Shown here: positions 1 through 42,636 of the stretch, piece by piece
How positions within the stretch are numbered: position 1 is the stretch's first letter
How the letters are laid out: each line of letters starts with the position of its first letter
Assembly (NCBI GenBank): GCA_041694835.1
Contig: JBGFRZ010000077.1
Span: 1 to 42,636 of the forward strand
Direction of reading: 5' to 3'
Source of the DNA: Ignavibacteria bacterium
GTDB lineage: Bacteria > Elusimicrobiota > Endomicrobiia > PHAN01
DNA length: 42,636 bases
The notes under the pieces: generated by a model
What the model saw: only the letters and a program-made list of their open reading frames with translations
Databases searched by the model: none
Told to the model about the DNA's origin: nothing
Made by a program: the position numbers and the translations under genes

Positions 1-885
1 TTATATGTAGCAGGTAGAGTCCATGCAGGTAGTTCATTTAGATTAGGCACAACTGCTACCGCAGGACAGGTACTTACGACTAATGCAGATGGTATAGGCA
101 CCTGGCAGGCAGCCGCAGGTGGAATTTCAGGTTCAGGGACAGCAGGAAGAGTGGCAAGGTGGAGTGGTGCAAGCAGTATAGAGAACGCTACTATTGAAGA
201 CACCGCAAGTTTTTCGCGTGTAAACAATCAACTGATAGTTACTGGTTCTGCAACTGTCACAGGTGCAGGCGGATTAGGGACGACTTACGGTATTCGTGCA
301 GGCAGTATCACTGTAGTTACCGGTCCACTTGTGATACCTGCTGGCGCTCTTTCTGATAGTTCTGTAGTCGCAGCAGACCTTGCTGACGGAGCCGTTACTT
401 CAGCAAAAATAGCGGATTTGACAATTGCTACTGCTGATATCGCTGACCGGCAGGTTAGTTCTCGGAAAATGCTTTTAACTTCTACATTTACTTTTGCAAC
501 TGCAGAGGCGGCCAATGCTACTAACACATGGGAGAACTTACCGGGATTATCTGGTAGTTTTACCGTAGATGTTCAACCAGCAACAATTCTTGTTAATGCT
601 TCTGTTTCTGGTGGTAGAACTGACGCAGGTGGTGCAAAAGCACAAATAAGAATTGTTATTGGCGGTGCAGTTGCTGATACAGTAATTGGCTTTGGAGAAG
701 CATCAGTTCCAGTGTCATCCGATGCAAATAGACTCTCTATATCAGCAACAGGTGGGTTCAGGGCAACAGCAACAGGCACATATACGGTCCGAGTTCAATT
801 TAGAAGTGGAGATGATGCTGGTGCATGGGGAACATTCAGGGCCTGGAACCGTGGAATAACTGCTTTCTGGACTGGTGGATTATAA
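1..885 (+). CDS. 3' part of a low-complexity Gly/Ala/Thr-rich tail-fibre/adhesin-like protein (starts before the window)
   Basis: Frame 1 is open from base 1 (LYVAGRVHAG...GQVLTTNADGIGTWQ) to TAA at 883-885. It contains LADGAVTSAKIADLTIATADIAD short repeats typical of fibrous proteins, then a beta-rich C-terminal domain. Confidence 0.55.
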   Translation, partial: LYVAGRVHAGSSFRLGTTATAGQVLTTNADGIGTWQAAAGGISGSGTAGRVARWSGASSIENATIEDTASFSRVNNQLIVTGSATVTGAGGLGTTYGIRAGSITVVTGPLVIPAGALSDSSVVAADLADGAVTSAKIADLTIATADIADRQVSSRKMLLTSTFTFATAEAANATNTWENLPGLSGSFTVDVQPATILVNASVSGGRTDAGGAKAQIRIVIGGAVADTVIGFGEASVPVSSDANRLSISATGGFRATATGTYTVRVQFRSGDDAGAWGTFRAWNRGITAFWTGGL

Positions 886-898
886 AGAGATTACAGAT

Positions 899-937
899 AA
901 TAGCAAATAGAGGTGAGAGGTGAGAGAATAGCGTATA
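899..937 (-). repeat. Short remnant of the modular repeat cassette (minus orientation)
   Basis: aatagcaaatag-aggtgagaggtgagagaatagcgtata matches blocks at about 22651-22676 and 34339-34360. Confidence 0.7.
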
Positions 938-1024
938 TGGGGAAATGGTGGGAAATGGGGACGGTTCCTGTTTTAGTAGGTGGTAGATGATAAATGGAGA
1001 AAGTAACGATTGTGAGGTGCTAAT

Positions 1025-1252
1025 ATGTTAAGAAAATACACAGCGGTTTACGAAAAAAGAGGTAAATGGTTTATTGGCTATGTTAAAGAAATTCCCGGAG
1101 TAAATACGCAGGGAAAGACATTATCTGAAACCAAAAGAAACCTTAAAGAAGCGTTAAATCTGATTTTGGAAGTTAACAAACAATTAGCTCAAAAAGATGC
1201 CAAACCGGAGAAGGTCATTAAAGAACAAATTTTAGCAACCGTATCTACATGA
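1025..1252 (+). CDS. hicB: HicB-family antitoxin (short form)
   Basis: YTAVYEKRGKWFIGYVKEIPGVNTQGKTLSETKRNLKEALNLILE is the HicB RNase-H-like fold signature. GAGGT RBS upstream. Confidence 0.9.
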   Translation: MLRKYTAVYEKRGKWFIGYVKEIPGVNTQGKTLSETKRNLKEALNLILEVNKQLAQKDAKPEKVIKEQILATVST

Positions 1253-1450
1253 AGCGAAAAGAACTCATTAGATATTTGAAAATTCACCGCTGCGTATTCA
1301 TCAGAGAAGGTAAAAGACATACAATTTTTGTAAATTTATTCAATAACAAAACATCATCAATTCCAAGACACACGGAAATAAATTTTCTTAGCAAGAAAAA
1401 TCTGCCGTGATTTAGGAATAGAAGAACTACGATTATTTGCGCTGATGTAA
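1249..1450 (+). pseudogene. hicA: HicA-family mRNA interferase toxin, frameshifted
   Basis: ATG at 1249 overlaps the hicB stop (ATGA). MKRKELIRYLKIHRCVFIREGKRHTIF...IPRHTEIN stops early at 1410, while the expected ending FLARKICRDLGIEE lies in another frame from 1385 to TAA at 1450. Confidence 0.8.
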
Positions 1451-1501
1451 AATCAGCGATTACGGGGTTGAGAAAATTAGCCGGGCAAGGTCGGCAATTA
1501 C
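1440..1501. repeat. Two REP-like hairpins
   Basis: cgctgat-gtaaa-atcagcg-attac and tagccgggcaaggtcggcaattac. Their reverse complements begin GTAAT and resemble hairpins at 11554 and 11143 respectively. Confidence 0.6.
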
Positions 1502-1513
1502 AAAACTCGTTGT

Positions 1514-4500
1514 ATGAAAAAATTTAGAAGATTTTCACTATTCGCTATTTGCTATTTGCTATTTGCTGCCCCTCCACCTTTAAGCGCTTCTTTCATTGTA
1601 ACCAGCGGAACGTTTACAATATTAAACCCCGCTATAGTTGAGGTAACAAACGATGTCATCATAGAATCAAATGGCACACTTAATGCAGGCAGCGGCCTTG
1701 TAAATGTTGGTAGACGTTGGGAAAATACCGGGAACTTTATAGGCGGAACATCTACGGTGACATTCTATACAACCGCTGTAAGCACAATAACCGGCGGGAC
1801 GACTTTTCATAGTTTTCGGTGCGAAACGCCAGGAAAACAACTGAGTTTTCTTGCGACTTCAACTCAAACGGTCACAAACAGATTCATATTGACAGGTGCT
1901 CTTGATAATCGGCTCCGACTTCGCTCTACGACGGACGGCACGAGATGGTTCGTTGCGTTTTCTACGACCCAGACGGTAAATTATGTCGATGTGAAAGACG
2001 CATCGGCCCTTGACTTCACCATTACCTGCTTTGGTTCATTAAATTCAGGAAACAACAACGAAAACTGGATTTTCGGTCAGAGCTCTCCTGCAGTTACAAA
2101 TCTTGTTCAGCAAACTTCGGCGGGAACAAATATCCCTTCCGGCGGATGGACAAATAATCCGAACATCATTTCTTCCTTCACACTCACTGATGCAGACAAC
2201 GACAATATAAGATATCATCTTCAAGTAACGACCGTCGCCACCGACGGTTCGGCCGACTGGTCTACAATATGGCATTCAACAATATCCGCCTTTCTTACAC
2301 CGCGCACAACTTCTTACCAATGGCCGACACTTGTGGCAAACACTACATACTGGTGGCGCGTCTGGGCGACGGATACAGTGGGACTGGTTTCAAGCACGGT
2401 CACATATCTTTCCGGCAATCCCGCACTTCCTGCATGTTTAGGGTTTGACAACAGACCGCCGTCGGCAATATCTAACTTAACCGCTCTTACAGGAACACTT
2501 GACGGCGATGTGGTTTTGCGGTGGAGCGCACCTTCAGACGATGGGGCAGCAGAGCCGCTGACAAATGCAACTTATCAAATCAAAGCAGCGACTTTCAATA
2601 TCACATCGGCACTCTATGACTCTGTCACAAACAATCCGCCTTGGACGCACATCGTAGCGATTTCAACTACCGGTGTTACCCCGGGAAGTTTTCAGTCAAC
2701 AGTTATTCGTGGCATTTTATATCCCGGCACTACATGGTTTTTTGCTATTAAAACGATAGATAAGGGAGAAAATGTTTCTACATGGTCGACAGATGGAGTA
2801 AACACCGTAAATTCTGCACCTGCCCAGGATTTACCGCCAAATGCGCCCCCGGGAATAACTGCAACTCCGTCAGGGTCAACAACTATTGATGTTTCCTGGG
2901 ACCTGCCCTCTTTTAGCGGCACTGACGACAGAGACAGATACTGGCTTTACAGCGCGACATTTTCTTTTACTTCGGAGACGACAGCAAATGTCGTTCATAT
3001 AGCGACCAGATCTCATCCATCTGCTTCTTTCACCCACACAGGATTAAGCGGCGGCACCACATATTTTTACCGTGTCAAAACATTAGACCAGGGCAACATA
3101 GGGAACGGTCTCTTTAGCGCCGTTCTTTTTTCGGGTTTGTCAGTTATAACGAGTACAAGACCTGCCGCGGCCGCCCAGTTAAAAGTAACGGTTGTATATG
3201 ACGACCGCTCTGAGTTTAATCAAAACAACTATGGTGTCGTTGACGGAATTGAAGACGCCGACGGAACGGTTGCTTTTTCCTGGCCCAAGGTCGTTGGCGG
3301 CGGAACAATCCAGAATTATTTTATAGAGATTTCATCAGACATAAATTTCAGTTTCTTTAGTTCGTCGGCGACACTTCCTGCAACGGTAAGCACACATACG
3401 GTTGGTGGGCTCTTAAGAGGGGTAAGACACTATGCGCGGGTAAGAGCAAGAAATACCGATGGAGACACGAGCCCATGGACGGCTTCCGACGGAATATATG
3501 TCAACCGAAAAACCATTGATTCTTCTCTGTCCGACTGGACGGGCACCTTTCCCGGAACTATAAATACGCTAACGGTCTCAGGCGGTGATGCCCTCTGGCG
3601 CGACGCAATAGGCGACCAGCGCACAGACAGGCACACTTCAAGCCAACTGGATATTTCTTCTGTTGCAGTTGCAGCCGATGAATATAATTTTTATCTTTTT
3701 GTGGCGTTTGCGTCAACCGTCTCCGCCGGATTTGATGGAAGAAATTTTATTCAAATAATGGTTGACAACGCTCAGACATCTACGGAACGGGTATTTCGCG
3801 GCCTTGGCAATAAATATGAAGATTCTTATGTCGCAAGCCCGGTTCCCTGGGAGTGGCTTTGTGAGATTGTTTCGGGCAATGATGTCTTTAGAGTTGAAGA
3901 TAGTGTGTTTTCAAACAGAAGATTTGGCAAATATTCTGAGCATAACACAAATTATTTCTACGAAGTTGCAATGCCTTTGAGTAATTTGGGTGGCAGAGAA
4001 AGATTTCTCGGAAGGACAGTCAATTTTACAATCGCAACTTTCTGGAACGCCGGTGGCGCCGACGGCTCTATCGGCGACTGGTCAGCAGGGACTAATTCAA
4101 ATATCGTAGATGTGGTTACATCGTCAGGACCAAACACCTGGAACGAGGTTCAAGATAGAATCGTTGACGACTATTTGGCGGTCACTTTTTCCACTCGTGG
4201 AATTGTTACTTCTGCCAGCAGAATAACCGCACCGCCATCAAGTATCCCCGACGAGCCGGAGCCACCGGTAGACGGTATTCCCCCGGCTATACCCTGGGCG
4301 CTGGATTTGTTCCTCTACAACATATTTATTGATGCCTGGCATAACGGCGACCCGACCAACGACGACATCGCAGATACAAACGATTATGGCGGCGATTTCC
4401 AGGGTGTGATTGATAAAGTTGATTACCTGAATGAAATTGGAATAAACATGGCTTACTTCGGGCCGCCTTATCAATTCGGCGGGGGCATCTGGGGATTTAA

Positions 4501-7500
4501 CATAGATGACCCCTATCAGTATAATAGAAAATTCGGCGGAACTTCAAAGTATATTGAAATGATGAAAGTGCTCCGAAACCACAACATAAGAGTAATGAAC
4601 GACTGGGTTTGCGGTCAGGTTGGACACAGCGGCTCGCCCGCCGCTCTGAAAAATCCTGATTTCTTTACGTCCGAACAATTTGGTCATGGAACAAGACAGG
4701 AGTTTGCAGAGGCGCGTGCATATTACTTAAATAATATGATCTGGGCGTTTTCAACCTGCGATGCTTTTAGATACGATAATCCAAAATTCTGGAATTATTC
4801 TTTTGGACCAGAGGCATTTGAGTTCAATCGTGCATTGCGTAAAATATCTGACAGATGGGACCCGCAACTTTTTATTATGGGTGAAATTCCTGAGCAGGTT
4901 GAGGGTTGGGATGGGATAAATGCTTTTACAGGCGGCAAGGGCGATAGCACACACGTTGATGGTGTCGGTGGTTTTGGTGCTATGATGCACGGTGGACAAT
5001 GTATGCGTTCAGGCGGTTATAAAAATAACAGGAACGCTCATATCTGCTCATGGGTCAGGCCCGGCATTGACGCACAAACAACACCCACCGCCCGAACTGG
5101 AATTCAAAATCAACATGTTGCATGGAAAAACCAATGGTCTATTAATCCGATAATGATGGAAAATCACGACGAGCATAGGTTTATAAGCCGGGGCAGAGAT
5201 CAGGTTGCGAACGCCCCATGGCATCAGCAGGTCGGATATATGACCGCTTTTACCGTCGGTGTTTCGCCCATACTTTTTTATGGCGGCGAAGTTGGTCTTG
5301 AGGGTCCTTACGATGGAGGTAATTCCGCCAAGATGGACAGAGGCGGGAATGTCAGACCTATGCCGTTTGAAAGAGTCAATGACCCCACATGGAGTCTCGT
5401 CAGAAACGCTTTAAGAAGGACCGCTCAGGCAAGGATGAATTTTCAGGTATTGAGAGGCAACCCAAAAGCTGGCGGGCGGAGTTGGTATACGGGGGGGCAG
5501 TATGACAATGATGTTTTGGTTTTTGTCAGGCAGTGGGGTGATGGCAATGCCCCCCTGGAGAGGGCCATCGTAATGCTCAACCGCTCAGCAAGTAATGTGA
5601 CTTTAAGCAGTGTCGGGACTGGTAGAGCAAATACAAAATATAAGGATTGGCTTACTGACGAAGTTTTTACAACTGACGCTTCAGGCAATATCGGTTCCAT
5701 TATTGTCAACGCTCATTACGGCAGAATTCTTATTCAAGGCACAGTCGGCAATGCTGCCGCTCCCGACCCTTATGATTGGGGAGACGTTACTGGTACAGTC
5801 ACAAACTCAGCAGGCGCACCAATAGCAAACGCTATTGTAGATATAGACGGCAGGTCGCATTGGACCACAAAAACAGATTCAAATGGTTTCTATTCTATCA
5901 ATGGCGATTTGAAAAAAGTTCTGACAGGTAGTCGTAGAATCCGGGCATGGGCGCCTGGACGCGATATAGTTACTCGCTCGGTAACTATCACTACCGGCAA
6001 TAACAATGTAAGTTTCAGCGCTGCAAGCGGTTTTCCTCTTGCGACGGACAATACCCCGCCCGCTGCACCGACGACTTTGAGCGCCCGTCCACGCAACAAA
6101 GCCGCTATGCTCTTCTGGCAGGCGAACACAGAAAGTGACATTCAGACATATCTGATTTATCGTTCTTCAAACGGACCAATTCCTGACGGTTCAAATCCTG
6201 TGCCGATTTTTGAGGTGTTTAAACCATTTTATTATGACAACAATCTGGACGGAAAATTAGATGGCAATAATAATGTATATGACCGACTGCAGAACGGCAC
6301 CACATTCTGGTACCGCATTCGTGCGGTTGACAGAAACGGCAACAGGTCGGCGCTTTCAAACCAAATCGTAGTTGTTCCAAGAAAAGTAAAGGTAAAATTC
6401 TGGCTGGATACTCGCGGCAGCGGACTTACGGTAAATTCCGCGTCAATAGCAGGAGGGGCTTTGACTTTTAGTAAAAATTACTGGGAACAAGTAGCACTAA
6501 ATTCTAATGGCGACGGGACATTTGAAAGGACTTTTGAGTTTGATGATACAACTTTTCTTGAATATAAATATGTAATAAATGGAACAACATGGGAAGGAAG
6601 TTCGGGAAATCTTTTTCTGGATGGACCACAAGGAGAGGGAAACCGCGGGGAACTGATGGATGACGGCATTCCCGATGTTGAAATAGTTGATGAAGGCGGT
6701 GGTAATATGATTATAGCCGATGTATGGCGGTATTACAACGACCGTCCGCCAAGGGCGCCGGCGGGACTTCAAATTTCAGCAGGACCTAATGTGCTCACCG
6801 TTGGATGGGCTAAAAATGCCGAGCCGGATTTGTTGCATTATACTATTGAACGTTCAACATGGAGTTCGGGTTTTTCAGGCAGCACAATTTTTGTTAATAT
6901 AGACAAGAACCAAATCAGTTATGACGACACAAATCTTATCAACAACAACACTTACTATTACAGAGTTTGGGCTATTGACAGAAGAAATAATATAAGCGGT
7001 TGGTCGTCAACGGTCTCCGCATTTCCAAGGGCCGTTGACACAACCCCGCCAGTGGCCCCAAGCGGGTTGTTCGCCTATGGTGATGGAGCAAACGGATTAA
7101 GCGGGGTTGTAGTTAGATGGAATCGAAACTTTGAAGGCGACCTCGCCGGATACAACATCCATCGCTCAACGGAGAGCGATTTTACTCCTGCCTCCGGCAA
7201 CAAACTAAACTCTGTCTTGCTCTCGCCCACTACACCTTCATATACTGATGCTAATATCGTCACAGGAACACGGTATTTTTACAGGGTCACTGCTGTTGAC
7301 GACTCTACCAATGTATCAGAGCCATCTTTGCAACTTGCGGTCAGGTTACTACCTATAACATTTCATGTAGACATGGGAAATATCAATCCTAACAATAACA
7401 GCGTTCAAATTACCGGAAACACACTGCCCCTGCTCGGTTGGACGAGCGGACTTGAAATGTCACTTCTTTCAGGGACTACTTTCCACATTACAATCGGATT

Positions 7501-9736
7501 ATTAGCAGGGACGACAATTCAATACAGATATGCATATAACAATTTAAGTGTTCGTGAGCAGGACTTCGCCACGATAACTAAAAATCGCGAGTGGACTGTT
7601 CCCTCGTCAACTACTACGAAATATGACGATTGGGAAGAAAATCCTGAGATGGTAGCCGGACTCAGAGTTTATCCGGGAGTAAACCGCGCCTATCTAACCT
7701 GGAATAAAAATACAACGGCGGAGGACCTTGCGGGATATAATATCTATCGTTCTGTTCCGCCGTCAACAACACCTACACTGAAAGTTAATTCTGTTCCTAC
7801 AAGCACTCAGCCATATAATGTAGGGGGGCTTGTCCCAAATGTCACATATTATTTTTCCGTCAGAGCGGTTGATTCGGGGAGCATCGTCCTTGAAAGCACC
7901 GCAGCGGCAATAGTTTCCATATGGGTAAGTTCTCCCGTCTGGGTTCATTTTGGTTCGCCATTTTCTGTGGGTCAGGCGAGCGCTCCATGGGGAGATTCAA
8001 ACAGAATCAGACTCTTTCTTGCGATTCAAACTTCAACCAATGTTGCCGTTTGGAGTCTACCAGAACGTGCAGATGTTACAAGCGGCAAAATGGAGATGAC
8101 AGCATCCTCGGCAAATAACACATATAGCGCTATAGTGCCTCTTATGCGTGGTCAGTACTACAATTTTCTTTTCTTCGCCGAGACAACCGGCTCACCACCT
8201 GCGGGACTTGCCCCAAACACAGAGTATTTTGACACCGTCCCCGGCACAGGGACATTTCTTGTCTCCGGTTCTTCAATATCTATTACATCGCCTGGTGCAG
8301 GTGTGGAAGGAGTTTTTAATCCTGTGGGACCAAACCGCGACTCAAGACGACTTTTATTTTTGCCGCACTCACTTACTGCTGGTTCAACTATTTATGTCTT
8401 TGCTAACTTTGGGTCAACTCCAACGGCCCCAACTCTTATTGATGCGATACCGGGAAACAATAGAATCACCCTTCGCTGGTCGGCTCCTTATGGTTCGCCG
8501 TGGGTCAACCCGTCTCCCGAACTAACAGCTAATACTCCGGTTGGCACAGGCGAAGCAATGAAGGCAGCAGATGTTGTCGCAGGAGGTGTTTATCAAATTT
8601 TCGTCACCACATATAACCATGGAAGTTTCGCTTCGTACATTGCAAGTGCCACTGTTTCAGGTCAAACATTTGAGCATACATTTTCGGGACTAACAAACGG
8701 CGTCACATATTATTATCTCATGCGTTCTTCTGACACATTCAGGGGTCTGGTCGGGAACAACTTTAGTGTTCTTTCGGCGACAGTTAGTGCGGCACCAACG
8801 GCAGCATATATTGTGACAAAATTCAGAGTCAACCGTGGCGCTGGATCTTTGTGGAAGTCGGTCCGAAAAACCATCGCTGTTCAGGAAGGGGTTTCAGTAG
8901 CGGTATGGGATGCCGATGACAGGTCAAATATGACGCCGACGGGACGGGCGGTAAATATGCTCGCTCCGCCGGACGATGATGCGACCGAGCAGGAGTTTTC
9001 GGTTAGTTTAGTTCCTGGAACAACTTACAATTTTATACTTTTTGCTTATTCAACATTTACAATTTCAGGGTTGATAACTAATGCAACCTATTTTGACACA
9101 GTGCCAAATAGTGGCTCGGGCGGTATGGTGACATCTACTTCCACTATTTCAATTACCGGTCACGGCAGGGCGTGGTGCGGCCCCGTCGGTTCGGGGCAAG
9201 ATGCAAGACGACTACTATGGGTCCCAACAAATTTACCGTCAGGCGCCACACTTTATGTGTATTGCAACTTCGCCTCAAGTCCGAGTGCGTCGTCTGTTTC
9301 GGCAATCCCTGTAAGTTCTTTCTCGGTTCAACTCGACTGGACGCCTTTTGGAGCATGGGGAACAGGAGGCGAGGCGCTCAAAGCTGCCGATGTTATAGCG
9401 GGGGGACATTATTATGTTTGGCGTTCAAGCGTGAGTTCATCAGGGCCATGGGTTCTGTGGGTCTCTACAAACATCCGCAGTTGGCTTGATGACGATAGAA
9501 ACGCACCGGGCGATAATTTAGGTATGGTGACGGGAGTAGAATACTATTATGTCGTAGTGTCGTCGGATGCTTATACCGGTGATTTTATTCCGAATATGTA
9601 TCGTATGGGCGCCCCTGAATTTTCTTCAGCCGACGCATCTGCTATACCAAGACACGAGGTACCGACTTATTTTAGAGTGGATGAAAAGAGAAAAACTATA
9701 TTTGAGCTCGTTTGGAAGCGATTTTTTGGATTGTAG
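1514..9736 (+). CDS. Giant secreted multidomain alpha-glucan-active protein: beta-rich N-terminus, FN3 domains, DOMON/CBM9-like domain, divergent GH13 catalytic domain, carboxypeptidase-regulatory-like domain, two CBM20-like domains, two copies of an unknown module
   Basis: Signal peptide MKKFRRFSLFAICYLLFA. GH13 motifs GGDFQGVIDKVDYL, DAFRYD, IMGE, ENHD, PILFYGGEVG (about 4300-5740). Many W...Y...YYYRV.A.D FN3 motifs. CBM20-like VKFWLD...EYKYVING and ITFHVDM...QYRY. Confidence 0.85.
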   Translation: MKKFRRFSLFAICYLLFAAPPPLSASFIVTSGTFTILNPAIVEVTNDVIIESNGTLNAGSGLVNVGRRWENTGNFIGGTSTVTFYTTAVSTITGGTTFHSFRCETPGKQLSFLATSTQTVTNRFILTGALDNRLRLRSTTDGTRWFVAFSTTQTVNYVDVKDASALDFTITCFGSLNSGNNNENWIFGQSSPAVTNLVQQTSAGTNIPSGGWTNNPNIISSFTLTDADNDNIRYHLQVTTVATDGSADWSTIWHSTISAFLTPRTTSYQWPTLVANTTYWWRVWATDTVGLVSSTVTYLSGNPALPACLGFDNRPPSAISNLTALTGTLDGDVVLRWSAPSDDGAAEPLTNATYQIKAATFNITSALYDSVTNNPPWTHIVAISTTGVTPGSFQSTVIRGILYPGTTWFFAIKTIDKGENVSTWSTDGVNTVNSAPAQDLPPNAPPGITATPSGSTTIDVSWDLPSFSGTDDRDRYWLYSATFSFTSETTANVVHIATRSHPSASFTHTGLSGGTTYFYRVKTLDQGNIGNGLFSAVLFSGLSVITSTRPAAAAQLKVTVVYDDRSEFNQNNYGVVDGIEDADGTVAFSWPKVVGGGTIQNYFIEISSDINFSFFSSSATLPATVSTHTVGGLLRGVRHYARVRARNTDGDTSPWTASDGIYVNRKTIDSSLSDWTGTFPGTINTLTVSGGDALWRDAIGDQRTDRHTSSQLDISSVAVAADEYNFYLFVAFASTVSAGFDGRNFIQIMVDNAQTSTERVFRGLGNKYEDSYVASPVPWEWLCEIVSGNDVFRVEDSVFSNRRFGKYSEHNTNYFYEVAMPLSNLGGRERFLGRTVNFTIATFWNAGGADGSIGDWSAGTNSNIVDVVTSSGPNTWNEVQDRIVDDYLAVTFSTRGIVTSASRITAPPSSIPDEPEPPVDGIPPAIPWALDLFLYNIFIDAWHNGDPTNDDIADTNDYGGDFQGVIDKVDYLNEIGINMAYFGPPYQFGGGIWGFNIDDPYQYNRKFGGTSKYIEMMKVLRNHNIRVMNDWVCGQVGHSGSPAALKNPDFFTSEQFGHGTRQEFAEARAYYLNNMIWAFSTCDAFRYDNPKFWNYSFGPEAFEFNRALRKISDRWDPQLFIMGEIPEQVEGWDGINAFTGGKGDSTHVDGVGGFGAMMHGGQCMRSGGYKNNRNAHICSWVRPGIDAQTTPTARTGIQNQHVAWKNQWSINPIMMENHDEHRFISRGRDQVANAPWHQQVGYMTAFTVGVSPILFYGGEVGLEGPYDGGNSAKMDRGGNVRPMPFERVNDPTWSLVRNALRRTAQARMNFQVLRGNPKAGGRSWYTGGQYDNDVLVFVRQWGDGNAPLERAIVMLNRSASNVTLSSVGTGRANTKYKDWLTDEVFTTDASGNIGSIIVNAHYGRILIQGTVGNAAAPDPYDWGDVTGTVTNSAGAPIANAIVDIDGRSHWTTKTDSNGFYSINGDLKKVLTGSRRIRAWAPGRDIVTRSVTITTGNNNVSFSAASGFPLATDNTPPAAPTTLSARPRNKAAMLFWQANTESDIQTYLIYRSSNGPIPDGSNPVPIFEVFKPFYYDNNLDGKLDGNNNVYDRLQNGTTFWYRIRAVDRNGNRSALSNQIVVVPRKVKVKFWLDTRGSGLTVNSASIAGGALTFSKNYWEQVALNSNGDGTFERTFEFDDTTFLEYKYVINGTTWEGSSGNLFLDGPQGEGNRGELMDDGIPDVEIVDEGGGNMIIADVWRYYNDRPPRAPAGLQISAGPNVLTVGWAKNAEPDLLHYTIERSTWSSGFSGSTIFVNIDKNQISYDDTNLINNNTYYYRVWAIDRRNNISGWSSTVSAFPRAVDTTPPVAPSGLFAYGDGANGLSGVVVRWNRNFEGDLAGYNIHRSTESDFTPASGNKLNSVLLSPTTPSYTDANIVTGTRYFYRVTAVDDSTNVSEPSLQLAVRLLPITFHVDMGNINPNNNSVQITGNTLPLLGWTSGLEMSLLSGTTFHITIGLLAGTTIQYRYAYNNLSVREQDFATITKNREWTVPSSTTTKYDDWEENPEMVAGLRVYPGVNRAYLTWNKNTTAEDLAGYNIYRSVPPSTTPTLKVNSVPTSTQPYNVGGLVPNVTYYFSVRAVDSGSIVLESTAAAIVSIWVSSPVWVHFGSPFSVGQASAPWGDSNRIRLFLAIQTSTNVAVWSLPERADVTSGKMEMTASSANNTYSAIVPLMRGQYYNFLFFAETTGSPPAGLAPNTEYFDTVPGTGTFLVSGSSISITSPGAGVEGVFNPVGPNRDSRRLLFLPHSLTAGSTIYVFANFGSTPTAPTLIDAIPGNNRITLRWSAPYGSPWVNPSPELTANTPVGTGEAMKAADVVAGGVYQIFVTTYNHGSFASYIASATVSGQTFEHTFSGLTNGVTYYYLMRSSDTFRGLVGNNFSVLSATVSAAPTAAYIVTKFRVNRGAGSLWKSVRKTIAVQEGVSVAVWDADDRSNMTPTGRAVNMLAPPDDDATEQEFSVSLVPGTTYNFILFAYSTFTISGLITNATYFDTVPNSGSGGMVTSTSTISITGHGRAWCGPVGSGQDARRLLWVPTNLPSGATLYVYCNFASSPSASSVSAIPVSSFSVQLDWTPFGAWGTGGEALKAADVIAGGHYYVWRSSVSSSGPWVLWVSTNIRSWLDDDRNAPGDNLGMVTGVEYYYVVVSSDAYTGDFIPNMYRMGAPEFSSADASAIPRHEVPTYFRVDEKRKTIFELVWKRFFGL

Positions 9737-9867
9737 CGGCGGCTTTGAAAGGAAAATTGCCATTTGAATTTTTATTTTTATATTCCAATCTCTCGGATAT
9801 AAGACGCGGCCCGCGGCAAAGGGCAGGAGGTGAGAAAAGTTATGAATAGAAAAGTAGAGAAAGAAGT

Positions 9868-9972
9868 AAGAGCACAAGAGCATAAGAACACAAGTGCACA
9901 AGAACACAAGGCGCAAGAGCACAAGGACAGAGGTTTTGACTTGCGCACTTACACCTTAAGCACTTGTGCACT
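9868..9972. repeat. GCACAAGW-type 8-mer tract followed by inverted copies
   Basis: gagcacaagagcataagaacacaagtgcacaag... followed by cttgcgcacttacacctt and gcacttgtgcact. Confidence 0.75.
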
Positions 9973-9991
9973 AATAAAAGGAGGTAATGTT

Positions 9992-11095
9992 ATGAGTAAG
10001 TATTTTGTAGCGGCGGGATTGCTATCCCGCTATTTCGTAGTAGCCATCTTAATGATGACAGTGGCATCAAGTGCGCTTTACGCAGGCGCAAATGCGCCAT
10101 GGGGCACGAGCGATGTCAGCGTCGGCGTTGCGGTTCAGACGGGAGATGTAGTAAGCGCGTGGGCGGGCGGAGGCACAGGTGAGCAAAGAAATGATATGAC
10201 GGGCAATGCAACATCCTTCTTCACTGCCACAAACGTGATGACAGCAGTCGGAGACGGCACTTACCAAATCAGGGTGGACTTAATTCCCAATGCTATCTAC
10301 AACTACCTCTTCAGCGCTCGGCTAAACGCCAATATGGCGGGATTTACTACCGGTTATTCACAGTCGGAGCCGATTCCAAACTCTGGTAGCGATAGCGGAA
10401 CATTTATTTCGCTTTCGTCAACAACCGTAAACCAGCCCGGAAGCGGTTCAATCAGCTATGTTAGTATTGGTGGTGATGCCAGGCGACGTTTACTGATGCC
10501 GGATGTTGCACCGGGAACGACGGTTCACATTTTCAACAACTTCGCTTCAACCCCGACAGGTGTTGCAAATTACTCTATTGTTCCCGGCTCTAACTTTCTG
10601 GATCTTAAATGGCAAGGCGGACTTGGAAGCTGGGGAGCAAATGCGCCTGCACTTGATGTGCTTGGCGGAAGGCATCGTATTTTTGTCAGCACATCTCTTG
10701 TCGGCGGGACGTATTCACTTCTTGCCGATTTAACCGGTTCGACGACATTTTACAGACATGCCGGCCTGACAACGGGTACCTCTTACTACTATATTTTCGT
10801 CTCTTCCGACGCATACCGCGGCATAACGAATCCTGCGGCGAAAACACTCTGGGCTAATTTGAGAAGGCTAACACCGGCCGAAGGTGCGGTATGGAATGCA
10901 GACGAACACGTTTCCAATGACAAATGGGGCAAACCCGCATTGCCGGTTCCTGTCTGGTTCAGAGTTGAGAACATAAGCGAGGAGTACTCAACGTGCGGCA
11001 GCATTGTGTATCTGACGCCAGAGGGTGTCGACGGAAGATTCTGGCCATACAAGATGCCGGGTCTCCTTGTCGTCGGCTACGTGCCTAAGTCGTAA
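9992..11095 (+). CDS. Secreted protein made of one copy of the unknown CBM-like + FN3-like module
   Basis: AGGAGG RBS before ATG 9992 (preferred over the 9830 start). Signal peptide ends ALYA. APWG, GGDARRRL and FNNFASTP motifs are shared with the giant protein C-terminus. Confidence 0.8.
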   Translation: MSKYFVAAGLLSRYFVVAILMMTVASSALYAGANAPWGTSDVSVGVAVQTGDVVSAWAGGGTGEQRNDMTGNATSFFTATNVMTAVGDGTYQIRVDLIPNAIYNYLFSARLNANMAGFTTGYSQSEPIPNSGSDSGTFISLSSTTVNQPGSGSISYVSIGGDARRRLLMPDVAPGTTVHIFNNFASTPTGVANYSIVPGSNFLDLKWQGGLGSWGANAPALDVLGGRHRIFVSTSLVGGTYSLLADLTGSTTFYRHAGLTTGTSYYYIFVSSDAYRGITNPAAKTLWANLRRLTPAEGAVWNADEHVSNDKWGKPALPVPVWFRVENISEEYSTCGSIVYLTPEGVDGRFWPYKMPGLLVVGYVPKS

Positions 11096-11098
11096 AAA

Positions 11099-11145
11099 AG
11101 AGCACAAGGTGTAAGTGCACAAGGCAAAGTGCAAGAGCACAAGTA
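11099..11145 (+). repeat. GCACAAG 8-mer-type tract
   Basis: agagcacaaggtgtaagtgcacaaggcaaagtgcaagagcacaagt directly after the stop codon. Confidence 0.7.
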
Positions 11146-11581
11146 ATTGCAGACCTTGGTCGGCTATTTGCGAATAAATAGGCAAAGCAAGCTTTGCCAC
11201 TACAAGCTAAAGAAATTGTAGTTGCAGACCTTGGTCTGCTAATTGTGGATAAGTGAATACGTGAAAAAATAGGGACGGTTCCTATTACTGTTCTATTGCT
11301 CTATCACTCTAATGACGGTAGGCAGTAGGTGGGGTTTGTCTATACAGGTGGGCTCCACCTACAGACGGCATTTACTTGTCAGTAGTGCTCTGTGACAGAA
11401 ATGTTTGATATTTCGCACGGGCGCCGACATTGTAGCGGGCGAATTGTATTCGCCGTTACCCCTCTATTAAGAGGGACAGGGGTGTGTTTTGCGGGATAGC
11501 AATCCCACCGCTACAACAAGAACCAAAAGAGCAAAAACTAATGTCACAGAGCAGTAGTTGCTGATTTACATCGGCCGCAAC
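11143..11581. repeat. Dense cluster of GTAG/GTAA-headed REP-like hairpins
   Basis: Examples: gtagtt-gcagacc-tt-ggtctgc (11218), ggcaaagc-aa-gctttgcc-actac (11181), gtaggtgggg...ctccacctac (11325-11362), gtagcg-ggcgaat-tgt-attcgcc (11432), gcgggatagcaatcccaccgctac (11491), and aatagggacggttcctatt (11268). Confidence 0.75.
11386..11553. mobile_element. MITE-like non-autonomous element (168 bp)
   Basis: Perfect 12-bp terminal inverted repeat TGCTCTGTGACA / TGTCACAGAGCA, flanked on both sides by GTAG (11382-11385, 11554-11557). No transposase in the window. Confidence 0.5.
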
Positions 11582-11591
11582 AAATTAAAGT

Positions 11592-12683
11592 ATGAAAAGA
11601 TTTATCAGTTTTTCACTATTGGCTATTTGCTATTTGCTATTTGCTCTTCCTTTAATAGCACAAACAGGCGGTGATGGAGCAGACCCTCGCTGGGGCACGA
11701 TTCAAAGAAAAATCGCGCTCCAGCGTGGGACTCATATAAGCGCATGGGATGCGAACGGTCGGGCAGATGTCAGTTTAGAACAATATGGAACATTTGCTGC
11801 GACCATGACACCCACCGGAGACGGCACATTTCAAATAAGGTTTGAATTAACTCCCGGCGCAGAATATAACTTCGCATTTTTTGCAATTTCTACACAGACG
11901 CTCACTGGTATAACAACGGGCGTAACATATTTCGACGCTGTTCCAAACTCAGGAAGTGATGCTGCATTTATCACATCCACATCACCATTCACCCCGCAAT
12001 TTAACAACACCGCATCGGCCAGATATATATCGATAGGTGGAGATGCAAGAAGATTTTTACGAATGCCTTATTGGTTAGAAGGTGGAACGACTTTTTATGT
12101 CTTTAACAACTGGGCGTCTACTCCAACTGCGCCTACAAATTTCCGTGCCCGACCAGGCAATATGCGAGTTGATTTATCCTGGGGTGCACCTTACGGTCAT
12201 TGGGGAACAACACAAGAGCAATACAAAGCAATTGATGTTATCGCCGGCGGTGCATATCATATCTACCGCTCGTCAATTTCGGCTGAAGGTCCTTATGAAA
12301 TCGTGGCATCCACCCCGGGACATTTTTTTAGCTGGACGGATACATCAGTTCAAAATGGTATAAGGTATTACTATGCCATTACTTCAAGCGATGCTTATAG
12401 AGGGGCGATTGGTGGTCCTCTTGCCGATGTTCAACTTGCATCCAGAAGAGAAGATTCGCCTGTAAGGACGCTAACACCGGGTGAGACCATACCGACAAGA
12501 TTCAGGGTTGAAAACATAGATTGGAGAGTTATTAAGAAAAGAGATTATTTAGTGTGGCTTACTCCGGAGAATGCTTACGACAAGTACTCCCAGGAGTATA
12601 AAACACAGGCGCGTATTACCCAGGTAAAAGTGTCTAAAACATTAAATGACTGGCTTAGTAGTATATTAGGATGGCTATTGTAG
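11592..12683 (+). CDS. Secreted protein made of one copy of the unknown CBM-like + FN3-like module
   Basis: Signal peptide MKRFISFSLLAICYLLFALPLIA. PRWG, YFDAVPNSG, GGDARRFL, FNNWASTP and KAIDVIAGG motifs. Confidence 0.85.
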   Translation: MKRFISFSLLAICYLLFALPLIAQTGGDGADPRWGTIQRKIALQRGTHISAWDANGRADVSLEQYGTFAATMTPTGDGTFQIRFELTPGAEYNFAFFAISTQTLTGITTGVTYFDAVPNSGSDAAFITSTSPFTPQFNNTASARYISIGGDARRFLRMPYWLEGGTTFYVFNNWASTPTAPTNFRARPGNMRVDLSWGAPYGHWGTTQEQYKAIDVIAGGAYHIYRSSISAEGPYEIVASTPGHFFSWTDTSVQNGIRYYYAITSSDAYRGAIGGPLADVQLASRREDSPVRTLTPGETIPTRFRVENIDWRVIKKRDYLVWLTPENAYDKYSQEYKTQARITQVKVSKTLNDWLSSILGWLL

Positions 12684-13003
12684 AGCACAAGTCAGAGCAG
12701 TAGAGCACAAGAGCAGCAGAGAACAGAGGTCGGAGGCCAGAGTGGCAGAGCACAAGTGCACAAGAGCACAAGTCAGAGGACAGAGGACAGGGGAGAGAGA
12801 ACAGAGGATTAGTGGCTCGTGGCTCGTGGTTCGTTCCTCGTTGCTTATTTCCTCCAGCCACCAGCCACAAGTCACCAGTCACCAATCTATCCGTTATTTG
12901 CTATGAAAAGATTTAGAAACTTTCCACCATTCACCATTCACTATTCACTATTCGCTATCCGCTATTTGCTTTTAACTATTGCCTACTGCCTATCCCCTAT
13001 CCC
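12682..13003 (+). repeat. Modular tandem-repeat cassette (plus), running into the signal-peptide coding region
   Basis: GCACAAGW, CAGAGRA, GTGGCTC, CACCAGY and CTATTYR tracts in the same order as in other copies. Confidence 0.9.
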
Positions 13004-15554
13004 CTGTCTTTCTGCCTTTGAACTCGGCACTCCCGCCGGAGAAACAGGTGAGTTTGCAACACAGCAAAAACATTTTTACGGCGACTACATCTCTGCCGCA
13101 CCCTCGGTTGAAAACAATGTATGGGGCTCTTCGTCAACGATGGTATTTACATTGTTGCCCGATGGGACCACTTCGCATCTTTCTGTGCTAAACATCATCC
13201 CGGGGAATACCTATTATTACTGGTTTGAGTCGCAGGGTATAGATGAGCAGAAAGCACCAGCATTTCGCATGCTCTATGTAAGTAGTTCGTCGCCCGGATA
13301 TGTTATTTTTGACGGCGCCCCATTCTCAACAAACACCCTCATATCACAGGTGACTGTCTGGCACAACTGGGCAGGGCCGCCGCCAGCGCCTTTGAATCTA
13401 ACCTCTTTTTGGTCGGCTGACAACACCTTTATTTCATTGGAGTGGGTCACGCCTCAGTTCTCGGGCCAAAGCATTTTGGATTTGGTTTACGGCGGTGGCT
13501 ATGAAATAGAACGTTCGTCGGTATCTTTCAGTGAAAATATGTTTTTTATTTCATCTATTACGGCCATAACTTCAAATATAAATTACAAAGATTATAATAT
13601 CGTTACTGACACGACTTATTATTACAGAGTTAGAGCGTATGACGCATACCGCCCGCCATTATACTCCACTTTTGCAACAACTATTCCTGAAACACGCAGG
13701 ACATATCTTACGGTTGATTTTATATTAGATGTTTCAAATTTGAAAGATGTAAAAAGCATAAGCATCGTAGGCGATTTTACAACGCCAACATGGTATCCCG
13801 GGAGGCTTTCTCTCTCTAATAGAGGCGACGGAACTTGGGGATTGTCATGGAGCGATGTTTCAATGTATACAGGCGCCGAAATAAAATACAAGTATCTTTT
13901 AAACGACGAAATATATGAAGACGATATGCCGCTTTTTCTTGGAGGGCCGAATAGAGTCGCTGTTTTGAAAGATGAGGGTTTAAGACGAATGACTATAAAA
14001 GACAACTGGTCTGTCTGGACGCCGACGATAACCCCGTCTAACCTCCCAGATTTTATAGTCGGATTTTCCGCCGAGCCCAGAGATAACGTCGTCAGAATCT
14101 CGTGGGATTACGACCCATTCTCTACGGGAACAATCGCCGGTTATTTATTGAGACGTTCTACATCGCCCGGCGGCTATGCCCTGGTTATCGCTTCAACCAA
14201 TGTTTTAGGGCCATCCACTTATTATTTTATTGACACAAATGTTTTAAACTACAACACTTATTATTACGAACTCGCCGCTATGCGCTTAGATGGCAACTTA
14301 ACGGTTTGGTCATACCCTATTAAAGCAATTCCCCCGACGGAAGGGGCATCTGTTCCAATTTATAACGTTGTTTTGGACACTAGATTTTCAGTGGGTGATA
14401 CTTTTGGAATTTTCGGCGACAGAACGGGTGAGGTGAATTTCAAATGGGATACAACTTCAGACGACCCCCAATATGGAAAGGCGAATAAATATGTAGTGAG
14501 ATACTCTACATTTCCAGTAACTGATGCTGCAAAATTCAGAAAGGCAAGGGTCGCGGGTGTTGTCAGAGGTCAAGCCGAGGGACATCATCGCCTTACAACT
14601 CTAAGTCTCGGAGAAAACTGTCCCGGATATTATTTTGTTGTCTGTGCCGTCTACGGCTCATGGCACGTTGTAAGTCTTTCAACTTCTACAATAGTAGTTG
14701 CCCCAAAGCAGTTCAATTCGTCCACACTTTCTGAAATCAGAAAGACAACCCGAAAAACTGGCAATGTTGTGTATTCCCCGGCGGTAGCATCAGTGTCGGT
14801 TCCCAGGGGCGCTTTTCCCAGAGGGGAGTATCTTGGAGTAATTAGAAATTATTACGAGTTGTCGATAGACGCCGGCTATTCCAAAAAAATTTCAGACGCC
14901 AATAAACTTTCAAGAAGCGATGAGAGATTCGGATATCTTCTGGAAAACGAGGCGCCGGAAAGTTCGAGTATATTTGCTTTTGATGTATATGATGTCTCAA
15001 GGAATAATTATTTTGTCGACGCCGATAAATCAGCTAAAAAAGACATAACCGTCTCTATATCTTATGATGGATTAAATATTCCGCCGGAAGAGTTGAAGGT
15101 GGGGGTGCTTAACGAAAAAAATAATTTCTGGCGTATTCTTAAAGACATAAAACCCGAGATTGACCACACAAACAAAGTTGTAAGATTTAAAACAAGGAAT
15201 CTTTCGGTTTATGGATTATTTAAGGCGCCATCTCCTGCGTCGGATCTTTCCAATGTTAAGGTCTATCCAAATCCTTTCAAGCCGACCGACGGACTCGCTG
15301 AAACCGGCGACTATTTTACGGGAATAAAGTTTATAAATCTTACAAGAAACGCGAAAATCCGCATTTACAATATAGCGGGAGAACTTGTAAGAGACAAAGA
15401 TATGAATGCAAATGAATTTGGCGACTGCAGATGGAACGCAAAAAATGACGACGGCGAGTATATCGCCTCGGGGGTTTATGTTTTCGTCGTCAAAGATGAT
15501 ACAATAACCGCAGGTCAAAAGAAGTTTATCGGAAAAGTGGGAATTGTAAGATGA
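12903..15554 (+). CDS. Secreted FN3/CBM20-like protein with C-terminal T9SS type-A/FlgD-Ig-like sorting domain
   Basis: ATG 12903 (MKRFRNF..., parallel to the starts at 1514 and 11592; the ORF is open from 12819). CBM20-like VDFILDV...IKYKYLLND. C-terminus VKVYPNPFKP...IRIYNIAGELVR...WNAKNDDGEYIASGVYVFVV...KVGIVR. Confidence 0.8.
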   Translation: MKRFRNFPPFTIHYSLFAIRYLLLTIAYCLSPIPCLSAFELGTPAGETGEFATQQKHFYGDYISAAPSVENNVWGSSSTMVFTLLPDGTTSHLSVLNIIPGNTYYYWFESQGIDEQKAPAFRMLYVSSSSPGYVIFDGAPFSTNTLISQVTVWHNWAGPPPAPLNLTSFWSADNTFISLEWVTPQFSGQSILDLVYGGGYEIERSSVSFSENMFFISSITAITSNINYKDYNIVTDTTYYYRVRAYDAYRPPLYSTFATTIPETRRTYLTVDFILDVSNLKDVKSISIVGDFTTPTWYPGRLSLSNRGDGTWGLSWSDVSMYTGAEIKYKYLLNDEIYEDDMPLFLGGPNRVAVLKDEGLRRMTIKDNWSVWTPTITPSNLPDFIVGFSAEPRDNVVRISWDYDPFSTGTIAGYLLRRSTSPGGYALVIASTNVLGPSTYYFIDTNVLNYNTYYYELAAMRLDGNLTVWSYPIKAIPPTEGASVPIYNVVLDTRFSVGDTFGIFGDRTGEVNFKWDTTSDDPQYGKANKYVVRYSTFPVTDAAKFRKARVAGVVRGQAEGHHRLTTLSLGENCPGYYFVVCAVYGSWHVVSLSTSTIVVAPKQFNSSTLSEIRKTTRKTGNVVYSPAVASVSVPRGAFPRGEYLGVIRNYYELSIDAGYSKKISDANKLSRSDERFGYLLENEAPESSSIFAFDVYDVSRNNYFVDADKSAKKDITVSISYDGLNIPPEELKVGVLNEKNNFWRILKDIKPEIDHTNKVVRFKTRNLSVYGLFKAPSPASDLSNVKVYPNPFKPTDGLAETGDYFTGIKFINLTRNAKIRIYNIAGELVRDKDMNANEFGDCRWNAKNDDGEYIASGVYVFVVKDDTITAGQKKFIGKVGIVR

Positions 15555-16696
15555 AAAAGACAGAGGTCAGAGGACAGAGTGGCAGAGCACAAGTGCACAA
15601 GAGCACAAGTCAGAGGACAGAGTGGCAGAGCACAAGTGCACAAGAGCAGCAGAGAACAGAGGTCAGAGGACAGAGGTCAGAGGACAGAGAACAGAGGACT
15701 AGTGGCTCGTGGCTCGTGGCTCGTGGTTCGTTTCCTCCAGTCACCAGTCACCAATCTATCCGCTATTTGCTATTTGCTGTTATTTGCGGGATAGCAATCC
15801 AGCCGCTACTATTGCCTATTGCCTCTCTTTACGCTGGTGGCACCACTTCCGCTACATTTTTGAAACTTGGCGTCGGCGCCCGCCCCGTTGCAATGGGCAG
15901 CGCATTTGTCGCAATAGCTGACGATGTCAATTCTATGGTATGGAATCCCGCAGGACTTATAAATATCGGGAAAAAAGAATTTTCATTTATGCATCTTGAA
16001 CATTTTCAGTCCATCAGATATAACTCGCTCAGTTACGCTCAACCAGTCGGAAACAACGTGCTTGGATTTGGCCTCGGATATCTTGCCACCGACGACATAA
16101 GAAGAACATTTATAGACATTAACCAGTATTCTGGTTTCAGGGACGACGGCTCTTATAATATGGAAAATAGAACATTTTTTGCGGCGGGTTCTCGCAAAAT
16201 TGCCGACGATAAATCAGCCGGAGTGCTTGTGAGATGGCTTTCTGAAAAAATAGAGAACCACACTGCTGATGGCTTCGCGATGGATATAGGATATCTCCAT
16301 CTTTTAACCGACAACATTTTATTCGGCTTGAGTGTTCAGAATATAGGGAGTACGCTTAAATTTATCGCCCATCAAGAAAAACTTCCCGTGATATTCAGAG
16401 GGGGATTAGGATTTACTCTTCTTGACGAAAAACTAAAACTTGCTTCTGATATCGTCTGGCCAATTGATTATCAGCCATCTATAAATTTTGGAGGCGAATA
16501 CAAAATTATGGACTTTCTAACGCTCAGATGTGGATGGAGATTTAAGAGTTTGTTTAGAGACGATTATTTAGGTATCATCTCGGCTATAAGCGCCGGTCTT
16601 GGATTTAATTTTTACAACTACTCCATGGATTACGCTTTTGTGCCTTACGGGGACCTCGGATATTCGCACAGAATTTCGCTCGGAGGAAGATTTTGA
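15551..16696 (+). CDS. PorV/PorQ (UPF0164)-like outer-membrane beta-barrel with 95-aa repeat-encoded leader
   Basis: FLKLGVGARPVAMGSAFVAIADDVNSMVWNPAGL signature. C-terminal DYAFVPYGDLGYSHRISLGGRF. ATGA overlap with the upstream stop. Confidence 0.85.
   Translation: MKKTEVRGQSGRAQVHKSTSQRTEWQSTSAQEQQRTEVRGQRSEDREQRTSGSWLVARGSFPPVTSHQSIRYLLFAVICGIAIQPLLLPIASLYAGGTTSATFLKLGVGARPVAMGSAFVAIADDVNSMVWNPAGLINIGKKEFSFMHLEHFQSIRYNSLSYAQPVGNNVLGFGLGYLATDDIRRTFIDINQYSGFRDDGSYNMENRTFFAAGSRKIADDKSAGVLVRWLSEKIENHTADGFAMDIGYLHLLTDNILFGLSVQNIGSTLKFIAHQEKLPVIFRGGLGFTLLDEKLKLASDIVWPIDYQPSINFGGEYKIMDFLTLRCGWRFKSLFRDDYLGIISAISAGLGFNFYNYSMDYAFVPYGDLGYSHRISLGGRF
15559..15830 (+). repeat. Modular tandem-repeat cassette (plus, coding)
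   Basis: CAGAGGW, GCACAAGW, GTGGCTC, CACCAGT and CTATTTG tracts plus an embedded REP-like hairpin. Confidence 0.9.
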
Positions 16697-18909
16697 GAAA
16701 ATCAGAGATGAGAGGACAGAGGACAGAGTGGCAGAGCACAAGTGCACAAGGGCAGAAGTGCACAAGAGCACAAGAACACAAGTGCACAAGGCACAAGTCA
16801 GAGGTCGGAGGTCAGAGGAAAACCTCTCACCTCTCATCTCTCATCTCTCACCTCTATCCACTATTCACTATTCGCTATTTGCTGTTTGCTATCCTCTATC
16901 CTCTATTCTCTATCCTCTATCCTCTGCCTCTACGCTCTGCGACTTTCCCGTCAAGAAACATAACCATTGATGGCGTTCTTTCCGAATGGCACGAGGACGA
17001 ACTCGTCTACGACGACTCACAAAACGACTCCCCCTGGGGCGTTCAAAATGAAATTCACAAACTCTACATGACATGGGACGCTTCCGCACTTTATATCGGA
17101 GTGTCTGGCGTTCAGAAAGACGGCAATAACTTGTTGGTATATATAGACACTTCGCCGCTATCAGGAATAACCGACGCTTCGCTCTTGAGAGAACCGGGCA
17201 ATGCCGCTAATTTATGGTGGTGGCGGCGCGGCAACAAATTCCCTCAGAATTTCCGTCCCGATTTTCAATGGCATATGTATCAGATGGGTTTGCGGCTCAA
17301 TGAAGGTCACGGATTGTTTAAACTCAATCCGGACAATACCACGCAGAATTTAAATGATTATGTTGTTCAAATCGCAACCGGCGGCGGCACTGGAATTTTA
17401 GGCTCGGCGGAAATCAAAATTCCCTGGGGCGTTCTATATGGAGCAGCAGGTTTTCCCGTGGGTCAGGAAATCAAAATTATCGCTATGGTTACCGGCGGCA
17501 TGGATACAAGGGGGACGGCGGATCCATCCGACGATTTGTTTGGTTCGGCACGCGATACAATCCCCGACCAGCACGGTAAATTTCCGGGTGTGTGGTATGA
17601 GTCGTTTCCCGTAGATAACTGGCTGAATATCGATTTAACAACGCTTGCCGACCGCTCGACGATACCGAGAAAATTGAAAGCCGCATCGCTCTCCGAAAGT
17701 CAGGTGAAACTGACATGGCATCACCGTGGAGTCGTTGAAAGGAATCTTGCCGGATTTAACATTTATCATAGCACCAATAACGTTAATTTTGTTCTTTATA
17801 AAAGTGTGATGCCATCTGCAACCTCTTACATTATTCCCGAGCTATCGTCGAATACGACCCACTATTTTCATATAAGAGCCATCTACGGCGGGTTAGAGGC
17901 GGGAAAATCAGAAACCGTCAAGGTTTTTTTAACCCGCCCTTTGATGAGCCATTCGCCGATAGAGGTCTTCGGATTTCCAAGCAGAAATCTGGAATTTAAG
18001 GTGGACGCTCAAGCTGGAATATCTTCGGCGAAATTGTACTACAGATTTGGAAACGAAAGTGAACGGATACAAAATATGACTATAAATGGGGGAACTCTGT
18101 CAACTAGTGTTCTGATGCCTCCATCTGAAGTTGACTTATATTATTATTTTGAAATTAAAAATCCTGTTGGTGCGGTGCATTATCTGCCGTATAACGCCCC
18201 GACGGATGTTTACTCCACAAAAATCAGAAGTGTGGTCAGCTCTTATGCGTCACGGGTTGACGCTCCGTTAAAGTTAGATTTCAGCGGAGACGTTAAAATC
18301 AACTCGCCGGCATATTCTTTGCTCTCGCCCACAACGATATATATGGGTGTTTTAGAAATTGCCGATGTGTCTATTGAAAGTTCTGCGGCTCCGCCAGTCA
18401 TTTTTTACGAGTTATATACATTAAATAAGCGCGGCGATAAAGTCGGCTTAATTTTTGCGCACCCTGTATCTATCACTCTCAGATACTTTGACGAAGATAT
18501 TGTGGGGTACGATGAGAGTAAACTCGCTATTTACAGGATTGATGGAAAAAATCTCACTCGCATTGGTGGAACGGTAAATGCTTCTGAAAACACTATAACA
18601 GCCACTGTAAGTCATCTTTCAAAATTCGGGATTTTCCATGAACTCACATCGCCTACTGCCGTGTCGGAACTAAGGCGTGTCATAAGACCCGTTTTTAACC
18701 CCGGCAAAAACGAGGTTGTCGAGTTTGACGCTCCTGGCATCGTCTCTTTCAAGATATTTGACCTAAATGGACAGGAGATATTTTCGTCGGAAAGAAATTT
18801 CTGGGACGGACGGAATTCGGCGGGGGTTATCGTTATGCCGGGTATTTATGTGTATCGGCTTGAAATTGGCACAAGAAAAATCTACGGCAGTTGCGTGGTG
18901 GTAAGATAG
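16693..18909 (+). CDS. Secreted DOMON/CBM9-like + FN3 protein with C-terminal sorting-like domain and repeat-encoded leader
   Basis: Start is TTG 16693 (overlaps upstream stop) or ATG 16708. ITIDGVLSEW...NEIHKLYMTWDASALYIGV, FN3, and C-terminal FNPGKNE...KIFDLNG...WDGRNSAG...PGIYVYRL...VVVR. Confidence 0.8.
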   Translation: MRKSEMRGQRTEWQSTSAQGQKCTRAQEHKCTRHKSEVGGQRKTSHLSSLISHLYPLFTIRYLLFAILYPLFSILYPLPLRSATFPSRNITIDGVLSEWHEDELVYDDSQNDSPWGVQNEIHKLYMTWDASALYIGVSGVQKDGNNLLVYIDTSPLSGITDASLLREPGNAANLWWWRRGNKFPQNFRPDFQWHMYQMGLRLNEGHGLFKLNPDNTTQNLNDYVVQIATGGGTGILGSAEIKIPWGVLYGAAGFPVGQEIKIIAMVTGGMDTRGTADPSDDLFGSARDTIPDQHGKFPGVWYESFPVDNWLNIDLTTLADRSTIPRKLKAASLSESQVKLTWHHRGVVERNLAGFNIYHSTNNVNFVLYKSVMPSATSYIIPELSSNTTHYFHIRAIYGGLEAGKSETVKVFLTRPLMSHSPIEVFGFPSRNLEFKVDAQAGISSAKLYYRFGNESERIQNMTINGGTLSTSVLMPPSEVDLYYYFEIKNPVGAVHYLPYNAPTDVYSTKIRSVVSSYASRVDAPLKLDFSGDVKINSPAYSLLSPTTIYMGVLEIADVSIESSAAPPVIFYELYTLNKRGDKVGLIFAHPVSITLRYFDEDIVGYDESKLAIYRIDGKNLTRIGGTVNASENTITATVSHLSKFGIFHELTSPTAVSELRRVIRPVFNPGKNEVVEFDAPGIVSFKIFDLNGQEIFSSERNFWDGRNSAGVIVMPGIYVYRLEIGTRKIYGSCVVVR
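16702..16930 (+). repeat. Modular tandem-repeat cassette (plus, coding)
   Basis: CAGAGGA, GCACAAGW, CTCTCAY, CTATTCR and CCTCTAT tracts. Confidence 0.9.
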
Positions 18910-19160
18910 AGGACGGAGATGAGAGGACAGAGGACAGAGTGGCAGAGCACAAGTGCACAAGAGCACAAGTGCACAAGAGCAGCAGAGAACAGAGAACAGG
19001 AGAGAGAGAACAGAGGATTAGTGGCTCGTGGCTCGTGGCTCGTGGCTCATTTCCTCCAGCCACCATCCACAAGTCACCAGTCACCAATCTATCCGCTATT
19101 CGCTATTTGCTATTTGCTATTCACTATCCCCTATACCCTATCCCCTATCCCCTACCTTTA
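18908..19160 (+). repeat. Modular tandem-repeat cassette (plus, coding)
   Basis: CAGAGGA, GCACAAGW, CAGAGAA, GTGGCTC, CACCAGT, CTATTTG and CCCTATC tracts. Confidence 0.9.
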
Positions 19161-20010
19161 CGCTTTCTACGAGCCCGGCATCTCGGCAAACGCGCTTTCG
19201 CGCGCGAGCGGCGGCTCCGGCGGACTTTCAAGCAAAAATGCATGGCTCAATCCCGCCCTTGCGGGACTATCTGAGAAAGTAGTAGAAGTCCATACAAATT
19301 ACAGAAAATTCTTTTTAGGGATGCCTTATGAAAAAGATATTCCCGGCTACATTGCCCCGGACATAAGCGAAAAAAACGTCTCTTTATTCGTGCCTGTTGA
19401 GGGTTTATCAGGTGGAGTTTCTTTTTCAGACGTGTCGTTGACCAACACATATTCGCAAAGCGTTTACGCTTTGTATCTTGCGAAATCACTTAAAGATGTA
19501 ATATATACCACCGACTTTGAGGATATTTATCTGGGTCTTTCGCTCAAATACGTTAGCATCAGTTACGAACCAGATGAATATACAAGAGAATTTTTCGCTA
19601 AATATTCAAGCAACAAAGGGGCTTTAACGGGGGATTTCGGGGTATTGTACAAAAGAGATTCTTTCGGCGCTGGAGTTTCAGTCAAAAATTTCATTCCATC
19701 AAATATTGGAATATATGAAAATGTTGGTATCCCCGCCAAAATTCTTATGGGAGTTTCGAAGAAAATGTCGAATTTTAATATTCAACTCGACGCACTGTTT
19801 GATAATTCCAGGAGAAATTATGACATAATGCCATCTATTGAACTTCATCTTTTCAAGGTCTCCTGGCGCGCCGGCCTGGGCCTTTCAAAAATCACGACGG
19901 GCTTCGGGATTTCTTGGGGTGACCTTGATATGGATTTCGCTTTTGTCTACCCTTACAGGATGGAAGGAAATTTTCTGGATGCCGTCGTTGGATTGAGTTA
20001 TAGGATGTAA
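18919..20010 (+). CDS. Divergent PorV/PorP-like outer-membrane beta-barrel with repeat-encoded leader
   Basis: GISANALSRAS...AWLNPALAG echoes the ARxxAMG...NPAGL motif. Alternating beta-strands. Ends VVGLSYRM. Confidence 0.65.
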   Translation: MRGQRTEWQSTSAQEHKCTRAAENREQERENRGLVARGSWLVAHFLQPPSTSHQSPIYPLFAICYLLFTIPYTLSPIPYLYAFYEPGISANALSRASGGSGGLSSKNAWLNPALAGLSEKVVEVHTNYRKFFLGMPYEKDIPGYIAPDISEKNVSLFVPVEGLSGGVSFSDVSLTNTYSQSVYALYLAKSLKDVIYTTDFEDIYLGLSLKYVSISYEPDEYTREFFAKYSSNKGALTGDFGVLYKRDSFGAGVSVKNFIPSNIGIYENVGIPAKILMGVSKKMSNFNIQLDALFDNSRRNYDIMPSIELHLFKVSWRAGLGLSKITTGFGISWGDLDMDFAFVYPYRMEGNFLDAVVGLSYRM

Positions 20011-20026
20011 CGACAATCGGTAATCT

Positions 20027-20080
20027 GTGGCTGGTGACTCGTGACTGGTGACTGGAGGGAACAAACCACGAGTCACGAGT
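20027..20080 (-). repeat. Short cassette fragment in minus orientation
   Basis: gtggctggtgactcgtgactggtgactggagggaacaaaccacgagtcacgag is the reverse complement of the GTGGCTC/CACCAGT block. Confidence 0.75.
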
Positions 20081-20087
20081 ATTTGAT

Positions 20088-21398
20088 ATGAAAAACGAAC
20101 TCATCGCCCAGAATGCGATTTTATTTCTTATTCTATCGTCTCTCTCGATAATCGGTTTAATAATCAGATATCCATCTTACATATATGTCATTTATCCGAC
20201 GGTTTGTATAATTATTTTTTTAAGTTTTGTAACAAACAACTTATTTATATCTTTCATACTCTTGTCTTTTTTTTCACTCATTTCATTCATCGGAGTGATA
20301 ATATCTATGCCGTATAATCGCGTAACATTCCTTTTGACTTTGCTCTTTTCATGGGCGATATTTTTCATAATGAACAAACACACTCAAATTCTTGAAAATA
20401 TTTCTTCGGAATTTTGCGAGAAACGGGAAAGCGGCGAGATAAAACTCAATGAAATTAAAAATAAAATAATTTTATCAAAAGCGGGCATCGATTCTTATGA
20501 GACCAGAATAAAAAATTATGGTCTACTTGACAATTTTCTCAATTCCGCGCTTAGGGATCTGGGTAGCGAAGACTTCTTGTCTTCTTTGAAAAAAACTATA
20601 GAAGGTTATCTGATCGGGGATGTGACACTCAATTTTGTAAAAAAGGAAGAGATGGGTTTTAACCCTCCGTCCTCTCCGGTTATTTCGGCTGATTCGAAGC
20701 GCATAGTGTCCCCGTTTAATATGGAATCCTCAAACTTCGATTACGCCATTTTGAAATCCGGTGGACAAAATTTTACGGATTCCGATTTCAGATTTTTTTC
20801 TATGATTCTGGATTTATCAAAGATAGCCGTTTTGAACGCCGAATTGTATCAGAAAACACAATCTCTTTCGATTTTAGACGGACTAACAAGCCTTTATACG
20901 AGAGGATATTTTGAAGAGCGTTTCAATGAAGAGTTTGAACTCGCCAAAGGCCACACTCTGCCTCTGTCTGTCGCGATGATCGACATAGATTATTTCAAAA
21001 AAATAAACGACATACATGGTCATGCGACCGGCGATGAAGTTTTGAAGTCGCTGTCTTATATTTTAAGGCACCGCTTGAGAGATGTAGATATTATCGGCAG
21101 ATATGGCGGGGAAGAGTTTGCTGTGATTATGCCGAATACAAAAATCGCAGACGCTTACCTGCTCGCTGAAGATATAAGGAATATAATTTCGGGGGAAAGA
21201 TTTTTAGTCAGCAAATCCGAGCATAGCAAAAGTGTACATATAACTATCAGCATCGGTTTTTCCGCGCTCGAAGAATGGATAAAAACGCCGGAAGAGTTGA
21301 TTGCCGCAGCGGACAAAAATCTTTATGAGGCGAAAAATTCAGGCAGAAACAAGTGTTATCCGAAATTGTCTACCAGGAAGGGGCATGACCTATCTTGA
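20088..21398 (+). CDS. Membrane-anchored diguanylate cyclase (GGDEF)
   Basis: About 4 N-terminal hydrophobic helices and a coiled coil. DGLTSLYTR, DIDYFKKINDIHGHATGD, RDVD I-site, GRYGGEEF. Confidence 0.92.
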   Translation: MKNELIAQNAILFLILSSLSIIGLIIRYPSYIYVIYPTVCIIIFLSFVTNNLFISFILLSFFSLISFIGVIISMPYNRVTFLLTLLFSWAIFFIMNKHTQILENISSEFCEKRESGEIKLNEIKNKIILSKAGIDSYETRIKNYGLLDNFLNSALRDLGSEDFLSSLKKTIEGYLIGDVTLNFVKKEEMGFNPPSSPVISADSKRIVSPFNMESSNFDYAILKSGGQNFTDSDFRFFSMILDLSKIAVLNAELYQKTQSLSILDGLTSLYTRGYFEERFNEEFELAKGHTLPLSVAMIDIDYFKKINDIHGHATGDEVLKSLSYILRHRLRDVDIIGRYGGEEFAVIMPNTKIADAYLLAEDIRNIISGERFLVSKSEHSKSVHITISIGFSALEEWIKTPEELIAAADKNLYEAKNSGRNKCYPKLSTRKGHDLS

Positions 21399-22641
21399 TA
21401 TATTAAACTTGAACATCGGATATGCTATCGGCATATCACATTTATTTGCCCCAACCTTCTTTCCGCGAACACAGAATTTTTTTCGTAAAAGTCGCTTTTT
21501 TTTTATTCTTATGGTCGCATGGTTTGTTTTTTCGATTTTTGCGGAGAAGAACGCATTTTACATAATCTTCGGCCCTTCGCTGTTTTTTGTTCTAACAACT
21601 TTTTACCGCTTAAACTTTGAGAAGAACGTTTCTTATGCAGAATCCAAGAATACCATCAATTTGGGAACACTTGAATCGGAGATAGAAGAAAACTTAAAAA
21701 CCCTTAAAGTTTTGAAAGCGAAAGAAAATGCTCTTGCCAATCAACTTGAAAAAATCACGAAAAACTGCATGATTTCAAAAGAAACACTCTCACAGCTGAA
21801 AAAGCCGGATTTCTGCCAAAAAACGCTGGATATTCTGGTTTCGCTCGATGGAGTAAGAAGCGCCGCTATATTTGACAACGCCCTGATATGCGCCCGTCCG
21901 AAGGAGAAATCTGAAATTTTTGCGTCCGTTTTTGATGATTTTATAAGGGAAAAAACTTTGCAAAATCGGGAAATACTTCCATTCACTATGCATTACGGCA
22001 ATTCGATAACAGGACACATATTCATTGAATGCGAAACTCAGAAACAGGAGAGTTTAAAAACGACTATAAACTATATGAAGCCGGCTTTTTCTATGGGGTT
22101 CAGACGCGCCGCATTGTTTGAAGAATACGAACTCAAATCAAGGCACGATTCTCTGACGGGACTGATAAACAGGAGATATCTTGAAAGCAAGCTTGAAACC
22201 GAATATTATCGCGCTAAGAGATACGGAAACAAATTTGCCGTCGCAATGCTTGATATAGATTATTTTAAAAAGGTCAATGATGTCTATGGTCACCTTGCCG
22301 GCGACAGTGTTTTGAAAATAGTGGGAGACATGCTTTCATCGCTTGAATATCCGGGCGCTTTTGCAGGTAGATACGGCGGTGAGGAGTTTGTGGTTTGTCT
22401 GCCATTTTGTGACAAGGAAAATGCCGGAAAGGCAGCGGAAGAAATTCGCAAAAAAATTTACGGTCACGATTTTTTGATAGATTCCGATAAAATGATAAAA
22501 TTAAAAATCGCGGCCAGCATCGGCGTTGCTGGTTATCCAACAGATGCCGATGAAATCAAAAAACTGCTCTCTTGTGCCGATGCAGCTTTGTATAAGGCGA
22601 AAGAAGTTGGCAGAAACCGAACCGTGGTTTATAGTCGATAG
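21385..22641 (+). CDS. Membrane-anchored diguanylate cyclase (GGDEF), no RxxD I-site
   Basis: ATG 21385 after a purine-rich RBS (ORF open from 21301). DSLTGLINRR, DIDYFKKVNDVYGHLAGD, GRYGGEEF. Confidence 0.92.
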   Translation: MTYLDILNLNIGYAIGISHLFAPTFFPRTQNFFRKSRFFFILMVAWFVFSIFAEKNAFYIIFGPSLFFVLTTFYRLNFEKNVSYAESKNTINLGTLESEIEENLKTLKVLKAKENALANQLEKITKNCMISKETLSQLKKPDFCQKTLDILVSLDGVRSAAIFDNALICARPKEKSEIFASVFDDFIREKTLQNREILPFTMHYGNSITGHIFIECETQKQESLKTTINYMKPAFSMGFRRAALFEEYELKSRHDSLTGLINRRYLESKLETEYYRAKRYGNKFAVAMLDIDYFKKVNDVYGHLAGDSVLKIVGDMLSSLEYPGAFAGRYGGEEFVVCLPFCDKENAGKAAEEIRKKIYGHDFLIDSDKMIKLKIAASIGVAGYPTDADEIKKLLSCADAALYKAKEVGRNRTVVYSR

Positions 22642-22908
22642 CGGATAGAGATGAGAGGTGAGAGAATAGCGTATAGAGAATAGAGGATAGCAAACAGCAA
22701 ATAGCGAATAGTGAATAGCAAATAGCAAATAGTGAATAGCGAATAGCAAATAGTGGATAGAGGAGGAAGGTGAGAGATGAGGGGTTTTTCCCTGACTTCT
22801 GACCTCTGACCTCTGTCCCCTGACCCCTGTCCTCTGTTCTCTGCTGCACTTGTGCTCTTGTGCACTTGTGCTCTGCCACTCTGTCCTCTGACTTATGCTC
22901 TTGTGCTT
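22642..22908 (-). repeat. Full modular cassette in minus orientation (intergenic)
   Basis: 22647-22796 is the exact reverse complement of 27710-27859. Confidence 0.92.
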
Positions 22909-22917
22909 GGAGGGAAA

Positions 22918-23847
22918 ATGAATATAAATTTTAAAACAAAGTCTCGCGAAACATTAATCGCTTTTATATTTTTGGCGCCTTTTCTGGTTATATTTTCTAT
23001 ATTCCTCGTTTACCCTATATTTTATTCTCTATATTTAAGTTTCCGCCACGTCGCCGCAGATACAGATCTATTTAATGTTTTTTCCGACATGAGATTCGTT
23101 GGGCTTAAAAATTATGTTACACTCGTTAAAGATTATCACTTCTGGTGGTCGCTCCTTATGACATTTTACTACGCCTTACTTTACATCCCGCTTTTGATTT
23201 TTACTTCGCTTATTCTTGCGGTTTTGCTGAATAATCAGTTGAAAGGCCATTCTTTTTTCAGATCCGCCTACTTTATGCCGAACGTCCTCGATATGTTCGT
23301 AGTGGGTACTATTTGGATGTTCCTCTATGCGCCGCAGGGCGGGATAATCTCCCAAATATTGAATTTCCTTGGCATAGAGTATTTCGCAAGGGAAGGAATT
23401 CTCGGCAATCCAAGAACCGCCATGCTTGGTGTTGTAATAGCACTGGTTCTTAAAAATGCCGGGTTTGGAATGATATTATTTCTTGCGGCGATTCAGAATA
23501 TACCTCAGTCTGTTTACGAGGCAGCCGACATAGATGGAGCAAACAACTGGCAGAAGTTCGCGAAAATTACGATACCGCTGGTGCGCCCCATAATACTTTT
23601 TATGGTGATAACAGGAATGATAGGAGCGCTTAATTCTTTCACTGAAATATATGCAATGACCTCGGGCAAACCGAGTATTGTGGTTTTTGGAAAGACAATG
23701 GAAGCGACGAGAGTCACCGGTTACTATTTATTTAGACAATGGGACAGAATGAACTACGGCTATGCCGCGGCGATGAGCTATTTCTTGCTCATAATAACAT
23801 TGTTCGTCTCGTATATAAACGCAAAAATCCTAAAATCACATCATTGA
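22918..23847 (+). CDS. Carbohydrate ABC transporter permease (MalF/UgpA type)
   Basis: GGAGG RBS then ATG 22918. FVGLKNY and the EAA loop IPQSVYEAADIDGANNWQKF. Six hydrophobic segments. Confidence 0.93.
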   Translation: MNINFKTKSRETLIAFIFLAPFLVIFSIFLVYPIFYSLYLSFRHVAADTDLFNVFSDMRFVGLKNYVTLVKDYHFWWSLLMTFYYALLYIPLLIFTSLILAVLLNNQLKGHSFFRSAYFMPNVLDMFVVGTIWMFLYAPQGGIISQILNFLGIEYFAREGILGNPRTAMLGVVIALVLKNAGFGMILFLAAIQNIPQSVYEAADIDGANNWQKFAKITIPLVRPIILFMVITGMIGALNSFTEIYAMTSGKPSIVVFGKTMEATRVTGYYLFRQWDRMNYGYAAAMSYFLLIITLFVSYINAKILKSHH

Positions 23848-24698
23848 TGGAGGAAAACGTGAACGACAAAAAAACCATGGGTCTCTTAAAAAAGTCATTT
23901 CTTTACTCGGCATTGGCTGCTGGCTCCGTGTTTGTGTTGTTTCCTTTTTTCTGGATGATATTCATAGCGTTTAAGCCCGATGAGCATGTCTTTGCGTTGA
24001 ATTTTGTACTACAGCATCCTCTGTTCAAGAACTTCATAGATATTTGGACAAACCCATCATATCCTTTCGGAAGATTTTTCGTCAACAGCGTTATAGTGGC
24101 TGTATCCGGGGGGCTCTTCACCACATTTTTTTGCTCGCTCGGGGGATATGTTTTTGCGAAAAAAAATTTTTATCTGAAGGAACAAATATTCTGGACGCTA
24201 CTTGCTACTATGATGATTCCCGGAATGATGTTTCTGGTGCCGCAGTTTGCCATTGTTACGAAACTTGGATGGGTAAATACTTACAGCGGTATGATTGTCC
24301 CTCATCTTGCCAATGTCTTCGGCATTTTTCTGATGCGTCAGTATATGGAAACGATTCCGACAAGCGTTATCGAGTCGGCAAAAATCGACGGAGCAAACGA
24401 ATGGCAGATATATTACACATTGATAGTGCCGCTATCTATGACGATTATAACTATGGTTTTTCTCTTGAGTTTTCTTTTTCACTGGTCTAATTTTCTATGG
24501 CATCTTGTAGTCAATACCCCTGAGTCGGATAAACTCACGCTTCCCATAGGACTTGCACTTTTCAAGGGCCAGTATACGGCAGATTGGGCCAAAATGATGG
24601 CTGCGGCGTGCTTCAGCATAATACCCATAGCGGCGATATTTGTCTTTGCTCAGAAGTTTTTCATTGAAGGACTTACGTCGGGTGCAGTGAAGGAATAA
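23847..24698 (+). CDS. Carbohydrate ABC transporter permease (MalG/UgpE type)
   Basis: Start is ATG 23847 or GTG 23859. IPTSVIESAKIDGANEW and C-terminal QKFFIEGLTSGAVKE. Confidence 0.93.
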   Translation: MEENVNDKKTMGLLKKSFLYSALAAGSVFVLFPFFWMIFIAFKPDEHVFALNFVLQHPLFKNFIDIWTNPSYPFGRFFVNSVIVAVSGGLFTTFFCSLGGYVFAKKNFYLKEQIFWTLLATMMIPGMMFLVPQFAIVTKLGWVNTYSGMIVPHLANVFGIFLMRQYMETIPTSVIESAKIDGANEWQIYYTLIVPLSMTIITMVFLLSFLFHWSNFLWHLVVNTPESDKLTLPIGLALFKGQYTADWAKMMAAACFSIIPIAAIFVFAQKFFIEGLTSGAVKE

Positions 24699-24752
24699 TA
24701 ACAAGTAGCGAGTCGTGGGTAGATACTATATAGGGAAATAGAGGATAAAATT

Positions 24753-26234
24753 ATGAAACTAAAAAGTCAGAGCAATAGAGCAATAGAGGAGCAGAGCAGA
24801 GTGAGTATAGAGTACAGAGGACAGAGAACAGAGAACAGAGGATTAGTGGCTCGTGGCTCGTGGTTCGTTGCTCGTTGCTCATTTCCTCCAGCCACCAGCC
24901 ACAAGTCACCAGTCACCAACCACTATTCGCTATTTGCTATTCGCTCTCCTTACTTCCTACTCCTTACTTCTTACTTCTTACTTCTACCTATAAGTGGATG
25001 CGTCCCGAAGGTGAAAGAAGCGATAGCCGACGGAAAAAAGGTCATCACCATCTGGGAAACATATAATAACGAAGAACACGAATGTTTTAAGGAAATAGTC
25101 GCTGAATTTGAAAAGGCAAATCCCGACATAAAAATCAAAGTTCAAAGAATTCCTTTTGACCAGCATGTAACAAAACTTAAGGTCGCAATGATTACTCACA
25201 CCGCGCCGGATATAGCGCGCGTTGATGTGGCTTTTATGCCGCGACTTGTAAAATCCAAGGCAGTCATAAATCTGGCCGACTACGGCGCCGCGAAATTAAC
25301 GACGGAACTCGTTCCCGCTGCAATCAACTCGAATATTTTTGACGAAAGTTTCTATGTTAGCGGCTCCTCATCTGACAAAAAAGGCGTTTTTGGAATTTCA
25401 GACCAGACTACGGGTGTTGCTTTGTTTTACAACAAAAAACTTTTTGCCAAAGCGGAAATTTCCGCCCCGCCTAAAACATGGAGCGAGTTTATATCTGTAG
25501 CTAAAAAACTTACCAAAGACACCGACGGCGATAAAAAAATCGACCAATACGGATTTGCCGCCGATTTGTCTTTATGGTGGACATTTCCGTTCTTTAACAC
25601 TTATGGTGTTCGATTTATAAGTCCCGACGGCAAGTCATGTCTCCTGGATTCTAAAAACGCAAGAGACGCTCTTCAGTTGAAAGTGGATTTATATAAGAAA
25701 TACGAGGTCGAAGCCGGTGCCTGGCAATCCGGAGCCATCAGCCCGGATACTGGATTTATAAATCAAAAGTATGCAATGATTTTTTCCGGGCCGTGGAATC
25801 TTAAAAGATTCAAAAACGCGAAACTACCATTTGGAGTGGCGCTTATACCGTCTGGGCCTGCCGGAACATCTACGAATGTTGGGGGCACTAATATGACGGT
25901 TTTTAGGACCTCTAAATATCCGCAGGAGGCATATAAATTTCTTGCATATCTTGTTTCCCCAAAAGTGCAGAAAAAATGGGCGGAATCCCTTAGTCAGATA
26001 CCTGTTAACCTAAAGTCATACTCAATGGTTGACACGTCCAAACTTCCGGAATTGCAAGTATTTATGGAGCAGATGAAAACGGCCGTAGCCAGGCCACCCG
26101 TACTTGATTACGACGAACTGGAAAACATAATGAACTCGGAGATGTATGCCGCCTTGTCGGGACAAAAAACTGTCGAACATGCACTAAAAGATGCTGTCAA
26201 AGAAATCGATAAGAGGGTATTGAGTTTTGAATAG
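24753..26234 (+). CDS. Sugar ABC transporter substrate-binding lipoprotein with repeat-encoded leader
   Basis: GAGGA RBS. Lipobox-like ISGC at residue 83. FEKANPDIKIKV, LFYNKKLF, PPKTWSEF and AMIFSGPW motifs of SBP family 1. Confidence 0.9.
   Translation: MKLKSQSNRAIEEQSRVSIEYRGQRTENRGLVARGSWFVARCSFPPATSHKSPVTNHYSLFAIRSPYFLLLTSYFLLLPISGCVPKVKEAIADGKKVITIWETYNNEEHECFKEIVAEFEKANPDIKIKVQRIPFDQHVTKLKVAMITHTAPDIARVDVAFMPRLVKSKAVINLADYGAAKLTTELVPAAINSNIFDESFYVSGSSSDKKGVFGISDQTTGVALFYNKKLFAKAEISAPPKTWSEFISVAKKLTKDTDGDKKIDQYGFAADLSLWWTFPFFNTYGVRFISPDGKSCLLDSKNARDALQLKVDLYKKYEVEAGAWQSGAISPDTGFINQKYAMIFSGPWNLKRFKNAKLPFGVALIPSGPAGTSTNVGGTNMTVFRTSKYPQEAYKFLAYLVSPKVQKKWAESLSQIPVNLKSYSMVDTSKLPELQVFMEQMKTAVARPPVLDYDELENIMNSEMYAALSGQKTVEHALKDAVKEIDKRVLSFE
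24767..24990 (+). repeat. Modular tandem-repeat cassette (plus, coding)
   Basis: CAGAGAA, GTGGCTC, CACCAGY, CTATTYG and TACTTCY tracts. Confidence 0.9.
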
Positions 26235-26515
26235 AGGCGAGAGATGAGATGAGAGCACAAGGCACAAGTGCACAAGAGCAGAAGTCAGAGGATAGAGGCC
26301 AGAGTGGCAGAGCACAAGTGCACAAGAGCACAAGTGCAGCAGAGAACAGAGGACAGAGAACAGAGAACAGAGGTCAGAGGTCAGGGAAAAACCCCTCATC
26401 TCTCACCTTCCTCCTCTATCCACTATTTGCTATTCGCTATTCACTATTTGCTATTTGCTATTCACTATTCGCTATCTGCTATTTGCTATTCGCTATCTGC
26501 TACCTTCCACCTTCT
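26235..26515 (+). repeat. Modular tandem-repeat cassette (plus, coding)
   Basis: 26246-26351 is identical to 27520-27625, and 26380-26475 is identical to 27710-27805. Confidence 0.92.
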
Positions 26516-27505
26516 GTTTACGCGGCGCCCCACCACACTATAACCATTGATGGCGATTTATCCGAGTGGGCGTCGGACGAATTGAGAGTTTCCGACGAAA
26601 ACGACTCCGTATGGGACCCGGGGACTGGACTTAATGAAATAAAAAATGTTTTTATCACATGGGATGTGTCCGCATTGTATATTGGTGTTGAAGGGAAAGT
26701 TACCAACAATGGTTTGCTCATTTTTATCGACAGCGGAAGAAACGCGGGTTTTAGCGATTTAAGGCAAATCAATACATGGAACAGAAAGGCAAAATTCAGC
26801 GGATGGTCGCCGGATTTCTTTTACGGAGCATGGGACGGCTCCAACGGAAATTTTTACAGAATTGCTTCGTCGCAAACGGTAGCGGATGTCACGGGTCGGG
26901 TGGCATTGAAAAATTCAAAAAGTTCCTTGCGTCCCGGATGGGAAATTAGAATTCCTTTTGACCTTATTTATTCGATGGGAAATTCCGTGCCGCGAAATAC
27001 TCAAATTAAGTTGTGCGCCGCCATCGTAACAGGCGATGTAGGGAGTGATTCTTACGGTAACTACGGCTATATCGGAGGCGACACCGCACCAAATAATACA
27101 TTTACTGGTTTGGCCGAAGCTACGCTGGGGAGTTTCGGAGTCATTATGTTAGATAAAAATTCCGACGGGCTACCCGACGATTCATTTGCAGGAATAACCT
27201 TAAACCTAAGCGAAATAAAAATAACACCCGTTAGATTTGCCCCAAAAATATATACGAATGCGGTTGTCTCATTCAATATTTCAAAAGCAGCAAAGGCATC
27301 TGCATCTGTATATGATTTGAACGGAAAACTTGTAAAATCGCTTTCAGAGTCTGTTGGTTCGACGGATTTTCAAAAATCCTATCTTTGGGATGCTAAGGAC
27401 ACCGACGGAAGACATGTTGACGGAGGAGTTTATATAGTGAACATAAAAGCCGAGACATCGACCGAAAGCCGAAGGGTTAACAAAGCGCTCGTGGTGATAA
27501 GATGA
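26249..27505 (+). CDS. Secreted DOMON/CBM9-like protein with C-terminal FlgD-Ig/T9SS-like sorting domain and repeat-encoded leader
   Basis: ITIDGDLSEW...NEIKNVFITWDVSALYIGV (paralog of 16693). C-terminal VYDLNGKLVKSL...WDAKDTDG...GGVYIVNI...VVIR. Confidence 0.8.
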   Translation: MRAQGTSAQEQKSEDRGQSGRAQVHKSTSAAENRGQRTENRGQRSGKNPSSLTFLLYPLFAIRYSLFAICYSLFAICYLLFAICYLPPSVYAAPHHTITIDGDLSEWASDELRVSDENDSVWDPGTGLNEIKNVFITWDVSALYIGVEGKVTNNGLLIFIDSGRNAGFSDLRQINTWNRKAKFSGWSPDFFYGAWDGSNGNFYRIASSQTVADVTGRVALKNSKSSLRPGWEIRIPFDLIYSMGNSVPRNTQIKLCAAIVTGDVGSDSYGNYGYIGGDTAPNNTFTGLAEATLGSFGVIMLDKNSDGLPDDSFAGITLNLSEIKITPVRFAPKIYTNAVVSFNISKAAKASASVYDLNGKLVKSLSESVGSTDFQKSYLWDAKDTDGRHVDGGVYIVNIKAETSTESRRVNKALVVIR

Positions 27506-28719
27506 AAAAACAGAGGACAGAGATGAGAGCACAAGGCACAAGTGCACAAGAGCAGAAGTCAGAGGATAGAGGCCAGAGTGGCAGAGCACAAGTGCACAAG
27601 AGCACAAGTGCAGCAGAGAACAGAGAACAGAGAACAGAGAACAGAGAACAGAGAACAGAGGACAGGGGTCAGGGGCCAGGGGACAGAGGACAGAGGTCAG
27701 AGGTCAGAGGTCAGGGAAAAACCCCTCATCTCTCACCTTCCTCCTCTATCCACTATTTGCTATTCGCTATTCACTATTTGCTATTTGCTATTCACTATTC
27801 GCTATTTGCTGTTTGCTATCCTCTATTCTCTATACGCTATTCTCTCACCTCTCATCTCTCGCCTCCCTCCTCTATTCGCTATTTGCTATTTGCTATTTGC
27901 TATTCTACCTTCTACCTTCTGGCGTCTACCTTTTACCTTTTACCTGCTGTTTACGGGGCTTTTGAATCTGCACATATTACATCGCCGAGAATTTTGTCAA
28001 TGGGTGGTGCGGGAGCTGCGTTATCAAACGATGCGGCGGCGGTAAACATAAATCCAGCGGGACTCGTTCAAATTGAAAAATCAGAGTTGAACGCTTCATA
28101 TTCGAACATATACAATGCCGATGGACTTTTCAGAGGATATATCGCTTATGCAGCTGCTCCCGAAAGCAACGGCATCGGAGTATCATGGAGTAGACTTTCC
28201 CTTCCCGGAATTTATGCAGAAGACATATTCGCTTTTGCAGTCGCTCGCCAACTTTCAGATGAAGTCGCAGCCGGGCTTTCCATAAAAATATTTTCCAATG
28301 AAGTCATAGGCTCAGAATATGATTTTTACGGCAAAAGAAAGTATGCCGCGGGATATGATATCGGGATTCTTTATCAGTTTACTTCCGACTGGATAGCAGG
28401 AATTTTGTACGAAAATCTGAACGAGCCTGCAATTTCAAGCGAGGACAAGAAATTGAAATCGTCGTTAAAAATCGGCATACGGTTTCATCCATTTGAAAGC
28501 GGGGTTATCGTTGCGGATTTTGATATAAGAAGAAATGCATATTTTGCAGGTTTTGAGACAATTATAGGCAAAGTATTTTGCGTGAGAATCGGAATGAACG
28601 ACTTAAGACCGACTTTCGGATGTGGCATAACCTACGGTTTATTTACATTTGATTTGGGGCTCCTTTCCGATAATAATCTCGGATTTCTGACGCAAGCAGG
28701 TGTAAGAATCAGAATATGA
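27502..28719 (+). CDS. PorV/PorQ (UPF0164)-like outer-membrane beta-barrel with about 150-aa repeat-encoded leader
   Basis: SPRILSMGGAGAALSNDAAAVNINPAGL signature. ATGA overlap with the upstream stop. Confidence 0.8.
   Translation: MKKQRTEMRAQGTSAQEQKSEDRGQSGRAQVHKSTSAAENREQRTENREQRTEDRGQGPGDRGQRSEVRGQGKTPHLSPSSSIHYLLFAIHYLLFAIHYSLFAVCYPLFSIRYSLTSHLSPPSSIRYLLFAICYSTFYLLASTFYLLPAVYGAFESAHITSPRILSMGGAGAALSNDAAAVNINPAGLVQIEKSELNASYSNIYNADGLFRGYIAYAAAPESNGIGVSWSRLSLPGIYAEDIFAFAVARQLSDEVAAGLSIKIFSNEVIGSEYDFYGKRKYAAGYDIGILYQFTSDWIAGILYENLNEPAISSEDKKLKSSLKIGIRFHPFESGVIVADFDIRRNAYFAGFETIIGKVFCVRIGMNDLRPTFGCGITYGLFTFDLGLLSDNNLGFLTQAGVRIRI
27511..27945 (+). repeat. Longest modular tandem-repeat cassette (plus, coding)
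   Basis: GCACAAGW, six CAGAGAA units, CAGGGGN, CAGAGGT, CTCTCAY, CTATTYR and TACCTTY tracts. Confidence 0.92.
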
Positions 28720-30461
28720 AAAATACAGGCACAAGAGCACAAGTGCACAAGGCACAAGAGCAGAAGTCAGAGGACAGGGGACAGAGTGGCAGAGCACAAG
28801 TGCACAAGAGCACAAGTGCAGCAGAGAACAGAGGATTAGTGGCGCGTGGCTCGCGGCTCGTTTCATCCAGTCACCAGTCACCAGTCACCAGTCACTATCG
28901 CCTATCGCCTATTGCCTATTGCCTATTTTTTACTATTGCCTATCGCCTATTGCCTATTGCCTGCCTTTACGCGGCAGGAATAGGTGGATTTTATGAAACA
29001 GAATTTGTTGCTCAGAAGGAATCTGATTTCAGATGGAATCTTACAACCCCTAAACATTATTTCCAGGGTAAGTTCTGGGCCAATCCTCTTTACGGAACGG
29101 AGTTATACGCCCAGGCTTCCGCAAGGACAAATGAAATCTGGAACAAAAGGGAGTACTTTGATTTTGAGAGGGGATGGGTAAAATACTGGTTCAAAATGGG
29201 TGAGTCGTTGATATTAATAAAAGAGGAAAGACACTGGCTCGACTCGCCTCTTTTAAAAAACGTAGCCCAACACAAGGCAGCTCACTTCAACGAAGCATTA
29301 TCTGCAAGATTGAACATATTCAAACTCGGGCCTTTTTACGGAAGTTTCATTTTTACTCATAATCTACCTTTTGAAAATCTCAGGGAGTGGTACGGAAATT
29401 ATTTCGATGAAGCAAGCCGAAGTTTTATATCGAAAATAGGATTTTCTCTGAACCCGCGAATGAGTTTTATAGAAAAAATATCGCTTGGCGGTGGATATTT
29501 ATTGAAAAATTTCGAACAAAAAAAATTCAATATCGAAAGAAATTTCATCTCAAAACATAATATTAAAAATGACATTGTTTTTTTTGATTTTAAATCAGTG
29601 TTTGAAAACGGGGCGTTTACGGCCGAAGCGGCAAAAAGTTCGAAAAAAGGCTCTGTCAATTCACCGTCAATATACGAGGATGAAAATGCCTACGCTTTCG
29701 AACTTCGCGACTTGAATATAGGAGCGTTTAGATTTCAGTCAAGGTTTTACAGTTACGGAGACGGCTACAGGAACGAGTTTTCAAGAAACTTCGGAAGGCT
29801 CACCAGAGACGGTAACGACTCCGAGAAAGAATTCGGCCGAAGAGGATATTATTTTGAATCGTCTTATCTTTGGCCGAAAAAAATGATAACCTTCACATAT
29901 AAGCGCGGCGAATACACTACAAGGTTCGATTACATCACAAACTATCAGGGTGTGCGTGAGGATTACATAATATACAAAATGATAACTCCTTATTCCGTGA
30001 CATATAATGCTGTGGAGTCGTGGATAGATTTCAAAAACGGAATAAAAAACAGAATTGCCGTCGAACAAAGCCGCAATAGGGGGGGGGAGTTTCCCGGGTT
30101 CCTTTTCGAGTTGTCAGGAGATACCGAGGACATTTATTCACGTATTCAATTCCGACTGAAGGATATAGGGTCAAGTGTCGGTTTTGGTGAAAGACGAATC
30201 CTAAGCGCCGAGGCTAAATACAACATCATGAACGACCTTCAGTTTTACACCCGTGCAGCGGTTGTCGAAAGTCTCCATAAAAATAAAAACTGGTCAAGCG
30301 CTTTTTTCCAGTTGAGATACTTTATCGGATGGGACATAGAAGGATATCTTGAATACGGAGAGGGGTGGCATACGGACACACTCTCCTACGACACAGACAT
30401 CACCGATTACGAACGTGATATAGCCCAAAAAATAAGATTGGTTTTTAAGATAAACTTTTAA
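28716..30461 (+). CDS. Probable outer-membrane beta-barrel/porin with repeat-encoded leader
   Basis: Leader ends CLYA. Aromatic-rich alternating strands. C-terminal KIRLVFKINF ends in Phe. ATGA overlap. Confidence 0.65.
   Translation: MKNTGTRAQVHKAQEQKSEDRGQSGRAQVHKSTSAAENRGLVARGSRLVSSSHQSPVTSHYRLSPIAYCLFFTIAYRLLPIACLYAAGIGGFYETEFVAQKESDFRWNLTTPKHYFQGKFWANPLYGTELYAQASARTNEIWNKREYFDFERGWVKYWFKMGESLILIKEERHWLDSPLLKNVAQHKAAHFNEALSARLNIFKLGPFYGSFIFTHNLPFENLREWYGNYFDEASRSFISKIGFSLNPRMSFIEKISLGGGYLLKNFEQKKFNIERNFISKHNIKNDIVFFDFKSVFENGAFTAEAAKSSKKGSVNSPSIYEDENAYAFELRDLNIGAFRFQSRFYSYGDGYRNEFSRNFGRLTRDGNDSEKEFGRRGYYFESSYLWPKKMITFTYKRGEYTTRFDYITNYQGVREDYIIYKMITPYSVTYNAVESWIDFKNGIKNRIAVEQSRNRGGEFPGFLFELSGDTEDIYSRIQFRLKDIGSSVGFGERRILSAEAKYNIMNDLQFYTRAAVVESLHKNKNWSSAFFQLRYFIGWDIEGYLEYGEGWHTDTLSYDTDITDYERDIAQKIRLVFKINF
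28727..28965 (+). repeat. Modular tandem-repeat cassette (plus, coding)
   Basis: GCACAAGW, GTGGCTC-like, CACCAGT and CCTATYG tracts. Confidence 0.9.
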
Positions 30462-30462
30462 T

Positions 30463-30700
30463 CAGAGATTAGAGATGAGAGAACAGAGAACAGAGTGGCA
30501 GAGCACAAGTGCACAAGAGCAGAAGTCAGAGGACAGAGGACAGGGGACAGGGGACAGAGGATTAGTGGCTCGTGGCTCGTGGCTCGTGGCTCGTGGTTCG
30601 TTGCTCGTTGCTCATTTCCTCCAGCCACCAGCCACAAGTCACCAGTCACCAATCTATCCGCTATTTGCTATTTGCTATTTGCTATTTGCTATCCCCTGCC
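30463..30700 (+). repeat. Modular tandem-repeat cassette (plus, coding)
   Basis: CAGAGAA, GCACAAGW, CAGGGGA, GTGGCTC, CACCAGY and CTATTTG tracts. Confidence 0.9.
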
Positions 30701-32634
30701 TTTATGGCAGGATACCGCCCAGCGTTGTCGACGGTAAAATAGAGTTTGTTTTTATTCATAGAACGGCAAAAAGCGTTTCTATCGCTGGCGAATTCAACAA
30801 CTGGACGCCCGAAAGGGACTTTCTGAAATACCACGCAGAACGCGATCTTTGGTTCATAAGATTAAAATTGCCCGTCGGAAGATACGAATACAAATACTTG
30901 ATAGACGGAAAATGGCTCGAAGGAGCAAATTTAACTGTTGAAATAAAAGAAAAAGACGGAGTCCTCTTTATTCCCAAGCCGCGGGTACCGCCGCCGAATA
31001 CGCCGTTTTCAGGCAAGATTCATTTCAACGGTAAAATCATGGGCATTGCCGGCTACGACATCAACGATTCAAGTATATCGGGGGAAAATTTTCACGCCGA
31101 CTTTGATTGGCATATATCGGCATCAAAAGATATAACGGCTTTTGCCAGAATAGAATACGATTATTCGCGAGAACCTCAAAGGCTCCTTTTCAAACAGGGC
31201 CATCTGAATATAGAGCCTGAACCGCTAAAAGACATTGAATTTAACGCTAAAGCGTTTTATAAAACAAAATCTATTCAATTTAATAATCCGCTGAAAATGA
31301 CCGATAGATATGTCGGACTTAAATACGAAGTCGTTGAATTTTACGACGAGACAAGCCCGCAGAAAGCATTCGGGCTCTGGGAACAAGGGATAGTAACTCA
31401 ACTGCGGTTTTTCGGTGGAGATTTGACGGCTTTCTATGCGGATATGTTAAGACCTGCCACATATTTTAACACTCTTGAAGACAACTTCGGCGTCAGATAT
31501 TTTTATAAAATAAAAAATTTGCCGTTTGGTTTTGGTGCAACATATCTGGGAACGCGTGGGGGATGGTGGCCTTATGCCAATATGGACAACAACTGGTTTC
31601 CTGATCCGGAAAAATTCGGAGGATACTCTTCCTCGGGTCCCATAAGAAACATCGCACAGCCGTGGTACAGAGGATACTTAAACAATGATTTTACCGGATT
31701 TGACGCGAGATTTTATTTTTTGCCGTGGATGGAGTTTTTTGCGGAATCAACAAGTAGAAAAACTGTTCTAAAAACAGAGCGGATATCAGGCGATATTCCT
31801 TTTGAGAAAACCTGGGTTCTCGAAAAAAACAATATTCTGCTCTACGGAACAAAAATAAAATTGAGCGAAAATTTTGCAGTTGAGTTGAGTCAAAAAAACG
31901 AGAGTATTTCATTTAAATCGCCTTTAAGTCCAACAGATATTGCAACAGACAGAAAAACTTTTAACACAGTTGCGCGCTATGATGACAAAAAATTTACCGT
32001 CGGTATATCATATAAAAACGCCGACTCCGGCAAAATAAGTGGTGGAATGCCGCTCGACATTCATCCGTTCAGAAGACAGATTCTTTACGATGGACTATTT
32101 CCTTACAGCGCAACAACTCTCGGACATTTGCTCCATATCGTCGGAAGCGAAACGTTCTATATGCCGTTTATTTCGTATCGTTCGGAGAAATTCGACATAA
32201 CACTCAAAAGTAAATTATTGTCTTTTATGGTTTTACCTGAAAGCCGCGATACTCTATCCGGCGTTCGACTTTCGGCCGAAGGCGATACGCGACGTTTGTC
32301 GCTCACGCAAAATGTTGGAACACTATCGACTAAAATCATCGACAATCTCTATCTTGAGAACTCCGTCAGATATCTCACATGGGAAACTCCGGATATGTCC
32401 AAATTTTATCTTACGGACTTCCATGCTTTGAAATACAAGTTTACGGATAACTTTTCCGTCAAATTCGGCTATGGATTTGACCCCGAGGATTTTGATGATG
32501 ATATACTCGCCGACTTTGACAGACGAGAAGTATTTTTATATAATGAAAGTATAAAATACGGCGATGTTTTATCCGCCGAAGAAAAGTTATCTAAACTAAA
32601 CAGAGTTACAATAAGGACGGTGTTCAGGTTTTAA
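30475..32634 (+). CDS. CBM48-like glycogen-binding domain fused to a probable outer-membrane beta-barrel, with repeat-encoded leader
   Basis: AKSVSIAGEFNNW...LPVGRYEYKYLIDGKW, then a Pro-rich linker and about 530 aa of alternating strands ending RVTIRTVFRF. Confidence 0.75.
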   Translation: MREQRTEWQSTSAQEQKSEDRGQGTGDRGLVARGSWLVARGSLLVAHFLQPPATSHQSPIYPLFAICYLLFAIPCLYGRIPPSVVDGKIEFVFIHRTAKSVSIAGEFNNWTPERDFLKYHAERDLWFIRLKLPVGRYEYKYLIDGKWLEGANLTVEIKEKDGVLFIPKPRVPPPNTPFSGKIHFNGKIMGIAGYDINDSSISGENFHADFDWHISASKDITAFARIEYDYSREPQRLLFKQGHLNIEPEPLKDIEFNAKAFYKTKSIQFNNPLKMTDRYVGLKYEVVEFYDETSPQKAFGLWEQGIVTQLRFFGGDLTAFYADMLRPATYFNTLEDNFGVRYFYKIKNLPFGFGATYLGTRGGWWPYANMDNNWFPDPEKFGGYSSSGPIRNIAQPWYRGYLNNDFTGFDARFYFLPWMEFFAESTSRKTVLKTERISGDIPFEKTWVLEKNNILLYGTKIKLSENFAVELSQKNESISFKSPLSPTDIATDRKTFNTVARYDDKKFTVGISYKNADSGKISGGMPLDIHPFRRQILYDGLFPYSATTLGHLLHIVGSETFYMPFISYRSEKFDITLKSKLLSFMVLPESRDTLSGVRLSAEGDTRRLSLTQNVGTLSTKIIDNLYLENSVRYLTWETPDMSKFYLTDFHALKYKFTDNFSVKFGYGFDPEDFDDDILADFDRREVFLYNESIKYGDVLSAEEKLSKLNRVTIRTVFRF

Positions 32635-32636
32635 TT

Positions 32637-32800
32637 AGAGGTGAGAGATGAGAGGACAGAGAACAGAGAACAGGGAACAGAGAACAGAGAACGAGGGACA
32701 GAGAAAAAACTCACCTCTCATCTCTGACCTCTCACCTCTGACCTCTCATCTCTCATCTCTCAACTCTCGTCTCTATTTGCTATTCATTATTTGCTATCTT
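32637..32800 (+). repeat. Modular tandem-repeat cassette (plus, coding)
   Basis: CAGAGAA, CTCTCAY/CTCTGAC and CTATTTG tracts. Confidence 0.88.
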
Positions 32801-33139
32801 ATATTAACAGCTTGCGCGACGCTTGACATCGTCAAAGATCGCATCCAATCGCCTGTTGTCGTCGGCAATAAAGTCACTTTTTATTATGACTCGGTATCGG
32901 CCAAATCGGTATCTGTGGCAGGCGAGTTTAACGGATGGGAATTCAGAACTGAACAACGACGCTCCCTTATTATGAAAAAAAACAAAGATGGTGTCTGGCA
33001 GGTTTCAGCCGAAATTCCACACGGAAGATATCAGTATAAAATTGTCGTAGATTATCAAACATGGCTCATTGACCCATATAATCCGAGTGCCGTTGACGAC
33101 GGAACTGGAAATATAAATTCTTTGCTTGTTGTTAAATAG
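32648..33139 (+). CDS. Small CBM48 (AMPK-beta-like glycogen-binding) lipoprotein with repeat-encoded leader
   Basis: Lipobox LTAC at residue 56. AKSVSVAGEFNGW...GRYQYKIVVD...DPYNP...INSLL. Confidence 0.85.
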   Translation: MRGQRTENREQRTENEGQRKNSPLISDLSPLTSHLSSLNSRLYLLFIICYLILTACATLDIVKDRIQSPVVVGNKVTFYYDSVSAKSVSVAGEFNGWEFRTEQRRSLIMKKNKDGVWQVSAEIPHGRYQYKIVVDYQTWLIDPYNPSAVDDGTGNINSLLVVK

Positions 33140-33183
33140 AGTTTAGAATGAAAGTTTAGAGTTGAGAGTGTAGAGTTTAGAGA
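33138..33183. repeat. Degenerate TAGAGTT heptamer tract (intergenic)
   Basis: agagtttagaatgaaagtttagagttgagagtgtagagtttagaga. Confidence 0.6.
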
Positions 33184-33235
33184 TTGACCGTATATTTGGC
33201 AGTGTCTCTAAACTTATTATTATCACGGAGGTTTT

Positions 33236-34276
33236 ATGCTCAAAAAATTGTTTGTTGAAGTTGTTGTAGTAGTTGTTTTTTTGACGGGTGTTTTTGCGAG
33301 TATATCGGAAGCGTGTTGTTCCCACTGTATAACAGTGGCAAAGTTGAAGAAAAGGTGTGCAGCAGAAAAAACGTCTGCGACTCCAGCCGCACCGAAAATT
33401 ACTTCACCTGTGGTTAGTGAAAAAGGTGTTGAGTTCGTATATGCGAATCCAAAAGCGAAATCTGTGTTTGTTGCAGGAAGTTTTAACGACTGGAACTCAT
33501 CAAAAGATGCATTGGTTATGGATAAAAAGGGCGTCTGGAAAATTCTGATGGCGGTCAAACCGGGCTCTCATCAGTATAAATTCGTCGTCGACGGAAACTG
33601 GCTTCCCGACCCGTCCAATCCCAACACGACCGACGATAGTTTCGGCGGAGTCAACTCGGTTGTGGAAGTCAGGCAAGCGCCCAAATCAGAACCCACAAGA
33701 GGCGTCCCGCAGATTTCTCCCGGCGGGGTTAGGTTCACATATAAAAATCCGGCGGCGAAGGCGGTTTTCGTTGCCGGGGAGTTCAACAACTGGAGTCAAG
33801 CATCCGATCCTATGCTCAAACAAAAAGATGGCTCATGGCTTTTGATTAAAAAACTGCCGGCCGGAAAACATCAGTACAAATTTATCGTCGACGGAAACTG
33901 GCTTCCCGACCCGTCTAATCCCAATACGACCGACGATAGTTTCGGCGGAGTCAACTCGGTTATTGAGATAGCAAGAGCTGGATCGCAGGGGGGTGGTGCT
34001 GTTGGTCCGAGAAGGACAAAAGACGGCGTTGAGTTTACATATATAAATCCCAATGCTCAGAGCGTTTCTATCGCAGGAAGTTTCAACAACTGGAACACAA
34101 GAGCCAATGCTATGACAAAAGATAAAGACGGGAGATGGAAAGCATCGGTATCCTTGAGGCCGGGTAAATACCAGTATAAGTTTGTCGTCGATGGAAACTG
34201 GTTGGAAGACCCGTCGAATCAGAACTTCTCGGATGACGGCTACGGCGGGAAAAACTCTGTTGTCGAAGTGAAGTAA
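33236..34276 (+). CDS. Exported protein with three tandem CBM48-like domains
   Basis: GGAGG RBS and a conventional signal peptide. Three copies of A..V.(V/I)AG.FN.W...G..QYKF.VDGNWL.DPSN...GG.NSV. Confidence 0.9.
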   Translation: MLKKLFVEVVVVVVFLTGVFASISEACCSHCITVAKLKKRCAAEKTSATPAAPKITSPVVSEKGVEFVYANPKAKSVFVAGSFNDWNSSKDALVMDKKGVWKILMAVKPGSHQYKFVVDGNWLPDPSNPNTTDDSFGGVNSVVEVRQAPKSEPTRGVPQISPGGVRFTYKNPAAKAVFVAGEFNNWSQASDPMLKQKDGSWLLIKKLPAGKHQYKFIVDGNWLPDPSNPNTTDDSFGGVNSVIEIARAGSQGGGAVGPRRTKDGVEFTYINPNAQSVSIAGSFNNWNTRANAMTKDKDGRWKASVSLRPGKYQYKFVVDGNWLEDPSNQNFSDDGYGGKNSVVEVK

Positions 34277-34279
34277 AAG

Positions 34280-34575
34280 ACAGAGAAGAGAGAACAGCGC
34301 ATAGAGAATAGAGGATAAAGATGAGAGATGAGAGGAGAGAGGTGAGAGAATAGCGTATAGAGGATAGAGGATAGCAAACAGCAAATAGCGAATAGTGGTC
34401 GGTGACTGGTGACTTGTGGCTGGTGGCTGGAGGAAATGAGCAACGAGCCACGAGCCACTAATCCTCTGTTCTCTGCTGCACTTGTGCTCTTGTGCACTTG
34501 TGCTCTGCCACTCTGTCCTCTGTTCTCTCTCCTCTGTTCTCTGACTTGTGCCCTTGTGCACTTCTGCTCTTATGC
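34280..34575 (-). repeat. Full modular cassette in minus orientation (intergenic)
   Basis: The reverse complement reads GCACAAGW, CAGAGRA, GTGGCTC, CACCAGY, CTATTYG, CCTCTAT, CTCTCAY, like the plus copies at 24767 and 30463. Confidence 0.92.
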
Positions 34576-34597
34576 ACTAATACACTAGGAGATTCTG

Positions 34598-36940
34598 ATG
34601 AAAAAAACACTAATGATTTTTTTGCTTTTGTTCGGTTCGGCTGTTGTCGCTTTTGGACTTCAAATATACGACCTGCCTACTATAGAAATAGAATCTCCCG
34701 GTGAATACATTTTGCCTGTAGAAGTTTTTCTTAAAGATGAAAAATCCGGGCATCTGAATATAACTTTTTCCGAAGGTAGTATCGTCAAGCCGAGGTTTGA
34801 TAAAAAATTAAACGCCGTCGTTTTCTCGGTTCCGAATGCGGCAGAAGGGCTTGAGAAGTTAAACATGAGAGCATCCGCAGGAGACGAAACGGTTGAAGCA
34901 AATATTTTAAGTAGGGTTAAAAAATCCCGCAAAATGACTTTGAAATACAGACCCCAGGAAGCCGTCAAAAAAGTTTTTCTGGCCGGCGATTTCAACTCGT
35001 GGAATTCGAACAATCTGCCGCTTTTAGGTCCTGATAAAAACGGGGATTATTTCATTGAATTAAAACTCTCTCCGGGCGCATACAAATATAAGTTTGTCGT
35101 CGACGGAAACTGGCTTTCCGACCCGTTGAATCCCGAATCAGTCCCCGACGGATTTGGCGGGAAAAACTCTGTTTTGAAAATCGGCACCGCATCAACGGGG
35201 AAATGGCACACGGTTTCAAGACAAGCCGGTAAAATTGTATTAAAATATATCATTGACGAAAATATGACACCTATTAATCCTGCGACGCTCAAAATCGCCG
35301 CCGCAGGCAATAATATCATTACAAATCAAAATTACAATTTTTCTGCCGCCTCTCATGAATTGGTCATAAAAGATTCTCATAACAGCAAAGCCATAAGAGT
35401 AAATGCAATGGATTTATCGGGTAACATCCTCCCCGAGTTTGTTGTAAGAGAACCTGATGCCTGGCGTGACGGCACAATATACTTCGCGTTTACGGACAGA
35501 TTTTTTAATGGCGACAAATCAAACGACATGCCCTCGCCTGATACAAGTGTTGAAGCGGCAGCGAACTATCAGGGCGGTGATTTCAGAGGGATAATCGGGA
35601 AGATAAACGACGGATATTTCAAAAATCTCGGCGTGAATGTTTTGTGGATTTCTCCTGTTGTAGAAAATCCAAACGGCGCCTTTGTGGATGCGTTGCCGCC
35701 GCATAAAAAATTCACTGGTTATCACGGTTATTGGCCAGTTTCTTTTTGGAAAGTTGACAAAAGATATGGAAGCATGGAAGAACTCAAAGAACTCGTCGCC
35801 ACCGCTCACAAGAATGGCATGAAAGTCATATTTGACATGGTTTTAAACCACGTTCACCAAGAAAACGAACTTTATAAAAAAAATCCTGAATGGTTTTCCA
35901 AGTTAGAACTGCCTGATGGAAGAAAAAACATCCGTCTTTTCGACGAACGTCCTTATGATACATGGTTTGACCAATTCCTTCCGGACATAGATTATGAAAA
36001 CAATCCCGCCGCCGTCAGATATATGGTCGACAACTGCATTTGGTGGATAAAAGAGACGAACTGCGACGGTTTCCGCCTGGATGCGGTAAAACACATGCCT
36101 ATGGAGTTTTGGATAGAACTTCGCAAACGCGTAAGGCAAGAAATAGAGATTCCACAAAAAAAGATGTTTTATCTCGTCGGAGAGACGATTTCTTCGCGCG
36201 AAAAAATAATGGAGTTCGTTGGCTATGATAAACTGGATGGACAGTTTGATTTTCCGATTTACTGGGCGATAAAAGATGTCTTTGCCTGGGAAAGCCGCGG
36301 ATTCGACACTCTTGAAGAAGAGAGGAAGCAATCTGATAGTCAATATAGCGGCTCTCTTATGTCGCCGCTTTTGGGCAATCACGATTTTGCACGTTTTACG
36401 GCTTTTGCCGACGGAGCAATACCGCCCGGCACTGATGAAAAAGCCCGCACATGGCAGAACCGTCCGGAAATAACAAATCCGGAAACATATAAAAAACTTA
36501 AACTTGCTTTCACATTTTTGCTAACTCAAGCAGGCGTCCCGATGATTTACTACGGCGACGAAATAGGCCTTACGGGAGCTGGCGACCCCGACAACAGAAG
36601 GATGATGAAATTTGACGCTCAACTTTCAAGACATGAAAAGGAGTTACTTGAATATGTTTCCCGACTAAATAAATTCAGGCACGACTCGAAAGCCGTCAGA
36701 TACGGCGAACACCACACGCTCCTCGTCGGAAAAGATATATATGCTTATCTTAAAAATTACTTCGGTGAAGTTGCAATTGTAATACTAAACAAGTCGGATA
36801 AATCTGAGAGATTATCGCTTATGCTTCCAGAATTCGTTAAAGTTAGAAAATTGAAAGATGTATTTACGAACAGACGCGTTGAGTTAAATAATCTGAAGAT
36901 TCCGCCGAGAACCGCTATGATATTAAGGGGTGGAGGTTAA
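34598..36940 (+). CDS. Exported GH13 alpha-amylase-family enzyme with CBM48-like domain
   Basis: Own RBS (AGGAG) and signal peptide. VFLAGDFNSW...YKYKFVVDGNW, GGDFRG, GYHGYW, DMVLNH, DGFRLDAVKH, GET, GNHD, PMIYYGDEIG. Confidence 0.93.
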   Translation: MKKTLMIFLLLFGSAVVAFGLQIYDLPTIEIESPGEYILPVEVFLKDEKSGHLNITFSEGSIVKPRFDKKLNAVVFSVPNAAEGLEKLNMRASAGDETVEANILSRVKKSRKMTLKYRPQEAVKKVFLAGDFNSWNSNNLPLLGPDKNGDYFIELKLSPGAYKYKFVVDGNWLSDPLNPESVPDGFGGKNSVLKIGTASTGKWHTVSRQAGKIVLKYIIDENMTPINPATLKIAAAGNNIITNQNYNFSAASHELVIKDSHNSKAIRVNAMDLSGNILPEFVVREPDAWRDGTIYFAFTDRFFNGDKSNDMPSPDTSVEAAANYQGGDFRGIIGKINDGYFKNLGVNVLWISPVVENPNGAFVDALPPHKKFTGYHGYWPVSFWKVDKRYGSMEELKELVATAHKNGMKVIFDMVLNHVHQENELYKKNPEWFSKLELPDGRKNIRLFDERPYDTWFDQFLPDIDYENNPAAVRYMVDNCIWWIKETNCDGFRLDAVKHMPMEFWIELRKRVRQEIEIPQKKMFYLVGETISSREKIMEFVGYDKLDGQFDFPIYWAIKDVFAWESRGFDTLEEERKQSDSQYSGSLMSPLLGNHDFARFTAFADGAIPPGTDEKARTWQNRPEITNPETYKKLKLAFTFLLTQAGVPMIYYGDEIGLTGAGDPDNRRMMKFDAQLSRHEKELLEYVSRLNKFRHDSKAVRYGEHHTLLVGKDIYAYLKNYFGEVAIVILNKSDKSERLSLMLPEFVKVRKLKDVFTNRRVELNNLKIPPRTAMILRGGG

Positions 36941-36977
36941 AGTTGGAAAGTGAAAGGTTAAAAAGAGGTGATAACAA

Positions 36978-37340
36978 ATGGGCTTGACTCATGTGACTGT
37001 AAGTTTGAAGGCGAATCAAACGGCGAAAGAAAAATATGAGGCCGATTTTTTGGTTGATACAGGAGCGACCGATTGTTTGGCGCCAGCATCAGCATTAGAA
37101 AAAGCGGGCATCGTCCGTAGAGGAAAAATGACTTATGAGTTGGCTGACGGAAAGAAAACCGTGTATGATTTTGGGTTGGTTGAGATTGAGTTTATGGGGG
37201 AATTGACCTCCGGTCGGGTTATATTTGGGCCAGATGACGCCGAGCCAATATTAGGAGTTACCGCGCTGGTATCAGTCGGTATCTTGGTCGACCCTGTCGA
37301 GCAAACTCTTAAACGTATGCCTGCTATACCGTTGAAATAA
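36978..37340 (+). CDS. Small clan AA (retropepsin-like) aspartyl protease family protein
   Basis: FLVDTGAT catalytic motif, LADG flap, PILGVTAL. GAGGTG RBS. Confidence 0.85.
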   Translation: MGLTHVTVSLKANQTAKEKYEADFLVDTGATDCLAPASALEKAGIVRRGKMTYELADGKKTVYDFGLVEIEFMGELTSGRVIFGPDDAEPILGVTALVSVGILVDPVEQTLKRMPAIPLK

Positions 37341-37373
37341 TCCCCCGGGGGCGACGGACCATCAGGGAAATCT

Positions 37374-39542
37374 TCAATCACCGCAAATCTCAATCTCCAG
37401 AACGACTTCGTCGGTGGGTGAGATTTCTTGCGAGATGGTTATAAATTGAAACTTGCTTTCGACGCAACCAGAAAATATCTTATTCGTATACCGCACTTCT
37501 TGATTAGTTCCATTGATTGAGAGCTTCTTTGGTTTCAAGTCGACAGCAAAAATGTTTATTGTAACATTTTGTCTTTGCGACGCATTGGGATAGTTGCCCT
37601 CCGCTTTTTCTATTTTTATTTGAAGCATATTATCCGTTTTACGCGCTAAAATTTTGCGTGTCAGATACTTGTTCCTCAGATATTCCTCGGTGTGGCCGTC
37701 GTCTTCATAGTAAACAAACCCGCTGTCTTTGTCCGGGAAAATATTTAACTCGATGTTTTTTATTTCTTCAGAAAGCGACTCCCCAACCGTCACCGCAGGT
37801 ATTATACTTGCTTTTTTTATGTAGACCGGTATAATTTCAAGGGGTATTTTTATTTTTTTTACAACCGGCCCGTTTACAACTTCATTGGTCTCAAGCGAAA
37901 TCCACTCGCCTTTTGGGAAATAAACTTCGCTTTCAAACACTTCTCCCGGACCGTGGGCGGGTGCAATAAGAAGCGAGTCGCCTATTAGATATTCTTCATC
38001 GTATTTGTAAGCATTTTCATCTTGCGGGTATTCTATGTAAAGCCCGCGAATTAGAGGAATGCCGAAATCGTGACAATCGCGGGCAAGTTTATAAAAATAA
38101 GGATTTAAAGCGTATCTGATTTTTACATATTTTCTAAAAATCTCAATCGCCCTTTGGGAATAATTCCATATGTCCCTCGACGCCCCCGACGAATGTGTCC
38201 TAAGAACGGGGGAAAAACAACCGAACTGGACCCATCGTATAAAAAGTTCTTCGGGAATGACTTCTCCGAGAAATCCGCCTATGTCGTGAGACCAGTAACT
38301 CGCTCCGACATTGCCGCCTTTATGGGTAAACGAGATTTCATATTTTAATGTCTCAAAATTTGAGTAAGTGTCGCCTGAAAACTGTAGCGGAAATTTGTGG
38401 GAACCCACGCCGCCCCATCGGGAAAGTATGAGCGGTCTTCTGTCGTCGGATGTCCTTTTTGCGGCTTCAAAATAAAATCTGTTAAGCCACAACTGTGAGT
38501 TCAAATCCATTATGCCGTCAGTGGCTCCCCATCCGTCGACCCACCAGAAATCAATACCGTCATCCAAAAATTTTTTAAATATTTCATCAATCCATGCATT
38601 GACATATCTGTCGTCGTTCCATTTGATTCTGAATTCATTTATATCAGGGGTTCTGTTTTTTATTTTCTCCTTGAACGGGTCATCATGAGGCAGGACATCG
38701 GATATGCCGTAGCCGGGATGGTCGTTTAAGCAGCATTTGAGACGCATATCTTTTAACTTGCGAATAAATTTTGACGGCTCTGGAAAAAATTTACTGTTCC
38801 ATTCGTATCCATTCCACACGTGTTTTCTCCAATCGGTGTCTATTACGAATACATCAAGCGGTATGCCGTTTTCTTTTAACTTGTCTATTACAGAAAGAAT
38901 CTCTTTGTCCGAAAATTTATACCACCTTGAATACCAGTAACCGAAAACCCATCGTGGAACAAGTGGAATTTTTCCGAAAAGATTTACAAAATCGCCTAAC
39001 GCATTTTTATAATCCATTCCATAGCCAAACAGATACCAGTCCTGAAAGTTCCAGTCGCTTCTTTTCTTAACCCATTTTGTTTTTTTGTCCCATAAAAATT
39101 CGCAGTGATTCCTGTAGACGAAAAGACCGTTTTTTGAGATTAATCCATCTGTGAAGTTTTCGGCCGTCTTGCCGTGTGGAAACTTGTAAAGGTCGAGCAT
39201 TGCTCCGCCGATATTTTCTTCATCGATTATGCCCGGTTCCCAGATATATTCTCCGTTTAAAGAATTAAAAATTCTGAAAGAGAGATTGCCTATGTCGAAC
39301 GCTCTCCCATCGGGGACAAGCGAAAATTCAAAGTGGGTGGTTTTGATTTGAAAGGGATTGTTATTTTTTATGTCGTGGGGCACTTCGACGCTGAAGTTTG
39401 GTTCAAGTATTATAGGATTTTCTTCGTCAAAAACCCCACTCGTGGAGTATTCTGCTCTTATAAGAGACGAAGAAAATAATGTTACTCTATAATTAGAACC
39501 GATTAAATATACAGGCGGCCGCCGACTGATTTCTTTTATCAT
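37374..39542 (-). CDS. GH31 alpha-glucosidase-family enzyme (no signal peptide)
   Basis: PRWVFGYWYSRW, IPLDVFVIDTDW, DFWWVD, FSGDT, WSHDIGGF, RWVQFG, YYEDDG. Confidence 0.92.
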   Translation of the reverse strand: MIKEISRRPPVYLIGSNYRVTLFSSSLIRAEYSTSGVFDEENPIILEPNFSVEVPHDIKNNNPFQIKTTHFEFSLVPDGRAFDIGNLSFRIFNSLNGEYIWEPGIIDEENIGGAMLDLYKFPHGKTAENFTDGLISKNGLFVYRNHCEFLWDKKTKWVKKRSDWNFQDWYLFGYGMDYKNALGDFVNLFGKIPLVPRWVFGYWYSRWYKFSDKEILSVIDKLKENGIPLDVFVIDTDWRKHVWNGYEWNSKFFPEPSKFIRKLKDMRLKCCLNDHPGYGISDVLPHDDPFKEKIKNRTPDINEFRIKWNDDRYVNAWIDEIFKKFLDDGIDFWWVDGWGATDGIMDLNSQLWLNRFYFEAAKRTSDDRRPLILSRWGGVGSHKFPLQFSGDTYSNFETLKYEISFTHKGGNVGASYWSHDIGGFLGEVIPEELFIRWVQFGCFSPVLRTHSSGASRDIWNYSQRAIEIFRKYVKIRYALNPYFYKLARDCHDFGIPLIRGLYIEYPQDENAYKYDEEYLIGDSLLIAPAHGPGEVFESEVYFPKGEWISLETNEVVNGPVVKKIKIPLEIIPVYIKKASIIPAVTVGESLSEEIKNIELNIFPDKDSGFVYYEDDGHTEEYLRNKYLTRKILARKTDNMLQIKIEKAEGNYPNASQRQNVTINIFAVDLKPKKLSINGTNQEVRYTNKIFSGCVESKFQFITISQEISPTDEVVLEIEICGD

Positions 39543-41971
39543 TTATCCATTGATACGAGAAACATCGCTGATCTCGGCGGCATTCTTACAGAGACCTTTC
39601 CGTTTTTTACTGAATATGTCTTCGCGGGTTTCTCGGGAGTTTTGATTTTCTTTCTTGAAAAGTTATATCTGCCGTCGCTCTCGGGCGAATTGAATATCAC
39701 TACTTTTTCAGAATATACGTCGAGAAGTTTTGAGTTATTGGGAAGAGATGCTTTGAACACCACTTCATTTTTTTTCTCAGAAGCGTTTACGACAATAAAC
39801 GCAGAGCGGTTTCCTTTTCTTCTGGCAAAAACAAGAATGTTTTCAGTATCGTCGGTGTGAACGCTTTCATAGATTCCGCTCTGAAGTTCGGGATAAGTAT
39901 TTCTTATCGCTATCAATTTTTGATAGTGTTTGAATATCTCGTCCATAAACACCCTGTCATCGCTGTCATAAGGTTCAAATTCTTTCCATGTCATCGGCTC
40001 TCTGCAGAAAGGGTCGTCGGAGCCCCACATTCCGGCTTCCGTCCCGTACCATATCATCGGTGCACCTGGAAGTGTAAATTGAAGGGCGCTGACGAGTTTT
40101 AGAAGTTCATATATTTCCTTCGGTGGTCTTTCCGTTTTGTAGTAGGGATTGTAATCGCCGGTATCTTGCGGATTTAGACGATTTCTCTTATCGTAGTGTC
40201 TGCCGGGATTATAGAGCATAGATACCGCTCTGTCCGTGTCGTGGCTGTCAAGAAGATTCTGCTGCACAAAATTTACCTGATAGGGATAGAGCGCCAGGAG
40301 TCGTTTGATTTCTCCGTCGAACTGCGAGGGATTCATCTGCTTATCTGAAATAAATTTCAGTATGGTTTTGACGAAAGGATAGTTCATCTGGCAGTGCAGA
40401 AGTTTTTCATTCAGCCATTCGGGAGATTCGCCCCATAGTTCGCCTACAATCAGAGCGTCGGGATTTATCGATTTAACGAGCTTTGACCACTCAACCCAAA
40501 AAGGCATTGCGACGTTATCAACGACATCCAGCCGCCATCCGTCTATGCCGTCGGAAGGGTCGCCGTCACCGTTCGGGTCCATCCATCTTCTTGTGATAGC
40601 AAATATATGTTCTTTCGGACCTTTTACAAGACCGTCGCCGTCTTCCCTGAATTCGGGCAGTCCCCCGAATCCCGCCCAGCCGCGATATCCTTTCCCTCTG
40701 TCTGCTTCTCTCATAAATAAATCCCAATCGGTAATATCAAACCAGTCGGCGTACTTTGATTTCTCCCCGTGTTTTTTAACATCTTCAAAAGCCCAGAATT
40801 TTTCTCCCGAGTGATTGAATACTCCGTCGATAATAACCCTGAACCCTTTTGCTCTTGCGGTTTTTAAAAAATCAAGAAACAATCTATCTGTCTTCGTCCA
40901 CTTCCACGTTTTCGGATCGTCGGTCTCGCCTTTCAGTTCGGCGATGTCGCCCTTGAATCCGAGATTGTCGTCTACGTGTCTGTAGTCGGAGGTGTTGTAT
41001 TTGTGTGGTGAGTCCGCTTCAAAAACGGGAGTCAGATAAATCGCGGTTACGCCGAGTTCTTTGAGATAATCTAATTTTTTTATCAAACCCAGTATGTCCC
41101 CACCGAATCGCCTCCCCCAGACAACATCATAGAAACTTCCTTTCTCCGAAGGATGAACTTTTGCAAAATCCCATGTCCAAGGCAGGAAGCCGTCCGGATT
41201 ATTTGTGGTGTCGCCATCGTAAAATCTGTCAGGCATTATTTGATACCACACAGCGTTCTTTGCCCAGTCGGGCGTTAAAAACTTCGGAGAAAGAGAAGCG
41301 GTAAAATGGTTTTCAGCAGGATATAAAACTTTCTTTGCTTCGTCTATAATAGCAAAACGGTATTTTAAGGATTTTTTTTCTATCGGAATATCAATAAAAG
41401 CCGAATACCAATCAAATCCGATATACGATTTAACTTTCCGCATTTTTACGCTGTCGCCATCATCGAAAACGATTTTAACCTCAGATGCGTCATCTTCAAG
41501 AGTTCTAATTTTAATCTCAGCTAAGTCCTTCATTATAACATTGAAATGCTCAATAGAATTGCTGTCGTGCTTTAACGCATCGGTATTTATTTCATTCTCG
41601 ACTGCCTCGCCGTACATCGCGCCGCTTTCGCCCACAACGATGACCGAGTTGAATCCACCGAAACCATCTTCTTTTCTGTATTTAACGTCGGCTTTCGGGT
41701 CTTCGAGCCATTTTGTGCCGTTGATGACAAACTTATAATAATGCAGACCTTCTTTCAATTCCAGAGTCAGCGCGAATTTCCCGTCCGGAAGTTTTTTGAA
41801 TAGGTCTTTGGTGCTGTTCCAGTGATTAAACGAACCCGCTGCGGCGATTGAATTTATGCTTTCGCCGGGTTTGGGCTCATAAATAAAAGTAACCCTTTGG
41901 GTTTGGGCGTTCAGACGGACAAAAACAATCATGGCAAGACAAACGGCAAAGAAAACTTTTCTTGTGCTCAC
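39539..41971 (-). CDS. Exported GH13 neopullulanase/cyclomaltodextrinase-like enzyme with CBM48-like and CBM34-like N-terminal domains
   Basis: AGGAGG RBS then GTG at 41971 (ORF open to 42022) and a signal peptide. TPDWAKNAVWYQIMPDRF, GGDILG, DGVFNH, DGWRLDV, GELW, DSHD. Stop overlaps the GH31 start (ATGA). Confidence 0.93.
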   Translation of the reverse strand: MSTRKVFFAVCLAMIVFVRLNAQTQRVTFIYEPKPGESINSIAAAGSFNHWNSTKDLFKKLPDGKFALTLELKEGLHYYKFVINGTKWLEDPKADVKYRKEDGFGGFNSVIVVGESGAMYGEAVENEINTDALKHDSNSIEHFNVIMKDLAEIKIRTLEDDASEVKIVFDDGDSVKMRKVKSYIGFDWYSAFIDIPIEKKSLKYRFAIIDEAKKVLYPAENHFTASLSPKFLTPDWAKNAVWYQIMPDRFYDGDTTNNPDGFLPWTWDFAKVHPSEKGSFYDVVWGRRFGGDILGLIKKLDYLKELGVTAIYLTPVFEADSPHKYNTSDYRHVDDNLGFKGDIAELKGETDDPKTWKWTKTDRLFLDFLKTARAKGFRVIIDGVFNHSGEKFWAFEDVKKHGEKSKYADWFDITDWDLFMREADRGKGYRGWAGFGGLPEFREDGDGLVKGPKEHIFAITRRWMDPNGDGDPSDGIDGWRLDVVDNVAMPFWVEWSKLVKSINPDALIVGELWGESPEWLNEKLLHCQMNYPFVKTILKFISDKQMNPSQFDGEIKRLLALYPYQVNFVQQNLLDSHDTDRAVSMLYNPGRHYDKRNRLNPQDTGDYNPYYKTERPPKEIYELLKLVSALQFTLPGAPMIWYGTEAGMWGSDDPFCREPMTWKEFEPYDSDDRVFMDEIFKHYQKLIAIRNTYPELQSGIYESVHTDDTENILVFARRKGNRSAFIVVNASEKKNEVVFKASLPNNSKLLDVYSEKVVIFNSPESDGRYNFSRKKIKTPEKPAKTYSVKNGKVSVRMPPRSAMFLVSMDK

Positions 41972-42315
41972 ACTTCCTCCTGTGATAATCGACGATTTAA
42001 GAATCATTCTTCCGCACATCAATCAATAGAACACCAAATCATAAAATCTCAAATTGCCCATCGGACAGTTGCCGGATGGAGACAGATATTTTGAGAGGTG
42101 TTATTTTATTTTCCAGTTATAGATATTATGAAATTATTGAAAAAGTTTTTTCACCACGGAATACACGGAAAGAACTACCGAAGACATGGAAAAAATCCGT
42201 CGATAATAAAATCCCGGCGTTTCTCTCGTCTTTATTCCGTGCTATCTGTGTCAAGGTTTTTCAACGGTCTCATTATATAAAATAATACATGAATTTCAAA
42301 ACATGATAATTTTTT

Positions 42316-42343
42316 TTGATTTCGCAAAAAATTTATGTATAAT
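42316..42343 (+). promoter_or_regulatory. Candidate sigma70-type promoter facing out of the window
   Basis: TTGATT-N16-TATAAT in an AT-rich intergenic region. Motif match only. Confidence 0.35.
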
Positions 42344-42636
42344 GAGAGTGTTGAAAAAGTCAGTATTTAGCAAAGCCGGCGCCATTTAGCCGGTAGGTTT
42401 AGCAATTTATGTTTGAAAAATTGCTGACAATTCTTTCAATTTCTGAATTTTCTCTCAAACTTTTTGCTTTTTTGCTCTTTGAATCATTTTGTTGACACTA
42501 CCCGCAACGCAAGATAGGGTGGAGATGTTAAACTGCATAGCAAGGTCACCATTCGCTTACAGTTAACTACTATACCGGCTAACAAACATTGAATCGTTAC
42601 TTTAGTCAGCCCCCAGTATCGTGCTTTATTGAGTGT

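Follow-up and report, generated by a model that had tools for sequence, protein, structure and literature searches.

The Sus systems and PULs of Bacteroidota bring together a surface amylase, non-catalytic glycan binders, a barrel step, a periplasmic neopullulanase-type GH13 and an alpha-glucosidase in one locus. In Sus, a SusC-type TonB-dependent transporter and SusD are present and the binders are SusE/F-type lipoproteins. The enterobacterial maltose system comprises LamB, a barrel of 18 strands, together with MalE, MalFGK2 and MalS. A third point of reference is type IX secretion, as in Flavobacterium johnsoniae and Porphyromonas gingivalis, which reviews describe as confined to Bacteroidota or to the FCB group. 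Cargo and shuttle gene pairs are established in Bacteroidota, with barrels whose role is to bind the partner cargo, shuttle it or anchor it (PMC12618676, PMC9143113). In these systems, PorV goes with type A C-terminal domains (CTDs), and PorP/SprF-like partners serve type B cargo, whose genes adjoin their own.

Here we describe a starch- or glycogen-type gene cluster of ~40 kb from an Elusimicrobiota genome (97% complete, 89 contigs), found in a window of 42,636 nucleotides that is the whole stretch of DNA analysed (Table 1). The cluster appears to co-localise the same kinds of component as the Bacteroidota loci. Unlike Sus, it has neither a SusC-type transporter nor SusD; the two barrels proposed as gates, p16 and p17, have no predicted plug and belong to no family; inner-membrane uptake would be by an ABC importer; its putative binders carry CBM48, CBM9-like domains and type-IX-like CTDs; and its candidate regulators are GGDEF proteins. 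With the maltose system it shares MalF/MalG-type permeases with a predicted periplasmic binding protein, putative periplasmic enzymes of alpha-amylase type and, in the locus of a relative, a MalK/UgpC-type ATPase. It differs from that system in that the binding protein is a lipoprotein, surface components would be many, and LamB is missing from window and genome, p16 and p17 being predicted barrels of ~22-24 strands.

Table 1. Genes of the alpha-glucan locus, with coordinates in the window.
Gene	Position	Strand	Description
p2	1514..9736	+	Exported multidomain GH13, 2740 aa
p3	9992..11095	+	Exported, family unknown; paralogue of p4 and of p2 C-terminal modules (tblastn)
p4	11592..12683	+	Exported, family unknown; paralogue of p3
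p5	12903..15554	+	Non-catalytic, exported; type-IX-like CTD at end
p6	15551..16696	+	PorV/PorQ-family outer-membrane barrel, putative partner of p5
p7	16693..18909	+	Exported; N-terminal domain (CBM9-like lead), fn3, CTD
p8	18919..20010	+	PorP/SprF-like barrel, putative partner of p7
p9	20088..21398	+	Membrane diguanylate cyclase, GGEEF motif and RxxD I-site; candidate regulator
p10	21301..22641	+	Second GGDEF protein (GGEEF); start uncertain
p11	22852..23847	+	MalF/UgpA-type ABC permease (BPD_transp_1)
p12	23739..24698	+	MalG/UgpE-type ABC permease (BPD_transp_1), kept in relatives
p13	24753..26234	+	Sugar-binding protein SBP_bac_1, lipobox ISGC
p14	26249..27505	+	Exported; CBM9-like domain (lead) and CTD
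p15	27502..28719	+	Divergent PorV-like barrel, putative partner of p14
p16	28716..30461	+	Predicted plugless barrel (~24 strands) of a new family; glycan gate candidate
p17	30475..32634	+	N-terminal CBM48 and predicted barrel (~22 strands) of a new family; glycan gate candidate
p18	32648..33139	+	Lipoprotein, one CBM48
p19	33236..34276	+	Exported, three CBM48 domains
p20	34598..36940	+	Exported CBM48-GH13, alpha-amylase type
p22	37374..39542	-	GH31 alpha-glucosidase (Pfam), no signal peptide
p23	39539..42022	-	Exported CBM48-GH13, neopullulanase/cyclomaltodextrinase type

Domain content and conservation of the locus

The first-pass annotation had read the window as an alpha-glucan locus without SusCD or LamB, and Pfam and NCBIfam scans of its 23 ORFs agree with that reading, as does synteny. 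GH13 domains are found in p2, p20 and p23 and a GH31 domain in p22, matching the three and one originally counted. The seven CBM48-like domains correspond to CBM48/AMPK1_CBM matches in p17, p18, p20 and p23 (one each) and p19 (three), and the sugar ABC importer to BPD_transp_1 in p11 and p12 with SBP_bac_1 in p13. The five outer-membrane barrels reported earlier are p6, p8 and p15, assigned by profile or hhalign comparison, and p16 and p17, assigned by AlphaFold2 (AF2), while the several non-catalytic secreted proteins are p3, p4, p5, p7, p14, p18 and p19. The three CBM20-like domains did not hold up: a single CBM_20 match was found, at residues ~1947-2036 of p2 (E 0.0014), and its 18.8 bits fall below the cut-off of 23.3.

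The hallmark components said to be missing are indeed absent, as no window ORF matches SusC/SusD, LamB, Plug/TonB_dep_Rec, MalK or LacI at E<=0.01, and none of the five barrels falls into a TonB-dependent or LamB family in Pfam or NCBIfam. Genome-wide, SusD and LamB each give 0 matches; three TonB-dependent barrels and two LacI proteins are present, all on contigs other than that of the window.

The gene set is found together in other Elusimicrobiota. G061, a member of the same family, has p2-p19 in collinear order at 35-88% identity, as does G010, from a different family, at 31-70% identity. On a 20-kb contig of G026, the stretch that spans the two GGDEF genes through p20 keeps the order of the window, with p23 next, and a 10-kb contig of G125 holds p15-p19, p22 and p23. 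The nearest homologues of p16 and of p17 are named Elusimicrobia HGW-1, Endomicrobiia and Elusimicrobiota, which confirms that the window comes from Elusimicrobiota, a phylum mentioned in the first-pass annotation. Together, the results support a locus for alpha-glucan (starch or glycogen) utilisation that is kept as a set in other Elusimicrobiota, without SusCD or LamB.

Two large barrels as candidate gates

Judged by sequence, p16 and p17 represent new and very rare families of predicted plugless barrels. Pfam assigns no family to the 14 members of the p16 family (p16 and 13 relatives) save one CsgG N-domain, a CsgG-like periplasmic domain at the N terminus of one relative. Full-length relatives of p17 number six among 5.8 billion proteins, and of 400 other genomes sampled from the phylum, 5 encode it at full length; CBM48 is present in all seven members of its family, to none of which Pfam assigns a barrel family. 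Both genes are single-copy in the genome, we found no relationship between the two proteins, and both lack a plug and any site where a TonB box could sit. They adjoin the CBM48 proteins and the importer in four of four relatives. On models of moderate confidence (pLDDT 75.9 for p16 and 66.6 for p17), these two proteins would be the best candidates for the alpha-glucan gate, although plugless barrels of this size would leak unless closed by loops.

The top structural matches of the p16 model are the usher pores PapC and FimD (Z 16.2 and 16.0; 370-376 residues aligned), and its TM-score against TonB-dependent barrels of BtuB type is ~0.47. The resemblance is one of barrel size, at ~8-11% identity, and the locus barrels differ from both groups in having no sequence family match, plug or accessory domains. 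Matches of p16 to other large barrels are almost as good, and the likeness may reflect large barrels in general.

These usher matches would be as compatible with the export of protein as with the import of sugar. It is conceivable, if rather unlikely, that p16 and p17 are export or anchoring devices, either a pore for p2-p4 or an anchor displaying CBM48, and that oligosaccharides enter through general porins. In addition to the usher matches, the CsgG-like domain of the one relative points in this direction, as does the fact that p2, p3 and p4 have signal peptides with no sorting domain detected by Pfam or NCBIfam. However, p16 has no usher family match and none of the N- or C-terminal domains of ushers, and its nearly equal similarity to other large barrels weakens the comparison. 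Moreover, p16 and p17 lie 19 kb from p2 and, in all four relatives, are immediately flanked by the importer genes on one side and the CBM48 proteins on the other, while the G026 contig, which is cut, keeps p13-p20 and p23 with no p2.

Giant GH13 and accessory proteins

The make-up of p2 is elaborate, consisting of a signal peptide, an N-terminal repeat domain, four fn3 domains, the GH13 domain, CarboxypepD_reg, Ig-like domains, the sub-threshold CBM20 match and, at the C terminus, two modules resembling p3 and p4. The N-terminal repeat domain is common to other giant surface proteins of the genome, encoded on other contigs. Within the GH13 domain, regions II (AFRYD), III (MGEIP) and IV (MMENHD) can be recognised, with region I degenerate; orthologues in G061 and G010 are 54-59% identical. 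The p3 ORF was called at 9830-11095, and a normal signal peptide follows the ATG at 9992. This protein, for which the Pfam and NCBIfam scans give no match, is kept in G061 and G010. Family searches with p4, whose orthologue in G061 is 60% identical, return weak fn3-like leads only.

CTD proteins paired with PorV/PorP-family barrels

The genes for p6, p8 and p15 each lie directly downstream of a gene for a type-IX-like CTD protein. Residues 802-911 of p5 match FlgD_ig, CHU_C, Por_Secre_tail and the C-terminal part of PorZ/PorU, with 24.7 bits for TIGR04183 in the genome scan; p7 and p14 reach 24.7 and 28.2 bits against the cut-off of 23. The N-terminal domain of p7 is 34% identical to that of p14, whose atlas look-alikes are carbohydrate-binding and CBM9_1 plus Por_Secre_tail clusters (0.92-0.98). 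Among the barrels, p6 exceeds the NF033709 cut-off (146.5 bits versus 90), ends in a C-terminal Phe and shows weak Toluene_X/FadL matches in Pfam. The divergent p15 stays under that cut-off at 43.7 bits and aligns with the p6 family over 247 columns (hhalign probability 99.1%, E 6e-19). p8 passes the Pfam cut-off for PF11751 (PorP_SprF; 38.9 bits versus 22.3), falls under the NCBIfam cut-off for TIGR03519 (32.8 bits versus 90.55) and aligns with the p6 family at 83.9% in hhalign. The p5/p6 pair is kept in G061 and G010, and the CTD of p7 scores as type A, not type B.

Two genome profile searches for the C-terminal domain yield, in union, 23 distinct ORFs. For 18 of them, a PorV-family match lies on the same strand no more than 1.5 kb downstream, and one further ORF, p7, has the PorP-like p8 after it. 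Because this pairing extends across the genome and includes one pair with a subtilase (protease) as its cargo, it is general rather than sugar-specific and tracks the C-terminal domain. The PorV family is itself widespread in the phylum: of the 41 genomes sampled, 38 have matches at E<=1e-20, and a single genome can have up to 40. By analogy with the Bacteroidota pairs, in which binding of the CTD by the barrel keeps the protein at the surface or brings it there, the likeliest role of p6, p8 and p15 is that of a cargo partner or anchor and not of a sugar channel.

The first-pass proposal of uptake through CBM48-assisted barrels thus stands in part: p16 and p17 remain candidates and p17 does carry a CBM48, but the other four barrels have none, and for p6, p8 and p15, which fall into the PorV/PorQ and PorP/SprF families, a role as cargo partners is the better reading. 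We consider it improbable that all five barrels are sugar-uptake channels, with the PorV-like barrels conducting maltodextrins with the help of neighbouring binding proteins. All five are kept inside an alpha-glucan locus, the fold of the PorV family is that of FadL, whose members act as substrate channels, and genome searches for SusD and LamB show no other known sugar channel. Nevertheless, the genome-wide pairing, the abundance of the PorV family and the restriction of CBM48 to p17 among the barrels all argue against such a role.

The order of CTD gene then barrel gene is that of type IX cargo and shuttle pairs, from which these pairs differ in their host phylum and in mostly combining PorV/PorQ-type barrels with type-A-like CTDs, one barrel per cargo. 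The secretion machinery differs as well, as we found just a distant SprA/Sov-like protein (1697 aa; 137.7 bits, E 2.6e-40), and the genome search for the PorU sortase matched its C-terminal-domain part only. A GldK candidate was rejected as a generic FGE-sulfatase protein, leaving no clear GldK match in the genome, and the genome search for GldM gave 0 matches, with the control of that search also silent.

Import, trimming and regulation

Orthologues of the permease p11 are 70-84% identical. In G061, the orthologues of p23 and p20 flank a MalK/UgpC-type gene (476.8 bits), which sits upstream of p23 in divergent orientation, whereas the window contig ends 614 nt past the p23 start. The missing MalK may therefore be an assembly gap; no close copy was found elsewhere in the assembly (best 37% identity; OB_MalK 0).

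The lipobox Cys of p18 is invariant in five orthologues, and p19 matches AMPK1_CBM with 182.8 bits in three stretches. The p19 gene contains 300-nt internal DNA repeats (family D17); separately, the N-terminal leaders of locus genes are encoded by arrays of 7- and 8-nt repeats. The best solved relatives of p20, in which regions I, II and IV are intact, are the alpha-amylases 4e2o and 5a2b, and those of p23 are TVA II/neopullulanase (278 bits). p22, whose N terminus we judged by eye, is probably cytoplasmic given that it has no signal peptide. Its best solved relative, 7wj9 (308.8 bits), is an alpha-1,3-glucosidase and not a maltase, so that maltose is not necessarily the end product. A CBM48 relay in the periplasm and a GH31 in the cytoplasm, as proposed at first, would be consistent with these signal-peptide and lipobox features.

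p9 matches GGDEF with 143 bits in Pfam, has TM-like segments and keeps its position in G061, G010 and G026; as membrane GGDEF proteins conserved mid-locus, p9 and p10 are candidate regulators. Although two GGDEF cyclases are thus conserved and exopolysaccharide export systems also have large barrels and carbohydrate-binding proteins, it is very improbable that the locus, instead of serving foraging, makes or reshapes an alpha-glucan matrix outside the cell in response to c-di-GMP and exports polysaccharide through its large barrels, as its 23 ORFs contain no glycosyltransferase or synthase domain (Pfam, NCBIfam), the ABC system at its centre is binding-protein-dependent, a class that imports, and its enzymes are three exported hydrolase-type GH13 proteins and a GH31.

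A model for alpha-glucan feeding

At the cell surface, p2 would capture and cleave the glucan together with its paralogous accessories p3 and p4, joined by the non-catalytic p5, p7 and p14 (fn3, CBM9-like), which p6, p8 and p15 would hold or deliver there by binding their CTDs. Passage inward across the outer membrane would probably run through p16 and p17; the N-terminal CBM48 of p17 should face the periplasm, where the lipoprotein p18 and the triple-CBM48 protein p19 may act with both barrels. The chains would then be trimmed in the periplasm by p20 and p23, and the products taken up by the MalEFG-type importer p11-p13, whose ATPase would be encoded off the window contig, as suggested by its presence in the corresponding locus of a relative. 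p22 would complete hydrolysis in the cytoplasm. On balance, we favour the view that these Elusimicrobiota possess a conserved alpha-glucan feeding locus of four modules, leading from surface capture through p16/p17 passage and periplasmic trimming with ABC import to the cytoplasmic GH31.

Gene content of the locus

Pfam and NCBIfam scans of the 23 ORFs of the window (p1–p23, in order), which spans the entire contig C62 (assembly of 1.9 Mb in 89 contigs, 97% complete), recovered the three GH13 domains, the GH31 domain, the seven CBM48 domains and the sugar ABC importer on which the first-pass annotation had based its reading as an alpha-glucan foraging locus. The three CBM20-like domains that it had also counted were not borne out, as the sole CBM_20 match lies in p2 and is sub-threshold (18.8 versus 23.3 bits). 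The components reported as missing, SusC/SusD, LamB, MalK and LacI, are indeed absent from the window: none of the 23 ORFs matches Plug, TonB_dep_Rec or SusD_RagB at E ≤ 0.01, and none is LamB (PF02264), a MalK-type ATPase or a LacI regulator. SusD_RagB and LamB have no match in the whole genome either, with positive controls in B. thetaiotaomicron and E. coli, respectively, and the genome's three TonB-dependent barrels map to contigs C10 and C52. At gathering thresholds, no Rfam family is present in the window.

Features of the locus, with coordinates in the window unless a contig is named
Feature	Genes	Coordinates	Basis or detail
Genes nearly all in one direction		1514–36940	ORF listing
Two minus-strand genes	p22, p23	to 42022	ORF listing
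3′ part of an ORF running off the contig start	p1	1–885	Gly/Ser/Thr-rich
GH13 catalytic domain	p2 (2740 aa), p20, p23		Pfam/NCBIfam
N-terminal domain of p2	p2	1589–2833	residues 25–440
GH31	p22		Pfam/NCBIfam
CBM48/AMPK1_CBM, seven in all	p17, p18, p19 (three), p20, p23		Pfam/NCBIfam
ABC importer: two permeases and sugar-binding protein	p11–p13		Pfam/NCBIfam
GGDEF proteins	p9, p10		Pfam/NCBIfam
Type-IX-like C-terminal domain (CTD) at protein end	p5, p7, p14		Pfam/NCBIfam
Small clan-AA (retropepsin-like) aspartic protease, between p20 and p22	p21	36978–37340	TIGR03698, 57.8 bits (cut-off 57.35)
Zone of consecutive arrays of 7- or 8-nt units	p3–p18	9860–34545	before nearly every gene
Example array blocks		12694–13005, 15556–15824, 26238–26518, 27512–27940
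Leader	p14	26236–26530
Leader	p15	27510–27950
Exact 61-nt repeat (100%), first copy	between p10 and p11	22830–22890	inside array block in opposite orientation
Exact 61-nt repeat (100%), second copy	between p19 and p20	34462–34522	inside array block in opposite orientation
Sequence past the p23 start	p23	42023–42636	614 nt to the window end
SprA/Sov-like ORF, 1697 aa		C72:16156–21249 (L043:4156–9249)	directly after LptF and LptG
UgpC/MalK-type gene of a relative (G061)		C21:126095–127186	476.8 bits

Several genes or domains fall outside these families. The paralogs p3 and p4 match no Pfam or NCBIfam family, solved structures gave nothing useful, and their look-alikes in the Atlas are weak (fn3 and DUF6273, at most 0.85). 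The N-terminal domain of p14 has no PDB match by sequence, and the lead that it is CBM9-like comes solely from Atlas feature look-alikes. The N-terminal domain of p2 recurs at 25–38% identity, often in multiple copies, in large ORFs on contigs C53, C77, C28, C52, C41, C66, C84, C81 and C44, several of which also hold long ORFs that match the CTD; the domain is apparently a widely used module of the giant surface proteins of this organism. The truncated p1 matches no Pfam or NCBIfam family.

Conservation in relatives

A profile of the p17 family was run against a sample of 400 further genomes from the phylum, and the neighborhoods of its matches were then compared by tblastn with the proteins of the window. 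Full-length matches to p17 occur in 5 of the 400 genomes (G061, G125, G010, G026 and G396, the last in two pieces on separate contigs); the remaining matches among those listed cover the CBM48 part alone. In G061, which belongs to the same family and a different genus, p2–p19 are collinear at 35–88% identity and are followed by p22, p23 and then p20. In G010, from a different family, p2–p19 are again collinear at 31–70% identity, and the contig stops there. G026 retains the two GGDEF genes and p11–p20, followed by p23, on a 20-kb contig, and G125 retains p15–p19, p22 and p23 on a 10-kb contig. The concern attached to the first-pass annotation, that the gene set might not be conserved together anywhere else, falls, since the genes occur together in these four relatives. 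The two exceptions are p1 and p21, for which tblastn found no conservation in the related loci: p1 is not kept beside the locus, and p21 has no counterpart in any of the four. The locus is real and conserved, and it lacks the known outer-membrane gates.

Three barrels encoded next to CTD proteins

The first-pass model had assigned all five predicted outer-membrane barrels to sugar uptake. One of them, p6, matches the PorV/PorQ family NF033709 at 146.5 bits (cut-off 90). The score of p15 in the same family is under the cut-off (43.7 bits), and an alignment of its orthologs matches the p6 family with 99.1% probability in hhalign (E 6e-19, 247 columns). The third, p8, is over the cut-off for PF11751 (PorP_SprF; 38.9 versus 22.3 bits) and under it for TIGR03519 (32.8 versus 90.55 bits), with an hhalign probability of 83.9% against the p6 family. 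Each of the three directly follows a gene for an exported CTD protein (p5, p7 and p14, respectively), and the neighbor of p8, p7, matches the type A CTD model TIGR04183 at 24.7 bits and CHU_C weakly at 17.6 bits.

This arrangement extends well beyond the locus. The genome contains 29 matches to the PorV family, 11 of them over the cut-off, and a CTD set of 23 distinct ORFs, which we defined as matches to TIGR04183 together with matches to the C-terminal part of the PorU model. A PorV-family match lies within 1.5 kb downstream on the same strand for 18 of these 23 ORFs, a count that reflects adjacency only, and a nineteenth, p7, is followed by the PorP-like p8. The cargo of one such pair, on contig C6, is a subtilase. 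Because the pairing is genome-wide and includes this subtilase, it tracks the sorting domain and not sugar. Within the locus, the p5–p6 and p14–p15 pairs are kept in relatives.

Two papers on Bacteroidota (PMC12618676, PMC9143113) describe PorV as shuttling type A cargo, and PorP/SprF-like barrels as often encoded beside type B cargo, required for its secretion and binding it at the surface. By analogy, we infer that p6, p8 and p15 are barrels that would bind and anchor cargo as in Bacteroidota. On this reading, three of the five barrels are re-assigned from sugar uptake to putative cargo anchoring, leaving p16 and p17 as candidates for the uptake route.

Two new families of large barrels

AlphaFold2 models built from family alignments predict p16 to be a barrel of ~24 strands, the first of which directly follows the signal peptide (pLDDT 75.9), and p17 to have a CBM48 sandwich that leads, through a linker modeled at low confidence, into a barrel of ~22 strands (pLDDT 66.6). 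The two proteins are single-copy in this genome and share no detectable homology (hhalign probability 0.3%). Neither the p16 family (14 members) nor the p17 family (7 members) matches any Pfam barrel family at E ≤ 1, and no Plug or TonB_dep_Rec domain is found at the same threshold in p16, p17 or any of the 14 and 7 members. The only other Pfam match over cut-off in either family lies in one relative of p16, its G010 ortholog (P0023, on contig C2 of that genome), a 698-aa protein that carries an additional CsgG-like (CsgG/LpoB/TolB_N) periplasmic domain at its N-terminus. A collection of 5.8 billion proteins holds 13 relatives of p16 and 6 of p17; homologs are named, among others, as Elusimicrobia bacterium HGW-Elusimicrobia-1, Endomicrobiia and Elusimicrobiota, and in HGW-1 those of p16 and p17 have consecutive locus tags. 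These proteins represent new barrel families.

Their surroundings are constant. In four of four relatives, p16 and p17 are flanked on one side by the importer genes and the p14–p15 pair, and on the other by the CBM48 lipoprotein p18 and the triple-CBM48 protein p19; the lipobox cysteine of p18 is invariant across five orthologs. A complex prediction for the p17 and p18 families returned a score of 0.00, which is no answer and counts neither for nor against binding. No other barrel is specific to the locus, and p17 carries a fused starch-binding module, which makes p16 and p17 the best candidates for bringing alpha-glucan chains across the outer membrane.

The main rival to this view is that p16 and p17 act in export or anchoring instead of uptake. 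Their Foldseek matches include TonB-dependent barrels and the FimD usher, with TM-scores of 0.35–0.5, ~10% identity and an rmsd to the TonB-dependent barrels of 9–17, and a structural search of p16 against representatives placed the PapC and FimD pores at the top (Z 16.2 and 16.0), ahead of TonB-dependent barrels. We did not classify p16 as an usher, as many other barrels score close behind PapC and FimD. A role of the whole locus in exopolysaccharide export was rejected because a synthase is absent and an importer is present.

Enzymes, importer and regulators

Members of GH13 carry the nucleophile Asp in region II, the acid/base Glu in region III and a further Asp in region IV. Regions II and IV are present in p2, p20 and p23, which score 60.6, 174.9 and 170 bits, respectively, against the Pfam GH13 model. 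The p2 domain is divergent, with a degenerate region I (DWVCGQ) and a region III, read by eye, of MGEIP. By these motifs, all three fall within the family definition and are predicted enzymes. The closest solved relatives of p20 are alpha-amylases (4e2o, 222.7 bits) and those of p23 are of the neopullulanase/TVA II type (278 bits), and both proteins have a signal peptide. The GH31 protein p22 is without one; among solved structures it is closest to 7wj9 (308.8 bits), an entry linked to work (PMC9061262) on a nigerooligosaccharide-specific alpha-1,3-glucosidase of GH31.

In G061, the nearest relative by synteny, a UgpC/MalK-type gene lies between the orthologs of p23 and p20, upstream of the former and divergent from it. 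OB_MalK has no match in the genome under study, in which the best hit, on contig C26 (221.8 bits), was ruled out as the missing MalK on account of its identity of just 37% to that in-locus protein. Since the contig ends near p23, where G061 has its MalK, and the assembly holds no close copy, the missing ATPase may reflect an assembly gap. Both p9 and p10 have GGEEF motifs, p9 with an RxxD site in addition, and their position is kept in three relatives; we regard them as candidate regulators that would stand in for a LacI-type repressor.

Apparently translated tandem repeats

The arrays upstream of the locus genes are built from the units CACAAGWG, CAGAGRA, GTGGCTC, CACCAGT and GCTATTY, and the odd N-terminal peptides of these genes derive from them. 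Such repeats are a genome-wide feature: TRF found 722 arrays of period 7 and 314 of period 8, compared with 45 of period 6 and 84 of period 9, and the period-7 arrays occur on 66 of the 89 contigs. GCTATTY-type arrays of at least three copies, which encode the hydrophobic core of a signal peptide, enter an open frame of at least 150 codons in 21 of 33 cases, versus 0 of 33 in the antisense control.

An ATG in the frame of the mature protein occurs just after the previous stop in all nine array-preceded genes of the window. In eight of them, no other ATG precedes it in the 181–440 nt that separate that stop from the mature part, the exception being p14, where one out-of-frame ATG lies 5 nt ahead. 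Of the 32 array clusters with an ATG elsewhere in the genome, 27 have the first one in frame. Because the ATG is in frame in these window genes and clusters alike, the arrays are apparently translated, as long leaders of low complexity that supply the signal-peptide core.

The leaders of p14 and p15 are near-identical over the first ~300 aligned columns, and that of p15 has an extra 56-nt block (8 × 7) of heptamer units, which suggests a recent duplication or conversion followed by slippage. Arrays of different unit sequences occupy the same slots in G010 and G026, and G061 has few. Reversed array blocks also stand before genes whose products require no signal peptide or carry a separate one. 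Gene switching by heptanucleotide coding repeats has been described for NeuO and the H. influenzae HMW adhesins, and the pentamer repeats of Neisseria opa offer a parallel. The arrays seen here could possibly serve phase variation, or they could be coding stretches tolerant of slippage.

A possible reduced type-IX-like system

Type IX secretion is usually assigned to a group that excludes Elusimicrobiota. The genome encodes a SprA/Sov-like ORF on contig C72, which scores 137.7 bits (E 2.6e-40) in three stretches, under the 200-bit equivalog cut-off, and probably represents a distant homolog of SprA/Sov, the type IX translocon. The search for a PorU sortase yielded nothing over cut-off: all 19 matches to NF033707 cover only positions 962–1092, the C-terminal domain of the PorU model itself, and because the genome is 97% complete, the absence of PorU is unproven. 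The GldK matches (38 and 34 bits) fall on a generic FGE-sulfatase protein of 285 aa. The GldM/PorM profile found nothing, but its positive control also failed to register in any genome, which makes the result uninformative.

Of 41 genomes sampled from the phylum, this one and 40 others, 38 match the PorV family at E ≤ 1e-20 and 30 exceed the cut-off, with up to 40 matches per genome. PorV/PorQ is therefore strongly expanded in Elusimicrobiota. Our literature search found no published account of this abundance or of CTD–PorV modules in the phylum; the portions consulted of PMC7031533 and PMC12204202 have no bearing on type IX secretion in Elusimicrobia.

A candidate route for alpha-glucan uptake

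Two paradigms underlie current understanding of how glycans cross the outer membrane: TonB-dependent transporters of the SusCD type and specific porins of the LamB type. This conserved locus has every other part of a starch system and neither gate, and we found no description of such a gate-less starch locus in Elusimicrobiota in the literature. We tentatively propose that Elusimicrobiota have a polysaccharide-uptake architecture of their own, a model that we regard as rather doubtful when taken as a whole. In this model, the plugless, TonB-independent and CBM48-fused p17 (~22 strands) and its companion p16 (~24 strands) would form a new glycan translocon. The tethered periplasmic CBM48 of p17, the lipoprotein p18 and the triple-CBM48 protein p19 would pull in or hand over the alpha-glucan chain. 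Display of the capture proteins would fall to a type-IX-like system in reduced form, with the distant SprA and one PorV paralog per cargo but neither the sortase nor the GldKLMN motor.

The two new barrels are the testable core of the first-pass model as corrected here. The locus points to two rare barrels without a family that are directly testable as alpha-glucan gates. In addition, modules of a CTD protein and a PorV-like barrel are abundant outside the usual group of type IX secretion, apparently without sortase and motor, and their presence in Elusimicrobiota bears on the evolution of type IX secretion and on its minimal working form.

Follow-up and report, generated by a model that had tools for sequence, protein, structure and literature searches.

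Nine genes in a stretch of 42,636 nt from an uncultured Elusimicrobiota bacterium, referred to below as the window, begin with 55–152 codons composed of tracts of tandem 7- or 8-nt words, as seen from the translated ORFs. The cassettes formed by these tracts look like invasive repeat DNA which the bacterium tolerates and reuses, rather than a dedicated export tag or an on/off switch. They are probably best understood as a word-repeat element resembling the Rickettsia palindromic elements (RPE), which has been tolerated and put to use in signal peptides. An earlier note on this DNA, which had interpreted them as frame-invariant leaders serving as a portable export tag, is partly supported. Our literature search found no paper describing signal peptides written in such tandem-repeat cassettes. 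Hydrophobicity and cleavage motifs were assigned by our own heuristics, and the gene calls were home-made.

Repeat-built leaders in the window

Of the 124 arrays that TRF detected in the window, 82 have a period of 7 or 8; three shuffled versions gave 4–9 arrays (2–4 with period 7/8). In the nine ORFs the words follow a common order: (GCACAAGW)n/(CAGAGRA)n, then (GTGGCTC)n, (CCAGYCA)n and finally (CTATTYG, CTATTGC, CTATCCT, CTCACCT)n. The ORFs exist as described in the earlier note, and the pattern extends genome-wide.

All leaders are encoded on the forward strand; lengths are given to the predicted cleavage site (↓) or lipobox. A leader of 95 residues (15551..15835, end SLYA↓GGTTSATF) precedes a PorV-like (UPF0164) barrel, one of 78 residues (16708..16941) an Fn3 surface protein, and two of 82 residues a PorP/SprF-like barrel (18919..19164, end YLYA↓) and a solute-binding lipoprotein (24753..24998, lipobox ISG↓C). 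They are followed by a FlgD_ig/CTD protein with a 92-residue leader (26249..26524) and a barrel protein with the longest leader, 152 residues (27502..27957). The remaining three have 86 (28716..28973, end CLYA↓AGIGGFYETEF), 78 (30475..30708, end CLYG↓) and 55 residues (32648..32812, lipobox LTA↓C); the last two belong to a CBM48-bearing protein of 719 residues and a small CBM48 lipoprotein. The cargo families (PorV/UPF0164, PorP_SprF, FlgD_ig/CTD, SBP_bac_1 and CBM48) are envelope types. The ATGs at 15551, 27502 and 28716 overlap the preceding stop codon (ATGA), and the ORF table agrees with the earlier description in this respect. Two start positions need an addition: besides its TTG, the gene listed at 16693 offers an in-frame ATG at 16708, and that at 27502 has a second in-frame ATG at codon 8, which corresponds to the start of 26249.

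The leaders of 26249 and 27502 share two blocks with 100% identity (26246–26351 = 27520–27625; 26368–26475 = 27698–27805), and the spacers between these blocks differ by 56 nt (8 units). Block copying between adjoining, unrelated genes is seen. As had been claimed, the two genes read the identical segment 26380–26475 = 27710–27805 in different frames, with a hydrophobic peptide in each case. The underlying argument of frame invariance is also correct: all 17 forward words tested are free of stop codons in each of the three frames, whereas the reverse complements of 11 of the 17 contain stops.

Shorter tracts serve as cores of ordinary-sized signal peptides on the same strand. A CTATTTG tract (×4.3, 1538..1567) forms the hydrophobic core of a short, 26-residue signal peptide of a 2740-residue amylase/Fn3 protein (ATG 1514), and another (×4.3, 11616..11645) the h-region of a 24-residue signal peptide of gene 11592. 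The FlgD_ig/T9SS-CTD protein at 12903, for which an ortholog was found, has a 38-residue signal peptide (12903..13016, MKRFRNF...CLSA) with its core in CACCATT/ATTCGCT/CTATTGC words. The tracts noted before for these three genes are real, but the purine-word arms with an inner GTGGCTC/CCAGCCA hairpin 5' of ATG 12903 (12694..12884, forward strand) are untranslated because of an in-frame stop. An octamer tract (AAGAGCAC; 9868..9925, forward strand) is located in frame downstream of ATG 9842 and upstream of another ATG; its translation is ambiguous, as the second ATG heads an ordinary-looking signal peptide.

Relatives, reading frame and start codons

In a genome of the same family, the orthologs of all nine genes, aligned as the earlier note had suggested, carry ordinary signal peptides of 24–45 residues, which the leaders described here (55–152 residues) far exceed. 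The ends of the ortholog signal peptides align with the sites predicted here, exactly where the tracts end: CLYA↓AGIGGFYETEF is found opposite AAWA↓SSVGIGGYYETEF, LTA↓CATLDIVKDRI opposite FSG↓CATFNIIRDRI and ISG↓CVPKVKEAIADG opposite VGG↓CVRKAKEPIADG. Homologs of 28716 from elsewhere have, by our reading of their N-termini, signal peptides of about 20–45 residues with the same end point. As the hydrophobic tract is located exactly at the position of the ortholog core, translation cannot start downstream of the cassette. The words are lineage-specific: among the 30 relatives searched, (CTATTYG)×2.7 had no match and (GTGGCTC)×2.5 had one, compared with 102 and 19 matches in this genome. A related genome shows the same architecture in other words, namely ATG-AAT-AAA followed by (GGGTTYA)n, a T-rich loop and (CCCTAWA)n-LYA.

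The reading frame was analysed for 49 cassettes with a same-strand gene downstream; the 74 of 167 cassettes without orientation are therefore outside this test. An ATG located −60 to +40 nt from the 5' end of the cassette and open through it was present in the gene frame of 29 of the 49 cassettes and in 6 of 98 off-frames (Fisher p = 3.7e-12), so that 29 of 35 such ATGs are in the gene frame (binomial p = 2e-9); both p-values overstate independence, because the cassettes are partly copies of each other. Among antisense cassettes, 9 of 93 frames contain such an ATG. The gene frame is stop-free through the cassette in 37 of 49 cases, the off-frames in 49 of 98. The excess of in-frame ATGs argues that read-through from the 5' edge is under selection and, together with the position of the hydrophobic tract at the ortholog core, bears out the reading of the tracts as leaders.

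All 29 leader ORFs contain a hydrophobic word tract, which is inside the TRF-defined cassette in 24 and just past its edge in five. The N-terminal extension is net positive in all 24 scorable leaders. Two hydrophobic segments are present in three of the 29, including that of 27502; this is awkward, since it fits poorly with a cleaved N-in signal. A Shine–Dalgarno (SD)-like motif precedes the 5' ATG in 12 of 29 leaders, compared with 266 of 3437 internal ATGs. In 28 of 29 leaders there is also an in-frame internal ATG, GTG or TTG, and about ten of these have an SD-like motif on the 5' side, so that internal GTG/ATG starts and shorter products are possible.

It is rather unlikely, in our view, that initiation is generally internal. 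The purine arm would then be mainly 5' UTR or dispensable, and the precursor would start at the in-frame GTG of (GTGGCTC)n, or at an internal ATG or TTG, with a signal peptide of about 25–50 residues (e.g. M-ARGSWLVARGS...LYA). Such a start would survive unit slippage, since three or more 7-nt units always give a GTG or TTG per frame. An SD-like GAGGA from (CAGAGGA)n lies directly 5' of (GTGGCTC)n, but only 3 nt separate it from the first GTG. The first GTG after ...AGAGGATTA is in frame in 18919, 24753, 28716 and 30475, and elsewhere an SD-like motif and an internal ATG are found just before the basic or hydrophobic part (C81:9078, ...KMVARGSW; C55:35871, ...GMEIFIQF). Further points in favour are gene 12903, with its ATG 3' of the purine arms, the ortholog signals of only 24–45 residues, and the two hydrophobic segments of the 27502 leader, which a late start suits better. 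However, internal initiation leaves the in-frame, stop-free 5' ATGs unexplained, and an SD-backed internal start before the core is absent from 16708 (only TTG, codon 58), 26249 (GTG 24, TTG 79) and C75:28504 (none).

Cassettes in the genome

In the whole genome (1.9 Mb), TRF found 800 period-7 and 403 period-8 arrays, which form 757 clusters after merging. The clusters span 38,001 nt, about 2% of the genome, and 167 of them are cassettes of at least 70 nt. Of these cassettes, 47 lie between co-directional genes and share their orientation, 28 run antisense to both neighbours, five have other configurations and 13 are inside ORFs; our word list gave no orientation for the other 74. The comparisons of frame and fold used 31 cassettes antisense to their neighbours. 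Dozens of envelope proteins of this bacterium carry such tracts, read in frame as unusually long export signals; the tracts also occupy intergenic gaps.

Two orphan cassettes on the reverse strand of the window are located between forward-strand genes and have no cargo: 22647..22871, with the full word order, between a GGDEF gene and an ABC permease gene, and 34282..34578, a strong hairpin (z −4.65 and −6.15). A 242-residue reverse-strand ORF running through the latter was rejected as a gene. Twenty cassettes (class B) are 5' of the ATG of their gene, and the downstream genes are mostly cytoplasmic; the 15 of 20 proteins that were family-scanned include GltX, HisI, ACP, Clp, QueA, PGK and ArgG. 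Cassettes in untranslated spacers precede pgk, argG, queA, acpP, clp and others. In GltX, HisF, ValS, a PALP enzyme, a metalloenzyme and a BcrAD activase, the Pfam match is interrupted by an in-frame insert and falls into two stretches; these inserts consist of CTCACCT-type words (SHLSPLT), not CTATTTG.

Many cassettes are imperfect hairpins, the purine-word arm of which encodes the charged, net-positive extension and the T-rich arm the hydrophobic core. Compared with arm-preserving shuffles, only about half of the two-armed cassettes show a better fold: z is below −2 for 13 of 29 leader and 12 of 20 class B cassettes, and for four of the 13 internal and 10 of the 31 antisense ones. For one window leader, z is +1.09 relative to dinucleotide shuffles.

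We regard it as very doubtful that the cassette is a dedicated portable export tag combined with a slipped-strand ON/OFF switch for surface proteins. Its units are non-triplet and in the 5' coding region of envelope-protein genes, its tracts are frame-invariant, and identical blocks are common to neighbouring, unrelated genes. A precedent is the CTCTT pentamer 'coding repeat' in the leader-peptide region of Neisseria opa (PMC3960869, in the part available to us), where likewise a unit that is not a multiple of three encodes hydrophobic leader residues of a signal peptide and gain or loss of units shifts the cargo frame. According to the same part of that source, opa carries a single pure tract, belongs to one gene family of a host-adapted pathogen, and its switching was measured. 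Here, in contrast, many 7/8-nt words in fixed order, with long charged extensions and unrelated cargo, are found in the assembly, and cassettes also occur in spacers and essential enzymes. The export tag is not supported, given the 31 antisense or orphan cassettes, those preceding cytoplasmic genes and those in frame within GltX, HisF and ValS, essential enzymes in which a switch would do harm. In the assembly, each of the 29 classified leader genes is in frame, the tracts are mostly short (2.3–13 copies) and impure (63–100% matches) by TRF of the window, and the same genes in relatives bear ordinary signals; judged from sequence, a switch looks unlikely. The start frame of the cassettes is non-random, and the cassettes are not export-specific.

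An artefact of misassembled repeats, or of stop-free repeats that extend any frame into long ORFs, is hardly credible: half of the off-frames are open too, spurious ORFs cross orphan cassettes (e.g. 33833–34561, reverse strand) and of 178 contig ends, 19 have an array at a distance of at most 150 nt (about eight expected), so that repeats do break the assembly, but the excess of in-frame ATGs is limited to the gene frame, unique sequence flanks cassettes in 52 of 89 contigs, essential enzymes are kept in frame despite inserts, and the related genome has the same design in other words.

Known repeat elements and the proposed origin of the leaders

The extended signal peptide of autotransporters (ESPR) is of the Sec type and carries an unusually long N-terminal extension ahead of normal n-, h- and c-regions. 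Its sequence motif is conserved and about 25 residues long, unlike the low-complexity repeat translation found here.

Among dispersed repeats, RPE are palindromic, intergenic as well as in frame in unrelated genes, and their peptide is tolerated (MITE review, PMC10969869, in part). The cassettes described here are likewise found between genes and in frame inside unrelated coding genes. RPE units of about 150 bp encode a conserved peptide, and neither tandem 7/8-nt words nor a signal-peptide role is described in that part of the review; sequence relatedness is not expected. Intergenic heptamer repeats are reported, in the accessible portions of two papers, as TAACTGA direct repeats in Beggiatoaceae, cyanobacteria and Bacteroidetes (PMC4679880) and as GGGAATC/GGGGAYT in Xanthomonas and Nostoc (PMC4692102). 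As in our case, tandem 7-nt repeats are abundant, lineage-restricted, mostly between co-directional genes and often just 5' of starts. [quoted passage not shown] Borg tandem repeats, in the excerpt of PMC9879509, also evolve fast in spacers and ORFs, create disordered regions and are carried by proteins enriched in extracellular and signal-peptide types. All their ORF repeat units are divisible by three; with units of 7 and 8 nt, unlike those of Borgs, the frame is kept by total length only.

The preferred reading, an RPE-like element reused in signal peptides, can be put as follows. A lineage-specific cassette family, runs of tandem 7- or 8-nt words amounting to about 2% of the genome, combines a purine-rich arm (GCACAAGW, CAGAGRA, GTGGCTC) with a following pyrimidine/T-rich arm (CCAGYCA, CTATTYG, CTCACCT), and the two often pair to an imperfect hairpin. 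Cassettes would spread and grow in gene spacers in both orientations, probably by local copying and slippage. As the forward words are stop-free in all frames, cassettes may survive in coding DNA where the added peptide is tolerated, and the signal peptide would be the most tolerant site. There, T-rich words would provide the h-region (Leu/Phe/Ile/Ala/Cys/Tyr) and purine words a disordered, net-positive N-terminal extension (Lys/Arg/Glu/Gln). Translation of the nine window genes, and of at least 29 genes across the genome, would start at the 5'-edge ATG and cover the whole cassette. The product, a Sec or lipoprotein precursor whose n-region is very long, would be exported and cut at a conserved (C/Y)LYA-type site or lipobox.

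Repeat-built leaders at the signal peptide position

The source genome comprises 1.9 Mb in 89 contigs with 42.5% GC, the window being contig C62. In the window TRF detected 124 tandem arrays, of which 82 have a period of 7 or 8, while three shuffles gave 4–9 arrays (2–4 of period 7 or 8). No Rfam family matched the window at the gathering threshold, and no tRNA or tmRNA was found there. All nine open reading frames described as repeat-led in the earlier note are present in the ORF table (15551, 16693 with its ATG at 16708, 18919, 24753, 26249, 27502, 28716, 30475 and 32648). They share a common order of tracts, (GCACAAGW)n and (CAGAGRA)n being followed by (GTGGCTC)n, (CCAGYCA)n and finally T-rich words (CTATTYG, CTATTGC, CTATCCT, CTCACCT). 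We refer to such a run of tandem words, a purine-rich arm followed by a T-rich arm, as a cassette, and to the peptide from the ATG at its 5' edge to the predicted cleavage site or lipobox as the leader. The repeat unit within this 5' coding region (7/8 nt) is indivisible by three. Counted from the first ATG, the leaders have 95, 78, 82, 82, 92, 152, 86, 78 and 55 residues in gene order, and with 55–152 residues they are longer than usual signal peptides (about 18–35 residues). Short forms of 24–38 residues occur at genes 1514, 11592 and 12903.

The proposal that the words are free of stop codons whatever the frame holds for all 17 forward words tested, compared with 6 of their 17 reverse complements. 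The reported identity of 26380–26475 and 27710–27805 is exact and forms part of two 100% identical blocks; the spacers between the blocks are unequal in length by 56 nt, or eight units. Genes 26249 and 27502 read the second block in different frames, and both readings are hydrophobic.

The cassette-led genes form one long plus-strand locus (1514–36940) devoted to the cell-surface handling of starch or glycans. The locus encodes a 2740-residue amylase/Fn3 protein, CBM48 proteins, an alpha-amylase, an ABC sugar uptake system, T9SS-like barrels and C-terminal-domain proteins, with two GGDEF genes (20088–22641) in its middle.

Comparison with orthologs had been proposed as a check on the leaders. 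A syntenic locus is present in a same-family genome, and there the orthologs of all nine genes begin with an ATG and an ordinary signal peptide of 24–45 residues; the mature parts align directly after the predicted sites. Examples, window protein first and the predicted site marked by a slash, are …CLYA/AGIGGFYETEF with …AAWA/SSVGIGGYYETEF and …SVYA/APHHTITIDG with …LLFS/APRHTITVDG. The lipoboxes ISGC and LTAC align with lipoboxes of the orthologs: …LTA/CATLDIVKDRI with …FSG/CATFNIIRDRI, and …ISG/CVPKVKEAIADG with …VGG/CVRKAKEPIADG. In relatives of the 15551 barrel that are more distant, a plain signal peptide follows a GGAGG Shine-Dalgarno site. With the mature portion of the 28716 protein as query, nine proteins were returned (closest 62% identity); in eight database homologs the N-terminus lies about 20–45 residues before the conserved mature sequence, as read by eye.

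The mature proteins behind the leaders are envelope proteins according to Pfam (UPF0164/PorV-like, PorP_SprF, FlgD_ig/T9SS C-terminal domains, SBP_bac_1, CBM48, amylase with Fn3). Most leaders contain one hydrophobic segment, which ends at the 3' end of the cassette, where homologs have their h-region. In all 24 leaders scored, the N-terminal extension is net positive, with charges from +1 to +7. By motif heuristics, the recurrent (C/Y)LYA-type ending has A, G or S at −1 and L or V at −3; L is tolerated at −3 of SPase I sites. Since the proteins belong to the envelope and align with the orthologs in this way, the T-rich tract must be translated for their export. A translation start downstream of the cassette is ruled out, as the alignments leave no room for a second signal peptide. 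That c-region DNA is shared was rejected as a proof of recent copying, since the codons for LYA differ at wobble positions and LYA-like endings occur in relatives too.

Within the PorV-like family, array-built and plain signal peptides form a continuum. Eleven of the 15 paralogs in the genome have a period-7/8 array of at least 18 nt before the mature part, and three without an array have plain signal peptides of about 23–26 residues before the apparent cleavage site (lengths read by eye).

Reading frame and start codons

Reading frames were compared for 49 cassettes with a downstream gene on the same strand. An ATG within −60 to +40 nt of the cassette 5' end, open through the whole cassette, was found in the gene frame in 29 of 49 cases but in only 6 of 98 off-frames (Fisher p 3.7e-12) and in 9 of 93 frames of antisense cassettes, counts which are incompletely independent as neighbouring cassettes share copied blocks. 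Thus, 29 of the 35 qualifying ATGs are in frame (binomial p 2e-9). Openness alone (37/49 in the gene frame versus 49/98 in the off-frames) is uninformative because the repeats are open in many frames. It is the excess of in-frame ATGs which argues that reading from the 5' ATG into the mature protein is maintained by selection. An SD-like motif precedes 12 of the 29 5' ATGs, compared with 266 of 3437 internal ATGs. These results, together with the ATGA overlaps with upstream stop codons, point to initiation at the 5' ATG, in which case the purine arm would be read as peptides such as QRTEWQSTSAQEHK.

At 15548–15554, the upstream stop reads AGATGA in the window and AGATAA in the stretch L003 of a related genome, so that a single base difference creates the overlapping ATG of the long reading. 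The relative's own ATG stands between the two arms of words there. At 15551, the overlapping ATG from which the long reading starts may be recent.

The main competing explanation, which we consider rather unlikely, is that translation begins at an internal GTG or ATG which follows the SD-like (CAGAGGA)n tract. This would suit several leaders, and also that of gene 27502 (27502–27957, 152 residues), which has two separate hydrophobic segments at about residues 84–111 and 126–150. If both were inserted, the mature protein would end up on the wrong side of the membrane, a hint that translation starts late or that the first segment does not insert. However, internal initiation leaves the excess of in-frame 5' ATGs unexplained. 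Both kinds of start may also be used together.

All 29 cassettes with a 5' ATG (class A) have a hydrophobic word tract, in 24 cases inside the TRF-defined cassette and in five just beyond it, and their leaders commonly finish in a (C/Y)LYA-like motif. The other 20 (class B) are located upstream of the gene's own ATG, often with a GGAGG site after them, and have nested arms around a loop. A protein family scan of class B covered 15 of the 20 downstream proteins, four short ORFs having been left out and 12903 scanned separately. It identified GltX, phosphatidylserine decarboxylase, a solute-binding protein with its own signal peptide, a BMC shell protein, HisI, acyl carrier protein, a Clp ATPase, two Wzz proteins, a histidine kinase, MreC, QueA, PGK, ArgG and a Na/Pi transporter.

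Cassettes across the genome and in relatives

Whole-genome TRF analysis returned 2238 rows, including 800 period-7 and 403 period-8 arrays. Merged, these two kinds give 757 clusters that together occupy 38,001 nt, or 2.0% of the genome, and comprise dozens of word types. Tandem 7-nt arrays are far above chance and lie mostly in spacers. Clusters of at least 70 nt, which we count as cassettes, number 167 and are spread over 52 of the 89 contigs. With our own gene calls and orientation by word list, 47 stand between co-directional genes and share their orientation, 28 run antisense to the genes on either side, 13 lie inside ORFs, five are in other arrangements and 74 could not be oriented. Co-orientation was discarded as proof of function: the bias of 47:28 is only modest (p 0.04), and subtraction of the 29 translated cassettes leaves 20 co-oriented versus 31 antisense. 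Among 1338 genes of at least 150 residues, 82 have an array of at least 21 nt beginning in the first 60 codons counted from the first ATG, a list with some false positives such as antisense cassettes read upstream of the true start; 61 of these encode a hydrophobic segment in that region. Arrays beyond the first 60 codons are likewise found in 82 of the 1338 genes.

A period-7/8 array lies within 150 nt of 19 of the 178 contig ends (about eight expected). Apparently the assembly breaks at cassettes, and it may lack further copies.

Two complete orphan cassettes lie on the minus strand between plus-strand genes of the window, at 22647–22871 and 34282–34578. Minus-strand ORFs cross them into the antisense of real genes. 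The one at 33833–34561 (242 residues) is an artefact of the stop-free repeats, and that at 22556–22879 (107 residues) is likely a false gene call of the kind automatic annotation would make.

Six cytoplasmic enzymes carry in-frame cassette inserts around which the Pfam match is split into two stretches: GltX (contig C6, 8914–9105), HisF (C28, 56978–57244), ValS with two inserts (C49, 20437–20513 and 20663–20781), a PALP enzyme (C73, 15354–15507), a metalloenzyme-superfamily protein (C87, 4643–4819) and a BcrAD/BadFG activase (C73, 26955–27024). The inserts consist of purine words and CTCACCT-type words, giving an SHLSPLT-like peptide, and are devoid of the hydrophobic CTATTTG words (LFAICYL type). 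This fits a tolerance filter that lets hydrophobic words persist only at places which require a membrane-inserting segment.

The observation of the earlier note is thus confirmed and is larger than stated there. Its interpretation holds in so far as the repeats are translated as leaders, as indicated by the frame test and the ortholog positions. The idea of a dedicated export tag fails, since cassettes are also antisense or orphan, precede cytoplasmic genes and lie in frame within GltX, HisF, ValS and others.

The words are nearly confined to this genome. The query (CTATTYG)x2.7 gave 102 matches here and none in 30 relatives; (GTGGCTC)x2.5 gave 19 here and one among the 30. In two same-family genomes, orthologs of 15551 build their h-regions from words of their own (CACTTTTK; CACTAWC), with complementary purine words upstream of the ATG. 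Two other orthologs there have a hairpin inside the ORF, in which ATG-AAT-AAA is followed by (GGGTTYA)n, a T-rich loop and (CCCTAWA)n-LYA. The architecture is the same although the words are different, and this represents the best available independent support for the design. The 12903 ortholog (stretches L013 and L014 of a related genome, about 10335–10500 after joining) has a leader with a duplicated YLRPQGATL(H/L), a longer-period repeat at the signal peptide position.

Hairpins are frequent among the cassettes, though not universal. As read directly from the sequence, arm words pair at six of seven positions (GTGGCTC with CAGCCAC, CAGAGGT with CTCACCT). Compared with arm-preserving shuffles, 39 of 93 cassettes, many of which have one arm only, fold with z < −2 (class A 13/29, class B 12/20, internal 4/13, antisense 10/31). 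The clearest hairpin is the orphan at 34282–34578 (z −4.65 against dinucleotide shuffles), while the 15551 leader as a whole folds no better than shuffles. A single conserved regulatory RNA fold was rejected, given dinucleotide-shuffle z values of +1.09, −1.76 and −4.65 for three cassettes and mixed results genome-wide.

Origin and meaning of the cassettes

The cassettes are probably invasive or slippage-driven repeat elements resembling Rickettsia palindromic elements (RPEs), kept wherever harmless and reused as leaders. The forward strand presents no stop in any frame, and its purine-rich DNA encodes polar or charged residues and its T-rich DNA hydrophobic ones, properties by which a cassette resembles a signal peptide. 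Where it separates a start codon from the mature part of an envelope protein, it would supply a positively charged disordered n-extension, an h-region and a c-region, the last being kept as xLYA or a lipobox by selection.

A further reading, to which we give little credence, is that the set of words has itself been moulded to keep one strand readable in every frame, making hairpin cassettes a genome-wide, frame-proof source of export signals. It is based on two of three arm pairs examined, CAGAGGT/CTCACCT and CAGAGGA/CTATCCT, where the single mismatched base per purine-arm word is a C and full complementarity, with G or T instead, would give TGA or TAG. If true, the purine arm would serve as positive n-extension and the T-rich arm as h-region, with GTG/TTG every three units as spare in-frame starts. 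Block copying between neighbouring genes would then move start codons upstream, and envelope proteins could gain or swap leaders and retain export despite unit slippage. A slipped-strand ON/OFF switch is improbable, as every classified leader is in frame and the same cassettes are in frame in essential enzymes rather than confined to dispensable surface or contingency genes.

Known systems share some traits with the cassettes. In the available portions of the sources, the CTCTT leader repeat of opa follows the same principle of frame invariance (PMC3960869), and RPEs, likened here by description, are also in frame and dispersed, as well as palindromic, a character that part of the cassettes show (PMC10969869). 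Dispersal between genes and in frame within unrelated genes is an RPE-like trait of the cassettes, the words of which are nearly restricted to their own genome among 31 genomes. The TAACTGA and GGGAATC repeats have the heptamer and the intergenic habit in common with them (PMC4679880; PMC4692102). As far as these accounts extend, that type has one dominant word per genome and is rare in coding DNA, and the cassettes differ in both respects. Units of 7/8 nt are also unlike the Borg ORF repeats, all of which are divisible by three in the part of the source available (PMC9879509). None of these systems, as presented in those portions, has multi-word 7/8-nt cassettes that systematically serve as signal peptides. 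Nor did the literature searches find such cassettes described as being read in this way, although supplementary tables, for example those of PMC4679880, may hold relevant entries.

For the annotation of uncultured phyla, the cassettes are a warning: gene callers will assign wrong starts to such genes, false ORFs arise at orphan cassettes and signal peptide predictors may overlook leaders of 100 residues. The leaders also offer testable material on the n-region length and charge tolerated by the Sec pathway. Non-triplet tandem repeats can be stably translated at scale, in dozens of genes including essential ones, where nothing but the total length preserves the frame. The genetic code has a simple property, in that codons with T in second position specify hydrophobic residues and those with A polar ones, and this makes a hairpin of purine and pyrimidine arms signal-peptide-shaped. 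Repeat DNA that is selfish or driven by slippage thereby has a concrete way to remodel signal peptides and shift start codons.
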